From Podarcis gaigeae (lineage: Eukaryota): a stretch of DNA of 64,000 nt. Location: NCBI GenBank assembly GCA_964106915.2, contig OZ066926.1; one strand, 5' to 3'. The notes beneath the pieces are model-generated. The model ran no database searches, was not told where the DNA came from, and saw nothing but the letters and a program-made list of their open reading frames with translations. How positions within the stretch are numbered: the stretch's first letter is position 1; every line of letters begins with the position of its first letter. This document shows positions 1 through 64,000 of the stretch, piece after piece. The position numbers were made by a program, and so were the translations under genes.

Positions 1-66
1 TGCCCCACCTTGTAAGGGCTGCTGCTGAGGAGACTGGCACAGAAAAACCAAAGAGCCCACCGGAAC

Positions 67-69
<3 letters not shown>

Positions 70-143
<74 letters not shown>
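70..143. repeat. (CT)n(CA)n microsatellite
   Basis: Seen directly; the paralogous (CA)n lies at ~19134-19172. Confidence 0.95.
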
Positions 144-147
<4 letters not shown>

Positions 148-1357
148 CGTGGAAATCGAACGCACTGGAATAGAGCAAACTTAGGCAGTGAATTATATTT
201 TAACTGCATGAGGCATAATCCTGCCACAGAACCTTCATTTACTTGCAGCGTGGCTGCCAAGATATTAAACCTGGTGGGTGGGGGTCAGGAGTGCCAACTT
301 GAAAAATACATTGGGGGGGGGGCGGAGAAGCCCAGCCCTGGGATGCATGCACTGTCAGTCAGCATTTCTTAGTGCAGAGAGTATTGATATGATGTGTAGA
401 GATCTTTCCTATTCTACTTAATTCAAGAGTCATGGATTGAATGTCAATGACTGTCAACTTTTTTGGGGGGAACTCATATTTTATGGGGGAGGGCAAAGGG
501 TCCTTGGCTACTCGGAGTTGGCTCCTATGACCTCCAATGAGGGAGCTCCCCACCCCAGGAATTGGCTCCATGAAACCATACAAGAAATTTCCAAATAAAA
601 CTCTTCCAGCAGTTTCATGCAAATGCTAAGCTGCATCAGAGACCAGATGAATCTCTGCAGGAGCCCACAAGCCCAGTGCTCATATGCGGATTCATCCATG
701 CCCGATCTTTTTCCACCTTGCTGCCTACAAGGAAGAGATCAATGGCCCAGCCTTTGTTTACAGTAACCTGCCTGAAATCCTCATGCTACCAGGAAACTTT
801 ATTAGCTGGGTTGGTAGGCATAAAACTAAAGTTCAAAGTACAATGTAGGGCAGGTGTGAATCATAGAAATATAGACTCCTTAGTTCTTCATAGAGGGCTT
901 GAGAAATACAATAAGGTACCAAAGTAGCTTGATGGGGTGTGTGTGGGTGTGTGTGCAGGAGAATGTTGCAGGAAAGGATCGTGTCTGCATGTGTGTCCAG
1001 TGCTGTGTGTTTCTTGGTTTTCCTTCTCCACGGTAACAAAAAAATTCTGCTTCTGATCCTAATCTTGTTTTGCCCTCTCCATGCCCCCCACCCAACCAAA
1101 GGGAAGCTGGGCTGCCATGTGGAGTGCATCAACTTAGCCCTGCAGAGCAGTGGCGTTTCTTGGCTTCCCATTGACACACACACTCCCACTTACATGTGTG
1201 CCAAAAATAGGGGTGGGATGGAATGGAGAGATTCCCCAGTATGTGTGCCTTGTAGCAGAACCCCAGCGTCAGTGGCTCCCATAGGGGAGCTGCAGAAAGG
1301 ATGAGTGGCTGGTCAAGGAAGCCGTGGACTTTAAAAGGTTGAAAACCACTGGGCGAG

Positions 1358-1541
1358 GTGAGACACAGGAAGTGAGGAAAGTGTATGGAACTGCTTGGAC
1401 CAGCAACAAGGAATTGTCTTCCAGTCGTGCAGATACTTGGGCCATGAATCAAAGTGGTATGATATGATCACAGATCCTCTCATCTCGCATAGGAGATCAG
1501 TATCGCCGCAAAGGAAGGAGTCAGTCTCTGTGGAGCACACT
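1358..1541 (-). pseudogene. Orphan degenerate ZU5 exon
   Basis: RVCSTETDSFLCGDTDL...YHFDSWPK, then a frameshift to VAGP...IHFPHFLCL with an internal deletion. Confidence 0.75.
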
Positions 1542-2572
1542 CTGAATGTGAGGAAGCCAGGAAAGCAATTCACCCAGCAGTTTGTGTGCCCAGCTCACAC
1601 CCAGCTGTCCATGTTGCCAGTCATTGAAGCACCCACTACCAGGATCTCTCTGGCCTCTGGGAAAATATCCTCAGAACGTGAAACAACTTCTTTGTTGAGG
1701 CAGGCCTGCTCAGAGAGCTAAAGCTGACAAGTGTTTTAATATGCACTTTACTTTTATAAAGTTATATTTATTAAACTGTGAAGGGATTTTTTTACAACTA
1801 AGCGGTATACACATTCAATTTTTTTAAAAAATGACAGCTGAAGAGCACTAATTCGTGTGGGGGTTGCAGCCATAAGAACACATGTTCTGCTAGACAGTAC
1901 AGGGCTAATATACACAGAGTTCTTGAACTTCCTAAAGAGGACTCTCTGTGTGTGGTCATTTCCTTTGGCTCCTCTGGGCAGGAACTCTGTAAAAAAGTTG
2001 ACAATTATTTATATTTCCTTCTGCCTGTGACAAGACTCTCTCTTTCTACCATGCCTTCAAGCTGAGCAGACCTGTGTGGTTGAGGCTTCTACTTTCAGTC
2101 ATGTTTGCTAAGACTACTGCAATTTTATTGTAACTTAGAAGTATTTTTCTGCATACTATACTACTTTTTCTGTATATGCTGCTTGCATGGAAATGTAAGC
2201 AAAGCCTTCTCCAATTATCTTACTAAAATGTGTGGTGCATTCTCTGCAATGGAGGTGAAGAGGAGGAAGGTAAGCAGACTGCAATTGAAAGGGATAGAAT
2301 GGTGGGTTTGCTTAATTCCTAAACTTGAATAAACTGCAAAACTCATAGGTGCTTGCGAAAAAGGCTTCACAGCTAGATTTCATTTGCATTTCTCCCACAC
2401 ACTTAGAAGAGGAGGTTTAGATCAAAATCTACAGATTTAATCCTCAATCCATCTCCCATAGTTTGGCCATCCCTGATGTATCACTTTCCTCCTTCCGGCT
2501 CCTTAGCCCCCAAGTAGGGATGATCTGAATTGCTGTCCATGTTGGGGGTGGGCTGCCAGCATTCCTCTTTTC

Positions 2573-2858
2573 TTACCACTTCCTGCAATGCCTGAGGAGC
2601 CTCTCTGCCTCATCCCTGCAGTTGATGGTTCTGAGCACATCAGCTGTCACCTGCACGGCATAATCCCCTGTATAGAAATTCAGCAGAAGCCGGCTCAGGT
2701 CCACCACATCTGCCTTCTCCAATGTCCCTCGGGGGATGTTGTCACAGCCTTTCTTAACAGGAAACTCATGGAGCTTGAGCTTGAACTTCTTGAGTTCGTT
2801 CTCTTGCAAGTTCTCCAGGGTGGACACCAGGCTGTCTGTGATGGTCTTCTCCATCCAT
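2573..2858 (-). CDS. Gene A C-terminal PYD exon
   Basis: LVSTLENLQENELKKFKLKLHEFPVKKGCDNIPRGTLEKADVVDLSRLLLNFY is an ASC-like PYD. Its phase-2 acceptor is reached through the 70-nt exon 4235-4166. Confidence 0.92.
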
Positions 2859-5800
2859 CTGCATTGTCACCCCCCAGAGGCAGGAAAAAACAGACATGCT
2901 CTCAAGATTCAAAATGGACCACCCATCTAAAAAGGTTGGTGACTCCTGCTTTAAATACTGTGATAAAGGATTGTAAGCTACATTTATGAAAGCAAATGTA
3001 AGTATGCCTTAAAAAACAGTAACAAAAGTAGAGTATTCATTGTGGGATGTGAAACACAAGAGCAGTCAAGTACAACATTCCTAGAGTGAACATGTTTACA
3101 CATGGGGAGGGATGTTTGTCCAGCCAGCAGGTAAACTTCCTGTTTCCTTCTGGGCTGGGACAGACTTCCTCTGCATGTGACTAGAGGTGGGTGTGGCCTC
3201 ACCTGTGCAGGTAATGACAAAGGCACAGAGCAGGGCAGCCATCTCTCTCTCTTTCTCCACATGCATCAAAGAAACAGCATCTACTAAGCCAAAGATGCCC
3301 TCTTGGCTTCCAGCCAAGAGAGGACAGAGGGACTGTCTTCTTAAGAGATAGACTCCAAATGTATATTACTTCATTAAGCCTAAGTCTGCCTTCTGGGATC
3401 TGATTGTGAACAGAATGTGAGTAAACTCTTTTTATACTTTTGTAAAAGACTGTGTCGTCCCTTCTATTTTATGAGGGAATAAGGGGAAATTACCAGAATA
3501 GTTATTATAGAGGCTTTAGGGAGCGTAAGCAAATGCAGCCGCTGCAAACTTAAAATAAAGGGGAATGTTACTCTGCTGAAATTGTGGAACTTGTTAACAC
3601 AAGTTAGATAAGTATATAATCAGACAATATATCCTCTCCTGCATCCCTGAATATTCCCACATTCATCCCATCATACCTTTATGGATTAAAATAAATCAAG
3701 AATATAATGTTACATTTATTTCATTAAAACATTTTTCTGGCTGGCTTTGTACCACATCAAAATTACCATAACTAGTGGGATACAGTTCAAGGCATTGTTA
3801 AAGAGCAGAGTACAGGTAAATGTTGGCTGGGGTTAGGTGAATCTGCAGTGGTAGATAAAAGCTCCAGCCATAAAGAAATTGGTGCTCCCTCCCTCCCCAT
3901 TTGGTGGAATCTCTCTTTCTCTTTTTCTCTTTCTCTTTCTGTTTCTCTTTACAGGAACACACATATCTGTCTTCAGAAGTGTTCACCATACATGCAGTTT
4001 CCCCGAGAATTTATCTGAATTCTGAGTAACGACTTTCAGAGCCTCCCCATTGCTTCCCATCCTCCAATACCTGTTGCCCACCTGAGGCAGCTGCTTCACT
4101 GTGCCTAATGGCAAGATGGGTCTTTTTTGGTGAAATGGAGTGGGGGAGAAAGGGTTAAGCCTTACCTGCCTTCCACATTATGTCCAGGGTTAGTTCTGCT
4201 GAATGATGCATTGGTTGGTGTGCAGCCACAAGCCCCTGGGAAGGTGAAGAGGGAGGGAATACATACAAAGCAGGCAGGGACAACGAATAAAATGAGCATG
4301 GTGGGAGATGAGCCCAAGACTTCCAAATCACATCCAAGTTTCTCTTGGATATGTTAAGAACTGATACTCAATTTAATATGGAAAAGCTCACACTGTAAAA
4401 CTTCAAGAGAGGAATTCAATGTCAGCAAAAGCAGTTCTGCTACTGTTTCATCAGCCCTCTGTGCTCCTATTGGGAGGGAAGTGGGATACACATACATGCA
4501 GAGAAATAATTAAAACCTGCTCACCTTGTGCTGGGTGTGGAATAGGAGAATCCATCTCCTCTGAAATTAACTCTCCTGAAATAGAATAAGAAAGAGGCAG
4601 TCAAAGAGGGAACGTGACCCGTGGTCCTTTTCCATCCTGCCTCCTAAGATATGACCCAACCTCACGATCTTCCCTTGATTAAAACTCACTTCGTTTCAGA
4701 TGTGCCTCCCAAACAATTTCAGTCGTGCCCTTCTTCATCAGGTAGAAGTTGAACTTGTCTTGCATTTGCTCAGCAGACAGTTCTACGTACTGCTGCAGTT
4801 TCTCTGCATCCAGGTATTGAAACTTCAGTTCCTGTGGGAAAGAATGAAACCTCTGTAACTGGCCATTGCAAGGAAGACAAATTAAAGGGTGAAGAGGGAT
4901 TCTGGTTGAATTTCTCCCATTCTCAGACTTCACAGTTTGACTCTTCCCCATCATATTTGTCTCACCTCAGGATAGACTGTGACATCCTCTGAAGCCTTCA
5001 AAGATACCTGAGAACCAATCATCAGCGGTTTCAGGGTCACAGGGGGTTTCTCTATTCTCTTTGAATTTACTTCACGCTTTTCGACCGCCTGGGAATGGCA
5101 AATAAATTCACTTTTTAGATATGCAAAGAGGGAACCAAACTTCTTGAAGACCGGATCCCTACGACCTTCTTGACACCGTAACACCAGCTAAGGCAGGAAT
5201 GGGGAACCTGATGGCCTCCAGATGTTGTTGGACTCAAATCAACCCCAACCAGCTTGGGTCAGGGATGATGGATGCTGTAGTCCAAGAGCATCGGCAGATA
5301 CTCAGATTCCACATCTGCAGTATGAAGAAAATTAAACCACTATGGCACCAGAAACTACACTACTACAAGAGCTCTTGAACTGGGCAGCCTGAACTAAGCC
5401 TGAGCAAGTTGGCAGAGAGGTATCAGCAATCCTGCGTCCACCTGCATCTTGTCTTGATGAGACCATGCAGGAAACCACAGAAGCCATAAAACCTCAATAT
5501 TTGAATGAAGCATCAGAAGGCAATTTTAAGAAAAGTTCAGATTGAGAAGGTAATATGATAATGTGCTTTATCTCCCATGTGCCAACACTGCAAATCAGGA
5601 AGAATGTTTTTCCTCAAGAGTTCTTACAGACAGTTCATAATTATCAAGCTGATTCCTTAATAAACCAAGCTGAATTTGTTCATCAATAAATCTGAAGGAA
5701 TAAGCCTTATTTATTTCAGTGAAGGCTTCCAAGAAAATGTGCTTAGAATTTTGTTTTTACAAGTCAGTGACAACAACGTTTGTTTACAGAACCAGACAGG

Positions 5801-8800
5801 ACATTTGGCCTCTAGCAAGCAGGCTGGCTAACAAAGGAAAAAGGTGTATTTCAATATTGCAAACTTCACTTTGAAACAAGAGTGTTGGTGAGAAGCTAAG
5901 TCACCCGGTGGAGGGCAACTGTGAATCTTCTCTCTAGTAGCATGTTGATGTTGGCTAGAAGTTTGGTAAAACAGATCAAGTCCAACGAAGATAAGTACAG
6001 TATAGTTCATGCACCCTAATGAATAATTTTGCATAGGTATTCTCTCATGGTTAGAGTGATCAAGCAAAAGATCCAGGTAATCTGCAACACCAATCAAAGT
6101 TGGAGATTCCAAGTTACCTTTACTATAGAAGGGTCATTTGGCAGGAGGTACAGGTGAAATGTTGGTGTTTCCAGTCGAAGTCTCTGATAGAGCAGTACGA
6201 CAGTGTTGATCTTTTGCTTAAACCACTTTTTGAAAACGACTCCAAGGGAAGAGAACTTGGGGTTTTCCAACACAGCATGGTGAGGCTCCACTCTGTCTGG
6301 CTTCTCCAGCCTCATCTCCCCTTCCACAAAATGTGCAATGAAGACATGGGAACTGTCGTCACCTGTAAAGACAAGCATGTTAGCAGTGGGAAAGTGAAAC
6401 TTAACCCCCCCCCCCATTTCAGGTCCTGCCAACCTAGCAGTTCGAAGCACGTCAAGTGCAAGTAGATAAATAGGTACTGCTCCAGCAGGAAGGTAAACAG
6501 CGTTTCCATGCGCTGCTCTGGTTTTCCAGAAGCGGCTTAGTCATGCCGGCCACATGACCCAGAAAAACTGTCTGTGGACAAATGCCGGCTCCCTCAGCCA
6601 GTAAAGTGAGATGAGCGCTGCAACCTCAGAGTTGTCTGAGACTGGACTTAATTGTCAAGGGTCCTTTACCTTATTATTTCACGCAAACGTTTGTTTTCCT
6701 ATTGTCTTTTAAGAGGTTTATAATGTTGTTCCACAGGACAATATGATCACATGGCAGCTTACAACAGAATGCAAATCAAAGAAAATAATAAAACAGCACA
6801 GTTGAAACATTTTGAAAAATTACAAAAGACTGGAAAGCCAGCACTACTGATTTCTAGACTCCACAATGCAGGCCCCATAGCATTCTGGAAACGTCAATGG
6901 AAGTTATTCCTGTTTCGGATTCCTCCTATTATGGTTATAATGCTGGGAACTTTCCCCCTGCCATACCTTCAAGACACAAGAAGTGAGGGACGTGAATGGC
7001 GGCCACAGCTTCTGCTGCATCTACTTTAATGTTGAGCAGAGGGCCAGCGACATGCAACTCCTCAGTGGTCTGTTCTTCCAGGTGCTTAGGCCATGAATCA
7101 AAGTGGTATGTTATGGTCACAGCTTCTTTCACTTCACATATGAGATCCGTATCTCCACAACGGAAGGAGCCAGCCTCAGTGGTGCACACTCTGAATGGCA
7201 CAAAGAGAAAGATGAAAGGGGAATCAGGTTGAACATTGTATTTGAGAGCAGAAGCAGTAAAGGAGTCTAGAAATGTTGTGAAATGCTGAAAAGCTGCAGA
7301 ATCATTTAGCATGCGGAATCACTGAATCCTGAGGATGAGTCATTCTTTGTATAAATATTGTATCTGTTTGGAGGCAGACTCAGCGTCCCTGGTGTCTATG
7401 TCTGCAGTGACTCTCTGAGCTTTGTGAAGCCTGTGCATGCTGAAGACTCTGTGTGACTCTAACTCTGTGTATGCTCTAAAGCTAACTTAATCTTCTGTTC
7501 ACTATGCTGTGAGAACCAGTGTGGTGTTGTGGTAAGAACGATGTACTCGTGATCTGGTGAACCGGGTTCACGCCCCCGCTTCTCTGGGTGACCTTGGGCT
7601 AGTCACACTTTGAAGTCTCTCAGTCTCACCTCACAGAGTGTTTGTTGTGGGCGAGGAAGGGAAAGGAGAATGTTAGCCGCTTTGAGACTCCTTAAAGGGA
7701 GTGAATGGCAGGATATTTATTTTAGCTCAGTAAAACTTTTATTCTTTTACTGAAGAAGATTCTGCATTATTAATTTACGCTGCATGTCAAACATGAATTG
7801 GGAGAACTTCCACACCTGGTCTAATTGATATTTTTGCAGGAGATGCTTCACACACTGAGTTATGGAGGTAAAATATTGACAGAAGGACATCTCCTGGTCA
7901 AGCATCACTCAACTGAAGCACAACTGCTATGAGGCCACCCAAAAATTTAAAAAGGTGGTTTTTCTTATACAGAGAAGGTGTTTTTAAAATGGTGCCTTCA
8001 TGCAGAGCAAAGCAAGCTGGTGAAAGTAACTACTCATCTTCTGTTTACCCTTGTGTTGATGATACGAGATCATCAGGGAAATTTCTCATACTCGGTAACC
8101 ACGGCAAGAGTTCAGTAACCCATGCACCCATTTAGCTCTAAACACCAGACCAAAAAGCACACTGCTTTAAAGTGTTTGGGAGGGAAACCATGCAGGCCAC
8201 CTTGAACTCCTTGGAAGAAATATGGGGTATAACTTAAATCATATCAATCAAATATTTTTAAGTGTGCGAATGTTCAGGGGTGCAGGAGATGGTATATTGT
8301 GAGATTATATCCTAATCCAATTTGTGCTAGCAAGTTCCCAAAATATCAGCAGAGTTTATAACATTCCCCTTTAAATTCGCAACGGTAACGTCTGCACAGG
8401 TTCGCTAGAACCTCTATAATAATTACTCTGGTAATTTCCCCTTTTGTTCCCTCTTAAAATACAAGACACAACACAGTCTTTATAAAAGTATAAAGGAGTT
8501 TACTCACGTTCTGTTCACAATATGATCCCAGAAGGCAGACACACTTAAAAAGGTTACATACATTCAGAATCTATCTTATAGCAAGATAGTCCTATCCTCC
8601 TCTCTTGGCTGAGAGCCAAGAGGGCATGTTACTCCTTCAGAAGATGAATATGAGAGAGAGAGATGGCTGCCTGCCTTGTGCTTTTATCATTTACCTGCAC
8701 AGGTGAGCCCACACCCACCTCTGGTCACATGTGGAGGAAGTCCGTCGCCAGGAAGTTTACCTGCTTGCTGGACAGACATCCCTCCCCATGTTTTAACATG

Positions 8801-11800
8801 TACACTCTAGGAATGTTGTCATTGACTGCTCCTGTGTTTACATCCCACATAAAGAAGGAGAAACAACAGTTCCTCAAAAAAAATGCAGAGTTCCATATTT
8901 TTCACTCTCTTGGAAATAATAAGCAACAGCAATGCTCCAAGGTAATGATTTTCCAACTGTATTTGAGGGACCCAGGAGTTCCTCAGTGAAGAGATCAGGA
9001 CTGGTGGGTAAGCTTCCTTCAGAGAGAATTTGCCCACCATGGCCAACTGTTCATTGCAATATGCAAAACATACTGTAGATGTACTCTGTGTATGTTTTAG
9101 GGAGCACCACCACATCTGATGACTGTGAGACCCACTGAAACCAGATGTGCTCTGTGGAACAATTAAATGTAAAAACCGTTCCCTGAATGGAAAAGGTTTT
9201 TAAATGTCTGATGGAGAGATCACTCACCTGTATGCTTCGTTGCCCCTTTCTGAGTCCCAAACCACCTCTGGCTCTATTGGGCCAGCTGCCTTGAGTGGAG
9301 TTTGATCCAAATCTGTAAAAGGAAGACAATTATTTGCCTGATGACTGTTGCAAGGAGGAAGTTAGGTGAACTGCCCTTGAAGTTTAAGAACTCGAAGTCA
9401 AACTCACCATGCATTGCAGATAGCAGAATCAGAATGGTACCTGGATGTGCCATTTCTACACATTCCAGGAACCTGCAACAAGATTGCTCCCCTCTTTCCT
9501 GGATTATACTCAGCAATTTTTCACTTTTTAAAATTTTCAACATTTCGCAAATGTCTCTGTATTCTTTCAGAGTGATGACATAGAAATAGTATAGCACATC
9601 TACAAAATGTTCAATATCCGGTTCAAGAATTTCCATTAATTGTTTTCTTCCCTTGCAGATCATCTCATTACTAGAGATTGTGGATCTTTCCAATGACCTG
9701 TGGCAGAAATATTTATTTTATTTAGGTGACAGAAGGCGGGGAGAGGAGAATTAGAACATAGTTAGGATGCAGACTGCTCCCTTACCATAAATGCCAATGA
9801 GGGTCCTTTGGCCAACCCACCAATAATTTTCTTCTGGGGACACAACCCCTCAATATTTTCTCCCCACCACTGCCCACCCACCTGCCTTCCCATCTCCCTC
9901 CCTTGGTTTGCTGTCTACCCCCAGCCAAGCATCACTCTCTGTTTCTGGCTTTCCTCCAGGAGGAGCAAAGTGGGACATAGCAGTGGGGGGGATGGTGGAT
10001 GTGAGTGTGTGGTTTGTGTGTGTCTGTCTCCTACCTGGCTTCCCATCCCTCCATCAATTGCTAGCTCCCTCTCTCTGTGTGGCACCCTCTTGCAGTGGGG
10101 ACAGCCTCCACCCAACCTACCATGGTGGCAGCCTGAGCAAAGTTGAGCATGCCTGGCCAGTGGGTGATGACAGGCATGGGCAAGGCAGATGCCTGGCTGA
10201 GAGGAGACAGCTGACGTAGGGACAGAGGGAGGCAGAGCAAGCACCCTGGCCGTGCTGCAAACACCAACACCGACTGCCTACACTCAATGCAGCTCCCTGG
10301 GTGCACACTGGCCTGACACCAGACTTAGTGCAGCAAGGGGGTGGGGGCAGGGGAAGTAGGCAGGCCTGCCCCACCCATATTTTGTTTAAGTTGGCGCCAC
10401 TGTCTCTCACACGGAATCAAACTGTTGGCCCACCTAAATTCATAGTATCAACATGTTATGATGAAACTATGCTCATTTGTCATATTATGATGAAATTGCT
10501 TTTGTAGTGTTTGAAATTGGCTTATGGGTTGCCCTCTAGCCTCCCCCCACCTCAGGATTGCCTCAAGTTTATGTGAACCATACCACTCCTTGCTGTGGTC
10601 CTTTCCTTCAACCCTCCCCCAATCTTTGGGTTCCCTGCCCCCTAGGGGTTCTTTCCCCCCAAACAAATTCCAATCCTTACCGTGCCCTCCCATCTTGTCC
10701 CTCCATGGGGCGGGAGTGAGATGATAATCCCAGCCAAGCTATCCTGACTCTGAGCCATTCACTGATGACCACTTTGTCCCCCAAGCAACTGGAAAGTTCC
10801 CTGCCCTCAGACCAGCTTAATGTGACATACAGGGCTGGAGGGTTAAAGGTCTTTCAGATACAAAGAGTCATTTGCTGGGGAGGCTCTAGCTCTTGGTTTC
10901 CTGCTTCAAGCAGCAGCTGGACTAGAATAGATGGCCCACTGAGTTCCCTCCAAGTCTGTTATTCTATGACACAGGCAGGATACCTGCAGCCAGTGGACCA
11001 CAGGTAGCCCTCGGATGCACTCCCTGGGGCCTTCCAAGGCCTATGGAGCCCTGCCTCCATCCCCCAGCTGCTAAGCCTTTAAAGTATCTGGCAACCTGCC
11101 AGCATCAGTGGAAAATATACACTTTGGTTTTCCTGCCCAATGGTTGACGCAGAAAGTGGGAAAGGTCCAAAATAGCAATTTTCAAAGTATTTTTTCCCCA
11201 AGCAGGGGCACACACACACATTTATTAAATTAGTGCTAAAGCATTTTTGTTTCAAGCAGGAAAGCTTGTATTGTTTTAAGATTAATGGATTTTACGTTTG
11301 TTTTGGATTGGAAGGGTTAGCTGAGAGGGGAAAACATTGGTATAATTGTAGCTAAAGTGGTGGCTTCAGTCAATTATATAAGTACAGAAATTACCCTTTG
11401 GTGGCTTTTTCTGATGGAACCAGTTCCTCCAGAGCTTGATTAATTTTTGACGACAAGAATTCAGCTGACCGGTGCCTTGAAACATGCATTTTGCAAAGTC
11501 GCTCTGCTGCTAGATATTGAGAAAGTGAGTGCATGTCAACAGCTTTACTGAGTCCTTGCCGCTTTCTACATATTTTTAACCATTATTTGGCACTGACACA
11601 CAAATTTGGCATTGTATTGCATGAAAGACAGCATTGGTATAGAAAGGATTCACTTCCGTCTCATACAGGTCAGTCTGCCATTTTGGGTGACCTAAATCTT
11701 AATGTGGAATGCATACTTCTTTCCAACACTATTTTGGCTGTTAATGTCATGGGTGACATACTGACGACACAAAGGCAGACAATACCAACAAGAAAGAAAA

Positions 11801-14800
11801 GTGGGAGGCATCTAAGAAAACTTATTAAGAATTATAGACCAATTTCACTACTAAACATGGATTATAAAATATTTACAGGTATCCTGGCTAAAAATCGTAA
11901 ACAGGGTAATAGGAAATGATCAAGCCGGCTTTTTACCGGGGAGGCAAATAAGAAATAATACAAGGATAATTAATGACTTACTGGAATATGCATAAATGAA
12001 ACCAAGCAAAAAGGTAGCAATGCTACTGGAAGAAGGCTTTCGACAGCATATTGTGGAACTTCTTAATTAAAACTTTTGAGAGCTTGAGAATAGGAAACAA
12101 CATCATGAATGGAATTAAGGCAATTTATGACAACCAGAAAGCCAAAATAATTATAATGAATTTAATATAGAAAGAGGTACTAGACAAAGTTGTCCCTTGT
12201 CCCCACACTTATTTATCACAACGGTGGAGACTCTCTTAATAGCAATAAGGAAAGACCAGGAAATAAGGGGCATCAATTTAGGTAGCCGATATTACAAGGT
12301 GAAGGCATTTGCTGATGATATGATTATTACTATAGTCATACCTCATGTTACGTCCGCTTTATGTTACATTCTTTCAGGTTACATCCCACAGTGACTCGGA
12401 AGTACCGTAAAGGGTTACCTCCGCGTTTCGCCACTCGTGCATGCACACAAGTGCAAAATGACATCCTGTTCGCAACCAGAGGTACCACTGTTCTGAAAAC
12501 CCAATTGAAGGCATACAAAAAGCACTAGTGAAAATGAATGAATTTGGCCAGGTCTCAGGATTTAAACTGAATAAAAATAAATCTAAATAATTAACAAAAA
12601 ATATGGAAGAGATGGAACAAGAGGACCTAGAAAGAATAACGGGTCTAAAGACCACAAATAAAGGAAACTATTTGGGGGTCTGGATTACAAATAGGAACAC
12701 TAATTTATTTAAAGACAATTACATAAAAAAATGGAAGGAAATTTAGAAAATTGAAGTAAATTGAAGCTGTCATTATGGGGCAGAATATCAGTGATTAAAA
12801 TGACAATACTTCCCAAAATCCTCTTTCTCTTTCAGACAATTCCAATAATTATTGGGACAAAATGTTTTCAAGATTGGCAGAGGGACCTGGCCAATTTCAT
12901 TTGGCAGGGCAAAAAAGCAAGAATGAAATTTAAATTGTTGACGGAACCCAGAGAAAGAGGAGGGTTCGCGGTCCTGGACCTCAGAATGTACTTTGAGGCC
13001 GCATGCTGGACTTAGTTGAAAGACTTTATGTTGCTTAGGAATACCGAAGTCTTGGATTTATAGGGCTGGGACAAGGTTTTCGGGTGGCATAAAAGCACAT
13101 AAAGGCTTCACGAACCACCTATTGAGGAATGCCTTATTCGAGGTTTGGGAGAGGAATAAATCCAAAGTTATAACAAAAACCCCTTGGTGGATATCACCTA
13201 TAGAGTCAACTGCTATTCATAAGGATAACATGAACAATAACTGGCCAACTTACAGAGACTTGGTGGATGAGATAAATTATTGCCCCAAACTGAAAAGGTT
13301 TGAAGAACTCAAGCAACTAGGGCTAAATTGGCTAGAATATTACCAGCTTAGGGTGACTTTTGAAAAAGATAAGACTTTAAAAGGGTTTGATAACAAAGCA
13401 ACAATCTTAGAGAAGGAGGTTTTACAGAACAACCAAAAGACTCTCTCCAAAATGTACAAGCTGTTAAAGAATGCTCAAATAGAAAAAGAGGAAAAGGGAA
13501 AGGCCATAATAAGATGGGAGCAGGACTTAGGTTATGGAATAGAATATAAAGAGTGGAAAAAACTGTGGACAGGACAAAAAATATTACAGCATGTTATTTA
13601 ATAAAAGAAAACTGCCTGAAAATGCACCATAGGTGGTATTTAACACCGGAGAGATTGGCTAAAATGAACAAATTGCTTAGTAATAAGTGCTGGAGATGTA
13701 CAAAGCAGATTGGAACCTTCTACCATATGTGGTGGACACGTCCAGAGTTCAGAAAGTTCTGGGACATGATCCATGAAGAAATAAAAAAGTTACTAAGAAC
13801 TTCACATGGCAAAAGACCAGAAGTGTCTGTAACCTGAAGCGTATGTAACCCGAGGTACCACTGTATTAAATAGTGATATTTCTAAAGAAAATACTAACTT
13901 CTTCCTGTATGCGACATCTGTGGCAAGAATCCTGGTGGCTAAGTACTAGAAGGGTAACCAGGTACCGACCAAAGAGAAATGGTTCTGTAAATTATGTGAA
14001 TATTTGGAACTGGCCAAATGGTTGGATATAATAAGACTAAAGCCAATGAATACAGTCAAGAAGGAATGGAAGTGCTTGAATGATTATTTAGAAAGACAAG
14101 GTTCTAATGTAAAAAATTGGCTGTGTCTAGAATGACCTCATGAATGGAAAAAGTACGAAGAAATAGAAGATCAATTATTGGGATGGCTGGAATACCACCA
14201 GCTCTTTGAGACATTTAAACAAGATTTTAAAAATGGGTTTAATAACGAGCCCTCAAAATTAGAAAAAGAACTGTTAAATAATAACAAAATTATTTCCAGA
14301 ATGTACTGACTCCTCCTTGACTGGGAAGGAGTCAGTAAGTTTTTTCTCTGGCAAAAACCCAGAATTAAATATAAAATACTAACAGATTCAAAAGCGAGAG
14401 GGGGATTTTCCCTGCTAGATTTGAAGATATACTTTGAAGCTGTGACTTTCTGCTGGATCAAGGATTGGATTCAGTTAGACAATGCTGATGTATTAGATTT
14501 GGAAGGATTTGACAATGTATTTGGATGGCATGCATATTTATGGTATGATAAGATATCGGCTCATAAAGGTTTAAAAAAATCATGTAATTAGAAAATCATT
14601 ATATCATGTTTGGATAAGGCATAAAGATCTCTTAGAAAGGAGAACACCCAGGTGGATTTCACCAATGGAAGCAAAGGCACACAGAAAGTAAAATATGGAG
14701 AGTAAATGGTTGAAATACACTGATTTATTGTTGGAAGATAATGAAGGATTTAAATTGAGACCATTTGACCAAATTAAAGATAAATTGGATGGATGGTTAT

Positions 14801-16675
14801 CAATGAATTGTATAAACTTGATAAGAAAAATGGTTTTGCGACAGAAAAATCCAAATTGGAAACGGAATTGTTAGATACCAATGTTAAAAATCTCTCTAAA
14901 ATGTATAATTTATTGTAGGAATGTTATACAAAGGATGAACAAGTTAAATCTGTGATGATTGATTGGGCAAGAGATGTTGGACACAATATAATGTTGGATG
15001 ATTGGGAAAAGCTATGTAAGAAAGAGGTTGAGTTTACTGCATGTACTGTATTAAAATAAAATATTATGAAAATGATGTATAGATGGTACCCAGTAAAATT
15101 AGCAAAGATCTACCATACAAATGATAATCTTTGTTGGAAATGTAAAGAAAAAGAAGGTACTTTTTACCATATGTGGTGGACATGTCCTAAGGTGAAAGAC
15201 TTCTGGGGAAAGATTTATAATGAGTTGAAAAAAATGTTGAAAAATACATTTATTAAGAAACCAGACGCCTTTCTACTTGGTATAATAGGATTGGAATTGC
15301 CCCCAAAAGATGTTAGACTGTTTGTTTATGCCACTGCAGCGGCAAGATTTTTATTAGCCAAAAATTGGAAGTCGCAAGAAATACCAACAATAGAAGATTA
15401 GCAGATGAAGATGTTGGATTTATTGACTGGAAGAATCTGCGACCAGAAAGAAGAGGAGACACAAGAGGATTGGAAGAAATTTAAAGAATATTTAGCTAAA
15501 TATTGTAATATAAGATAACTAGAAAATTCTTGGAAGCAACGAATACGCTTAGGGGTAGAATAAGAATATGTGTTAGTAAATATTAAGGATTAGAATATTA
15601 ATAAAGGAGAAGAGGTTAGTAAATGTTAGGAGTCAATATTATTAGAAATATGAATTTGGAGAACTGTCATACAGGTGATATAATGAAATTCAGTTAGAGG
15701 GGATGCGAGGAAGTCAGTTATAATGTTATGAGAATTAAATATCTGAAGAAATATTTTGTGTGTGTTTAGCTTACTTTATTGTAAAGTGTTTTTCTTTGTT
15801 GTGTGTTTTGTAATGTCTTTGTTGTCATAAATGTGGAAAAACAATTTAAAAAATGGGGGGGGGGAGAGAAAATAATTAGAGAGCTTGTCTTGTGTGGGAG
15901 AGCCTATCGACCTGACAACCCATAGTATATGTGAAAAGGATCTAGGGGTCTTAGTGGACTACAAGCTTGACATAAGTCAACAGTGTGATACAGCAGCATA
16001 AAAAAGCTAATGCTATTCTAGGCTGAATCAACAGAATTATATTGTCCAGATCAAGGGAAATAATAGTATGACTTTATTTTGCCTTGGTCAAACTATGTCT
16101 GGAATACTGTGTCCTGTTCTTGGCACCACAACTTAAGAAGGATGTTGACAAGGTGGAACGTTGCAGAGGGGGGCAAGATGATCAAGGGTCTGGAAACTAA
16201 GCCTTATGAGGAGCGCTTGAAGTAGCTGGGTGTGTTTAGCCTGGAAAAGAGGAGACTGAGAGGAGATATGATAGCCATCTTCAAGTATCTTATGGGCTGT
16301 CACATGCAGGAGGGAGCATGCTTGTTTTCTCCTGCTCTTGAGGGTAGGACACGAACCAATGGCTTCAAGTTACAAGAATGGAGATTACAAGAATGGAGAT
16401 TATGACTAAATACCAGGAAGAACTTTCTGACAGTAAGAGCTGTTCAGCAGTGCAACTGATTCCCTTGGGACGTTATAGACTCTCCTTCCTTGAAGGTTTA
16501 TCAGCAGAGGTTCTAATGAATCATCCACTTGCTTCCTATAAATTGAAAAGGGAATGTGCTCTGCTATTTATCACTAGCGTGAGTGAGGGGGGATAATATC
16601 AAAACAATAGATCATCTCCAACCTTCCTTAACATTCCCACAATGTCAAGGAGACATACACAGATTGGCACATAGG

Positions 16676-16714
<39 letters not shown>

Positions 16715-18454
16715 CCTGCTCAAGAAGCAGTCCCGTCAGACTTACCCAGTGTTCTCCCTTCTAAGTTCCTTACCTTTCCTGGTGAAACAAGAGCGACATT
16801 CTGGCACTGGCTCACAGTCAAAGGCTTTCATCACCTCTGAGGCCACTTCCACAGCATAATCCTCATCGCAGTATGCAAGAAGCAGTTCTGTGAGCTCCCA
16901 AGCATTTGCTTCAACCAGCAGCTCCCTGGGGATACTGACATAGCCTTCCTTGACGGGGAACTTGCTGAGTTTGACCTTGAACTTCTTCAGATCTGACTCC
17001 TTCAATGTATTCAGTGTGGCCAGCAGGCATAATTGTGTAATCTGCACTGTGGTGATTATTGATGTTAGTAGAAGTATTGAACAGAAAAATCCAGCACTCC
17101 TACATTCCCCTTCTCTTCCTGTTGGAGCACAATGAACAGGCAGCACTTTCAGACTGGACTAAGTAGGGAAGGGCTGTGGATTTGTAGTAGATCACATGCA
17201 TGCAAAGGATCCCAGGTTTAATCCCTGGAGGATCCAGAAAGGGCTTGGAAAGATTCCTGCCTAAATCCCTGGAACAAACTAGATGGACCCAGTGGCCCAA
17301 TGTGTCCTAAGGCAGCTTCCCATCCTTCTAGCCTCTCAGGTGATTGAAGGAGCTCAGCCTGGCCCAGAAGAGAGAAACTGATCCAGGAGGGTTTGAAGAC
17401 TCTCTTAACTTACAGGCCTCTTCTTAACACTTTGCAGGCGTCTACGTTTATTTCCCACCCTGTTTCTGATGTTCCTTCTTCCCTGGTGGGGAGCGGATGC
17501 CGTGTAGTGTTTTGCCTCAGGTGCTAACATGTCTTGGGCCAGCCCTGGTTTAGATGGAGGGCAGAGGGGTGTGGGAAGATGTCACCTCACTTTACACAGG
17601 GAAGATTTACATCCATCATTCCACTCACTTTCACCCTGGACCTCCACCCCCCCACTCCCGGAATTCGGGTCTTTTCTCCTGCTCTGGAGGCTAGGACTCC
17701 AGGCAATGGCTTCAAGTTGCAAGAAAGGAGATTCCAGCTAAACATTTGGAAAAAGCTTCTGACAGTAAGAGCTGTTCAGCAGTGGAACAGACTCCCACAA
17801 GAGGTGGTGGACTCTCCTTGGAGATTTTAAAGAAGAGGTTGGCCATCTGTAATGGATGCTTTAGCTGAAATCTCTAAATTGCAGATGTCCGTTGCGGTCC
17901 CTTCCAACTCTTAGATTCCATGATTCTTTGGAATGTTGCCCAGGAGGATATGCGACTCTCCTGCTCGAAAGGTTTCCCCACCCAAGGAGGAAGGCAACCA
18001 TGGGAAGGAGCTGAGCTCTCGGTACTGAGAGAACCCGCGAGGCGTCAGCACCATCAGTCGGATCGAGCCCCCGCCCCGCTCCCAGTCCCTTACTTTGCCA
18101 GGTGATACCCGAGGGATCGTCCACCGGCGGATTGTAGTCCATCGCCTTCAGCACCAGGGCCGTCACCTCCACAGCATAAGCCTCACCGTAGTAGCTGAAC
18201 AGCAGGTCTACGAGCTGCAAAGGCATGGCTTCCTTGAGCAACTCCTCGGAGATTCTTCTGACGCCCTCCTTGACCGGGAATCTGAGCAGTTCGCGCTGGA
18301 ATTTCTCCCACTCTCCCTCCCCCTCCTTCAACTCCAAAAAGATGTCCAGAAGGAGGGAACTGGCGGATTGCAGATTCGGGTTCTCAGGATGTAAGAAAAT
18401 GAGGCCACGCGACAGATTTGTGGAAAAGAAGAACTTCGTCCCCATTGCGCTCAT
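2573..18454 (-). CDS. Gene A: PYD-PYD-CARD-FIIND-PYD protein (NLRP1/CARD8-related, no NACHT/LRR), ~725 aa, 11 coding exons
   Basis: GT-AG exons 18454-18094, 17046-16746, 9697-9408, 9312-9228, 7190-6967, 6362-6118, 5088-4966, 4831-4690, 4575-4525, 4235-4166, 2858-2573. Phases chain without a stop; total 2178 nt. The join 16746->9697 across a 7-kb TE-rich intron is the least certain. Confidence 0.75.
3041..3661 (+). mobile_element. Solo LTR
   Basis: TGTGGGA...TCCCACA termini with 5-bp TSD TTCAT. Strand is given as reference orientation only. Confidence 0.8.
4690..5088 (-). CDS. Gene A UPA exons (5088-4966, 4831-4690)
   Basis: [16 protein letters not shown] and ELKFQYLD...EIVWEAHLK match the UPA C-terminal half. 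Confidence 0.9.
6118..6362 (-). CDS. Gene A FIIND autoproteolysis exon (ZU5/UPA boundary)
   Basis: [29 protein letters not shown]|SSLG...FHLYLLPND, equivalent to NLRP1 AHF...ENPSF|SPLG...FHLYLIP. Confidence 0.93.
6420..6672 (+). mobile_element. Sauria SINE, 5'-truncated
   Basis: cctgccaacctagcagttcgaa...gtcctttacc body and tail. Confidence 0.8.
6967..7190 (-). CDS. Gene A FIIND ZU5 exon
   Basis: EAGSFRCGDTDL...[12 protein letters not shown]...VAGPLLNIK...AIHVPHFLCL matches the NLRP1/CARD8 ZU5 pattern; 224 nt, as in paralogs B and C. Confidence 0.92.
7513..7715 (+). mobile_element. tRNA-derived squamate SINE (Squam3-like)
   Basis: A/B-box-like head followed by gggtgaccttgggctagtcac...ccgctttgagactcct. 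Confidence 0.6.
8298..8849 (-). mobile_element. Same LTR family, inverted copy
   Basis: Reverse-complement similarity to 3041-3661. Confidence 0.7.
9408..9697 (-). CDS. Gene A CARD-like exon upstream of FIIND
   Basis: RKQLMEILEPDIEHFVDVLYYFYVITLKEY...KLLSIIQERGEQSCCRFLECV fits a CARD helix pattern. cag|G acceptor, G|gtgag donor; paralogous exon at 47686-47391. Confidence 0.75.
11790..15850 (+). mobile_element. Two degraded L1-clade LINE ORF2 fragments with small MITE insertions
   Basis: NYRPISLLNMDYKI, KAFADD, LSLWGRISVIKM and CWKC...GTFYHMWWTCP motifs; many stops. Confidence 0.88.
15925..16500 (+). mobile_element. CR1 LINE fragment
   Basis: gaaaaggatctaggggtcttagtggac...tttagcctggaaaagaggagactgagaggagatatgata. 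Confidence 0.8.
16746..17046 (-). CDS. Gene A exon 2: PYD
   Basis: LLATLNTLKESDLKKFKVKLSKFPVKEGYVSIPRELLVEANAWELTELLLAYCDEDYAVEVASEVMKAFDC. Phase-1 acceptor; donors at 16773 and 16745. Confidence 0.8.
17670..17925 (+). mobile_element. CR1 3' fragment
   Basis: NGFKLQERRFQLNI...LTVRAVQQWNRLP ending in gattccatgattct. Confidence 0.75.
18094..18454 (-). CDS. Gene A exon 1: divergent PYD
   Basis: LLLDIFLELKEGEGEWEKFQRELLRFPVKEGVRRISEELLKEA...LVDLLFSYYGEAYAVEVTALVLKAM. CpG-rich 5' region, ATGs at 18454 and 18445, donor A|gtaagg. Confidence 0.8.
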
Positions 18455-19130
18455 TCTCCGCCAGCCACAGCCCAGCCAAAGCCTCGGGAAAACTCGAGAA
18501 AAACTCAGAAGATCTGGAGACTGTGCCAAGGCAGAGAGGCAGGTGGGCCCGATCCCCGGGCCAACTCGCCGGGAAAGAGAGAGGCCTGGCCGGTGGGCAG
18601 CAGGAAACCCGCTCCGAGAGCCCCGTCTCTTGCCCTGCGCGTCGCCTTCTTTTCCCTTTGGCGAGGAAACTCTGGGAGATCCTTCCCTCCGGCAGCAGCA
18701 GGAGACTGGAGGGCGGAGAGGGCGGAAGGGGCGTCTTTCCAGCAGCTCACCTTTCGGGCTCCCCAGCCCAGCCCTGCGTTGGAAGAACTTGGCTGAGCGG
18801 TTCTGGGGGAAGACCTCCGAAGGCAGCCCTCGCAGGATTTGCAGGGGCGCTTGGGCTGCAAGACGGGGGTGAAGAGAGCCGGCTCTTGCTCTCCCTTTGC
18901 TCAGGATCTGAAGCCGGGAGGAGCACCCCACCCACAGAAAAGGAACCTGTGATTTTGTTCAGGGTGCTGGGACTTGTAGATCTCTCAGAGGTGAACTGTG
19001 AAGCCCAGGATTCTTCCTGGGCGTGGGCTTGAAATGCGTGCCTTCTGGCACTTGGGCTGCGCTCTCGGAGGCTAGTTTCTAAGGGCGCAGCTGAGGAGAC
19101 TGGCACAGAAAAACCCACCGGAACATTTCA

Positions 19131-19175
<45 letters not shown>

Positions 19176-21213
19176 CAGCGTGGCAATCGAGCGCACTGGA
19201 ATATAACAAACCTAGGCAGTGAATGCTTTTATTTTTTAACTGCATGAGGCATAATCCTGCCACAGAAACTTTCATTTACTTGCAGCGTGGCAGCCAATAT
19301 ATTAAACCTGGTGGGTGGGGGTCAGGAGTACCAACTTGAGAAACACATTGGGGGGGGGCGGAGCGGGAGAAGCCCAGCCCTGCATAATGGATCACATGAG
19401 GCGATGCACACACTGTCAGTCTGCATTTCTTAGTGCAGAGACTATTGATATGATGTGTAGAGATCTTTCCTATTCTACTTAATTCAAGAGGGTTCTGGAA
19501 GCTTCTCTGTGTGAAAGAAACAAGCAGAAGTTGAAGTCACCATGATTACTATTTCTCTCCTTTTTGAATGTTTGGTTATCTGCTCATCCAAGTCTTCAAT
19601 CTGGTAAGGTCACTGCTGTTTCTTTCTCCTACAATTTGTACCCATAACCCTCAATCTGCTTTTCATGCTCCATGTCGTGGATTTTTTCACAAATGTACAC
19701 ATCCTTCATATATAATGCTACTCCTCCACCCTTCCTGGTTGGTCAATCCCTACAGTCCAGTCATAAGTCTCATCCCACCTGGTTTCAGTAATGCCTACCA
19801 GGTCGTATTTGCGATCCTGGATAAAAAGCTCCAGTTCATCTTGTTTGTTTCCCATGCTTTGTGCATTATGGAGAGACAAATGAAACCATGAGTTGTTCTC
19901 TGCACTGCTTCCTTCCGGCAGTTTCTTGCCCTTTAGCAGGTTTCTAGAGCATCACCTCAGTTTCCAGTGACTAAACTAATATCTTTAGTCAGGAGATACT
20001 TCAGCTGAGATTCCTGCATTGCAGGGGGTTGGACTAGATTACCCTTGGAGCCCCTTAAACTCCAAGATTCTATGATTCTAACCAGATTCACCCACCCAAT
20101 GCTGCAGATTTTGCATACAAAAGGGTTGCAACAGGTAACCGGCCCACTTATCGCAGTAATTAATATCCAGATTCTGCACCCACAACTTGTCTGTAGACAA
20201 GTCTCAGACCTAAATGCAGGACCTCCGCCTTCTCCCTGAAATAATGTGAGGAGGGGAGAGAGGAGTATCATCAGCATCTTCTAGGGCTGGAGGAAATTTT
20301 CTAGGCCATCTGGCCTGATGCAGAAAATCCAGCCCTACAGCATTTTCAACAGGTGGCTGTCAAGAGTCTGCCTGAAGACCTCCAGCAGGGGTGCCAACTT
20401 GAAAAAATATGAACAGGTTGCAGATTTAACATATATAAGAGAACAAGAAGAATATATCACAATATGTGGTACACACAAACCTTTTGAATGTCAATGACTG
20501 TCAACTTGGGGGGGTCACATATTTTATGAGGGGGCAAAGGGTCCTTGGCCACTAGGAACTGGCTCCTATGACCTCCAATGAGGGAGCTCCCCACCCCAGG
20601 AATTGGCTCCATGAATCCATATGAGAAATTTCCTAATAAAACCCTTCCAGCAGTTTGGATGGATCTCTGCAGGAGCCCACAAGCCCAGTGCTTATATACG
20701 GATTCATCCATGCCTGATCTTTCTCCACCTTGCTGCCTACAAGGAAGAGATCACTGGCCCAGCCTTTGTTTACAGTAACCTGCCTGAAATCCTCATGCTA
20801 CCAGGAAACTTTATTAGCTGGGTTGGTAGGCATAAAACTAAAGTTCAAAGTACAATGTAGGGCAGGTGTAAATCATAGAAATATAAAGTCCTTGTGCCCT
20901 GGGAAGATGCTTGCAGAAACACTTTGGAGGTGCCTATTGAAGATCTACTGATGCTGAGGAATCACCATGCTATAATCAGTCAGGGTGATTTCAGAGGGAC
21001 AGACATGCTACAAAGGGGGACATACAAGCCTGGGTTTAGAAACCAAGCACCCCTATTTCTCTTTCTGTGTTCCACCACATTATATTTAACTCAACTTAGA
21101 ATTCGTGTTGTTATGGTTATAACATTGTTTTCCAACTAGTGTGCCAGGGCACATTGAGAAACATTCAGGGGAGCCTTTCTTTCATTAACTTGCAACCCTG
21201 ATCTTCCTGCATT

Positions 21214-21269
<56 letters not shown>

Positions 21270-21539
21270 ATTCTGAGGAACATTCAGGGGAGCTGGCAAC
21301 TTTAACTTGCAACACATTATCTTCCAAAAATAAAACAGTGACAAAAAAAGAGGGAAACAATTTTGCATGACTGTTTATATTCTGAAAATCTCCCTCCTCC
21401 AAAAAAAATCATCCCCAGCTTCAGTAACTAACAGTTCCTTAGTTCTACATAGAGGGATTGAGAAATACAATAAGGTAGCAAAGTAGCTTGATGGTGATGG
21501 TGGGTGGGTGTCCACCCTATAAAGAGGGTTTTAAAAATA

Positions 21540-21770
21540 CAGTGGTACCTCAGGTTAAGAACTTAATTCATCCTGGAGGTCTGTTCTTATCCTGAAACTG
21601 TTCTTAACCTGAAGCACCACTTTAGTTAATGGGGCCTCCTTCTGCTGTGCTGCTGATACGCCGCTGCGTGATTTCTGTTCTCATCCTGAAGCAAAGTTCT
21701 TAACCCGAGGTAATATTTCTGGGTTAGTGGAGTCTGTAACCTGAAGCGTATGTAACCCGAGGTACCACTG
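21540..21770. mobile_element. Tc1/mariner (Tigger-like) MITE
   Basis: TIR CAGTGGTACCTC...GAGGTACCACTG flanked by TA. Confidence 0.85.
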
Positions 21771-22291
21771 TAACCCTGAAAGTGAGCAGTGTCTTTTGTG
21801 TTTCTCACTCCTTCTACCCTCAACATCACTCTCCCCCCAGGCAACCCCCTCCTCCTTAACAGTCAGCCAGCTTTATGGGGACAAGGAGAATGTTGCAGGA
21901 AAGGATCGTGTCTGCATGGTGTCCAGTGCTGTGTGTTTCTTGCTTTCCTTCTGCATGGTAACAAAATTTTTTTTGCTTCTGATCCTAATCTTGTTTTGCC
22001 CTCTCCATGCCCCCCACCCAACCAAAGGGAAGCTGGGCTGCCATGTGGAGTGCATCAGCTCAGCCCTGCAGAGCAGTGACGTTTCTTGGCTTCCCACCGA
22101 CACATGCCTCCCCACTTACATGTGTGCCAAAAATAGCGCTGAAAAGGGGTGGGACGGAATGGAGAGATTCCCCAGTATGTGTGCCTTGTAACAGAACCCC
22201 AGCGTCAGTGGCTCCCAAAGGGGAGCTGCAGAAAGGATGAGTGGCTGGACAAGGAAGCTGTGGACTCAAAAAGGTTGAAAACCACTAGGAG

Positions 22292-22621
22292 ATGAGAGAC
22301 ACAAGAAGTGAGGAAAGTGTATGGAACTCCTTGGACCAGCAACAAGGAATTGTCTTCCATTCGTGTAGAGCAGGCATAGGCAAACTTGGCCCTCCAGATG
22401 TTTTGGGGCTACAATTCCCACCATCTCTGACCACTGGTCCTATTGGCTAGGGATGATGAGAGTTGTAGTGCCCAAACATCTGGAGGGCCGAGTTTGCCTA
22501 TGCCTGGTGTAGGTGCTTAGACCATGAATCAAAGTGGTATGTTATGATCACAGATCCTCTCATCTCACATTGGAGATCAGTATCGCCACAAAGTAAGGAG
22601 TCAGCCTCTGTGGAGCACACT
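22292..22621 (-). pseudogene. Second copy of the orphan ZU5 exon, interrupted by a MITE
   Basis: Duplicate of 1358-1541 with a 136-bp insertion at 22371-22506. Confidence 0.75.
22371..22506. mobile_element. hAT-like MITE
   Basis: TIR CAGGCATAGGCAAACT/AGTTTGCCTATGCCTG; absent from the paralogous site near 1430. Confidence 0.85.
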
Positions 22622-22885
22622 CTGAATGTGAGGAAGCCAGGAAAGCAATTCACCCAGCAGTCTGTGTGCCCAGCTCACACCCAGCTGTCCATGTTGCCAG
22701 TCATTGAAGCACCCACTACCAGGATCTCTCTGGCCTCTGGGAAAATATCCTCAGAATGTGAAACAACTTATTTGTTGAGGCAGGCCTGCTCAGAGAGCTA
22801 AAGCTGACAAGTGTTTTAATGTGCACTTTATTTTATAAATAAAATGCCTTGAAAGGGGTCTTGCCTTCTGCCTTCCCTTGGGGCC

Positions 22886-23166
22886 TCATTGCCCTTCCAG
22901 GTCTTTCACGAGATGTGGGTTTTTGGCCTTCAGAGCCTCATACAGCATTTCCTTGCACCGGAGGTCCCAGCTTGGCACAAGCTTGTAGAGCTCTCGCATC
23001 TTGTCTGGGTTAGTTTCCTTGGCAGTGATTCTTTGGTATTGCTCCTCACTGAGGACGGAGCCATACAATCTATCCAGCACCGGTTCCGCTGGGGTGGTCC
23101 GTTGGATTAGTGCCTCCCTGTGCTGCTCGATGAAGTGCACGTTGGAAGAGTTTGGAAACTCCGGCC
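22886..23166 (-). CDS. Gene B C-terminal CARD exon (ASC/NLRP1-type CARD)
   Basis: [81 protein letters not shown]. Confidence 0.95.
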
Positions 23167-26100
23167 CTGCCAGGAAAGAGAAAAAGAACGGAAATCTTGC
23201 TACAGGTTCACAGTGCAGGCTTAAGACTGGTTGCCTAACTCATTCCCTCCTCCCCCATGCCCTGGGAATTGTAGTTCCATGAGGGGAGGGATTGTGAACA
23301 GAGCATTACTAGTAGCTCATCTGCCTACAGTTCCCAGAATTCTTTGGGCAAAGCCATAACTGTTGAGGAAGTATAAAACTGAAATACAGTAAGTGAGAGC
23401 AGTTGCAAGGGAGCCAAGGCTGGGGCCAGCCCTACCATTAGGGAGAGTGAGGTGGCATCATAATATGGGTTATCATGAAACAACAGCACATTATCAGATA
23501 ATTAATTTCACATAGTATTATACTCAGCTTTATATTTTATTGCTTGAAAGCCCAGGAATTGATAGCTCCTACATTGTAGTGGGTTGGACTAGATGAGACT
23601 TGGAATCCCTCCAAATACTATGCTTCTGTTATTGTTGTTATAATTACTGAACCCAGCTTTCTCCCACAGGGAGAGAAGAGACCATTTCGCTCACTATCCA
23701 AAAGCCATGAAAACTTTGCTCACAAGGTCTCTGTCCTTGGAAGAAGACGAGCCTATGGAACATTGTCTCACAGATTTATGTATTATGCTTGCAGTATCAC
23801 TTCATAACAAATGACAATAAAAGCAAGTAACAGTTAATATTTAAAAGAACTGACACTCACTCTTTTGAAAAGAACTGACTGTAAAACTTAGAGTGAGGAG
23901 TTCAAGGTCAGCAAAACCAGTTCTGCTACTGTTTCATCAGCCCTCTGTGCTCCTATTGGAAGGAAAGTGGGATACAAATACATGCAGAGAAATAATTAAA
24001 ACCTCCTCACCTTGTGCTGGGTGTGGAAAAGGAGAATCCATCTCCTCTGAAATGAACTCTCCTGAAATAGAATAAGAAAGAGGCAGTCAAAGAGGGAACG
24101 TGACCCGTGGTCCTTTTCCATCCTGCCTCCTAAGATATGACCCAACCTCACGATCTTCCCTTGCAGATAGGTAGCCGTGTTGGTCTGCCATAGTCAAAAC
24201 AAAATAAAAAAATTCCTTCCAGTAGCACCTTAAAGACCAACTAAGTTAGTTCTAGGTATGAGCTTTCGTGTGCATGCACACGAATCTGAAGAAGTGTGCA
24301 TGCACACGAAAACTCATACCTAGAACTAACTTAGTTGGTCTTTAATGTGCTACTGGAAGGAATTTTTTTTATTTTGTTTTGATCTTCCCTTGATTAAAAC
24401 TCACTTTTTTTCAAATGCGCCTTCCAGACAATTTCAGGTGTGCCCTTCTTCATCAGGCAGAAGAAGAACTCGCCTTGCATTTGCTCAGCAGACAGCTCCA
24501 CGTACTGCTGCAGTTTCTCTGCATCCAGGTATTGAAACTCCAGTTCCTGTGGGAAAGAATGAAACCTCTGTAAGTGTGAATCTGGCTTAGCCCAACCCAC
24601 CATTCCAAGGGAGTCAAATAAAAGGGTGAAGGGGGATTCTGGTTGAATTTCTCCCATTCTCAGGCTTCACCATCTGGGCTCTGCAAAACCTTTCATCATA
24701 TTTGTCTCACCTCAGGACAGACTGTGACATTCTTTGAAAACTTCAAAGAGACCTGAGAGCCAGTTGTGAGAGGTCTCAGCGTCACAGGGGGTTTCTCTAT
24801 TCTCTTTGAATTTTCTTCACTGTCATTGACCGCCTGGGAAAGACAAATAAAGTCACATTTGAGATACAGGAGAGGAAGCCAAGACTAGATCCCTACAACT
24901 TTCTTGGCATTGTTACACCAGCTAAGGCAGGAATGGGGAACCTGATGCCCTCCAGTCAGCAAGAGTCAGGGCTGATGGGTTTTGTAGTCCAGTAACATCT
25001 GCAGAGACACAGATTCTCCATCTGCAATATGAAGAAAATTAAAGCACATGGCACCAGAAACTAAAATGTAAGGAGGAGATTCCCTGGCCTCATGGGGAAC
25101 TCAAGCCAGGGCTCTTGGACTGGACATCCTGGTGGCCGAGAGGTAACAGCAATCCTGGGTCCACCTGCATCTTGATGAGTCCATGCAGGAAACCACAGAA
25201 GCCATGAATCCCATGTGCCAACACTGCAAATGAAGAAGGATGTTCTTCCTCAAAAGTTCATTTAGATAGCTTGTATGAATTAAGCAGAATTTGCTCATCA
25301 CTAAATACGTTTATTCTGGAGGAAGCCTGATTTCAGTGAATGCTTCCGGAAGAAATCCATTGGGACTCACAATTGTTTCACAATTCAGTGACAACACCGT
25401 TGTTTGGAGAACCAGACAGGGAATTTGGGCTTTATCAAGCAGGTTGTTTAAGGAATGAAAAAGGTGTATTTCAATTTTGGAAAAATCACATTAAAGCAAC
25501 AGTGTTGATGAGAAGAAAAGTAACCCAGCAGAGGGCAACTTGTTAATTTTCTCTCTACTGGCATGTTGAATAGAACTGATCAAGTCCAACAATTGTGCAT
25601 AGTCGGGGTTAATATGATCAAGTAAATGATCCAGGCAATTGGAATACCAGAGTTGGAGGTTCCTGGTTACCTTTATTATCGAAAGGTCATTGGGTAGGAG
25701 GTACAGGTGAAACGTTGGTGTTTCCAGTCGAAGGCTCTGATAGAGCAGCACAACAGTGTTGATCTTCAGCTTAAACCGCTTTTTGAAAAGGACTCCAAGG
25801 GAAGAGAACTTGGGGTTCTCCAACACAGCATGGTGAGGCTCCACTCTGTCTGGTTTCTCCAGCCTCATCCCCCCTTCGACAAAATGTGCAATGTAGACAT
25901 GGGAACTATCTTTACCTGAACAGGAGCCCAAAGGAAACATAGACAAACATGTTACAAGTGGGAAAGTGGAAAAAAATCACCATCACTTAACCCTCACCCT
26001 CCTTGTATCATGCAAGTATTTATTTTCTCATCATCATTTAAGAGGTCTATAGCATTGTTTCACAGTACTGTATGTTCTCAGGGTAAAGGTAAGGGGACCC

Positions 26101-28368
26101 CTGACCATTAGGTCCAGTCATGGACGACTCTGGGGTTGCGGCGCTCATCTCGCTTTATTGGCCAAGGGAGCCAGCGTACAGCTTCTGGGTCATGTGGCCA
26201 GCATGACTAAGCCGCTTTTGACGAACCAGAGCAGCACACGGAAACGCCGTTTACCTTCCCACCGGAACGGTACCTATTTATCTACTTGCACTTTGATGGG
26301 CTTTTGAACTGCTAGGTTGGCAGGAGCAGGGACCGAGCAATGGGAGCTCACCCCATTGAGGGGATTCGAACCGCCGACCTTCTGATCGGCAAGCCCTAGG
26401 CTCTGTAGTTTAGACGACAGCTCCAACACGTTTTACAACAAAATACAAAGCATCACAGAAACAGTAAAATAGCAGAACATTTTGCAAAATTGAAACAAAT
26501 CAGAAAAGACAATTTAGCCAGCACTACTGATCCCTAGAACCCACACCACTGCCCCCCAAACATTCTGGAAATGTCAATTCCTGTTTAAGATTCTTCCTAT
26601 TATGGTTATAATGCTGTAAGGTTTTTCCCATGTGATACCTGAAAGAGACAAGGAGTGAGGGACGCAAATGGCTGCCATGGCTTCTACTGCATCCACTTTA
26701 ATGTTGAGCAGAGGGCCAGCGATCTGCCACTCCTTGGTGTTTTGTTCTTCCAGGTGCTTCGGCCATGAATCAAAGTGGTATGTTATGGTCACAGCTCCTC
26801 TCACTTCCCATATGAGACCAGTATCACCGCAATGGAAGGAGCCAGCCTCAGTGGAGCTCACTCTGAATGGCACAAAGGGAAAGGTGAAAGGGGAATCAGG
26901 TTGAACATGAATTGGGAGAACTTCCTCTGCTGGTCTAATTGATATTTTTGCAGGAGGGGCTTCACACGCTGAGTAAGGAGGTAAAAAAATTATGGAAGGA
27001 AAATTCATGGGCAGGCACCACTCTGCACACTCAGGATTTTGCCACAGAGAAGCACGTTTATTATGAGGCTGCCCAAAAAGTATTCTTCTGATACTGAGAA
27101 GGTGACTTTAAAATGCCTGCGTTCATGCAGAGTAAAGCCAAGTGGTAGGATTAACTACTAATGTTCTGATTCCTGGTGTGTTGATGATACTAGAACTTCA
27201 GGGGAAATTATCATATTCATTGAGCAGGCCAGGGGTTCTACAAGCCATGAACCCATTTTGCTCTAAACCAGTATTTATCATAGTGGGTGATCCCACCCCC
27301 TGCAGGGTGCTGGAATGATTGAGGGGGGCAGTGGGAGCTTCAGGTGCAATTGGGGGGCATTGAAGAAAAATAAGGGGGCGGTGAAAGCATAAAGAAGAAA
27401 AAAGAAGAAAAAAGAAGAAAAAAACATATGTTGTGTAATGACGCTTACCGCAACCTGGGCACTGTTGTGAGACACTGACAATGCCTCCCCTGGATCTGAT
27501 GGTTGTGCTGGAGGTGAGGGGTTTTCCTGGGTTTGGGTGAATCCATTTTAGCTTCACCCAGGCCCAGGAAGTGGATCGCAGCTTGACTGCCTATTTGGTC
27601 AATGGCAGGCAGGCTGCGACACTGGCCCCATCCCTGAACTGACATGACAGGCTTAACTCTCTAGTCCTCCTCATAGGTTTTTAATCCTGGGCCTAGTCCA
27701 CCTCCTCATCCAGTTCTGAAAAACCATTTGTACATGTTTCATCCGTTCTGTAACGATGCTTACCAATGTAACATGGAGTTAAAGTTGTAGTGATTATTTT
27801 CCAAATAAACACACAAAATGCATGTTATAACTGATCAGTGGTCAAGTCCACCAGCGGGTCTTATATGCGCTACAGTACAAAAGTTTTAAATTGCATTTCC
27901 TTCATTGTATTTAGAGGAACATGGGTGGAGACAGCAACCATATTTGATGACTGTGAGACCCACAGAAACCAGATGTGTTCCGAGGAACAATTCAATGTAG
28001 AAACCATTCCCTGAAGGGAGAAATTTTCAAGAGATTGGGGAGAGAGATCACTTACCTGTAAGCTTCACGGCCACTTTCTGAGTCCCAAAACACCTCTGCT
28101 TTTATTCTTTCTGGAAGATCCTATAATAAAACCACAATCATGCATGAGGATGCCAGAATCCTTCTCCCATCTGAAAACGGGGCGTTCTTGTCTATTTCCA
28201 GCACCGCTGTGACCATACCAGGGAGCACTGCTCGAGGCCAAAGCCACAACGAGGCAGCCGCGCCCTCAGGTTGCCGTCGTGGTCCTCGTCGCTACCCATC
28301 TCCAGCCTTCGGAACTCAACCTCTACCTGGGCTTCCTCGAAGCGTCCCCTGGGAGTCTTCTTGGCCAT
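22886..28368 (-). CDS. Gene B: CARD8-like FIIND-CARD protein, ~390 aa, 8 coding exons
   Basis: Exons 28368-28327, 28120-28056, 26862-26639, 25915-25671, 24833-24711, 24546-24405, 24061-24011, 23166-22886; 1173 nt in frame. AATAAA on the minus strand at ~22827-22832. Confidence 0.85.
24164..24380. mobile_element. Penelope-like inverted-repeat insertion
   Basis: Inverted arms ~24196-24281 and 24294-24380, flanked by duplicated GATCTTCCCTTG; absent from the gene A intron. Confidence 0.7.
25671..25915 (-). CDS. Gene B FIIND autoproteolysis exon
   Basis: [29 protein letters not shown]|SSLG; 245 nt, near-identical to gene A. Confidence 0.93.
26082..26428 (-). mobile_element. Sauria SINE
   Basis: ggtaaaggtaaggggacccctgacc...ggattcgaaccgccgaccttctgatcggc. 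Confidence 0.9.
26639..26862 (-). CDS. Gene B FIIND ZU5 exon
   Basis: [29 protein letters not shown]...IAGPLLNIK; 224 nt. Confidence 0.9.
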
Positions 28369-29025
28369 CGCGCTTCTTCCCCGCCTCCCCCAGCCCAGCC
28401 AAATCCTCGGCCAGCGAAAAACCCAGATCCGGAGACTGTGCCAAGGCAGAGAGGCAGGAGAGCCAGACTCTGGTGCCCAACTCGCGGCGCCTGATGCCCC
28501 GGAGGAGAGATGCCTGGCCCGAGGGCAGCGGGAAACCCGCCGCTTGCTGCTCCCTTTGGCGAGGAAACCCTTTGAGATGCTTCCCTCCGTCCGCGGCAGG
28601 AGACTCGAGGGCGGGGCGAGCGCAAGAGGCGTCTTTCCCGGGAGCTCTCGCTCTCTTCCCCAGCAGGTTCTGAAGCAGGGAGGAGCGGCAAGGAGTTGGA
28701 GCAGGAAAACGTGCGAGCGTGAGAGAAGAACCTGCTCCTCCTTTGGGAATTTCAAAAACACACAACCCTCCCCCTCAAAAAAAAGCAATCCTTGAAGTTG
28801 CTTGGGGGAGAGCTGGATGAGAGTGAAGCAGCCAAACAGCTGCTCATCGAGGAGGAGCACAGAAAGGGCGCCTGCAGGACCCAGGTATTACAATGAACAA
28901 TTATTTTCTTACCCAGAACCATCTCTTTGTGTATGATTGCAACAGGTAAACTCTAATCTCTATGCACCAGCCAAATGTTGCATATGAAAGGGTTGCAACA
29001 GGTAACGGACCCACTTTTGCCAGTA

Positions 29026-29265
29026 CAGTGGTACCTCGGGTTAAGTACTTAATTCCTTCCGGAGGTCCGTCCTTAACCTGAAACTGTTCTTAACCTGAAG
29101 CACCACATTAGCTAATGCGGCCTCCCGCCGCCGCCGCGCCGCCGGAGCACGATTTCTGTTCTCATCCTGAAGCAAAGTTCTTAACCTGAGGTACTATTTC
29201 TGGGTTAGCGAAGTCTGTAACCTGAAGCGAATGTAACCTGAAGTATGTAACCCAAGATACCACTG
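29026..29265. mobile_element. Tigger-like MITE
   Basis: Same family as 21540-21770; TA flanks. Confidence 0.85.
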
Positions 29266-29724
29266 TAATTTATATTCCATTTCTGCACCCACATCCTGTC
29301 TGCTGACAGCCAAGAATGCAGGACCTTCGCATCCTCCCTGAAATAATGTGAGGAGGGGAGAGAGAAGTATCCACAGCATCCTACAGAGCTGGAGGGAGTT
29401 TTGTATGCCATCTGGCCTGATGCAGGAAATCTAGCCATACAGCATGTTCAGCAGGTGGCTGTCAAGATTCTGCCTGAAGACTTTCAAATGAGGGAGCTCC
29501 TCACCCCAGGAATTGGCTCCATGAAACCACATGAGAAATTTCCAGACAAAACTCTTCCAGCAGTTTCATGCAAATGTTAAGCTGCATCAGAGACAAGATG
29601 GATCTCTGCAGGAACCCACAAACCCAAAGGTCATATATGGATTCATCCATGTCAGTTATTTCTCCACCTTCCTGCCTACAGGTAAAAATAAAAGGTTAAT
29701 TAACCATTGGATGGTTAAGTTCAG

Positions 29725-30030
29725 TCAAAGGTGACTAAGGGGTTGTGGCGCTCATATTGCTACAGGCCAAGGGAGCTGGTGTTTGTCTGTAGACAGCTTT
29801 TCGGATCATGTGGCCAGCATGACTAAACTGCTTCTGGCGCAATGGAACACTGTGACAGAAGCCAGAGTGCACGGAAATGCTGTCTACCTTCCCATCACAG
29901 TGATACCTATTTATCTACTTGCACTGGCATGCTTTCGAACTGCTAGATTGACAGAAGCTGGGACAGGGCAATGGGAGCTCACTTGGATCGCAAGCCCAAG
30001 AGACTCAATGGTTCAGACCACAGTGCCACC
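29725..30030 (-). mobile_element. Older Sauria SINE
   Basis: Diverged match to the other copies. Confidence 0.7.
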
Positions 30031-30259
30031 CTACAAAGAAGAGATCACTGCCCATAACCTGCAGTTCTTCAATGCTTAATCTTGCAATGGGTCTGGCTCT
30101 GTTTACAATAACATGCTATCAGCAAACTTTATGATCTGGATTGGTAGGCCTGAAACTGAGGTTCAAAGAGCAGCTTCATATCCTCCTACAATGTAAGATC
30201 AAGGGGGGTGGAGTGACTGTGCTGAGAAGACAGGTTGCAACATTTGGGACTTTTTAGTT

Positions 30260-30745
30260 CAGGGAAAGGGCGAGTCAGAGCTGACATGATTGAAGTTCAT
30301 ACGGCATGGAGACAGTGGTTGGAGTAATGTTTTTCTCCCTCTCTCATATCAGGAGAACCTGTTAGCATCCAATAAAGGTGAGTGTTGGAAGATTCAGGAC
30401 TGAAAAATGAAATTACTTCTCCATGCAACGCAGAGTTAAACGTTGGAACTTGCTCCCACAAGAGGCAGTGCTGGCTACCAACCTGGATGCCTTTAAAAGA
30501 GGGTTAGACAAATTAGTGGACCGGGGGCTGTTGTTGGCTGCTAGCCACAATGGCCACCCTCTGTCTCCAGTTGAAGGCAGCAATACTTCTGAATACCAGT
30601 TGCAGGAAACCACAGGAGGGAGTTGTGAGCCCTTGTGCTCAAATCCTGCTTGCTGGTTCCTGACAGGCAACAGTTCGGCCATTGCGAGAGCAGGATGCTG
30701 GAGTATATGGGCCATTGGCCTGATACAGCAAACTCTTCTAATGTT
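30260..30745 (+). mobile_element. CR1-related 3' fragment
   Basis: RRVKRWNLLPQEAV...FKRGLDKLVD. Confidence 0.65.
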
Positions 30746-31399
30746 ATTTTGTGTCCTTTTGTAAACCTCTAAATTAACCATAATCTCTTTTCTCACTTGA
30801 CTGTTGTAAGGACAAAGAAAGCAGAACCCTGAATCAAACTAACCATGACCTCTTGTGGCAACCACACAGGGTCCCCGGACGTTTAACGGTCTATTGATCC
30901 CTGTGCCACCACTGTGCTCGCTTCCCCGCTGCCACCAACCAGTTACACTCTGGTGAAACACTGAGTCCAGTCAGTTATTAAAAGTGAACAAAAAACAAAA
31001 ACAAAACAAGTTTATTTTACAAACATTTACAAGTTTATGGTTTCTCAGATAATATTCCTGTTGGTATGTTAACTTTAGTTTCTTTACCGGCCTATACCTT
31101 CCTAATACCTTCTGACTGATTATCTCAACTGTTTGACTGACTCCTCTTAACAAATTCTCTCTCTCTCTCACACCAGGCTAGCCCAACCCACAGACTTATC
31201 TTCTCTGTCTCTTCTAACTCCAGACTGTCATCTCAACAACTCCTAAAAAAACCCCTCTGTGCTTAAACCTTATACAGTTAACTCTGCCCCTTGGGTTCCC
31301 CTTGGTTAGTCATTTTACAATTAGTTCACCCTTTCCCTATGAACCCAGTATGATGTCACACACCTAGGAGGGCAAACGCCACACCTATATATTGCCAGG

Positions 31400-31530
31400 C
31401 CTGATCTGAACCTGCTTTGTCACTTCTACATATTCCAGGAACTAGCAACAAGCTCTCCCCCTTACCTTTCCTGGATCATACTTACCGATTTTTAACTTGC
31501 CTTTTTGGAATTATGAGCATTTTGAGTGAG
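31400..31530 (-). pseudogene. Relic of the CARD-like exon
   Basis: atgatccaggaaagg...gagagcttgttgctagttcctggaatatgtagaa corresponds to MIQER.GE..CC*FLEYVE, with a stop and an indel. Confidence 0.55.
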
Positions 31531-32534
31531 TTCTCTGGGCCGGCGCTATCCTCAGTCTGTCTGAGGCAGGTGCCTCAAGCTCCACTCTGGAAAGGGTGGC
31601 ATATTTGTATCTGGGTGCTGTGCCCACTTTCTGCCACCTTGCCTGTGGCGCTGTCGCTTCCTACTCCCCGGGACAGTTTCTTCAGGAGTGCAGGAAAGCT
31701 TTCCCTCCTTGCCCACCATTTTCCTTCTCCATTTCGTCCCCCTTGCTTTCCTGCTTTCTTTCTTCTCCCTCTGCTTCCCTACTCCATTTCACACCCTGCT
31801 TTCCTACTTGCCCTTTCCCCCCATTACAATAACCATCCTACAATACTAATCTATTTTCCCCCTGCTGCTCAAAGTTCACTCACTTTATTAAACGACAATT
31901 AATGTACCACCTCCTCTCTCTGAGTGTTTTATCAAATGACCTCTCAGCGATCCATGGACACTTTTAGACTTTTCCATGTAGGAGTCAGAGAATCATAGAC
32001 TTGTAGAGTTGGAAGGGACCACAATGATCCTCTAGTCCAACTCCCTGCAATGCAGGAAGCTTTCACCCAAAGCAGGGCTCAAAGCATGAGGCACAGAGGA
32101 GACTGTGGTGTCTTTATTATATTTGGTTTATTTACACATATATACAGCCTGAGCCTACTGTTCAAAGTATTACATTCCAAGAGGGTCCCTTGCTTCTCCC
32201 ATAGGTGCAGCAGCTTTGAATCCAAAACAGAAATCTGCTCTCCATTTACAGACTTTCAGCCCACATGATTCTTTGCCCCCGCTTCTTGCTAGTCACCACT
32301 AATAGACCCAAAGGATTTTTCCTCCTGTCCACATCAGGCGAACCTATTGGCCTTTGTTCATCTAACTCCCTCTGGCTCAGGGTGGGCTGCATCCAGAAGA
32401 TTCTTTGCCTGGTTGGTGGCTTTCTTGATTGTCATCACCCTGCCTTTGTTTGCTTATGACTTGACCATTATCAGGCTGCCTCATGAATAAGCTGTCTTGT
32501 GTTATTTCCAACACTTGCTAGATCCACGAATTTA

Positions 32535-32894
32535 AAGGTAAAGGTAAAGGTACCCCTGCCCGTACGGGCCAGTCTTGACAGACTCTGGGGTTGTGCGCCC
32601 ATCTCACTCAAGAGGCATGGGGCCAGCGCTGTCCGGAGACACTTCCGAGTCACGTGGCCAGCGTGACATCGCTGCTCTGGCGAGCCAGAGCCGCACACGG
32701 AAACGCTGTTTACCTTCCCGCTGGTAAGCGGTCCCTATTTATCTACTTGCACCCGGAGGTGCTTTCGAACTGCTAGGTTGGCAGGCGCTGGGACCGAGCA
32801 GCGGGAGCGCACCCCGCCGCAGGGATTCGAACCGCCGACCTTTCGATTGGCAAGTCCTAGGCGCTGAGGCTTTAACCCACAGCGCCACCTGCGT
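32535..32894 (-). mobile_element. Young full-length Sauria SINE
   Basis: TSD CCACGAATTTA; near-identical to 54956-55320. Confidence 0.92.
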
Positions 32895-33259
32895 CCACGA
32901 ATTTAGGGGGTTGCTTAAATGCTAACCCTTTTCGGAATCCAGAGATTTAGGGGAGTTCGACCGCCTCCCTCAGCAAACTCAAAGCCATACATTGTGCTGC
33001 ATCCATGGGCTTCCTTGAATTAGGTGCTTTGCTTACCATATACGAGAGAATTTTAGTGTGGAAGGCAGGCCTGGAAATCTACTGCAAAAGTCCTCTAGAA
33101 GAATGCTATACCAGGACTGCCAATTCTTATCTCTCTCTCTTATACACACACACACATGCACACACACACAGCCTTTCTCTTTGTCTTACTGAGTCGTTTT
33201 TAGGAAGTACTTATATACTACTACTACTACTACTAATAATAATCATAACAAATTTATAA

Positions 33260-33560
33260 CCCCCCCCCAAATCTGGCTGGGTTTCCCAACAGAATTAAAA
33301 GCACAATAAAACATCAAACATTAAAAACCTCCCTAAACAGGGCTGCCTTCAGATATCTTCTAAAAGTCAGATAGTTGTTTATTTCCTTGACATCTGATGG
33401 AAGGGCATTCCACAGGATGGGTGCCACTACCAAGAAGGCCCTCTGCTTGGTTCCCTGCAACCTCACTTCTCATAGGGAGGGAACTACCAGAAGGCCCTCA
33501 GAGCTGGACCTCAATGTTTGGGCTGAGCAATGGGGGTGGAGATGATCCTTTAGGTATAAC
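33260..33560 (-). mobile_element. L2 LINE 3' fragment
   Basis: Similar to 36040-36305 and 37350-37690. Confidence 0.7.
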
Positions 33561-35058
33561 ACATACTTAACACATAGAGTGAGTCCTTAAACTGTACAGC
33601 TTAGAACCAGCACATAGCCAAACAGGATCAGGTCCAAAAAGAGTGTGAGAATTTGCAGGGCTGATTTTTCTTTAGAAAAACAGCAAATTTTAAATGTGGT
33701 TAACAAAACAAACAAAAAACAAACTCTTGAGCTAACTTTCTGAAATTTGGCAGTTAATTCCCTCTGGAGGGACTACCATGTGTCCAAATTACAAATTATG
33801 GCCCTTTTGTTCCCCCATTCTGAGTGAATAAGAATACTGAAGATTCAAATATCTAGGTTTTGATTCAGATCCAGGGTCCTGATTGGTTCATATTGGGTCT
33901 CGGTTGCACCTGATCGGGACCAGGTCCCAAACTGATTGTACAATGCTTGCACCTGCATTTCCTGATAGTAAACACCACTCCCACCAATGCAGTCCATTGG
34001 ACCAGCTGTTTCCAGTATCCCTTGATGAAAAGTGGCACTGATGCAACACGCTGGCTGGGGCTGATGGGAGTTGTAGTTTGGAACGTCTGGAGGGCAAGAG
34101 GCCAGCCAAAGCTGAAACTCTTCTATCAGTATGCATTTTCCTGGAGCGCTGGGAACTGTAGTTTCATTGGAAGCTTGGGCTGTTTTTGTTTCTGTTTGAG
34201 ATAATTGTTAGCAGTTTGCTAGACTACAATTTTCAGGATTCTCTGAGGGAAGCCAATACATTATAAAACTGGGAAAAGTTCATAGTACTGAAGTGTTGCT
34301 GAGGATTCTGGATGGCAGCCATGGCTGGGCTGAGACAAATCAATTTGACTTCCAGATATTTTTGGAGGTTGGCAGGATCAGATAAGGCAGGAGAGGGGTC
34401 ACCATTGTTCGCAGAGGTTTTAACAAAGAACTGCTAGTTCCTAGGAGAGAGAGGGAAAGAATGAATAAGTTTATATGGAATACAATTAAATACTGACAGG
34501 AGAAGAAAGAAGGGAGACTTCACAGCCAAAACAAAGCCCCACTGAGCCTTTGACCTCCTCAGCCTCCTCTTTGGGCTCTGGGAAGGTTCTCCTCATGAGC
34601 CACAATGACCTTCCCGCTTCCCCCTCCATTTCCAGGTTCCTGGCACTACGCATACATGCGGCTGCACACCAATAGTTCACGTGCAAGAGGGGAGTTGCCT
34701 GTACATCATTTTATTTTATAAAGTGTATATCTTTGTGGCTGATTTTTTTTACATTTTGAATTTTTTAAACTCAACTCATCGTTAACTTCTGATCTTTATA
34801 TATAAAAAGCCAGCAACATATAAACTGCTTAGAGGTGTTTACAGCTAAAAGATATGCAAATCTGTTAAATAAGTAAAATAAAGAGCTGATGGGCACTAGA
34901 TTGGCTGGCCCTGATATAAGACTTGCCTCCTTTCTCCCCCATGGAGACATGATCAGAATCCATCACTCTCACCTCACAATAGGTGGGGCGTCAGGGGCGA
35001 CTGGCCCTCCATATGCCTTCCCTCCCAGCCAGTTTTATGAGATGACCCTCCTTCTTTC

Positions 35059-35344
35059 TTACCTCTTCCTGGTGAGGCTGAGGAGTCTCTGTGCCTCATC
35101 CCTGCAGTTGATAGCTCTGAGGACAACAGCCGTCACCTGCACAGCATAGTCCTCCATATAGAAACTCAGGAGGAGTTGGCTCAGGTCCATGGCATCTGCC
35201 TTCTTCAGCCGCCCCAGGGGAATGTTGTCATGGCCTTCAATGACAGGGATCTCGTGGAGCTTGAGCTTGAATTTCTTGAGTTCGTCCTCACCCAAGTTCT
35301 CCAGAGTAGACACCAGGCAGTCTCTGATGCTCTTCACTGTTGCT
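35059..35344 (-). CDS. Gene C C-terminal PYD exon
   Basis: IRDCLVSTLENLGEDELKKFKLKLHEIPVIEGHDNIPLGRLKKADAMDLSQLLLSFYMEDYAVQVTAVVLRAINC. Confidence 0.92.
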
Positions 35345-38300
35345 CTGCATTATCACCCCCAGAGGCAGGGAAAAACAAGGCACAAAACAAGAGACACTCA
35401 GCAAAGGGACCTGGGAAGGAGCCACAGCATCTGTAAGTGCTGCTAACTTCCATGCCTGGGATTGGCACAGAGGGAGCGGAAAGAAATGCAGGTTGCAGTG
35501 GTCTTAAATTTATCCGCAATAAGGGCCAAGCATCACAATGCTGAGATGGCAGCTAAACTCCTTCCTCCTGCTCTTTAAAGATTAACAGGCAACATCTGTC
35601 CACTTCAGGGTGTTTAGTCCTGTGTGAGAGTGTTTCATTCCATTTCCATTTCAGTTAATTTCAGTTTCCTACGAAACTGCTGAATTTACTTACCAATATA
35701 TAAAACCATTCCAGATCCAATACTGCTGCCGACTGGGGGATAAAGATCTCCACTAGTTGAAAAAACAAGGTATTCAAAAGGAGCATGGAGACAGCGCTTA
35801 ACTGATGCGTAACAGGAGGCAGTTCTAAAGGGCAGTTGCTGCCAGAATAAAGACTCAGTTCAAAAACGGACTTCCTGAAGAGATGGTTCCAGCAGGAGGT
35901 TTTGTCCTGAAAAGTGTGCCATAATCCCTGGGTATAATGGGGTAAGTCTATCATTTTGGCATCCTGATCTCACACAGTGGAGTAGTAGTAGTAGTAGTAG
36001 TAATAGTAATAATAATAATAATAATAATCATCATCATCAAATTTTATTCCCCAGCCACTCTAGGCAGCTACCAACAGAACACTAAGAACAGAATAAAAAT
36101 TCAAACATTAAAAATTTCCCTAAACAGGCCTGCTTTCAGATGTCTTCTAAAAGTCAGATAGTTCTTTATTTCCTTGACATCTGATGGGAGGGCGTTCCAC
36201 AAGGCGGGCGCCACTACCAAGAGGGCCCTCTTCCCGGTTCCCTATGCCCTAATTTCTCACAGGGAGGGAACTGCCAGAAGGCCCTCGGCGCTGGACCTCA
36301 GTGTAGGGTTTTGTATGAGGAATAGTTTGTGTGTATGTGTGAGGTGGAGATTTATGTGACATTGTGTGTCTGAGGTGTGTGCCTTATGCCTGGTGAGCCT
36401 GCATGCTCCATAGGTGTGCTTCTGTGCAATGCATGCACAGTATTTGTGTGCGTGATCTCTGTGTGTTGTGTGCACATACATTGGCCATGCCCACCTGTGG
36501 CCTGTATCTGACCATCCTCAGGCCAAAAAGATTAGCTGGCCCTGTCCGAAAAAATTATGTCTCCCCTTCTTCCGCTGCCCCATTCCAAATTGTGCAACAG
36601 GCTAGGCTTATAATCTCTTGGCCATGGAATAAGAAAAAGCAGCCGTCTCTCTCTTCCCTGGAGGGAACCTTCTATGCAACTGATAGGTAGAGTGACCCAA
36701 TTTAGCTTCTGTTAAATTTGCATGTTTGTATGTTTCTGCCCCTCCAGAGATTGCAGTGCAGCCAAAGCATAAACAGCACCACCCCTTCAATATCTGCTGC
36801 CTCCCTGTGGCAGCTGCTTCATTGTCCCTAATAGCAGGACTGGCCTTTCATGAGGAACAGTTAAGCCCTACCTGCTTTCCCCACCATGTCCTGAGTCAGT
36901 GCCACTCGATGTAGCATGAGACCGAGTGCAGGAAGAAGCACCTGGAAAAACGAGAGAGAAGGTGTGTTTATGAAACATGCAGGGACTATGGGAAAATCAT
37001 AATCACTGGACGTGAACCCAGGATTTTCAAATCTCTCCAGCATTTTGCATCATGAACAAGTGTGTTGACTCAGTTCACTACCAGCAAGCAAATGGGAGCA
37101 GGGAAAGAAAGTCAGGAAACCAGAAGCATCCCCAGTGTGCTCAGTTAGCAAGGCTGCAGTCTTGACAATTGCTGGGCTGCACTGAATTATTTCTTTTTAA
37201 GAAAAAACCAAACCCAGAGAAAGTGTGCCTGGCACAGCAGGAAACCCTCTCTTTAGAAAAATGTGATGGCTACTGTGTGGGTGATAGTGAGGGTGCTGGG
37301 GTTGTTAGTAATAATAATAATAATTTATTATTTTTAATAATAATTAAATAGCCACTCTCGGCGGCTTCCAACAGAGATTAAAAATACATTAAAATGTCAC
37401 ACATTGAAAAGATCCCTGAACAGGTGTCTTCTAAATGTCAGGTAGTTGTTTATCTCTTTGACATCTGATGGGAGGGCGTTCCACAGGGCGGGCCCCACTA
37501 TTGAGAAGGCCCTCTGCCTGGTTCCCTGTAGCTTTGCTTCTCGCAGTGAGGGAACTGCCAGAAGGCCCTCTGTGCTAGACCTCAGTGTCTGGGCAGAACG
37601 ATGGGGGTGGAGATGCTCCTTCAGGTATACTGGGCCGAGGCCGTTTAGGGCTTTAAAGGTCAACATCAACACTTTGAATTGTGCTTTAGGAGATGCTTAG
37701 AAAATTAAAGCTCCCAGGATTCCCCACCACTGCTGAAATGGTGTAAGAGGGCTTTTTAAAAAGTATGGTGTGGTGATACAAGCCAACTATGGTTTCCTGG
37801 CCCAAACTATGACTAATCAAATAAGACAGTCCTAATAGTCTAACAAATGTATTTCTTAAGGAACCAATCACTCTCTGTCCACAGTACTGGAACTACATGG
37901 CTGGAGAGGGGGAGGCGGCCTATAGGAAGGAAGTTGAGCAGTTGGGGGGGTGGTGCAGGAAAAACAACTTACTCCTTAACTTAAAGAAAACAAAAGAGAT
38001 CATTGTGGACTTTAGGAAATGGAAATGAAATATTCAGCCACTAATTACTGAGGGGAAGTGTGTGGAACAGGGCTCGGTGTTCTGATTTCTGGGAATGGAG
38101 TTGAGAGATAACCTAACCAGGGGAGAAAACAGTAAAGACCCGATGAAGAGAGCACAGCAGAGGTTATATTTTCTGAGAATCCTCTGGAAAAATAATCTCT
38201 CAAAGGACCTGTTGATGGCATTTTACCATTGTGCTGTTGAGAGTGTATTAATGTATGGTCTGTGTGTGTGGTTTGGGAGCTGCACGGTCAGGGAAAAAAC

Positions 38301-41300
38301 AATGCTGTCCAGGGTTGTAAAGACTGTGGAGAGAATAATTGGGTGCACTCTTCCCACCTTGGATCAAATCTATGCTTCCAGGTGTCATAAGAAAGCTGCA
38401 GAGATAGTGCAGGATAGTGCGCACCCCGGAAATGATCTCTTTCAGCTTCAGCCTTCTGGAATAAGGTACAGGGTTATAAAGACTAGATCTAGCCACCTGA
38501 GAAACAGTTTCTATCCAAATGCAATTTTGGTTTTAAACGCAGTGTAAGGTAGTCTCTATGGGAGTATATTGTATTTAATTATGGGGTATCAGAGTTTTTA
38601 GGGGGTTAACCAGGCTGGGATAGCTGGGATAGCAGGCTTGTTGGTTTTTGAATGTCTGATGTAGATTTTTTCAATTTCGTTGTTCTTTATGGGACAATGA
38701 CAATAAAGATTATCGTATCGTATGAAAAATGATATTATAACAACTGACATTCAGCTGAAAACTGAGAAGTCCAGGCAGTAAAACATACCAGGAGAAATTA
38801 AATGTCACCCTCTGTGACATTTCCTGCTTGCCAGACAGAGCTATCCCTCCCCAACAGCCAAGTACACACACCGCACCCTTTCCGGCTGTTCTGGAGGTTC
38901 TCCTTGACCCTCCAAAGTGCATTTGAGGGAAGTGGTGGGTGAAGGGAGGAAAGCCCAATTGCAGTATCTTGAGCATTTGCACAGGATTCCGTTAGCACAC
39001 TGGGTGTGCTGAATGAAAGCCAAAGCTGTTTCTACAAAATTTAGCTGCGTGGAAAGAACTTCATCTGGCACCAAAGGAGACTATAAAGCAATGGGGAACC
39101 TGCACCGGAAGGCGATTCCCTAACATTACAAAAGTGACTTTTCTGTGGTACTGTATCACCAGCCACTCTGTGCTGCCATTGAGAGGAAGGTGGGATTTAA
39201 CTACGAGGAAATAAGCAATTAAAACCTGCAGACCTTGCTCTGAGCTTGAAGGAGAAGACGTCATCTCAGGAGACTTTAACTCTTCTAAAAGAGAACAGGA
39301 AAGAGGCAGTCAAAGAGGGAATGTGACTGCGATGTCCTTTATCATCCTGCCTCGCAAATTATGGTCCAACCTTCCAATTTTCTTCCAACTAAGCTCACCT
39401 TGTGTCACATGGGCTTCCCAGATGAGTTCATTTGTGCGCTTGTCCATCACACTGAAGTTGAACATGTCTTGCATTTGCTGAGCAAACAGTTCCACATACT
39501 GCTGCATCTTGTCAGCATCCAAATATTGAAACTCCACTTCCTGTGGGGAAGCATAAAACCTCCTTATGTGCAAACAAGGCTTAGCCCAGTTGACCAGTCC
39601 AAGGGAGTCAAATTAAAGCGTGACAAGGGATCCTGGTGGAGTCCCTCTCGTTCTCATACTTCACAGCCATGGCTCTGCCCTAGCAAAGCCTTTCATCATC
39701 TTTGTGTCTCACCTTGGGACAGACTCTGACATCATTTGTCTCCACAAAGAAGTGGCAGCCAATCGTCAGAGGCCTCAGGGTCCAGGGGGGTTTGTCTATT
39801 CTTTGTGAAGGGCATTGTGCTTCGTGCTCATGAACCGCCTAGGAAAGGCAAAGGTCACTTTTGAGATATGCAAGAAAGGTAACAAACTTCTGGAAGACTG
39901 GATCCCTACGCCTTTCTTGGCTTTGTTGCAACATGCAAGGCAGGGATGGGGAAGCTGCAAGCTTCCAGATGTCATTGGATTCCTATCAGCCACAGCCAGT
40001 GTGGGTCAGGAATGATGGGTTTTGTAGTCCAAGAGCATCTGCAGAGACACAGATTCTCCATCTTCAATATAAAGAAAACTAAATCTCATCAGAAACCAAA
40101 ATATGGACAGGCAATTTTCAGACTGCATGGGGAGCAGCTGACATTGCAAAGGCATTTATCTCTCATGTGCCAGCCTCGCACACCAGAAACAATGTTCTTG
40201 CAGAAAGCTTGTAACTACTCAATGAAGCAAGGAGAATTTGCTCATCACTAAATGCATTTACTTTGAAGGTAGCGCCACTGATTTCAGAGAAGGCTGAGTG
40301 TACTTAGAACTATAGAGTAAACATATTTTGTTCGCATAATTGACTAACCATGCTGTCTATGGAACCAAGGAGGGCATTTGGAAAAGAGGTTGCCCAGCGA
40401 GTGAAAAATGCTTATTACAGTGTTGGAAAGATCACTTTTAAAAACCACTACTGGTGGCAACCAAAATAACTCAGTTGAAGAGCAACTGCAAATCTTCTCT
40501 CCAGCAGCAAGTTGATGTTGGCTAGCTGTTTGGTAAATTAGCTCAAGCCCAACAACGGGAGATACAGTTCATGAACCATGTCACACTCTGCTGCATAGTT
40601 TTGCATAGCTACTCTGTCAGGCTTACTATGGTCAGGCAAATGATCCAGGCTGTCTGGAATACCAATCAGAGTTGGAGAATCCCGATTACCTTTCTCAGAG
40701 AAGAGTCATTGGGTAGGAGATACAGGTGGAATTTTGGTGAGCTGAATTGAAGCATTTGATAGAGCAGTGCCACAGTGTGGACCTTTATCTTTCGCTTAAA
40801 CAATGACCATGACGTTCTCAAAATGGCTCCACGGGGAGAGAGGTTTGGGTTTTCCAACACAACATGATACGGCCCCACTCTGTCTGGCTTCTCTAGACTC
40901 ATCCCCCCTTCCACAAAATGTGCAACGTGGACTTGGAAATCACTTTTGCCTGGAAAGCAGCACAAAGGAGAAACAAACAAACGTGTCACAAGTGGGAAAC
41001 TGTGGACCGTCTGTCACCTGGTGTCAGTGAAGTCAACTATTTATTCAAAGAAAGAAGGCAGGCCTAGTGAGCATAGCAACTCCTTCTGGTAGATCTAGCC
41101 CCCATGAGGCAGTTCCCTAAGGCTCCTTTCCCCCTGGGTCCTTCCCAAGCAATCTGAGACTCCATCGCCATATCTGTATTTGCTCTGCTCTCTTCATACC
41201 TCTTTAGTGGCACGGGGTGACATTTTCTGTAGGTAACAGTCATGGTGTAGGCACCAGCTTGTGAAGGCGATTTGGGGGGTGGGGTGAAAACATTGTGATG

Positions 41301-44300
41301 TTGCATACATGAGTATAGCACCTCCCTCCCTAAGCCAGGCAGAAACTTCCTGGGCTTTGGGAAGGGGCACCAGGTCTCTGAAAGGATGCTGAAGCCCTGC
41401 TGCCTTCTTCCCAACGTCAGGCGAGCTTTGAGAAGGGGACGGGAAGGCTCTTGCACCCATCAGAGTAATGTGCCTCTCTCCCTAAGGCAGGCAGGAGCTT
41501 CCTGGGCTTTGAGAAGCAGGTGCCAGGAGAACACTTAGGAAACTAGCCTCTTCCCCCAAGTCCACTGACCACATGCCACTGTCCCTCTTCTGGTTCTGGG
41601 AGACCAGTGGGGAAGGGAGCTTGTCGCAGCAGGAAGGAGAGACTCCCCAGGCTTCTTCAGCAGCCTGCCTCACATCTGTCTCCTGGCCCACCTCCTCTCC
41701 AGCCTCCACTTCTGCCTCCGATTCTGGACTGCTCTCGGCCACAGCCTCTCCCTGCTCAGTAAAGTACCGTATTTTTCGCTTCATAAGACACACTTTTTTC
41801 CTCCTAAAAAGTAAGTGGAAATGTCTGTGTGTCTTATGGAGCGAATGCCTACGGATGGTGGGGGGATCCTGCTGCAGTCACGAGCTGAGCCGGGGAGGAG
41901 GGAGAGAAGGAGAGCCCGCTCACTTTAAAGGAGCAAAGTGGGAGAGGAAAGGAGCTGCTTACATGAGTGTAAGCGGCTCCTGTCCAGTTGGCTGCTTTAA
42001 AGCGAGCGTGCTCTCTTTCCCTCCTTCCTCCCCGGCTCACCTCACTGAAAGGTTCCTTCTCCACACACCCCACGCATGCTCCTTGTCCCTTCAGTGTTTT
42101 TCCTTCCCGCCCCACTTAAAACGTGGCTACAAAGCACGGATCCACATGGACCCTCAGGGTTTTTGCATTGGGTCACCCCAAATTCACCATCAGATCAGAT
42201 CACATAGTATGTCCATGGCTACAGCCTGCACCAAAAAAAATCACACACTCACTGTTGCCAGGGGCACAAAAACGTGGTTACAAAGCACTGATCCACATGG
42301 ATTCTCAGGATTTTTGCATTGGACTACCCCAAACTCAACGTCAAATCATATGTCTGCGGCCACAGCATGAACCACAAAAATCATACATCCACTGTTTCAT
42401 TCAGAATATTTTTTCTTCTTCTTTTCCTTCTCTAAAAACTAGGTGCGTCTTATGGTCCGGTGCGTCTTATGGAGCGAAAAATACGGTGCCTCAGTTTTTT
42501 AACGTCCCTGTTGACAAACATTTTGGTTTTCGAACTGCATAAACCCAAGTAAATGCTTCGGTTTTTGAATACGCCTTCAAAGTCAAACAGGAAACGCAGC
42601 TTCCACTGAGTGCAAGTTATTTGTTTCCCTATCTGCAAAGAGTACCTCAGTTTTTGAATGTTTCAGAACTCAAATGGTCTTCCGGAACAGATTACGTTCA
42701 AAAAGTGAGGTACTGCTGTATTTATTTTGTTGCAAGCTTTTTTACCTGCCATACCTGCGAGACACAAGAAATGAGGGAAGTGAACAGCTGCCACAGCCTC
42801 TGCTGGATCTGCTTCAATGTTGATCAAAGGCCCAGCGACAACCCAGTCCTCCATGTTCTGTTCGGCCAGGTGCTTGGACCATGAATCCAAGTGGTAGGTG
42901 ATGGTCACAGCTTCTTTCACCTCAAATATGACATCAGTATAAAAGCAAAGGAAGGATCCAGCCTCCGTGAAGCATAGTCTGAATGGCACAAAGGGAAAAT
43001 GGAAAGAGAAGTGGATTGAACACCAGCCGGACACCCTCTGCATCTTCCTGATGGGAAGAAATCCCCACTCCAAACCTGCCCCCCCCAAAAAAAAACTTCC
43101 AGGGAGGAAGACGAGGAAGACAGTATGGGGGGGGGTCTTTGCTCTCCTACTTTTAAGGCTTGCCAGGTTCTGGAAGATGGAGGGTCTGGAATGCTTTCTA
43201 ATGATAACGTGTTAGCTGTGCGTTGCTCTGGCTGTCCCATGATTTCCCAACTTTTCCTCTCATCTGCCTCTGAGCTGTGACCTCCCTCAAACCGCTGTTC
43301 TAAATCTATACTGTCTTCCTCTTCTTTCTCCCTGGATGGTTCGGGGGGGGGGGGAGACGGTCTCCGCCACTCCTCCTCTGCCCAGTCCCTGACACAGATG
43401 TAGTTTGGGAACGTTTTAGAGAGCACCACCACATGTGATGATTGTGAAACCTTCATGTACCAAATGTGCTCTGCTGAACACTTCTCTGAAACCTAAAAAG
43501 AAAATCAACTTTCCCTTAAAGGAGAAAGCTCTGCAAGATCTGAGAGAGACTTTGCTCACCTGTATCTTTCATGACTTGTTTCTGAGTCCAAAAACACCTC
43601 TGGTCTGATTGTTTCTGGAAGATCCTGTTACAAAATAATTTATCATTAATATGAGCGCCAGACCCCTTTTCCACCTGAAAGCAGGACATTTCTGTCTGTT
43701 TCTAACACCCATATGACCACACCAAGGAGCACTGCTTGAGGTCAAACCCACAAATCCAAATATAGCTACTTTGTTCTGCATTCATTTTGGCCATAGTAGT
43801 TCTCACTCAGGTCTTACAGTTTCTTATGAAAGGTTTTTTCTTTCACCTCAGCAGTATTCCCCCTGTTCCTTACAGAGAGCCCCTGCACAGGTTTCTCCCA
43901 ATTTACATTTAAGGATCTTTTTCTTTCTGTTTCATTTTTTAAAAAAATTAAAAATTATTGAGTTTATTTACAACATACACACACACTTGTCAAACTGGGC
44001 ATGAAAATAATAATACAGGTACAGAATCAAAAGAGAAACAAATAACAAATAGAAACAACAAAACAAAACAACACAAAACAAAACAAAAAAGTACAAATAA
44101 AACATGCTAACGTATGAAAACTTATACAAAACAAATAGTCATACACACACCGTATTTCAGTTCTTTTTTTCTTCCAATTGACTTCCTTCATCCTCAACAC
44201 GGTTCTTTTATTGTTTTTGGTAAACCATCTCCTTTTTAGTTCATTATTACCCCTTTTTCTTTCTGTTTTTAACTTAAGTGCCATAAACTATTTTGCAGAA

Positions 44301-47300
44301 GTTAATCGAAACAAGTCAAAGTATTAATTTGAATGCACTGCTTTTTAATATATTCTCTGTATTTTACTCATTCTTTTTGGAATTTTTGCTTGGGTTGGTT
44401 TGACTCCTAATTGCCTCTGTCAATCTGGCCAATTCAATATAATCAAATAATTTGTCTTGCCATTCTTTTTTTGTTGGGATTATTTCTTTTTTCCAATTTT
44501 TGGCAATTAGTGTTCTTGCCACTCCCGTGGCATAAAAGAATATTTTATTATTTTCTCTGGCAATATCTGTGTCTAGTTTCCCCAATAAAAACGCGCCTGT
44601 TTTCTTAACAAAGTTTTGTTTAAACCGTGATATCTCAGAAGCCTTTGATTTTATCAAGTTCAACACATATGTATAACACATATGTATTTGTTACACCGCC
44701 AACACAGATTTGATTTTGTTTTATACATTTTACATATTTTTAAAAAGGCAAAGGACCTCTTACAGTTAAGTCCAGTTGCAAACTGGGGTTGCGGCGCTCA
44801 TCTCACTTTACTGGCTGAGGGAACCGACATTTGTCCACAGACAGTTTTTCAGGCTCATGTGGCCAGCATGACTAAGCCGCTTCTGGCGAAACTAGAGCAG
44901 CACATGGAAATGCCATTTAACTTCCTGCTGGAACTAGCACCTTGACATGCTTTCAAACTGCTGGGTTGGCAGGAGCTGGGACTAAGCAACGGGAGCTCAC
45001 CCTGTCGTGGGGACTTGAACCGCCGACCTTCTGATCTAGGCTCAGTGGTTTAGACCACAGTGCCACCCGTGTCCCTTTTACATATTTTGGTTGGTGTTAA
45101 ATACCATCTGTAAAACGTTTTTATTAAATTTTCCTTTATCGCTCCACAAGCCATAAATTTCCAACTCTCTTTCCATAATTTTCCCCATGATGATAATTCG
45201 ATAGTTTTACCTATATCTATAGCCCATCTAATCATTACCTGTTCGTCCTTCTCCTCCCACTCCAGTAGCGTTTCATAAATTTTAGAAGTTACCTTGGTCT
45301 TATTTTGTAATAATTCTTTATCTAGTAATGAGATTTCCTTTCAAAAGCCTCTTTTCTTGTCTGCCTTGAACACTTCATTTAGTTGGTGATACTGAATCCA
45401 CCCTGTTAGATCCACCTTATTTCCTTGTAACCTTTAATATCAGCTTATTTCCCCCCCTTTTAATAAATCCTTTTATGTAGCCCAATTTAGTTCCTTGTTT
45501 TTCTTTTTTACCGTTATCGCTTGTAAGGGTGAAATCCACCAGGGTGTCTTTGGTTTTAGTAGCTCTTTGTATTTTGCCCATACTCTGTATATCGATTTTC
45601 TTATGATATGATTGGTAAATCCCCTGTGAACTTTCACCTTTTCGTATCCTAGATACACATGCCACCCATAATTTGAAACAGCCCTTCCCTCCAATGATTG
45701 GTATAATTTGAAATAAAAACATCATTTTAAGCAACACGTTCATTTTTACTACTGATATCCTGCCACAGAGTGATAGTCTTAACTTATTCCAGATCTCCAG
45801 ATCTCTTAATTTCTTTCCAAATTTTTGTATCATTATCCTTAAATAGGTTACTATTTTTGTTTGTTAGCCATATTCCCAAGTACTATTGTTTACTATTGCC
45901 AAACCTGATATCTTCTGTAATTCTTTTTTTTCCTGCACAGGTTTCTCCCTATTAACATTTAGGGATCTTCCTCTTTCTGTTTCACTTTAGACAGATCACA
46001 CTAACACACACTGCCCACATGAGTATCCTGAGATCCCTCTCGGCAGCCATTCTCCCTCCTCTCATGCAGAAAGAGAAGCAGAAAGACAGTTGAAAAAGAC
46101 AGTTACTGGAATAACAGTTGGAAGAGAATGGAATGCCTCTCTCATGTGACCCACAGCGAAAGGAACGCGTGCGCCCCTTAAAGTACACAGTCATTTAACA
46201 TAAGAAAACATCTCCATTCCAGGAAATGGGAATGCACTGCCACAGAATAGGTCTTCAAAGAGGCTCTAGTCTGTGTTCAGACGGACTCATTCTGTCAAGT
46301 TCGTTGTAGTCACCCTCTCTCATGTTTAATCATTACCAGCTCCCTAGAGAAGCAGGCGGCTGGTTTGGCTCCAGTTCCTGAGCAGGGACACTCAGAAGTA
46401 ATCTGTCTGGCTGTGTCTTGCAATTTAGAATGAAATGTCTCAACAACAGCTATACACAACAGCCACCACCAGAACCTTAATTGCAATAAACTGGAAAGGG
46501 GCAAGGGTTCCAACGAGAATGGAATGACAGAATAAATTACTAGAATATGAATAAATGGCACAATTGACTTGAGAGGTAATACAAAACAATCATTTGTTCA
46601 AAAATGGGACATGTTTAAGATTTATTAACAAAAATATAACAGCGGTGTGACACCTATGGCTGCATTTGAGTGACCCTTGTGTAAAATAATAACAAAGAAA
46701 TAAGAGAAATTGGTACAATATGTTGTAAGAATGTATTAGAAAATATAAATAGATGAAAGTAATAAGTACACTCAATATTAGAAATGTTAAATGCACTGGG
46801 AGTTGACGGGAAGTCTATTACACTTTAGTAAGAATGTTGAACTAAAGAGATTGTATAAGATCAAATCTTTTTTATCTGTATATTTACATAAGATTACTTA
46901 CATAAGATCGTTTTTTGTTTGTTTTTTGTTATTTATGAAACTCAATAAAGCATTGAATTGGAAAAAAATAAAAATAAAAAATACTTTTTTTCACCCCAAG
47001 TGCTCAGAAAAATCTGTCAAAATCTTTCTACAATTTCTACTTTTAGTTAAGTATTTTTATTCATTTACTTGATTGGGTGGAGACAGCTGCCCCACCCCCA
47101 CCCCCCCACCCCCCCCCGTCTGGGCCCATCTGTTCAGCCATTTACCTCACAGGGACACAGATTACACACAACACTTTCCCCACAAACTGCTGGGTTTTCC
47201 ATCTTGCTGCTTCTTCCTTCCTCTGCAAATAGGGGAGATTCTGACTTCAGCCCTGAGGGGCCTGTCGCCTTGAACAATTTTTTACCCGAGCCTGTAAAAG

Positions 47301-48497
47301 ACAATTCTTTACCTGACACGACTGTTGCAAGGAGGAGGAAGGCAGTTGAACTGTCCTTGAAATTCAGAAAGTACTCTAAGTCAAACTCACCATGTACTGC
47401 AACTAGCAGAATCTGAATGGAGCCTGGATATTTCCTTTCTACTTGTTCCAGGAACCAGCAACAAGTTGCCTCCCCCCTTTCCTGGATCATATTCAGCAAT
47501 TTTTGACATTCCTCCTTGAAGTCTTTCTTTGCTTTCCACAAGTCCCTGTATTCTTTTTGTGTGATAATAAAGCCATAGTATAATTCATGTAAAAAGAATT
47601 CTAGGTCCTTTTCAATAATTTCAAGTAATTCTTTTCTTCCCTTGCAGACTATTTCATCACCAGTGATAATGACTCCTTCCAGTGACCTGTGGCAAAAACA
47701 TTTATTTTATATTAGGCATTGTTGTGGGCAGAGAATTAGAGCTTGATTAGGATACAAGCTGGGGCTTAATTTTTCCACACCTAGTATACTGCCTTCACTG
47801 ATCCTCTGAGCATGCTAAGCTCTGCTTTTCCTTTGCAACCTGGAAAATATGTTGATTTGCTCCACACTGAAAAGAAATCATGATGTAATTTGCCACCCCT
47901 TTTTTAATGGCCAAGAATATACACAGTTTTCGTGATACATTTTGCACTCCTCTCTAGGTTTCATCCAAGGCAGGCACCCCTGCTGACTTTGTTATTATAT
48001 GTTCTACATGCAGACACAGCCAGGCTGCCCATGAAGAGGGGAGGGAAAGCTGTCGGGGGGGGGGGGAGGCATACCTGGACCCTCCTAAGAGGGGTGTCAT
48101 ATCTGCCTGCCACTGCCTCTGTGACCAGCTCTTCCACAGACCCTCTTGCTGCCTCTCCTTCTCCATCGACCGCTAACTCACCACTTCCTCCTCCTCCTCA
48201 ACAACAACTGCACATCTGCCCTTCCTTGCAGGTCTCTATTTTGAAAATGGAAGTGTTACAACTTCATCCACACCCCTAAGGAACAAGGAAGGCAAAGTTG
48301 TAATAGAGTGATTTTCAAAATGGAGACCGGAAAGGAAGTTGTGTGGCAGGTGGTGGGTGGGGGTGAAGCTGCGCTGGTGGCCTGAATCTGCAGCAGGGAC
48401 TCAAACCAGTCAGCTGCCTCTCTTGTCCATACTCTTCCATCTTCCTGAGAAAGGAAGATGTAGCAGCTGTGCCTCCCCCTCTCCCCTCTGGGCTAGG

Positions 48498-48531
<34 letters not shown>

Positions 48532-51500
48532 GCTGATTGGTCTTGGCTGTCAGGTCCAGCTCTGCCTCCTCTTTCAGGTAAGGCAGCCTCCTTTCCACCA
48601 GTAGAAGGCAAAAGCCACTTCTTGGGGCGGGGGGAGATGACAAACAGGCAACTCAAGGTTCGATTTTAGGTTTTTCTAAAGGTGAAAGAGGGAAAACCTT
48701 TTTCCCCAGGGCAGCTATAAATAATGGATTTTAGAAATATACTGGCAGGATAATGGGGCAGTCTTTCTAGCAGAAAGAAAATTTGGCTTGCTTATCTACC
48801 AAGTTAATAAGAGGCTTCAAAGCGACTCATTAGCTTGACTGTCCATCTTCCAGAGCCCACCACCCACAGATCTGGATTCTGTATACATTTAGGTGTTGAA
48901 TTTGAAAAGGGGGGGTAGTGTCTGCATGTATGTACATAACATGCATTGTGGAAAAAGATTGCCACCTCTGGTTAAAGACCCCTCTTAACTGCATGAGATT
49001 TCCCATTTCTTTTTCCTCCTCCATGAGAGGAGCAGAAGCTGATCTAGGAAGGATGCTTCTAAACCAGAGTCCTCTCTCGCCTCAGCTCCCTCCTTCAGTC
49101 ACAATGGCTGCTGCATCTTTGGTGGCTCTCAGATTTCCTTTTCCATCACAACTTGGCTCAGACCCCTGACCCAGCACTGCCCCACCCACAGCCGGGCAAG
49201 GGTCTTCCTGGCCACTGATGCTGCTCCTGCCACTGCTTATCACTGGTTCGGCTGCTGAGAAGGAAGGCAAGAGGGAAAGAAAGGAGACAAGTGTTTTCCG
49301 TGCGTGTGGGTGTGTGCATAAAGAGAAAGAGAGAGAGAGCCCCTTAGCAAACTACAATTCCAGGGGGAGAACCAATTTGATTTGCCTCAGGCGCCGAAAT
49401 GTCTGGGGCCAGCCCTGCATGCAAACCATGCTGCACAATAATAAGCAGAAGCTTGAAGTCATAGAAATGGCCGAGACGTTGCCCTCTGGACTCACACACA
49501 AGCCTTTCTCCAAGGCTGCTTCTCCCGTTCCCCCATCCATCAGGTTCCTGAGGACCACTGAACTACTTCTGTCTCTTTACTAGTACACCAACATCGCCTA
49601 GCAACCCCGTGCCTAGGAAGTGATACTTATCACTAAATCCCTTAGCACTGTCCATTCCAGTGACACATTTGCCCATCCTTTTTCCTGGATGAAGCTCCCT
49701 CCCAAGCTAAGATCTGATTCTCACACCATCCAATCAATGCTCTTCCCCTGTAAGCTGCAAGTAGAATTGCAATGGGACTTACCACACATTTTTCTTTCGT
49801 ACATTCCTCTGCATATAAGGGGGCATGACACTGTCAACTGTGGAAAGGTAAGGGAGAGGTCAAAACTGGCTGTTTTATCCCTGCCCCCAGCAGTCTTTTG
49901 CTATATTTAATTAGCACCGGTGCATTTCTTGCTGGGTAAGCACTTTTTCCTTTAACCATTGATGTTTGTGTGACACTAGCCCTTTGGAATTCCAGTGGAT
50001 ATCATACTGTAAAATGTATATGAGAGAAAGAGTAGGGGCGAATGGTCAGTTGACACTTAACAGCTCTAGTCCTGACAACAAATGGAGTAGAACAAGGGTG
50101 CTTATTGGCACCCCTACTGTTTAACATTTATGTAAATGATGTAATAACTAGAACTAAAACAACCAGAATTTTTTCCTGTTACACTTTTATCCCATAAGGT
50201 ATCCATCTTGCTATATGCCAGCAATATGGTGCTATGAGAACAAACACGTGGGTATGAGGAGATTACTAAAGAACTTTAGTAGTTTGTCCTAACAAAGGTT
50301 TGAATATAAATTATTCCAAGACAAAAGCTGTAGTATTTGAGGCACAGCCTGTGAAGCATAAATGGTTCCTAAATGAACAAATAATTGAACAAGTGAGACA
50401 TTTCAATTATTTGGAGATTTGTTCTCCGATAAAAGTACTTGGTACCATATAGCAGCACTTAGGCCTTGAAGACATCAAGATCTGCACAAGCAATTCTTAA
50501 TTTTACCAGAAGCAAAGTCGGCACTGAGAACAAATAATGGTTTAGGTGCTCCCACAGTTAACGTATTGGGGAGAAATTAATTTCTAATAACACTACTCGG
50601 TTTATCCCCCCCCAACTCCAGCAGCTAGTATTAGAGCAGAAACAGGAACTATGCCAGTACAGTGTCAAATTCCTATGGTCTTATTTAGGTATTATTTTAA
50701 GCTCTGTAATATGGAAGACTTTTTGTGGAGCAACAAAAATTACAACAGATTTATTGGGAGAGATGTGTGGCTCGGGCACGCTGCAGGCTGATTTGAAGGA
50801 AGGTTAACCGAAAGTTTATTGTGGGGTGGAAACCCAGTTCCTGATTTATAATAATCATCTGACATCATCCTGTAATAATGGGCATGCAGCATGTTCAGCA
50901 GACAGCCATTTGGAGACTGTGCTGTAGTGGCAGAATTGAACAGAAAATCGTGGGAACCTGCTTATACCATCATAAAGCATGGAAATTCCTCCTCCTCTTC
51001 CTAGAGGAAGCTATTTGCAGGACATTCTGCAGGCAGCACCTCCAGCTGGATGACCAGGGAAGAGCCATGGCTCAGTAACAGAACACCTGCTTTGACTGCA
51101 GAAGGTCCCAGGTTCAATCCCTGGGGTCTCCAGGTAGTGCTGCAAAAGACTCCTGCCTGAAACCCGGGAGGGCCACAGTCAGGCAAGATTAGCAATCCTG
51201 AGCTAGATGGACTATGAGGCCCATTTGGGACCTTCCTCTGTTCCTGGCCTGCAAACCTTTGAACTTACAGGCCTGATTTAATTTTTTTTGCAGGGCTCAA
51301 GCAGGAAAGAAAAAAGGACTTGCCCTTCTACAAAGGGACAAGCTCTACCCGAGTCCAAAAAACGGCCTGCCATTGTACTTAAGGCTGATTCTTTGCCACT
51401 CTGTGTGTCCTAAGGGCGCTGAAGGTGTTTGTAATATTTTAAGCAATAGCAACCAGACTGTTGAAACATACCAAATTGTTCCATATGCGCTAAATGCCTG

Positions 51501-52206
51501 GCGCTAAAGTAAAGCTACTTCCCAACATTCCAAGCAGATGGTTGTTTTTCCTTCCCTCCTTCGCGGCTGCAGCTCAGCGCTGGGCTGGCGCAACCAGGGG
51601 TGGAAGGATCTGGTGTCAGACTGAACGGCTGCGAAGGTCAGGATCCAGCAAAGACTTACCTTCCCTGACGGAGAAGAGGAGACTGTCCGCCTCGTACTTG
51701 CAGTCAATGGCCCTCAGCGCATCGGCCGCTACCTCTACTGCGTAACTTACGCCGTAGTAGCTGAGCAGCAGGTCTCGGAGGCGAGAGGCGCCTGCCTTGT
51801 GCATAGCCTCTTCGGGGATGCGGACGAAGCCCTCCTCGAGCGGGATCTCGGGCAGTTTGCGGCGGAACCTCCGCCTCTCGTCCCGACTCAACGTCCACAG
51901 CGAGAGTTGCAAGGCGCGAACGACAGGGAGCAGAGCGAGATAGAGATTCTCCCGCTCAGAGAGAGACTGCGGGGCGACCGACTGCTGCAATCGCCACGTG
52001 TTGGGGTCCCTGTCGTCGTCGTCGTCGTCGCTGCTGCTGCTACTCTGGAGCAAACCCTTGAGCCATAGGGACGTCTGCAACTTGAGGAGGGGATCCACCT
52101 CCCTCTCCCCCTTCTTCTCGGTGGACCGGCCGGCCTCTTTCGCCTTCAGCTTCTCGCCTCCTTCCTCCAGGGGCTCCTTCGCCCAGGGGTATTCGGGGGT
52201 CGCCAT
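35059..52206 (-). CDS. Gene C: acidic N-terminus-PYD-CARD-FIIND-PYD protein
   Basis: Exons 52206-51660, [unresolved phase 1->2 exon(s)], 47686-47391, 47291-47146, 43624-43560, 42978-42755, 40949-40690, 39838-39713, 39540-39399, 39284-39234, 36941-36872, 35344-35059. The chain from 47686 onward is phase-consistent; the link to exon 1 is inferred. Confidence 0.72.
36040..36305 (-). mobile_element. L2 LINE 3' fragment
   Basis: LRSSAEGLLAVPSL motif; adjacent (AAT)n tail. Confidence 0.7.
37350..37690 (-). mobile_element. L2 LINE 3' fragment
   Basis: LTFKALNGLGPVYL...RAFSIVGPALWNALP. Confidence 0.8.
37880..38722 (+). mobile_element. Rex1/Babar-like LINE 3' fragment
   Basis: KRAQQRLYFLRIL...FYHCAVESVL...RNSFYPNAI; tail gacaataaagattatcgtatcgtat. 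Confidence 0.75.
39399..39838 (-). CDS. Gene C UPA exons (39838-39713, 39540-39399)
   Basis: QRIDKPPWTLRPLTIG and EVEFQYLDADKMQQYVEL...ELIWEAHV. Confidence 0.9.
40690..40949 (-). CDS. Gene C FIIND autoproteolysis exon
   Basis: [29 protein letters not shown]|SPRG...[14 protein letters not shown]. Confidence 0.92.
41767..42486. mobile_element. Non-autonomous Tc1/mariner-type element
   Basis: TIR CCGTATTTTTCGCT...AGCGAAAAATACGG after a TA dinucleotide. Confidence 0.8.
42755..42978 (-). CDS. Gene C FIIND ZU5 exon
   Basis: EAGSFLCFYTDVIFEVKEAVTITYHLDSW...VAGPLINIEADPAEAVAAVHFPHFLCL. Confidence 0.92.
43935..45930 (-). mobile_element. Degraded L1-clade LINE with a nested Sauria SINE (~44745-45075)
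   Basis: LSLCGRISVVKMNVL, KTPWWISP and ARTLIAKNWK fragments. Confidence 0.82.
47391..47686 (-). CDS. Gene C CARD-like exon
   Basis: KGRKELLEIIEKDLEFFLHELYYGFIITQKEY...KLLNMIQERGEATCCWFLEQV; homologous to 9697-9408. Confidence 0.78.
50040..50900 (+). mobile_element. Old degraded non-LTR RT fragment
   Basis: NGVEQGCLLAPLLFNI and HFNYLG-like remnants. Confidence 0.5.
51660..52206 (-). CDS. Gene C exon 1: low-complexity N-terminus plus divergent PYD
   Basis: ggcgccATGg Kozak context in a CpG island. LQLSLWTLSRDERRRFRRKLPEIPLEEGFVRIP...LRDLLLSYYGVSYAVEVAADALRAIDC; donor G|gtaagt. Confidence 0.82.
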
Positions 52207-52916
52207 GGCGCCCCTGCCCAGAGGAAAGTCGCGCCCCGCGGCAGAGCCGGAGAGGCGGCAGCGTCTGAAGGGGGAAGAAGGAAGCGGACGACGCCCTCGG
52301 GGAAGCGGCTCCTCCGCGGGCGCTTGGCGGGGGCGGAGACTCCCGAGGTTTCCTCCCGTCGAGCAGAGAATCAGCGCCGGACCTGGGAAGGCGAGAACGT
52401 GGGAAGGGTCTTCCCGGCGCTCCCAGAAGACTGGCTGGCTGGCAGGCAGGGGGGGAAACGGCAAAAGGAAAACACGCCGCTTCCTTGGCAGGGGGGGAAA
52501 CGGCAAAAGGAAAACACGCCGCTTCCTTCCAAGTTTGGCTCAACTTCTAATCGTCTATCAGCCAGGAGCATCTCCCTCCCTCCTCTCCCCTTGTTGCCAA
52601 AACGAGCACATCCGCCCTTGCTGAACTGCAGGACCCAGAAAGGCAAAAACGAAACCGCCAGGTGAGCCAAGAAAGAGGGTGAAGCGCGCCTCTTTCTCAG
52701 CGCGGAAGGGAAGCCCTTGGCCGCCGCCTCTTCCTCTGAAAACCCAAAGTGGCTGCCCACCTTCTGGCTGCGGGATCCCGAAGACCGTCGGCCGGTGCAG
52801 GACTGGAGCAACCAGGGGGGCCTAGATGAAGTAAAACAAGAGAAATGCTTAACTGAACAATCACGTCGGTTCTGCCCCCCTAACAAAGGTCCACCCCCCA
52901 AAAAAATATAATAATC

Positions 52917-53140
52917 CTGGCAACGCCCACGCGCCGGTGCCTGAAGGACCCCCTCGAGAACTTGGAGAAAGACGAGCTGCGGAAGTTCAGGGGGAAACTG
53001 AAGGCAATTCCCATCGATGGATGGCGCTGAAGGAGCGGGTGCCACAAACGCACATGGGCCTGCTCCGGCTTCGCTACTACACGGAGGAAGACGCCCCACA
53101 CCTGACATCCCAGATCTTCAATGGGATTAACTGCAGCATA
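52917..53140 (+). pseudogene. Degenerate PYD, divergent to gene C
   Basis: RRCLKDPLENLEKDELRKFRGKLKAIPIDGWR* followed in another frame by LLRLRYYTEEDAPHLTSQIFNGINC. Confidence 0.65.
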
Positions 53141-53268
53141 GGAGCCAGGGCCCTTTGCACCCCCTAAAATATTTGAGAGGGCCAGATCCACCTCTGAGGT
53201 TGATGGTCATTGCCATTCAAAGGATGTGATCTTGTGATCGATTATGTGGGGCAAGGCTTACCTAAACC

Positions 53269-53412
53269 CAGTGGTGTAGCGTGGCTTGTCAGCACCCGGG
53301 GCAAGGCAAGTAATTTGCGCCCCCTAACCCGTGGATTTGCGCCCCCTAACCCTAACCCCAGATGTTGCGCCCGGTGCGGCCCGCCCCCCCTGCACCCCCC
53401 ACTACACCACTG
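53269..53412. mobile_element. hAT-like MITE
   Basis: TIR CAGTGGTGTAG/CTACACCACTG; TSD CCTAAACC/CCTAAGCC. Confidence 0.75.
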
Positions 53413-54108
53413 CCTAAGCCCCCCCCCACATATTTAATTCAAGTTGGCTCCCCTGAACTGCAGCGACCAGGCACAGGCTCCGGGAAGTGGATTGGACTAG
53501 GGATAGGAAGGAGAACTCCCCCAAGTTCTCTGGTCGGTCGGTCCTGATCAAATTATCTGGATCTGTAGGGAGCTGGTTAGAGGAGGGCTTTCTTCGATAT
53601 CTAGTGCAGGTGCCCAGAAATCTTGGGTGGACTTCTGTGCATCCCAGACTATTCCTCTCATTTCTTTCAAATAACCAAATTCCCATGATGAAGTGTACCA
53701 AAAATTGAGAGAGACTTCTTGGACCAGTTTCCTTTGGATGAAAGAATATTGGAAGCTTATGCAGGCCTAATGAAAAGGACAGAATGTTATTGGTAAAATA
53801 TCTTTATTACAAAGTACTTTTATTTACAATGTACAAACTGGAAAGGAGAAATGTTAGGAAGCCCTAAGGCAAAGCAACTTGGAGTCACCACCACCCAGGA
53901 AGTTTGGAGAAGGACAGGCTGGCTCTCTCTGGCTTCATCTCCTGGGATTCTGTTCATCTCCTGGGATTGAAACCTGCTCCTCCTCCCAAGATGTACATCT
54001 CCCAGCAAGAAAAAAAGTCCTGTCAGGAAAGGAACATGCACTGAACTGCAGCCTCAGGAGGGACTTTGCTCACCAGAGGCACTGTGCTTAGTGAATGAGA
54101 CAGCTCTG

Positions 54109-54540
54109 CTGTGGTATGTCAAACACAAGAGCAGTTAAGTACAACATTCCTAGAGTGAACGTTTACACAAGGGGAGGAATGTTTGTCCAGCCAGCAGGTA
54201 AACTTCCTCTGCATGTGACTAGAGGTGGGTGTGGCCTCACCCGTGCAGGTAACAACAATAGCACAGGGCAGGGCAGCCATCTCTCTCTCTCTGACTACTT
54301 TAGTTGAAGAAGCAACATCTGCTTAGCCAAAGATGCTCTCTTGGCCTCCAGCCAAGAGAGGACAAAGGGACTGTCTCCTTATGAGTTAGCTTTGAAAAAT
54401 AACATACACCTGAAAACTAAGTTTGCCTTCTGGGATCCAATTGTGAACAGAATGTGAGTAAACTCTTTTTATACTTTTATAGAAGACTGTGTCGTGTCTT
54501 TTCTTTTATAAGGGAATAAAGGGGGAAATACCAGAACTGC
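54109..54540 (+). mobile_element. Same LTR family, truncated copy
   Basis: Direct similarity to 3041-3500. Confidence 0.7.
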
Positions 54541-54955
54541 TTTGTGTGGCTCATTGGTATTTCCCTGGAGGTCTGGAAATTGAAGCTCTATTGGGAAAGG
54601 CTAGGGATTTTGTGGGAGAATTCTTAAGAGCTCAATGGGCTAAAATTCACAGTGGGTAGCATGATGAAGAGGTGGATCTAGTGTGCGGCAGCTGTGAAAA
54701 GGTCCAATTCCATGCTGGGGATCATTAGGAAAGGAGCTGAACTTAAAACTGAATATCATACCATTTTGCAAATCCATGGCCAACCACATTTGGAATACTG
54801 TGTACAGTTCTGGTTCCACACCACAAAAAGGACATTGTAGAGTTGGGAAATGTTCAGAAAAGGGCAAGCAAAATGATTGAGGGGATGCAGCAACTCCCAT
54901 ATGAGATAGGCTGCCGGGTTTGAGACTGTTTAGAGAAAAGGTAAGAGAGGACATG

Positions 54956-55320
54956 GGGGACGCAGGTGGCGCTGTGGGTTAAAGCCTCAGCGCCTAGGAC
55001 TTGCCGATCGAAAGGTCGGCGGTTCGAATCCCTGTGGCGGGGTGCGCTCCCGCTGCTCGGTCCCAGCACCTGCCAACCTAGCAGTTCGAAAGCACCTCCG
55101 GGTGCAAGTAGATAAATAGGGACCGCTTACCAGCGGGAAGGTAAACGGCGTTTCCGTGTGCGGCTCTGGCTCGCCAGAGCAGCGATGTCACGCTGGCCAC
55201 ATGACTCGGAAGTGTCTCCAGACAGCGCTGGACCCTGGCCTCTTAAGTGAGATGGGCGCACAACCCCAGAGTCTGTCAAGACTGGCCCGCACGGGCAGGG
55301 GTACCTTTACCTTTACCTTT
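54956..55320 (+). mobile_element. Young Sauria SINE nested in a CR1 fragment (~54635-55750)
   Basis: 13-bp TSD AAGAGAGGACATG; (ACCTTT)n tail. Confidence 0.92.
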
Positions 55321-57624
55321 AAGAGAGGACATGATAGAAGTTTATAACATTATTCAGGGTGTGAGCAAAGTGGACAGAGAAATGTTTTTATCCCTTTCTT
55401 GGAAAGCTAGAACCAGTGAGCATCCAATGAGTCTGGATGTTGGAAGACGCAGGTCAGATAGAAGTCCTTCACACAGCGCAGAGTTAGGCCATGGAACTCA
55501 CTTCCACAGGAGACAGTGCTGGTCACTAACTTGGGTGGTTTCAAAAAAGTTACTGGACAACTTCACGGAAGACACGGCTCCTTGCCATGATGGCTGTGCT
55601 CTCCCTCCTCAGTCAGAGGCAGAAATGTTTCTGAATAGCAGTTGCTGGAAGCCACAGAAAGGGAGCGAGTTTTGCACTTGCAGGTTTCCCACAGCCATCT
55701 GGTTGGCAGAGGTGAGAACAGGATGCTGGCCTGATCCAGCAGGTTCTTCTTAAGTTCTAAGGCACAGGTTTCAGAATGAACTACTTCCTGGAGGAAGGAA
55801 AAAAGGGATCACTGAGTACATTTGTGAAGCTATTAAATACTGTCAGGAAATGAAGGGAAAAGAAGCCCCCAAATTTCTAAAGTGTGGGAAACCTTTGGCC
55901 CTCCAAATGTTGCTGAACTACAACTCCCATCATCCTGGGCTCCATTGGCCAAGCTGGCTGGGGCTGATGGGAGTTGGTTCAACAACTTCTGGAGCTTCAA
56001 CGGTTACCTGCTCTTGCTCTAGAGAATGATCTTCAACTTTGGGCCCCCAGATGTTGTTGGTCTACAAGTTCCATCACCCCCAGCTAGCTTAACCTGATCT
56101 CAAAAAGGGTGGGAGTTGAAGTTCAGCAACATCAGGGGACCCAAAGTTGAAAAACAGCTCTAGAATGTTCCAAGTGGTGGCCTATGCAGGTAATCCTAAA
56201 GTATGACGGTGGGTGCAGGCAAGGGGTTCAGGAAGTTACAAAGGGCAGGTTGCAGGTTTTACCTAAAGTGAGAAACACATCCCTAAATTTGTGAGAAGCT
56301 TCACTGATGTACCTATTCCCAGGCAGAGCAAGCTGTCCCCTCATCATGTTGTAGCAAAACTCCCCAAACTGGGGAACATGAGACCATGTGAATCAGGGGT
56401 AGTCAATATGGTGCCCTCCAGAAGATGCTGGAGTACAACTCCCATCTTGCGTGACCATGTGAAGTGCTCTTCTGTAAGCCTCAAATCTGAGGGACACAAG
56501 ACAAAGGGCTGATCAACACCATTTAAGTGCATAAATTCCTCCAAAGAATCCTGGGAACAGTATTTTATTTAGAGCATGGTGTATTTCAGCCCTGTGAAGG
56601 GCTAAACTACAGTTCCCAGGATGCTTTGGGGGAAGCCACATGCTCTAAATGTGCATTAAAAATGTGGTGTGGATGCACAACTAGATCCATGTCTTCATAT
56701 CCCCAACAACATTGCCGCAGAGAAAACAGCTTTTGTATGTACAGCAGTGGTAGCCAACACAGTGCCCTAAATCAGTGTTTCCCAACCTTTTTTGGGCAAA
56801 GGCACACTTGTTTCATGAAAAAAATCTCGAGGCACACCACCATTAGAAAATGTTTAAAAAATTAACTCTGTGCCTATATTGACTATATATAAAGTAACTC
56901 TCTTTAATAGGAATCAAATAAACACAAATAAAGTATTTTATAATTACTTTATTATGAAATAGTAAGTAAACAGAAATATGAAAAATTATAAAATACTTTA
57001 TTCAGTGAACCTGTGAGGGCCCGCCCTTTGCGGCAGCCGATTGGCTGCCGCCGTGGGCAGTGAATATTAATGATGTATCATTTTTGTGCTTCATGCTGTG
57101 GCCACAGACATGTGATCTGATGGTGAATTTGGGGTGACCCAATGCAAAAATCCTGAGAATCCCTGTGGATCCATGTTTTGTAACCACGTTTTTGCACCAC
57201 TGCAGCCCCAGGCAACAGTGGGTGCGTGATTTTTGGAGGGCAGGCTGTAGCCATGGACATGCTATGTGATCTGTTGGTGAATTTGGGGTGACCCAATGCA
57301 AAGATCCTGAGGATCCATGTGGATCCATGCTTTTAAACCACATTTTAAGTGGGGAGGGAAGGAAAAACACAGAACGGACAAGGAGCACGAGAGGGGTGTG
57401 CAGAGAAGCAGCTGGCTAAGAATGCAGGAGAGGGGTATAACGGGGAGGGAGGAAAGGAAGGCAAAAGTTTTCCCTCACCTACTCACCCAAGCCAGCCAGC
57501 TCGCACGCTCTCTCTCTCTCTCCCCCTCCTGCCTGCTTGCCTGGAGGGGAGGGGCTTTCCCTGCTCTTTGTTCCGTTTGAGCAAGCACAGCAAGGAAACA
57601 GAGGCGGGTGGGCAGTAAGACCCT

Positions 57625-57927
57625 GAGGCAAGTGCGGCTTGTGCTTGCTCAGCAGCTTCTTCACGGTGCTCCGCGGAACGGTGTTCTTCATCCCGCCGGC
57701 GGCGGCTCCCTCTCTTTCCTCTCAAGCAGAGCGGCCTTCCTGCTCCAGCCGCGCCTGCGCCTGAGGAGTTTCGAATCTGCCGCCGCGCGCAGGGTGACGT
57801 CACGGCCGCCGCCGGGCCAATCCGCCTGCTCGGCCCCGCCTCCCTTCTTCTCGCCTCCCTCACGAGAGGAAGCGCCTCCCTCGCGCACGGCGGATGCAGC
57901 CTGAGCAGAGTCCCCTCTCGCTTAGAG
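57625..57927 (-). pseudogene. CENPW: Captured CENPW promoter and 5' exon fragment inside a hAT element
   Basis: MKNTVPRSTVKKLLSKHKPHL from ATG 57691 resembles the sauropsid CENP-W N-terminus (recalled chicken MRRTVPRGTLRKIIKKHKPHL). Homology stops abruptly; upstream sequence is CpG-rich. Confidence 0.7.
57770..57840 (-). promoter_or_regulatory. Cell-cycle-type promoter motifs: GC box, CCAAT, CRE, CHR-like
   Basis: CCCCGCC 57834-57840, CCAAT 57817-57821, TGACGTCA 57795-57802, TTCGAA 57770-57775, all upstream of ATG 57691. Confidence 0.55.
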
Positions 57928-58622
57928 CAGTGTTTCCCAAGCGGCACACGAGGCAACGTCTCGCGGCACACTAGTGTGCCGCGGAACACCGGTTGGGAAA
58001 CACTGCCCTAAATAAACTGCAGGACTACAACTCCCATCATGCCTGATCTTTAGCAGTGCTGGCTGGGACTGATGGGAGCAGCAGTCCAACACCTCTAGGG
58101 GATCCATATTCTAGCAAGGCAGCACCTACACTCTGGAACGGCTTGCCCATTGACAGCTGTCTTCTTTGTACTATGCTCAGTGCCTGCTAATAAAAAATTT
58201 GTTTCGGCAAGCCTAAACAGATACGTAAAGCTGACACGTCTTTTAAGAGGTGATTTTATTTTAAAAATTATATTTTAGCTGCTGATATTATTAACATTTT
58301 GAATTTTTTTAAGCTCAACTCATTTTAAACCTCTGACTTTTATTTAAAAATAATATTTTTTGTTTTATACAAATAGCTTAGTGATTTGTTTCTTATAACT
58401 GAGCATTACACACATTCTGTTAAATAAAAAAGATAAGCCAACTACTGAAGGGCACCAGGTTGGTTATCCCTGATGTAAGGTTTCTATCCTCTCATCCCCA
58501 CTGCCCCCATGAAGAGATTATCAATCCACCACTCTGCATTTGCCGGGGGGGGGGGCTGGGGCAGGTGGCACTCCATTTGCCTTCCACCCTAGCAAGTTCT
58601 GTGAGCTGGAATTCCTTCTTTC

Positions 58623-61258
58623 TTACTCAGTCTCCGAGAGGGAGATGAGCCTCTCTGCCTCAGGCCTGCAGTTGATGGCTCTGAGCACCTCAGCCGCCAC
58701 CTGCACAGCATCTTCCATGTAGTAACCAAGCAGCAGCATGCTCAGGTCCATGACATCCGCCTTCATTAGCTTCCCTCGAGGGATGTTGCCATAGCCACCC
58801 CAATCGCTGAGATTGAGCTTGAACCTCTTGAGTTCATCCTCATCCAGATTCTCCAGGACGGACAGCAGACGTTCTCTGATGGTCCTCACCTTCACTCTGC
58901 ACTGGCGCCTCCAACAGCAGGGAAAAGCAGACACAAAACAAGAGAAGCTCAGCAAAGGGATATGAGAAGGAACTACATCAGGAGGTGCTGTCACCTTCCA
59001 TGACTGTGACTGGCACTGAGGGAGGGGAAAGAGGGGTGGCCTGAAGTTGCTTTGAAGCTTAGAGAGCCATCTTTGATCAGTGATTCAAGGTCCAAGCAAC
59101 ACAATGCTGGGATTGGAGCTAAACCACCTCCTGCTCTGAGGGGAGCCTTGCATGCAACCGATATTTAGAGAGATACCCAATTTAGCTTCTGTTGACCTTA
59201 CACATTTGCATGTTGCTGCTCCTCCAGCAACAGCAGTGCAGCCAATGCCTAAACAGCACCCCCCAACATCTGCTGTCTGCCTGTGGCAGCTGCTGCATTG
59301 TCCCTAATAGCAGGACTGGCTTTGTGTGAGGAAAGGGAATGTCAAGCCCTACCTGCTTTCCATACCATGCCCTGAGTCAGTGCCACTTGATGCAGCATGA
59401 GACCGAGTGCAGGAAGAAGCACCTGGAAAAGAGAAATTTAGTGGATAGGTAGGCAACAAGGAGGGATTATGGGAAAATGATAATTATGGGACATGAACCT
59501 GTGCCACACTTTCGGGTCTCAAATTATAGCAGCGCATTGTGCAACATCAAAATTTTCTAGCCCCACTTCTCACCTTCCATTCTACATTATAGCAGTGTGG
59601 GGTGCCAGGGGGCATAAGCCCCACTTGCACAATTTTTACAGGGACCAAACCAGAGACACAGTGATCCCTGTTCCACCCTGCCTGCCGTGGGGGTCTCCCA
59701 TGATCCTTCCTTTCTTCTGTGGGAAGAGAGTGGCCATTATGCCAGCTTTTAAATCCATGAAAACTTTACCCACAAGGCCTCTACCCTGGGAAGAAAGCCA
59801 CTTTTTAGGACTCTGTGCAATAACCCTTACTGTGTACTTATATTGCCACTTCATAACAAACGTTCTCTAGCTGGCTCACAAGGGGGGGGGGGGGGGAAGC
59901 AACAAGAACACACATTAACATGCAGTTAGAAAACCAGTTAAACCCATTAAAAACAATATTTTAACAACTGACGCTAAGTTGAAAACTGAGAAGCCTAGGC
60001 TGTAACACATACCAGGAGAAATCACGCCCCCATTCAGGGATCTCTGTCTGACCCTGCCTGCTGCCGGAGGTTTCTGTGCTTCCATTGGGAGGAAGGTGAG
60101 ATTTAAGTATGAGGAAATAATTAAAACCTGCTGACCTTGTGCTGCATGTAGAAGAGGAGAAGTCATCTCAGGGGACTTTAACTCTTCTGAAACAGAATAG
60201 GAAAGAGGCAGTCAAAAGAAGGAATGTGACTGGCATGTCCTTTATCACCCTGCCTCCCAAATTATGGTCCAACCTACTGATCTTCCTCCATTCAAACTCA
60301 CCTTGTGTCACTTGGGCCACCCAGATGAGTTTATTCTTGCGCTTGTCCATCACACAGAAGTTGAATGTGTCTTGCATTTGCTCAGCAGACAGTTCCACGT
60401 ACTGCTGCAGCTTGTCAGAATCCAGGTATTGAAACTTCACTTCCTGTGGGGAAACATTAAACCAGGGGTTGGGGGGGAAAATTAGCCATGGACTGGTCCA
60501 CTGTCCCTCAGAACTTGTGGCAGGCTGGAAAAGTGACACCGGGGGGGGGGGGGAGCTGGAAGAAGATGCGAGGGGGGCAAGTGGTCCTCCTCCCCACCCC
60601 CAGCTTACCTTCCCTGGGGCTACTACCACTGCTGCTTCTCGTGGGTAGGCAGAGTGAGCTTGTCCACTCCACTCTCTGGCTCACAGGAGCACCAGTGCAG
60701 CGGCAGCGGAGGGAAGATAAGCAGTGCAAAAGGGCTGGCTCTGGAGAGGGGCTGCTTAAAATGTCAGTCAGCCAGTTCAGTCTAGCCCCCTTCCTTCTCT
60801 AGGCAGGGTGGGGAGAAGCCAGGAGGAAGGAGGGAGGAGGGGGTGCCGCGGTATGTGTGATAGAGAAGGGCGGGGATGGAATGGCGCTGTGGGGGGATGG
60901 CACAGTCCAAACGAACAGAATCCCCACGCTGATCCACGGACAGTCCATGGGCTGGATCTTGAAGGCAATTGGGCCTGATCCATCCCGTGGAACTTAGTTT
61001 GCCGACCCCTGCATTAAACCTTATGTGGGATTCAAATTAAGGGGTGATGAGGGATCTGGTGGAGTCCCCTCCATTCTCATACTTCACAGCCTTGGCTGTG
61101 CCCTAGCAAAGCTTTTCATCATCTTTGTGCCTCACCTTGGGGCAAACTTTGGCACCATTTGTCTCCACAACGAAGCGACAGCCAATTCTCAGAGGGCTCT
61201 GAGTGCAGGGGGGCTTCTCTATTTTCTGTGAATGACTACGTTCATGATCATCAACCGC
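58623..61258 (-). CDS. Gene D 3' part: UPA exons, linkers and C-terminal PYD (5' exons outside the window)
   Basis: Exons 61258-61136, 60443-60302, 60186-60136, 59422-59353, 58896-58623. Same sizes (123/142/51/70 nt) and phases as gene A, open frame. PYD reads IRERLLSVLENLDEDELKRFKLNL. Confidence 0.85.
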
Positions 61259-61689
61259 CTGGGAAAGGCAAAGAAGGTCACTTCTGAGATATGCAAGAAA
61301 GGTAACCAACTTCTAGAAGACTGGATCCCTACCCCTTGCTTGGCTCTGTTGCAGCTTGTAAGGTAGGCATGGAGAACCTGCAACCTTCCAGGTGTCATTG
61401 GATTCCTATCAGCCACAGACAGTATAGGTCAGGAATGATGGGCTTTGTAGTCCCACAGAATTTCAAGGGACACAGGATCTCTATCAGTAATATAATGAAA
61501 ACTAAACCACTTTGGTAGTAGAGACCAAAATATGGACAGGCAATTTTCTGACCACCTGGGGAACTCTATTCTGGACCCCTGAATTGGCCAGCTTAACCTA
61601 TGAAACAGCAGAGGTACCAGCTATCTTGGGACACCCTGCTAACTCTCCTGAGGAGGCAACACAGGAAAGCATAGAAAGCATTACACTTT

Positions 61690-64000
61690 GGGTGGACTTC
61701 CGGTTGAGAGCGACCCCATCGCAAGCAGGGATTTTTCCGAGTGGAGAATCCCGGGTTTTTCGGAGGATTTAGGAGTGTCACAGGGCGCAGTGGCCCCCAG
61801 AAGCAGTGTCTGGAGGGTGTCCAGACACTCAGGTTCCCACGGAAGCCAAAATGCAGACCACCCGGCCACCAGGTAACTCCCAAAAGGAGCGAAGAGTGCT
61901 GCGGGGAGGGTGAGAAGGCTGAAGGGAAGCCACAGCTACCTCCGGAAAACGAAGCCCCGAGCTTGCAGGGGGAGTGCTTAATTCTCGATTATAAGAAATT
62001 CGGAGCTAAATTGCTTAAAAAGAAGTGGATTTCAACATCAGGAAGGAGCCGGATGAGGAATATATAAATACGAGATTAGCTGTCATCTGCAATCAGTTTG
62101 AACGCATTATACAAGCAAAGCCGGAGAACAGAGAAGTGAGTTGCCGCTAGCGGCTATTGTTTCTTTTCCCCTTTTGACTCGCTAAAAACTAACTTTTTAG
62201 AAGACATAAAGTATCTTAAGAAGAATCCAAGTTAAAAGGGGGAACAGAGGGTTTAAATTTGGAACTTTGAAGGTCCTCTTTGCAACTGTGAGGGAAAAAG
62301 ACAGAGAAATCGATCCCAGTTTCACTTTTTAAAAAACTGCGCAACGGAAGAAGAGCTTCCGACTCCATTGCTTGTCCTTTGTTTGCCTTTTAGTAACTAC
62401 GGAAGGTTTTTTGCTTTCTAATTGGGGTTTTTTTCTGCACACATCTTTTGAGTTACACATCTACTGGTCCTTGGAGGGCACAAGGAGAAGGGGACGACAG
62501 AGGATGAGATGGTTGGACAGTGTTCTCGAAGCTACAAACATGAGTCTGACCAAACTGCGGGAGGCAGTGGAAGACAGGAGTGCCTGGCGTGCTCTGGTCC
62601 ATGGGGGTCACGAAGAGTCGGACATGACTAAACGACTAAAGGAGAAATATTTTAAAGGAGAAATATTAAGAATGTTTGCAGAAATTAGGCAAAGTGAAAA
62701 GAATTTAGAGGACAAACTAGAACAAGTGGATATGAGAATTGAACAGGTAGATACGAGAATTGGGGAAATGGACCAAAAAATTGACAAGACAGTAAAAGAA
62801 TTGAAAGGTCAAATTAAAGAAGTATCTAAAAGAACACAATCTTTGGAAGAAGGAATGAAGAAGACAAGAGCTGAAATGAAGGAAGTGAAGCGTGAGGAAG
62901 AGAAAATCAAAGTGGGTTTATCAGAAGTTAATAAGTCACAGGAGGAGATATGGGATGTAATTGGTATGAATGAACTGAGGCAGAGGGAAGTGAACCTCAG
63001 GCTGAGAGCTGTGCCTGAGGTTCAAGGTGAAAATATCAGAGAGAAATTAGTAATAGAGATAGCGCAATGGCTGGAACTACAAAAGGAAGAGGTCAAGAGA
63101 ACTGTACAGAATGCATTCAGGATGAGAGTAAGAACAACCAAATCAAGGAAAGTTCCTGGAGATTGTTTGATCACTTTTAAGGACAGAGATATGAGAAATT
63201 TGATACTTCAAAAAAATAGAGAAAAAAGACTGAATATCGATGGGAATTATATAATTATTTTTAAAGATATTCCAGTCAGATTGTTGAAACGAAGCGATCC
63301 ATATAAACCATTGGTCCAAATTCTCAAGAGGAACAAGATTGAATTCAAATGGGAATTCCCACAGGGGATTTCCTTTGTTTACAAAAGCAAGAAACACAGA
63401 CTTACCAGTCCAGAGGAAACAGGCAAATTCCAGAGATGATACAAGGAACTAACAGCAGAGGAGGAGGAAGAAGGAGAAGCAGTGGGAGGAGTAGGTCCTC
63501 TAGGGGGGAAGTATCCGGAAGAAAAGGAGAAGAATGTGGAAAAGCCGGACGAGGAACAAGAAGAGGAAGAACAAGAAGAGGATAGATTATAAAGAACAAA
63601 TAAATTAAATCAATTTTAATAAGGCGTTCACCATGGCGTTGAAATTATGGAATTGGAATATCAATGGAATGAACGATAGGAAAAAACGAAACAAAATTGA
63701 ACAATATTTAAAAAAGAAAAACTTGGATATTATCTGTCTTCAAGAGACACATGTGGCAAGGAAACACAGAAAATTTTTGATCAATAACAGATTAGGAAAT
63801 GAATTCATATCTTCTGACAAAGGGAAAAAGAGAGGGGTTGTATTATATGTAAGGAAAAAAATTGAAGCTCAGCAAATCTTCAAGGATGAAGAAGGAAGAA
63901 TAACTGCAATTCAGGTCAAATGGCAAGGCGAAATATTAATAATTGTCGGGATCTATGAACCTAATGGAAACAAGACTGATTTCTATAAAAATTTGGAAGA
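61690..64000 (+). mobile_element. L1-clade LINE 5' part in a gene D intron: 5'UTR, coiled-coil ORF1 and ORF2 endonuclease start
   Basis: ORF1 coiled coil, NLRLRAVPE and KWEFP. ORF2 from ATG 63633 reads MALKLWNWNINGMN...DIICLQETH (APE endonuclease). Confidence 0.9.
62470..62640 (+). mobile_element. RTE-BovB 3' end inserted in the L1
   Basis: EGTRRRGRQRMRWLDSV...gtcacgaagagtcggacatgactaaacgactaaa. Confidence 0.85.

Follow-up and report, generated by a model that had tools for sequence, protein, structure and literature searches.

The window analysed here, a stretch of 64,000 nucleotides from Podarcis gaigeae (assembly GCA_964106915.2, contig OZ066926.1), carries part of a tandemly arranged set of FIIND genes without NACHT, ordered D, C, B and A in the orientation of the genes. 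Gene A is located on the minus strand and has the architecture PYD-PYD-CARD-FIIND-PYD. Its N-terminal exons extend over positions 9227 to 18454 and were delimited by Pfam matches, splice sites and the P. raffonei orthologue P0155, a PYD-PYD-CARD-FIIND-PYD protein. They comprise the exons for PYD1 (18454 to about 18094), PYD2 (about 17046 to 16774), a linker (about 11509 to 11395) and the N-terminal CARD (9697-9408) as well as a short exon preceding the FIIND (9312-9228). The ZU5 and UPA parts of the FIIND are specified by four exons (7190-6967, 6362-6118, 5088-4966 and 4831-4690) that were recognised by PF13553, PF23679 and their splice sites, align with Podarcis orthologues at 84-93% in tblastn searches and include the cleavage motif ENPKF-SSLG on exon 6362-6118. 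The subsequent 51-nt exon E10 (4575-4525, ending in HPAQ-G, phase-1 donor GTGAGC) is the last one in common with gene B. According to the splice phases and the joint 4525/4235, it is followed by a 70-nt adapter exon between FIIND and PYD (4235-4166) that is entered in phase 1 and left in phase 2, 70-nt homologues of which are located upstream of the PYD exon in gene C (within 36860-36990) and gene D (within 59340-59470). The C-terminal PYD exon (2858-2576, phase-2 entry) was detected by PF02758 with E=1.3e-23 (match 2576-2866) and shares 91-94% identity with its Podarcis orthologues, and the nearest solved relatives of this domain are the PYDs of POP1 and ASC (E about 1e-16). A small terminal exon (1987-1950, joint 2579/1987) contributes only the last base of the stop codon in the window; the C-terminus of the P. 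raffonei orthologue P0155 reads GVPAQRSQRK. The last large intron of gene A contains a high-copy repeat (3041-3660) that is specific to the lineage of the window, as it is missing in P. muralis and in the contigs of a relative (joint 3026/3661). Further copies were detected by self-BLASTN at 8263-8849 and 54110-54536, and the repeat reaches a depth of 1e4-1e5 in the short-read DNA contigs X1.

Gene B is likewise encoded on the minus strand and has the architecture FIIND-CARD. It consists of a start exon delimited by splice sites (28368-28327), a second exon (28120-28056), four FIIND exons (26862-26639, 25915-25671, 24833-24711 and 24546-24405), the 51-nt exon E7 that is homologous to E10 of gene A (24061-24011, phase-1 donor GTGAGG) and a C-terminal CARD exon with phase-1 entry (23166-22886) that includes the stop codon at 22888-22886. 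The tail CARD was identified by PF00619 with E=2.6e-20 (match 22889-23239, minus strand), its nearest solved relatives are the CARDs of NLRP1 and ASC with E-values of about 1e-25 to 1e-26, and no second copy of the exon was detected within the window at E<1e-3. No N-terminal death-fold exons were present in the mapped part of gene B (24405 to 28368), and the two genes consequently differ at both ends, the N-terminal PYD-PYD-CARD exons of gene A being missing in gene B. NACHT and LRR domains were absent from the orthologous proteins in Pfam searches and from the mapped exons of both genes.

The exons of the window were searched one by one, and the continuity of the reading frame follows from phase arithmetic only. 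PF13553 (ZU5-like) matched window exons with E=1e-23 and 2.5e-11; PF23679 (UPA-like), a domain split over several exons, yielded E-values of 4e-5 to 9e-5 on single exons, which remain under the curated cut-off. The full-length Podarcis orthologues matched PF13553 with E=1e-38 to 1e-43 and PF23679 with E=1e-22 to 1e-24. The F-S dipeptide of the ENPKF-SSLG motif is located at the border of ZU5 and UPA in A, B and their orthologues, and self-cleavage at this site is predicted from the sequence; in gene C, the phenylalanine of the motif is replaced by leucine. A death-fold domain follows directly C-terminal of UPA in both genes, namely a PYD in A and a CARD in B. Both tails are attached to the same intron behind a phase-1 donor (after 4525 and 24011, respectively) and are phase-compatible, which represents the signature of exon shuffling: the CARD exon is entered in phase 1, and the 70-nt exon converts phase 1 into phase 2 for the PYD exon.

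Genes A and B are collinear except for the intervals 1761-4355 in A and 22840-23844 in B. By self-BLASTN, the 3' flank of A (10-1760) pairs with that of B (19077-22839) at 80-95% identity and region 4356-9278 with region 23845-28106 at 72-93%, with E-values down to 1e-110 to 1e-160 that are well past chance, whereas no alignment was obtained between the two intervals. Fine alignments placed the breakpoints within about 10 nt of those of the sequence-only reading. In the intron that follows the shared 51-nt exon, the homology is lost after 166-169 nt, and the 3' breakpoint is located at TTTATAAAA(G)TAAAGTGCA inside the poly(A)-signal region. The sequence-only reading had described collinear duplicates interrupted by a non-homologous interval, with a 70-nt exon plus PYD in A and one phase-1 CARD exon in B; self-BLASTN and the fine alignments verified the former, Pfam matches and splice phases the latter, and the observed difference between the tails is real. 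The intervals 1761-4355 and 22840-23844 are referred to below as the PYD-type and CARD-type tail cassettes. As a side observation, the 3' flanks of both genes contain a relic that corresponds to the 5' half of the ZU5a exon (about 1415-1558 in A and about 22504-22638 in B). An origin of this relic as a processed copy was rejected, since an acceptor-like ATTCAG is retained and the relic continues into intron-like sequence.

The orthologues B', A1', A2' and A3' of P. muralis display the same junctions, with PYD tails in A1' and A2' and a CARD tail in A3'. The PYD-type cassette of the window is collinear with A1' and A2' (87-96%), and B', annotated as a FIIND-UPA-CARD protein of 426 amino acids, yielded a single 5.3-kb alignment of 94% identity across both breakpoints of B. 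The swap is not one that was caught recently: since the P. muralis orthologues of both genes share the tails and the breakpoints, the swap predates the split from this species. The CARD-type cassette is 96.8% identical to B' and 87-91% identical to A3'. The A3 gene of P. muralis combines an A-like body with the CARD cassette of B at the same junction, which argues for at least two transfers of the cassette, and it is a closer FIIND relative of A than B is. Between B and A3', dS amounts to 0.25 in the FIIND and 0.14 in the CARD tail, a difference that is based on few sites (Fisher p=0.19), and at the nucleotide level the two are 75-86% identical upstream of the break versus 88-96% within the cassette. 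A search for the donor of the CARD cassette in the sequences L001-L003 detected just B', A3' and distant ASC-type exons. In P. raffonei, the annotated 'isoforms' were considered as alternative PYD and CARD ends of one gene. This interpretation was rejected because the CARD forms switch the FIIND exons as well, and they are read-through models joining A and A3.

A FIIND tree of 55 rows calculated with FastTree, with supports of the local SH-like type only, contained a clade of seven rows (A, A1', A2', A3', P0004 of Zootoca, and B with B') with a support of 99 that is nested among PYD-tailed lacertid genes. Within the window, the FIINDs of A and B are therefore closest relatives as had been expected, but A3 of P. 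muralis is closer to A; trees of the individual exons of A, A3 and B resulted in a polytomy. Nor are the two FIINDs nearly the same, as had been proposed: they share about 81% amino-acid identity with a dS of 0.21. The tail PYDs of A, C and D formed a clade (support 95) apart from the N-terminal PYDs, in agreement with the expectation that the tail of A groups with C and D, and the CARDs of B, B' and A3' formed a clade (support 98) inside a larger one of ASC and tail CARDs. Twelve changes of the tail state were counted on the FIIND tree, a rough number that might be inflated by read-through gene models. The relatives in the outgroup Rhineura have CARD tails, which leaves the deep polarity of the tails uncertain. 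Between A and C, the FIIND (dS 0.51, dN 0.174) and the PYD tail (dS 0.53, dN 0.174) have diverged to the same extent, and the PYD tail of A thus looks inherited.

The sequences on both sides of the cassettes revealed an additional process. A tract of gene A covering exon E10 (4697-4430, minus strand) is B-like at 24 of 25 informative sites and is flanked by A-like sites on either side. This B-like run does not occur in A1' and A2' of P. muralis, and exon E10 of A is 96.7% identical to B' versus 82% to A1' and A2', pointing to gene conversion from B to A in the lineage of the window. The identity of the 3' flanks of A and B (91-94%) is about the same as that between orthologues. The high identity of the flanks near the breaks is the result of such later gene conversion. 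With respect to the proposal of a cassette replacement in a phase-1 intron, the replacement itself was supported, while the close similarity beside the breaks is attributed to later conversion and more than one transfer is indicated.

A comparable event was detected in Zootoca, where the gene encoding ASC adjoins the FIIND array and a 545-bp segment comprising its CARD exon and flanks recurs at 95.6% identity in the tail of another FIIND gene. The CARD cassette exon of Podarcis shares only about 70% identity with the ASC CARD exon of Zootoca. The Zootoca model P0011, considered as a C-like, CARD-tailed gene, was rejected as a read-through over two genes; the second gene within this model is a real C-like FIIND gene with an ASC-type CARD. 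Such cassettes were probably supplied by the neighbouring gene for ASC or by a copy resembling it.

The explanation that we favour, with a probability of about 0.72, is a cassette replacement at the phase-1 intron, with an inherited PYD block, a derived CARD block in B, at least two transfers, later gene conversion and an output through the UPA-tail fragment. Regarding the polarity of the swap, the activation mechanism and the donor, we infer the following course. The replaced block would begin about 170 nt inside the phase-1 intron that follows the last exon in common and end in the poly(A)-signal region. The PYD-type block, consisting of the 70-nt adapter and the PYD exon, would be the inherited state common to C and D, and the CARD-type block of B, found with the same junction on A3 of P. 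muralis, would be derived. All transfers would be older than the split from P. muralis, and gene conversion would have homogenised both sides of the non-homologous cassette at a later time. By analogy with NLRP1 and CARD8, the FIIND would self-cleave at F-S, and loss of the N-terminal piece would liberate the C-terminal UPA-tail fragment. Gene A would then provide a free UPA-PYD fragment that may seed ASC via PYD-PYD contacts, and gene B a free UPA-CARD fragment that may engage the CARD of ASC or caspase-1.

This explanation has to be weighed against a swap that exists only as an artefact, either an assembly chimera or a dead pseudogene in place of one copy, without biological output. Misassembly is common for tandem paralogues, the N-terminal domains have been lost from B, and read-through chimeras do occur among the NCBI models of related species (P0002, P0011 and P0151). 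The assembly chimera, an objection raised by the sequence-only reading itself, was nevertheless not borne out: the structure recurs in the independent assembly of P. muralis, and the short-read DNA contigs X1 span the breakpoints of A at 4356 and 1760 with zero to two differences. All exons of A and B are open, their splice sites are canonical, the F-S motif is intact and dN/dS ranges from 0.4 to 0.65 in both genes, which argues against a pseudogene. Moreover, splice joints for either type of tail are present in the contigs X15 and X16, which originate from a related species and whose RNA nature is a guess. The joints 4690/4575, 4525/4235 and 2579/1987 are among the matches listed for these contigs, and the joint between the 70-nt exon and the PYD exon is not among them; the depth of the PYD exon is about ten times that of the intron, and a loose end at 4524 continues into a CARD exon (GPQLPNSSNVH). 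Accordingly, the artefact is largely refuted and regarded as very improbable.

Two other histories share the real tails with the favoured one. The ancestor of A and B could have been a FIIND-PYD-CARD gene, with subsequent deletion of the CARD exon from A and of the 70-nt and PYD exons from B, a differential loss that we regard as unlikely. One FIIND-PYD-CARD model is known from Elgaria (P0060), the tail PYDs and the tail CARDs both fall into ASC-like clades, and the non-homology of the intervals is compatible with two non-overlapping deletions. However, neither a CARD relic downstream of the PYD tails nor a relic of the PYD or 70-nt exon upstream of the CARD tails was detected in the window, L001, L002 and L003, PYD-tailed genes surround the A/B clade in the FIIND tree, the cassettes of B and A3 resemble each other more than their bodies do, as fits a transfer, and the ASC cassette of Zootoca is direct evidence that copying can insert a CARD block. 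Alternatively, A itself might be the derived gene, if the ancestor of A, A3 and B was CARD-tailed and a different paralogue with a PYD tail later gave A its PYD cassette back. The CARD junction is indeed common to A3 and B while A3 groups with A by its FIIND, a CARD gain and a later PYD regain count as many steps on this tree as two gains of the CARD, and the relatives in Rhineura are of the PYD(n)-CARD-FIIND-CARD type. This order of events is likewise considered improbable in view of the tail distance between A and C, which exactly equals their FIIND distance, and of the tail distance to P0157, which is about the FIIND distance; these matching distances leave the PYD tail of A with no known donor that is closer than the body of the gene. 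Additionally, the cassette shared by B and A3 is younger than their bodies.

Human CARD8 consists of a disordered N-terminus, FIIND and CARD, NLRP1 has the architecture PYD-NACHT-LRR-FIIND-CARD, and ASC (PYCARD) is a PYD-CARD adaptor. Gene B resembles CARD8 in its domain plan, with about 36 residues before ZU5, a ZU5-UPA with the F-S motif, a C-terminal CARD and neither NACHT nor LRR, and NCBI designates the lizard relatives as 'CARD8-like'; its CARD, however, matches those of NLRP1 and ASC, with no CARD8 chain at E 1e-3 or better. Gene A differs from CARD8 by the PYD-PYD-CARD part before the FIIND and by the PYD at its end. For the FIIND exons, the best matches are NLRP1 proteins of human and rodents (E 2.5e-9), and NLRP1 and CARD8 are matched about equally by the FIIND exon. 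The CARD of B is nearest to that of NLRP1, and the logic of functional degradation is assumed to be the same; A, B and their Podarcis orthologues differ from NLRP1 in having no NACHT or LRR. The tail PYD of A and the tail CARD of B are both ASC-like, whereas ASC has no FIIND and in the lizard array each of its domain types singly forms the output end of a sensor. A broader and more speculative view, which we put forward tentatively and hold to be possible rather than probable, is that the FIIND genes at the PYCARD locus of sauropsids use ASC as a store of parts. PYD and CARD exons would have been copied repeatedly behind UPA by means of the phase-1 intron, the core would have switched between an ASC-dependent output through PYD and a CARD-driven output, selection may have favoured switching, for example as an escape from pathogen inhibitors of one death-fold type, and UPA-PYD would act as a working inflammasome seed.

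To our knowledge, well-studied FIIND sensors are limited to NLRP1 and CARD8, which both signal via a UPA-CARD fragment. In this lizard array, closely related FIIND cores bear either a PYD or a CARD, the exchange maps to one intron, and an exchange of the terminal exon block demonstrates how the output of a sensor can be rewired; relatives repeat the same type of exchange, with ASC next door as the likely donor. These genes represent a natural experiment on whether UPA, which promotes CARD filaments, does the same for filaments of PYDs, and on how the choice between ASC-dependent and direct output evolves. A 'CARD8' of the green anole that ends in a PYD (PMC11258412, Fig. 2 legend) and a PYCARD-syntenic FIIND plus PYD gene of the anole (bioRxiv 10.1101/2025.06.19.660630) have been described, so that the FIIND-PYD architecture is already noted for the anole by a passing mention in both papers. 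Genes A, C and D have this same architecture, found at the PYCARD locus or close to it, and the anole protein P0015 is included in the FIIND tree. Paralogue pairs with swapped tails, the boundaries of the cassettes, the gene conversion and an ASC donor are not described in either paper. For genome annotation, the reptile names 'CARD8-like' and 'NLRP1-like' hide at least two types of output along with many read-through models.

The FIIND genes A (PYD-PYD-CARD-FIIND-PYD) and B (FIIND-CARD) are located on the minus strand of the window, which contains zero runs of N. Self-BLASTN yielded two collinear minus-strand matches, pairing A 10-1760 with B 19077-22839 and A 4356-9278 with B 23845-28106; between A 1761-4355 and B 22840-23844 no homology was found by self-BLASTN and fine alignments. 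The homology stops 166-169 nt inside the intron that follows a common 51-nt exon and resumes on the 3' side in the poly(A)-signal region. A profile search with Pfam located a PYD in A (2576-2866) and a CARD in B (22889-23239), along with FIIND/UPA exons in both genes and additional PYD and CARD exons further upstream for A. The view of the sequence-only reading that A and B are collinear duplicates on either side of a non-homologous interval was thus borne out by the breaks mapped in this way. Its interpretation as cassette replacement at a phase-1 intron was correct in kind, but not in recency: the tail difference between A and B is real, and the swap is old and one instance of a recurrent exchange of tails in this family.

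The gene models of A and B were built exon by exon. Gene A begins with an ATG in the PYD1 exon at 18454 and continues, always on the minus strand, with a PYD2 exon and a linker exon between PYD1 and the CARD exon (9697-9408), a short exon, four FIIND exons (7190-4690) and the 51-nt exon E10 (4575-4525), which is common with B and has a phase-1 donor. A 70-nt exon (4235-4166) converts phase 1 to phase 2, the tail PYD exon (2858-2576) is entered in phase 2, and a tiny last exon starts at 1987. The same 70-nt exon is present ahead of the PYD exon in C and D, two further FIIND genes of the tandem array. Gene B comprises a start exon (28368-28327, minus strand), a short exon, four FIIND exons, the 51-nt exon E7 (24061-24011) as counterpart of E10 with a phase-1 donor, and the tail CARD exon (23166-22886), which is entered in phase 1. 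The N-terminal death folds are absent from B, and the counterpart of A 9278-18434 is missing. The start region of B (28357-28638) aligns with A 18434-18740 at 70%, indicating that an A-like promoter and start are retained, and B lacks the rest of PYD1 and the PYD2, linker and CARD exons (28106-28357 versus 9278-18434), so that it represents an internally deleted, CARD8-like derivative. Additionally, a T at 2578 (within 2573-2581) specifies a stop at the end of the PYD exon of A, irrespective of splicing to the small terminal exon; A accordingly lacks the 10-residue extension GVPAQRSQRK found in P. raffonei. In P. muralis, the gene A2' contains a stop two codons ahead of the end of its PYD exon.

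The nearest database proteins are lacertid (Podarcis raffonei, P. muralis, P. lilfordi, Zootoca and Lacerta), and the similarity of the FIIND exon to human NLRP1 and CARD8 is only distant. An assembly chimera as the source of the tail difference is contradicted by the same structures and junctions in the P. muralis chromosome segment L001, with a DNA identity to the window of 91-96%, and by contigs of the DNA run X1, possibly the assembly's own sample, that cross position 1760 and cover 3633-4461 with zero differences. Both breakpoints of B lie inside one 5.3-kb P. muralis alignment at 94%, and those of A are likewise collinear. The P. muralis segment carries B', for which the annotation gives a FIIND-UPA-CARD protein of 426 aa, together with the PYD-tailed A1' and A2' and the CARD-tailed A3'. 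A1' and A2' (L001 9552-40700) share 98% identity over the tail region, and the window contains a single A copy, which indicates that the copy number of the array varies between close species. In the runs X15 and X16 from a related species, whose RNA nature is a guess, exon depth is about ten times the intron depth in A, and contigs contain the canonical splice joints 4690|4575, 4525|4235 and 2579|1987. Other contigs leave E10 of A at 4524 and enter a CARD exon reading GPQLPNSSNVH; provided that the runs are RNA, these are transcripts of a CARD-tailed paralogue.

In the FIIND tree, A, A1', A2', A3', a Zootoca protein and the pair of B and B' form one clade (support 99) nested among PYD-tailed lacertid genes. 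As expected by the earlier reading, the tail PYD of A falls with C and D into a lacertid tail-PYD clade (support 95), separate from the N-terminal PYDs. The CARD of B clusters with those of B' and A3' (support 98) within an ASC/tail-CARD clade, the N-terminal CARDs being separate. Window and P. muralis orthologues differ by a dS of 0.05-0.08, and the FIIND values are 0.21 for A versus B, 0.13 for A versus A3' and 0.25 for B versus A3'. Between A and C, dS is 0.51 for the FIIND and 0.53 for the PYD tail, and dN is 0.174 for both. Since tail and core of A are equally diverged from C, the PYD tail looks like the inherited state, and B rather than A appears to be the altered gene with a derived CARD tail. 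B and A3' share 88-96% identity within the cassette versus 75-86% upstream of the break, and their CARD tails show a dS of 0.14, a contrast to the FIIND value that is non-significant alone (p=0.19). These sequence comparisons argue that the CARD cassette of B and A3' has a common origin younger than that of their bodies, which would mean that it was transferred two or more times, sharing one 5' junction. For both A and B, the dN/dS ratios of core and tail lie at 0.4-0.65.

The identity of A and B is 72-81% in the gene body and rises to 89% over the 500 bp directly preceding the break; in the 3' flank it reaches 91-94%, about equal to orthologue identity. A B-to-A conversion tract at 4697-4430, restricted to the window lineage, is B-like at 24 of 25 informative sites. 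The 3' flank gives a patchy picture, and of its 1325 columns only 56 hold fixed A/B differences. The non-homologous cassette is therefore edged by repeatedly homogenised sequence. In each 3' flank there is also a remnant of the FIIND exon ZU5a (22504-22638 in B, 1415-1558 in A), derived from its 5' half and bearing an acceptor-like ATTCAG; this remnant is likewise found behind B', A1' and A2' and is probably a leftover of the original tandem unit duplication.

The F|S self-cleavage motif is intact in the sequences of A and B. By analogy with NLRP1 and CARD8, the FIIND would self-cleave at this site, and removal of the N-terminal part would release UPA-PYD from A and UPA-CARD from B. As the tail PYD of A is ASC/POP1-like and the tail CARD of B NLRP1/ASC-like, the likely output of A is ASC nucleation via the PYD, and that of B is likely ASC-CARD or caspase-1 recruitment. 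The ZU5b exon of C (40690-40959) reads ENPNL-SPRG where A and B read F-S, and the C-like genes of P. muralis and Zootoca read NF-S at this site; the F-to-L exchange may weaken processing of C.

In the Zootoca vivipara segment L002, a TRIM gene is followed by ASC, a C-like PYD-tailed gene and, last, a C-like FIIND gene that ends in a CARD. Over 545 bp this tail matches the ASC CARD exon region at 95.6% identity, a block made up of the exon, some 95 bp of intron sequence and some 200 bp on the downstream side; the two copies (L002 6232-6776 and 73281-73824) are 67 kb apart, and this transfer is much fresher than that of the window's cassette. FIIND-PYD models are present in anoles, Pogona, skink, turtles, frog and teleosts, and Elgaria contributes one FIIND-PYD-CARD model. 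Differently tailed sister pairs recur in the FIIND tree, with roughly 12 tail changes, a count that errors in the gene models can raise. Several NCBI models are read-through fusions of neighbouring paralogues (P0002, P0152 and P0153 of P. raffonei, P0151 of P. muralis, P0011 of Zootoca and P0001 of Rhineura, the last taking in ASC too), and domain counts derived from them exceed the true architectures. The terms 'FIIND-PYD' and 'UPA-PYD' were not found in the literature searched; passages of two sources (PMC11258412; bioRxiv 10.1101/2025.06.19.660630) mention an anole FIIND-PYD gene in passing.

The array also contains a high-copy repeat some 620 bp long (3041-3660, 8263-8849 in inverted orientation, and 54110-54536) with a depth of 1e4-1e5 in X1, and its copy at 3041-3660 in the last large intron of A is absent from P. 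muralis and organism F. A SINE-like repeat, some 250 bp long, is spread through the array in both orientations (6420-6676, 26086-26325, 29715-29960, 32541-32785, 44741-44978 and 55069-55313), the copies 32532-32896 and 54958-55322 being 97% identical. The long intron of A is AT-rich at 12000-16000 (GC 0.33-0.38); the strands there are strongly skewed (GC skew up to 0.35), and ORF-like units are repeated within the stretch. The intron of C carries a related copy of it in inverted orientation (44300-45900).

Follow-up and report, generated by a model that had tools for sequence, protein, structure and literature searches.

Tandem NACHT-less FIIND genes with PYD or CARD tails in Podarcis gaigeae, candidate inflammasome sensors

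Known FIIND proteins and the lizard locus

The closest comparison for the genes described here is with CARD8 and NLRP1. Cleavage of CARD8 requires His, Glu, Phe, and Ser residues (PMC3210808), and the UPA of NLRP1 and CARD8, which is flexibly linked, reduces the filament threshold (PMC7794386). CARD8 bypasses ASC, human NLRP1 recruits ASC via CARD-CARD contact, and all the characterised inflammasome FIIND-death-fold proteins found in the literature end in a CARD. More generally, ZU5-UPA-death-fold extensions are widespread "booby traps" in non-mammalian vertebrates (PMC8679799), and the Atlas contains FIIND clusters with PYRIN, CARD, or Death. PIDD, UNC5, fish GBP-FIIND-CARD proteins, and FIIND-Death clusters likewise carry ZU5-UPA and then a death fold.

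The preliminary description of this DNA knew of no characterised tetrapod protein in which a FIIND is followed by a PYD. Indeed, no functional study of such a protein was found in the literature searched (a 2019 NLRP1 review and a Science paper on FIIND-death-fold fusions lay outside it), and the strings FIIND-PYD and UPA-PYD were not found in the text of the papers searched. However, the implied uniqueness was overstated, as many annotated proteins of lizards, turtles, and frogs share this architecture. The proposed search across vertebrates returned FIIND-PYD models from other lizards, turtles, frogs, and one grouper; the design is not specific to lacertids, and the order ZU5-UPA-PYD occurs in more than a dozen species. 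For instance, the anole gene LOC100556846 ("Nlrp1-like") was mentioned in passing in 2026 as lying at the PYCARD locus with a PYD and a FIIND and without NACHT, LRR, or CARD (PMC13076529, Fig. 4 legend), and the anole gene was taken as an odd PYCARD ortholog in a preprint (bioRxiv 10.1101/2025.06.19.660630). In the passages concerned, neither source gives its domain order or a mechanism, describes a family, or reports a test. The Anolis models that we retrieved, possibly including that of LOC100556846, have the PYD at the C terminus. The "C-terminal PYD" of PMC10565642 was rejected as a precedent because it denotes a domain missing from zebrafish and mouse NLRP1.

The window, the whole 64,000-nt stretch of Podarcis gaigeae DNA analysed, contains four FIIND (ZU5-UPA) paralogs, A to D, all on the minus strand (Table 1). 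In P. muralis, the FIIND cluster is ~100 kb from ASC on the identical strand. The first account called these genes a NACHT-less family ending in a PYD rather than a CARD. The first half was confirmed for A, B, and C, whose open exon chains contain neither a NACHT nor an LRR exon; Pfam found none in orthologs either. The second is correct for A, C, and D, which end in an ASC-like PYD, but not for B, which ends in a CARD. Also omitted were the N-terminal death folds of A and C, which together with the CARD-tailed B alter the mechanistic picture. The architecture is PYD-PYD-CARD-FIIND-PYD (~753 aa) in A and PYD-CARD-FIIND-PYD (~756 aa) in C. ZU5 followed by UPA was identified by Pfam (PF13553 and PF23679) in A and C and by alignment to A in B; the window reaches just the 3' half of D, whose ZU5 exons and cleavage site lie beyond the edge. 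Window exons were searched singly, and natural ortholog proteins were used in fold prediction and in the FIIND tree.

Comparison with the known systems showed both likenesses and differences. First, A, B, and C resemble CARD8 in having no NACHT or LRR and a ZU5-UPA FIIND with the His/Glu/F/S residues (Leu for Phe in C; the slash marks the cut), and a short linker exon precedes the tail death fold. In essence, gene B reproduces the CARD8 layout, with a 50-residue charged N terminus, a FIIND, and a CARD, and it is the only one with the C-terminal CARD. In contrast, A, C, and D have a PYD tail, which should need ASC; A and C have a folded PYD/CARD before ZU5 where CARD8 has only a disordered region; and the linker is ~40 residues compared to 17 in CARD8. 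Second, as in NLRP1, the N-terminal PYD is not the effector, and C has Ser-Pro after the cut; unlike NLRP1, A, C, and D have a PYD tail, and A, B, and C have neither NACHT nor LRR. Third, the tails resemble ASC and POP1, with tail PYDs 56-64% identical to the lizard ASC PYD, but each tail is only one of the two ASC domains, placed behind a FIIND, and the proteins (426-756 aa) do not have the ~190-aa two-domain layout of ASC/PYCARD.

Table 1. Exons of the four FIIND genes in the window
Gene	Feature	Position	Strand	Evidence and remarks
A	Exon 1: ATG (gene start 18454), divergent N-terminal PYD1, phase-1 donor	18094..18454	-	Pfam PYRIN E 6e-10; inside CpG island, CpG o/e 0.62; 84-87% match to Podarcis model N-termini
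A	Exon 2: divergent N-terminal PYD2	16774..17046	-	Pfam PYRIN E 4e-15, Podarcis models, phase walk
A	Linker exon, phase 1-2	11395..11509	-	Podarcis models 92-100%, phase walk
A	N-terminal divergent CARD exon	9408..9697	-	Pfam CARD E 5e-6, above cut-off
A	85-nt exon, ZU5 start	9228..9312	-	Phase walk
A	ZU5 exon	6967..7190	-	Pfam FIIND E 1e-23; RNA joint 6360/6965
A	ZU5/UPA exon, autocleavage-type site His, Glu, KF/SS (Ser codon begins at 6252)	6118..6362	-	Pfam FIIND and UPA, phase walk; aligns to human NLRP1 1179-1260 and CARD8 263-344
A	UPA exon 2	4966..5088	-	Pfam UPA-FIIND, RNA joints
A	Last UPA exon	4690..4831	-	Pfam UPA-FIIND; RNA joints 4830/4965, 4574/4689
A	51-nt linker exon, phase 1-1	4525..4575	-	Phase walk; RNA joint 4574/4689
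A	70-nt linker exon, phase 1-2	4166..4235	-	Exon scan, phase walk, Podarcis models
A	C-terminal ASC-like PYD exon; in-frame ATG at 2854; stop at 2573-2575 if unspliced	2577..2858	-	Pfam PYRIN E 1e-23; RNA joint 1987/2579; 60% to P. muralis ASC PYD
A	Short last exon, 31 nt; adds 10-11 residues in Podarcis; split codon TGA in P. gaigeae genome	1956..1986	-	RNA joint; P. lilfordi locus; phase walk
B	Exon 1: ATG, 50-residue charged N-terminus	28219..28368	-	Podarcis ortholog N-termini P0184, P0181; inside CpG island, CpG o/e 0.66
B	FIIND exons; third carries KF/SS	28120-28056, 26862-26639, 25915-25671, 24833-24711, 24546-24405	-	Phase walk, self-alignment to A
B	51-nt exon	24061-24011	-	Phase walk
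B	C-terminal CARD exon, stop included	22886..23166	-	Pfam CARD E 1e-20; 87.5% identity to P. muralis ASC CARD, 88 aa
C	Exon 1: ATG (gene start 52206), low-complexity N-terminus and divergent PYD	51660..52206	-	Pfam PYRIN E 2e-11; CpG island; Podarcis models, phase walk
C	55-nt linker exon, phase 1-2	49783..49837	-	P. muralis ortholog linker; phase walk
C	Divergent CARD exon	47686-47391	-	Sub-threshold Pfam CARD match, E 6e-4; 59% to A CARD frame
C	146-nt exon	47291-47146	-	Phase walk
C	FIIND exons; third carries NL/SP	43624-43560, 42978-42755, 40949-40690, 39838-39713, 39540-39399	-	Pfam FIIND/UPA, phase walk
C	51-nt exon	39234..39284	-	Phase walk
C	70-nt exon	36872..36941	-	Phase walk
C	ASC-like PYD tail exon lacking an initial ATG	35063..35344	-	Pfam PYRIN E 3.5e-22; 64% identity with the ASC PYD of P. 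muralis
C	Short last exon, coding part, R-N-stop end	34434..34440	-	Zootoca model end; phase walk
D	UPA exons	61258-61136, 60443-60302	-	Pfam UPA-FIIND, phase walk
D	51-nt exon	60136..60186	-	Phase walk
D	70-nt exon	59353..59422	-	Phase walk
D	PYD tail exon lacking an initial ATG; shorter by 4 codons than those of A and C	58627..58896	-	Pfam PYRIN E 3.4e-18; phase walk

Splicing of the tail PYDs to the FIIND genes

Exon phases, CpG islands, RNA, and gene models made independently all give good support to the assignment of the PYDs as tails of the FIIND genes, which was proposed at the outset from two conserved micro-exons. First, an exon-by-exon phase walk reproduced the micro-exons (51 nt, phase 1-1; 70 nt, phase 1-2) in A, C, and D, where the tail PYD exon begins in phase 2, and all nine of the junction coordinates originally given are exact minus-strand splice boundaries. 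The 13-exon frames of A and C are open, as are B and the D fragment, with AG/GT at all introns and zero stops within exons. A scan of the stretch from the 51-nt exon to the PYD for open candidate exons of phase 1-2 recovered the 70-nt exon in all three PYD-tailed genes; it was the sole candidate in D, and there was one further candidate each in A and C. Second, CpG islands are found at first exons only (o/e 0.62-0.83 compared to 0-0.25 upstream of tail PYDs), and the C and D tail exons, unlike that of A, have no ATG at their start. The alternative that each tail PYD opens a following gene was rejected, the genuine first exons being separate CpG-island PYD exons. Third, Pfam FIIND/UPA-FIIND matches lie in the exons upstream of the tail PYDs, and independent full-length gene models in Podarcis and Zootoca have the identical domain order. 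For P0009, P0155, P0223, P0014, and P0270, genomic searches returned no record.

Further evidence came from one sequencing run from a relative, presumed to be RNA, in which the FIIND exons are spliced and a loose end at the B 51-nt exon matches the start of the B CARD exon. One contig connects the 51-nt exon to a PYD, with a short side of 36 letters, and this link is joined by an indirect contig-boundary argument. The junction check was therefore answered in part: the FIIND joints and the 51-nt-to-PYD contig were recovered, but the 51-to-70 and 70-to-PYD joints were absent among the RNA joints listed, with 26 further joints outside that listing. The tail PYD exon is not terminal. Its GTAAGA, considered and rejected as a dead donor, is active and leads to a short last exon (in A by RNA, in C by the Zootoca model). 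A UPA-ASC fusion with a hidden CARD exon was also rejected, as no such exon was found in the sequence examined behind the A PYD, nor at the syntenic loci of P. lilfordi and Zootoca.

Cleavage residues, tail surfaces, and possible tail exchange

Alignment showed that all four cleavage residues are present in A and B and that His, Glu, and Ser are present in C. Among the FIIND-PYD sequences of the alignment with a readable motif, His, Glu, and F/S were kept in 22 of 23. The FIIND exon matched NLRP1 (E 7e-17, the best PDB sequence match) more strongly than CARD8 (E 8e-10). For the P. lilfordi ortholog, AlphaFold gives a model with ZU5-UPA, a 38-residue disordered linker, and then a six-helix PYD. 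The best fold match of this model was the rat NLRP1 FIIND (E 7e-25), the CARD8 FIIND also being matched, and its PYD matched those of ASC, POP1, and pyrin with an rmsd of 0.9-1.7 A.

The A tail PYD retains the ASC polymer residues E13, L15, K21, K26, R41, D48, and D51. D48 and D51 are lost in the N-terminal PYDs, R41 is replaced by Leu in the C tail, and the D tail combines Asn at K26 with deletions. The tail PYDs are under purifying selection, as seen in small counts from single pairs: pN was 0.018 and pS 0.049 for the A tail against P. lilfordi, and 0.065 and 0.144, respectively, for the C tail against Zootoca. The N-terminal PYDs of A evolve faster (pN 0.059-0.075; Fisher p 0.009, again from a single pair with small counts).

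In the PYD tree, the lacertid tails form one starred clade, and tails of other species are scattered among ASC PYDs; true ASC genes are separate in lacertids. A single origin of all tail PYDs was considered and not adopted, but 92 columns are too few to decide between the two, and a single clade is not rejected (p-AU 0.215 and 0.266). The FIIND tree, built without a mammalian CARD8 row, has 14 tail-label changes compared to a shuffled mean of 16.8. This suggests that tail swapping in FIIND genes was repeated.

Predicted output and alternative explanations

The cluster beside ASC may represent tandem, copy-number-variable, CARD8-like "tripwire" inflammasome sensors whose output domain was swapped among paralogs. 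Each FIIND protein would cleave itself in the FIIND, with the halves staying assembled and the N-terminal half acting as bait, a divergent PYD/CARD in A and C and, in B, a short charged tail. Degradation of this half, after attack by a pathogen or when DPP9 restraint is lost, would free a C-terminal piece, UPA-linker-PYD in A, C, and D (~267 aa in A). The UPA could then cluster the PYDs; through PYD-PYD contact, these would nucleate ASC filaments and thereby recruit caspase-1. Gene B would free a UPA-CARD with a CARD almost identical to that of ASC, likely recruiting caspase-1 directly. That A, C, and D are degradation-triggered sensors releasing UPA-PYD to nucleate ASC is given a probability of roughly 60%; such release and nucleation, proposed in the first account, would fit the conservation of residues at the cleavage site and on the PYD surface.

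The freed UPA-PYD, or the uncleaved protein with its several death folds, might instead cap or sequester ASC like POP1 and dampen inflammasomes, and the A PYD exon may also yield a PYD-only protein. POP1 is the best PDB sequence match of the A tail (E 7e-17), marginally ahead of ASC, and shares the ASC polymer residues retained there; thus, residue conservation cannot distinguish an activator from an inhibitor. In addition, the P. muralis annotation has PYD-only products of 101-102 aa that begin at the ATG of the A tail exon, RNA contigs extend across the intron upstream of that exon, and the C and D tails are altered at R41 or K26. However, a PYD behind an intact autocleaving-type FIIND and a clustering UPA favours nucleation (PMC7794386), an ASC-like CARD follows the near-identical FIINDs of sister paralogs, and the C and D exons have neither start codon nor CpG island, which makes this opposite output unlikely.

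Less likely still is an adaptor role in which the N-terminal PYD/CARD domains bind upstream sensors and the UPA-PYD of A and UPA-CARD of B co-assemble via their UPAs as a conditional, ASC-like bridge to caspase-1. The UPA exons of A and B are 84-90% identical, the B CARD is 88% identical to the ASC CARD, A-type and B-type transcripts occur in one RNA run, and gene A has four death folds. But the N-terminal PYDs are fast evolving and without polymer residues, lizards keep intact ASC genes, and mixed UPA oligomers are an assumption. Finally, it is very improbable that the PYD exons belong to PYD-only genes of their own, or are first exons of downstream genes, mis-joined to FIINDs across the tandem array. 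Some database models clearly are mis-joined (P0151 covers three copies, and Zootoca P0013 covers another gene), and the absence of the direct 70-to-PYD joint among the RNA joints listed might allow this reading. Against it stand the phase-matched micro-exons in three paralogs, the ATG-less C and D exons, the splicing of the A PYD to a short terminal exon rather than to another gene, a frog sequencing run in which a single contig holds a ZU5-UPA-PYD frame of 694 aa free of introns, and the recurrence of the domain order across species.

If A, C, and D do release UPA-PYD, the implications extend beyond this locus. The FIIND inflammasome sensors with functional data found in the literature all signal via UPA-CARD; a natural UPA-PYD would mean that the UPA serves generally as a platform on which death folds of any kind cluster, and functional degradation would be joined to the PYD-PYD route of NLRP3, AIM2, and pyrin. 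Because the A and B FIINDs are closely related and their tails differ, they are a ready pair for testing the role of the tail in ASC dependence and in cytokine release versus death. As these genes are filed as "CARD8-like" or "NLRP1-like," surveys of reptile inflammasomes probably miscount them. More tentatively, and with somewhat less than even confidence, the FIIND tripwire could be a plug-and-play chassis with fast-evolving death-fold baits at the N terminus and ASC-derived PYD or CARD tails swapped repeatedly through linker-exon recombination, routing a degradation signal through ASC or straight to caspase-1, and forming an uncharacterised sensor class of non-mammalian vertebrates. Repeated swaps in fish, frogs, turtles, and lizards, together with the death-fold N termini, would then be an animal parallel to the integrated-decoy receptors of plants.

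Exon anatomy of the FIIND genes

Further examination of the window, which holds no N runs, showed that all nine positions named in the preliminary description are genuine exon edges on the minus strand. Genes A, C, and D each contain the 51-nt (phase 1-1) and 70-nt (phase 1-2) exons, and a phase walk confirmed in-frame entry to the PYD. The same walk, done per exon without building a joined sequence, found AG/GT throughout the introns of A, B, C, and the visible part of D and no stops in coding exons. Spliced models were likewise searched exon by exon, and Pfam found FIIND, UPA-FIIND, and PYRIN in the exons where they were expected. The described FIIND-PYD genes are therefore present, but they are larger than had been stated, with N-terminal death-fold exons in A and C. 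Gene A has 13 exons (about 753 aa) and gene C also 13 (about 756 aa), and their domain orders are the same in independent Podarcis raffonei and P. muralis models. Gene B, about 426 aa counting the first exon used by orthologs, runs from a 50-residue charged N terminus through the FIIND and the 51-nt exon to a CARD, and its FIIND shares 84 to 92% DNA identity with that of A. The ZU5 exons of D lie outside the window, beyond a LINE-like stretch at its end. Most exons in the window are 80 to 98% identical in protein to Podarcis and Zootoca orthologs, and gene A is syntenic with P. lilfordi over 19 kb (90 to 96% identity), which places the source among the lacertid lizards. The CARD relic upstream of gene B, and the likeness of B's first exon to regions of A and C, suggest that N-terminal death folds were lost from this gene. 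The duplicated intergenic block marks the tandem duplication unit.

Positions of gene starts and of relics, repeats, and insertions in the window
Feature	Position	Strand	Remarks
Gene A start	18454	minus	CpG island; order PYD-PYD-linker-CARD-ZU5-UPA-linker-PYD
Gene C start	52206	minus	CpG island; order PYD-CARD-ZU5-UPA-linker-PYD
CARD exon relic	31385-31500		Degenerate piece of N-terminal CARD exon, upstream of B
Stretch of C resembling first exon of B	43650-43750		That exon is also similar to sequence upstream of exon 1 of A
Block after A	10-1760		Intergenic; duplicates the block after B
Block after B	19077-22839		Intergenic
Truncated ZU5 exon relics	about 1545-1420; about 22620-22507		One in each duplicated block
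Insertion	3040-3660		In A's last long intron; absent in P. lilfordi and the RNA relative
Relatives of the insertion	8263-8849; 54110-54536
Decayed LINE-like stretch	11500-15900		A intron 2; by eye only
Decayed LINE-like stretch	44000-46900		C intron; by eye only
Decayed LINE-like stretch	61700-64000		Upstream of D's visible exons; by eye only; 355-aa ORF at 62372-63439

Attachment of the PYD tails

Four lines of evidence bear out the proposal that the PYDs are tails of the FIIND genes. First, an ATG is missing at the domain start in the PYD exons of C and D, and CpG observed/expected upstream of the tail PYDs is 0 to 0.25, with no island at any, compared to 0.62 to 0.83 at first exons. Second, there is partial support from four runs of three studies, presumably RNA, of a close relative. 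Contigs from these runs skip four FIIND-region introns precisely, and a joint in run X1 (2579/1987) takes A's PYD exon into a 31-nt last exon that agrees with the C terminus of Podarcis models. The two micro-exon joints were absent among the joints listed. One contig of run X2 connects 4522 with 2851, the letters between being unshown, and one intron-containing contig begins at 2833, the branch point expected if the 70-nt exon gives a second path into the PYD exon (k = 31 assumed). Third, run SRR16343634 holds an intron-free 694-aa ZU5-UPA-PYD frame on a single 4.2-kb contig, 84% identical to a Lithobates model. Finally, many annotation pipelines produced the same FIIND-PYD join.

CARD-tailed transcripts are made too: the letters at a loose contig end by the 51-nt exon are those with which the CARD exon of B begins. 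Some RNA contigs run from 4574/4575 to 4700 across 10 or 11 other letters; these are probably paralog B-type sequence and not an alternative donor. A's last intron (2577-2578/1986) interrupts a codon that reads TGA in this genome, truncating the short tail found in Podarcis proteins; P. lilfordi and the RNA relative have Gly at this position. On the 4.2-kb frog contig (L002), a second, CARD-first ORF (positions 3 to 1886) stops 19 bases ahead of the FIIND-PYD ORF and resembles a RING/B-box FIIND protein of Mixophyes.

Apparent tail exchange and its possible source

The local tail swap between A and B is plain: their FIINDs are sisters, closest (92.5%) around the 51-nt exon, and their tails differ. 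Of the three A-like copies in P. muralis, two are PYD tailed and one is CARD tailed, and a single P. raffonei locus has isoform models with either a PYD or a CARD at the end. PYD and CARD tails are also found next to each other within grouper, frogs, Pogona, Anolis, and lacertids. On a quick tree of 51 hand-picked FIIND regions (22 PYD tails and 29 CARD tails, with orthologs standing in for the window genes), the tail label changed 14 times, at least 9 of them forced by starred branches, a count that mis-joined gene models can inflate. Shuffled labels gave a mean of 16.8 changes, and 45 of 500 shuffles were as low as 14.

The tail PYDs are 56 to 64% identical to the lizard ASC PYD, and the CARD of B is 87.5% identical to the ASC CARD, which suggests that ASC donated both tails or exchanged sequence with them. 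The P. muralis cluster and ASC share a strand and are separated by about 100 kb. A PYD tree did not separate one from several origins of the tail PYDs. P. muralis also encodes two divergent ASC-like proteins (P0263 and P0270), which could give the tail PYDs different adaptors to pair with.

Predicted activity and distribution of FIIND-PYD proteins

CARD8 and NLRP1 are cut between Phe and Ser, with a His and a Glu required (PMC3210808). A and B keep all four residues; Lys precedes the Phe, at a position of little importance for cleavage (PMC3210808). Gene C has Leu for this Phe before the catalytic Ser (40839-40844), where orthologs have Phe, and may be a weakened allele. The P. lilfordi ortholog, folded in place of the window proteins, is predicted to form ZU5-UPA, a 38-residue disordered linker, and a six-helix PYD; in the corresponding layout of NLRP1 and CARD8, the UPA promotes filament formation (PMC7794386). 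The tail PYD of A keeps the ASC residues listed as required for specks (PMC12832225). In the N-terminal PYDs, D48 and D51 are gone, and change is faster than in the tail PYDs, by small counts. By analogy with the functional-degradation model (PMC8679799), UPA-PYD would be released once the N-terminal half is lost and should then seed ASC, a reading that we favor at a probability of roughly 0.6. The main rival is that PYD-tailed proteins act as inhibitors: POP1 is just as similar to the tail PYD of A, and PYD-only products are annotated from the tail exon of A in P. muralis.

FIIND-PYD is widespread and not lizard specific. A search with a single FIIND exon returned at least 177 relatives; domains were mapped on these and their cluster members, and names were looked up for part of the matches. 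Among the matches listed, a PYD follows the FIIND in lacertids (three Podarcis species and Zootoca), other lizards (two Anolis, Pogona, Tiliqua, and Elgaria, the last with a CARD after the PYD), turtles (Mauremys, Pelodiscus, Chelonia, Dermochelys, and Carettochelys), the frogs Mantella and Lithobates, and the grouper Epinephelus; none was seen in birds, crocodilians, or mammals among the matches listed and named. The proteins are called CARD8-like, NLRP1-like, or uncharacterized. The Atlas holds FIIND+PYRIN clusters of 79 to 138 members, domain order not being given there. Its rank 4 entry, a 171-member chordate cluster, adds a third type of death-fold partner to FIIND, the Death domain. An URGCP/very-large-GTPase domain, fused to FIIND in database proteins P0015 (Lerista, by Pfam) and P0032 (Pogona, by name and length), adds to the N- or C-terminal partners of the FIIND chassis. 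Proteins P0131 (Epinephelus), P0038 (Tiliqua), and P0035 (Chelonia) show serial FIIND-PYD units or 5 to 8 CARDs ahead of FIIND-PYD; part of these extreme forms may be mis-joined models.

According to a review (PMC8679799), extensions of the FIIND-death-fold type occur widely among non-mammalian vertebrates. The terms "FIIND-PYD" and "UPA-PYD" were not found in the searched literature, which left out most subscription journals. A 2026 paper (PMC13076529) and its preprint (bioRxiv 10.1101/2025.06.19.660630) mention, without assigning a function, a gene of the anole PYCARD locus that has PYD and FIIND but lacks NACHT, LRR, and CARD. The architecture thus appears to be on record but uncharacterized, and recurrent tail swapping and ASC-derived tails are, as far as could be searched, undescribed. 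The FIIND-PYD genes are real, a variant of the NLRP1/CARD8 kind, and by the defining features of the two families belong to neither.

Follow-up and report, generated by a model that had tools for sequence, protein, structure and literature searches.

The 1,233-bp element found at 56773-58005 of the window (the whole stretch of 64,000 nucleotides analysed here) is best explained, with good probability, as a hAT transposon which carries a copy of the 5' region of the CENPW gene and belongs to a young family moving as a unit. The window holds minus-strand genes arranged in a tandem cluster, with exons of the PYRIN, CARD and FIIND types, and the element lies between two of them, genes D and C. Its 15-bp TIR arms (left, 56773-56787, plus strand; right, 57991-58005) are 100% complementary and the same 8-mer, CCCTAAAT, with TA at positions 4-5, is present on both sides (56765-56772 and 58006-58013). 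The left TIR is repeated over its first 13 bp at 57928-57940 on the plus strand, and no other such match exists within the window. The length, the perfect arms, the 8-bp TSD and the inner terminus at 57928 were all confirmed as the first-pass annotation had given them.

Between its ends the element is a composite. Its left end (56773-57071, plus strand) is that of a high-copy non-autonomous hAT family; it is AT-rich, contains GGCACAC subterminal motifs and minus-strand AATAAA signals at 57002 and 56953, and its summed depth is thousands of times that of the flanks in both X1 and X13 (these runs are described below). It is followed at 57072-57460, on the minus strand, by an internal fragment, devoid of TIRs, of a mariner-like MITE whose other copy lies at 41767-42486. 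As the earlier annotation had proposed, this piece is recognizable as part of that element, with 84% identity over 343 columns to 42056-42389 on the opposite strand, the similarity being weak beyond 57408 and extending to about 57460. The inverted orientation itself was rejected as a meaningful feature, the two insertions being independent and their orientation uninformative. In all four runs compared, the loose ends before 57072 are read as the MITE's own continuation. Summed depths at 56929 and 57442 were, respectively, 289,000 and 309,000 in X1 and 47,000 and 27,000 in X13, which suggests, as a rough estimate with no listed contig across 57072, that the mariner piece was already part of a parent family numbering thousands of copies. 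More repeat-family interior occupies 57461-57630 (plus strand), after which the family reads continue with a different sequence (264 X23 reads, agreement 0.94). The captured CENPW segment (57628-57927) and the inner terminus come next, and the 65-bp right end of the hAT family (57941-58005, plus strand) closes the element. A 12-bp inverted repeat (57578-57589 and 57640-57651) spans the left junction of the captured segment and was given no weight. The insertion has cut in two an older small repeat (56737-58080, plus strand), the halves of which lie at about 56737-56772 and 58014-58080; once rejoined, the flanks can be aligned over the junction to 56386-56468 (E 3e-9, 73.5% over 83 nt), with a score of 94 versus a shuffle maximum of 50.5.

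The captured segment has a CpG observed/expected ratio of 1.0 and a GC content of 0.68; the values for comparison are 0.31 (CpG o/e) for the window and 0.34 for the left part of the element. On the minus strand, codons 1 to 21 of CENP-W (57629-57691, ATG at 57691) encode a peptide identical at 21/21 positions to the CENP-W proteins of three wall lizards, Podarcis muralis, P. raffonei and P. lilfordi, and at 18/21 to that of Lacerta agilis, which places the window in a wall lizard. A PDB search with this peptide gave three CENP-W chains (E 2e-4), presumably chicken-type. In Pfam, a 30-residue piece gave a weak CENP-W match only (E 0.14) and the 21-residue piece gave no match. Past codon 21 the frame enters the element sequence and is stopped after 70 codons. 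The rest of the segment (57692-57927, minus strand) is a CpG island corresponding to the CENPW 5' UTR and putative proximal promoter, so that about 235 bp upstream of the start codon are included in the captured piece. The motifs announced by the first-pass annotation could be mapped there on the minus strand: a GC box at 57840, ATTGG (CCAAT) at 57821, the CRE TGACGTCA at 57802 and the CHR-type TTCGAA at 57775. The four motifs were never found jointly in 2000 dinucleotide shuffles, mainly because of the CRE (0%), the others being recovered singly in 57% (GC box), 8.7% (CCAAT) and 6.1% (CHR) of them.

The native counterpart of this segment and the site of insertion could be followed in sequencing runs. 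Among the 24 runs listed, 20 contain part of the element, none of these being recorded as RNA, and four were aligned to 56300-58700: X1 (organism A, kind of run unrecorded), X13 (organism F, DNA by guess), X23 (organism F, raw RNA, about 12 in 100 of the run being read) and X15 (organism F, RNA by guess). The comparison thus covers 2 of the 14 listed DNA or unknown-kind runs with element parts. In X13, record 13 (665 bp) matches 57628-57914 with 9 differences in 287 and continues with 41 and 337 letters unlike the element. Its depth of 26.7 is similar to that of the flanks (23.3-25.3) and, because of this depth and of the non-element sequence on both sides, it is taken as the single-copy native CENPW gene. 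The match ends at 57914, and 57915-57927, which include the 8-mer GCTTAGAG, lie beyond it. Record 20 of X15 matches 57628-57756 and carries 279 further letters like a native mRNA; its end at 57756 falls between TTCGAA, 15-20 nt higher up, and the ATG, about 65 nt further down. Because about 160 bp of the captured piece match native DNA above this mRNA-like end, the capture took place at the DNA level and not through a retrocopy.

In the same organism, record 12 of X13 joins 56611-56762 directly to 58004-58196. Since 56763-56772 is identical to 58004-58013, this contig represents the empty site, with the TSD present once: the insertion site is empty in organism F, and the empty site predicted for a related lizard has been seen. 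In organism A, record 7 of X1 (589 bp, depth 53.4) holds the piece 58004-58483 and 109 letters outside this listed piece, and begins at the same base, 58004, as the X13 join; a depth of 53.4 is also found at 56697-56723 and the next flank contig stands at 52.8. From these depths and this start base, with the second piece of record 7 unlisted, organism A would be empty on both chromosomes. The flanks of X1 differ from the window at 4/923 positions and those of F at 27/868. A search for an empty site among the paralogous genes of the window found none, and the similarity of the gene D 3' region to its paralogues ends at about 58197-58253. The run shares (0.53-0.83 in 7 organisms) were considered as a sign of the composite and were rejected, organism F standing at 0.53 yet being without the composite.

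These results leave virtually no chance to the idea that the window is the native CENPW locus, which the first-pass annotation had named as the counter-case to its own claim, or an assembly chimera. The perfect identity of the peptide to CENP-W would be expected there, but the frame departs from CENP-W after codon 21 and a tblastn search of the 64-kb window with four CENP-W proteins revealed no other exon among the matches listed (next best E 0.25). Moreover, the neighbouring genes are PYD/CARD/FIIND genes, the native CENPW contigs are separate and diverge at both junctions, the same junctions appear in independent contigs, and the TSD and empty site are exact. Together with the native contigs, the empty site refutes the native-locus reading. 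That the element carries a transposed copy of the CENPW 5' region is held with high confidence, and the Pack-type capture proposed earlier is upheld by the peptide identity, the native single-copy contig and the empty site.

The structure agrees with the hAT superfamily. The insertion is flanked by identical 8-mers of which one copy is present at the empty site, and the 15-bp TIRs and length of 1,233 bp fall within the 5-27 bp and <4 kb given for hAT elements (PMC3517528). The nnnTAnnn consensus described in the same source as the Buster target is found at both 8-mers adjacent to a left terminus (2/2, two sites only) and in 4.9% of the 8-mers of the window. With Buster elements the composite shares the 8-bp TSD with central TA and the short TIRs; it differs from them in being without a transposase. 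No transposase was found. A scan of metagenome contigs with the left-end pattern gave no locus; with the right-end pattern, one metagenome locus (L001) and no viral or prokaryote locus were obtained. L001 has 41 of 46 terminal bases in common with the right end of the element, a flanking 8-mer without central TA, and three frames of at least 80 residues with no evident transposase frame. It has no left end and is uninformative. As regards the published description of Pack-TIRs (PMC8277862), the two ends of one TIR element enclose about 300 bp of non-TE sequence, inside the required range of 100-5000 bp, and a unique parent with at least 90% identity is represented by the single-copy contig of F (278/287), an organism other than the source of the window.

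Evidence for other copies comes from organism A. Record 5 of X1 (57601-57802) has a depth of 1725.6, 32.5 times that of the flanks, and record 6 (57804-57941) a depth of 2151.9, 40.5 times, both with 0 differences from the window. They extend only 27 and 14 letters past the junctions, short of the 31 letters required for bridging. The first-pass annotation had predicted further copies, and this signal of 32-41 times the flanks answers that prediction. Since X1 is empty at this site yet contains the chimera at high depth, the composite must be located elsewhere in that genome. Likely, then, we are dealing with a young multicopy family of a Pack-TIR of the Buster-type hAT group, with roughly 30-40 near-identical copies in organism A; contig depth is not copy number, this figure is a rough ratio from one run, and a tandem array would give the same value. 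The only composite TSD read is that of the present site, and no full-length second copy was found among the data compared. A single-copy gap-filling event at this site, the depth of X1 being produced by a tandem array, library bias or summed contigs, would agree with the fact that most vertebrate Pack-TIRs are single-copy and with the distance between depth in one run and true copy number. It is very unlikely, however, as X1 has both junctions with 0 differences although the site is empty there, and the same GC-rich CENPW segment has no excess depth in X13 (1.1 times the flanks). In favour of a young family, the captured piece (9/287) and the flanks (27/868) both diverge from F by 3.1%, and this equality fits a capture that followed the separation from F or took place close to it.

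The junctions give indications on how the capture took place. On the left, the repeat-family reads stop matching at 57630 and the match to native CENPW starts at 57628, which leaves a 3-bp overlap, GCA (57628-57630), common to the repeat interior and the CENPW piece; by itself such an overlap is weak evidence. On the right, the family contigs match only from 57941/57942, and in X1 the loose end preceding 57942 (17 contigs, agreement 0.76) finishes with the same TTTCCCA as the TIR. The 8-mer adjacent to the inner terminus, GCTTAGAG (57920-57927), holds at its positions 4-5 the only TA dinucleotide of 57628-57927 and is likely the target site of an earlier hAT insertion. We infer that the inner terminus is the true left end of a second hAT copy inserted at this 8-mer. 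The route that we favour, by a small preponderance, combines such an insertion with template switching. One family copy would have landed at the TA-centred 8-mer, some 235 bp above the CENPW start codon. During repair, a strand templated by a longer family member would then have left this template at the 3-bp overlap 57628-57630, crossed CENPW exon 1 and the promoter into the left TIR of the inserted copy, and rejoined the right end of the family at the 7-bp TTTCCCA overlap. The product, with the outer left and the right ends, would have been amplified by ordinary cut-and-paste, the transposase for the non-coding composite being supplied from elsewhere. A former TE insertion at native CENPW is consequently predicted in the carrier lineage. 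Against this route, the native match in F ends at 57914, 13 bp short of the inner terminus, the 8-mer being only a putative part of native CENPW, and F has no element end at that place.

The events could also have followed another order. CENPW would have been captured first by template switching (FoSTeST or gap filling), or between co-moving neighbour copies, and either a later 78-bp mini-element inserted in the captured promoter would have provided the right end now at work or trimming deletions would have shaped the present form. To this alternative, taken as a whole, we give a real but lesser chance. The TA-centred 8-mer beside the inner TIR is equally predicted by it, multicopy Pack-TIRs have been explained in print by FoSTeST (PMC8277862) and, in maize, paired hAT ends can mobilise the intervening DNA (PMC3260210). 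Moreover, no element end was seen at the corresponding place above native CENPW in F, where 337 upstream letters are unlike the element; these letters and the only 41 on the other side are what F offers for the survey's parent-flank comparison (TE within 100 bp). This other order requires more steps, however, and no longer intermediate is present among the listed pieces, 25,283 further pieces standing outside that list.

The position of the element between two genes raises the question of its effects. Upstream in the direction of transcription is gene D, whose last exon, with a PYRIN domain (near 58620-58910), stop codon and 3' UTR, lies at 58240-58910 on the minus strand, with AATAAA at 58344 and 58260. 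The element sits about 250 bp beyond the more distal of these two signals along the direction of gene D, a proximity absent from the earlier description. Record 21 of X15, from F, spans 58098-58523 and suggests that gene D RNA in this organism reaches within about 85 bp of the insertion site. An effect on the 3' end of gene D is as plausible as an effect on gene C. The latter is a PYD-CARD-FIIND-PYD gene; its first coding exon, with a PYRIN domain, is at 51660-52206 on the minus strand within its own CpG island (51600-53100). The promoter had been described as lying about 5.5 kb upstream of gene C and facing it, and indeed the ATGs of CENPW and gene C are on the same strand, 5,485 bp apart.

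In the captured piece, the motif set and its position fit a predicted CHR-type promoter: TTCGAA (57775-57770) is a validated CHR sequence, reported as a functional CHR variant near start sites (PMC4176359), and CENPW is one of the genes tabulated in the p53-DREAM review (PMC5729532). The RNA depth of X23 over the CENPW bins was 0.25, 0 and 0; organism F being without the composite, this is no measure of the moved promoter. A donor-like GTGAGT at 57486 is in phase 1, as is the first intron of gene C, and an in-frame splice to gene C is possible on this basis. Five minus-strand AATAAA are encountered between the CENPW ATG and gene C, two inside the element and three beyond. At this site little effect is predicted: if the promoter fires, a short CENPW-transposon chimeric RNA ending at an AATAAA in the left end of the element would be produced. 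Because of the poly(A) signals inside the element and of the CpG island of gene C, donation of the promoter to this gene seems unlikely.

The stronger proposal that the insertion acts as an alternative cell-cycle promoter of gene C, GTGAGT 57486 being spliced to the second exon of this gene, was weighed against the same data and appears quite improbable. It would draw on the common strand and the 5,485-bp interval, the shared phase which would hold the frame, the CHR variant and p53-DREAM entry cited above, and the chimeric RNAs obtained from many Pack-TIRs (PMC8277862). Against it, the equal phase is expected by chance in one case out of three, the five AATAAA stand on the way, and gene C has, besides its own CpG island, a start at 52206 from which 6 of 7 lacertid relatives align at residue 1, the seventh aligning from residue 22. 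Gene C does not need the insertion, since F has an empty site and a very close relative likely has one too. The promoter also lies about 500 bp beyond the poly(A) signal of gene D, with the same orientation as this gene, and may be dampened by read-through; most human Pack-TIR cases appear to be driven by host promoters (PMC8277862).

The interest of the family is that it appears young, that depth makes it about ten times the size of the described frog cases, and that close relatives differ in its presence. Assemblies and RNA already available for Podarcis make both the capture route and the regulatory effect approachable. A capture step known from published cases only through modelling may be recorded in the inner terminus and its target-like 8-mer. 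An active moved promoter would offer a direct test of the rewiring of cell-cycle transcription by a DNA transposon in a vertebrate; were it silent, the element would nonetheless document hAT gene capture cleanly. In its widest form, which we consider rather unlikely as a whole, a currently mobile hAT family would have scattered tens of intact copies of one cell-cycle core promoter with start codon and splice donor in one wall-lizard lineage, polymorphic between close relatives, some copies driving proliferation-linked or germline transcription of their neighbours, and the capture having occurred via a second element end at the donor gene. If true, this would be a natural, segregating promoter-trap experiment, and the second-end route would be one that the published animal survey (PMC8277862) filters out, the pipeline described there discarding parental copies linked to TEs.

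Multicopy capture of gene fragments by TIR transposons is common in plants, and four such families are reported among 100 animal reference genomes (PMC8277862). The first-pass annotation had called this type of capture rarely reported for vertebrate DNA transposons. The statement is half right: the same survey counts 370 Pack-TIRs in its 100 animal genomes, 208 of them hAT, whereas multicopy families number only four and the lizard genome anoCar2 has 0 Pack-TIRs in the survey's table, which also gives 0 hAT there. The word 'cenpw' has 0 occurrences in 12 supplement files of that survey, and a literature search, repeat databases and subscription papers being outside its scope, gave no description of a CENPW-bearing element or of CENPW together with a transposon and a lizard. 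In PMC3260210 gene capture is called rare in hAT elements, and PMC9910405 offers background only.

Several known systems resemble the CENPW element. Pack-hAT-N8_XT of Xenopus tropicalis (Tan et al. 2021, PMC8277862) is likewise a non-autonomous hAT with about 300 bp of the GC-rich 5' end of a gene (291 bp of the CAPSL 5' UTR), a short junction overlap and absence from the orthologous sites of relatives. It is known in three copies, and the other frog case from five transposition events, versus some 30-40 copies estimated from depth here. Unlike these frog Pack-TIRs as described, the CENPW element includes upstream motifs, a start codon, 21 codons and an inner terminus with a target-like 8-mer. 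Ssk-FB4 of Drosophila melanogaster (PMC8277862) is also young, polymorphic, multicopy and provided with the upstream region of a gene; it differs in being MULE-like, in four copies, and in carrying nearly a whole gene whose expression was shown, whereas the CENPW element has a truncated exon. Maize Ds2, compound Ds-l4 and the Ac/Ds macrotransposons (PMC3260210) share with it the hAT class, gene-derived filler DNA and several ends per element, but they are plant elements of the Ac family. The closest functional parallel is offered by the bat Helitrons, such as HelibatN3-NUBPL (PMC4224331), in which a host promoter, 5' UTR and first exon were spread by a vertebrate DNA transposon; these are rolling-circle elements reaching up to thousands of copies, in contrast to the TIR/TSD cut-and-paste element described here. 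This kind of element is thus already known; what sets the present variant apart is its scale as judged from depth, its squamate host and the target signature at its inner end.

A P. lilfordi protein model of 1,282 residues (P0006) joins a terminal PYRIN exon resembling that of gene D (window 58910-58638, minus strand) directly to a CARD exon resembling that of gene C (47532-47146, minus strand). If such a read-through from gene D to gene C is real, the insertion site of the hAT element (56765-58013, target-site duplications included) would be intronic. Alternatively, P0006 may be a fused gene prediction. In organism F, a relative in which the insertion site is empty, a contig of the X15 assembly (record 21, depth 14; RNA by guess) spans window 58098-58523. 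This contig extends beyond both AATAAA signals of gene D (58344 and 58260) and ends about 85 bp from the insertion site.

At the left end of the element, 22 contigs of organism F (X13, DNA by guess) diverge at position 56845 into a GC-rich stretch with a CRE-like motif. These contigs appear to represent another subfamily, perhaps with another CpG-rich interior, either captured or native. The left junction of the captured CENPW segment is spanned by a perfect 12-bp inverted repeat (57578-57589 and 57640-57651), one arm of which lies within the repeat interior and the other within CENPW exon 1. As for the right end, a terminus with 89% identity to it across 46 bp was detected on a metagenome contig (L001, 534-579).

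Other repeats were found in the window. The mariner-like MITE at 41767-42486, presumably Tc2/Kanga-like, has 23-bp terminal inverted repeats with one mismatch; the dinucleotide next to it is TA on its left side but TG on its right. A 365-bp repeat, likely a young SINE, occurs twice on opposite strands (54958-55322 and 32532-32896), with 97% identity between the copies. The plus-strand stretch 62333-64000, in which a coiled-coil frame precedes an endonuclease-like start, gave weak Pfam matches only and probably represents the 5' portion of a LINE.

Upstream of the gene C start codon, a tandem duplication of about 40 bp is present at 52440-52520. A plus-strand PYRIN-like start (52919-53170), interrupted by an in-frame stop, is arranged head to head with gene C and the two have one CpG island in common.

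At least four PYRIN/CARD/FIIND genes are found in tandem on the minus strand of window 1-61300 and they end differently, three with FIIND-PYD and one with FIIND-CARD. Their predicted domain make-up is like that of CARD8 or NLRP1.
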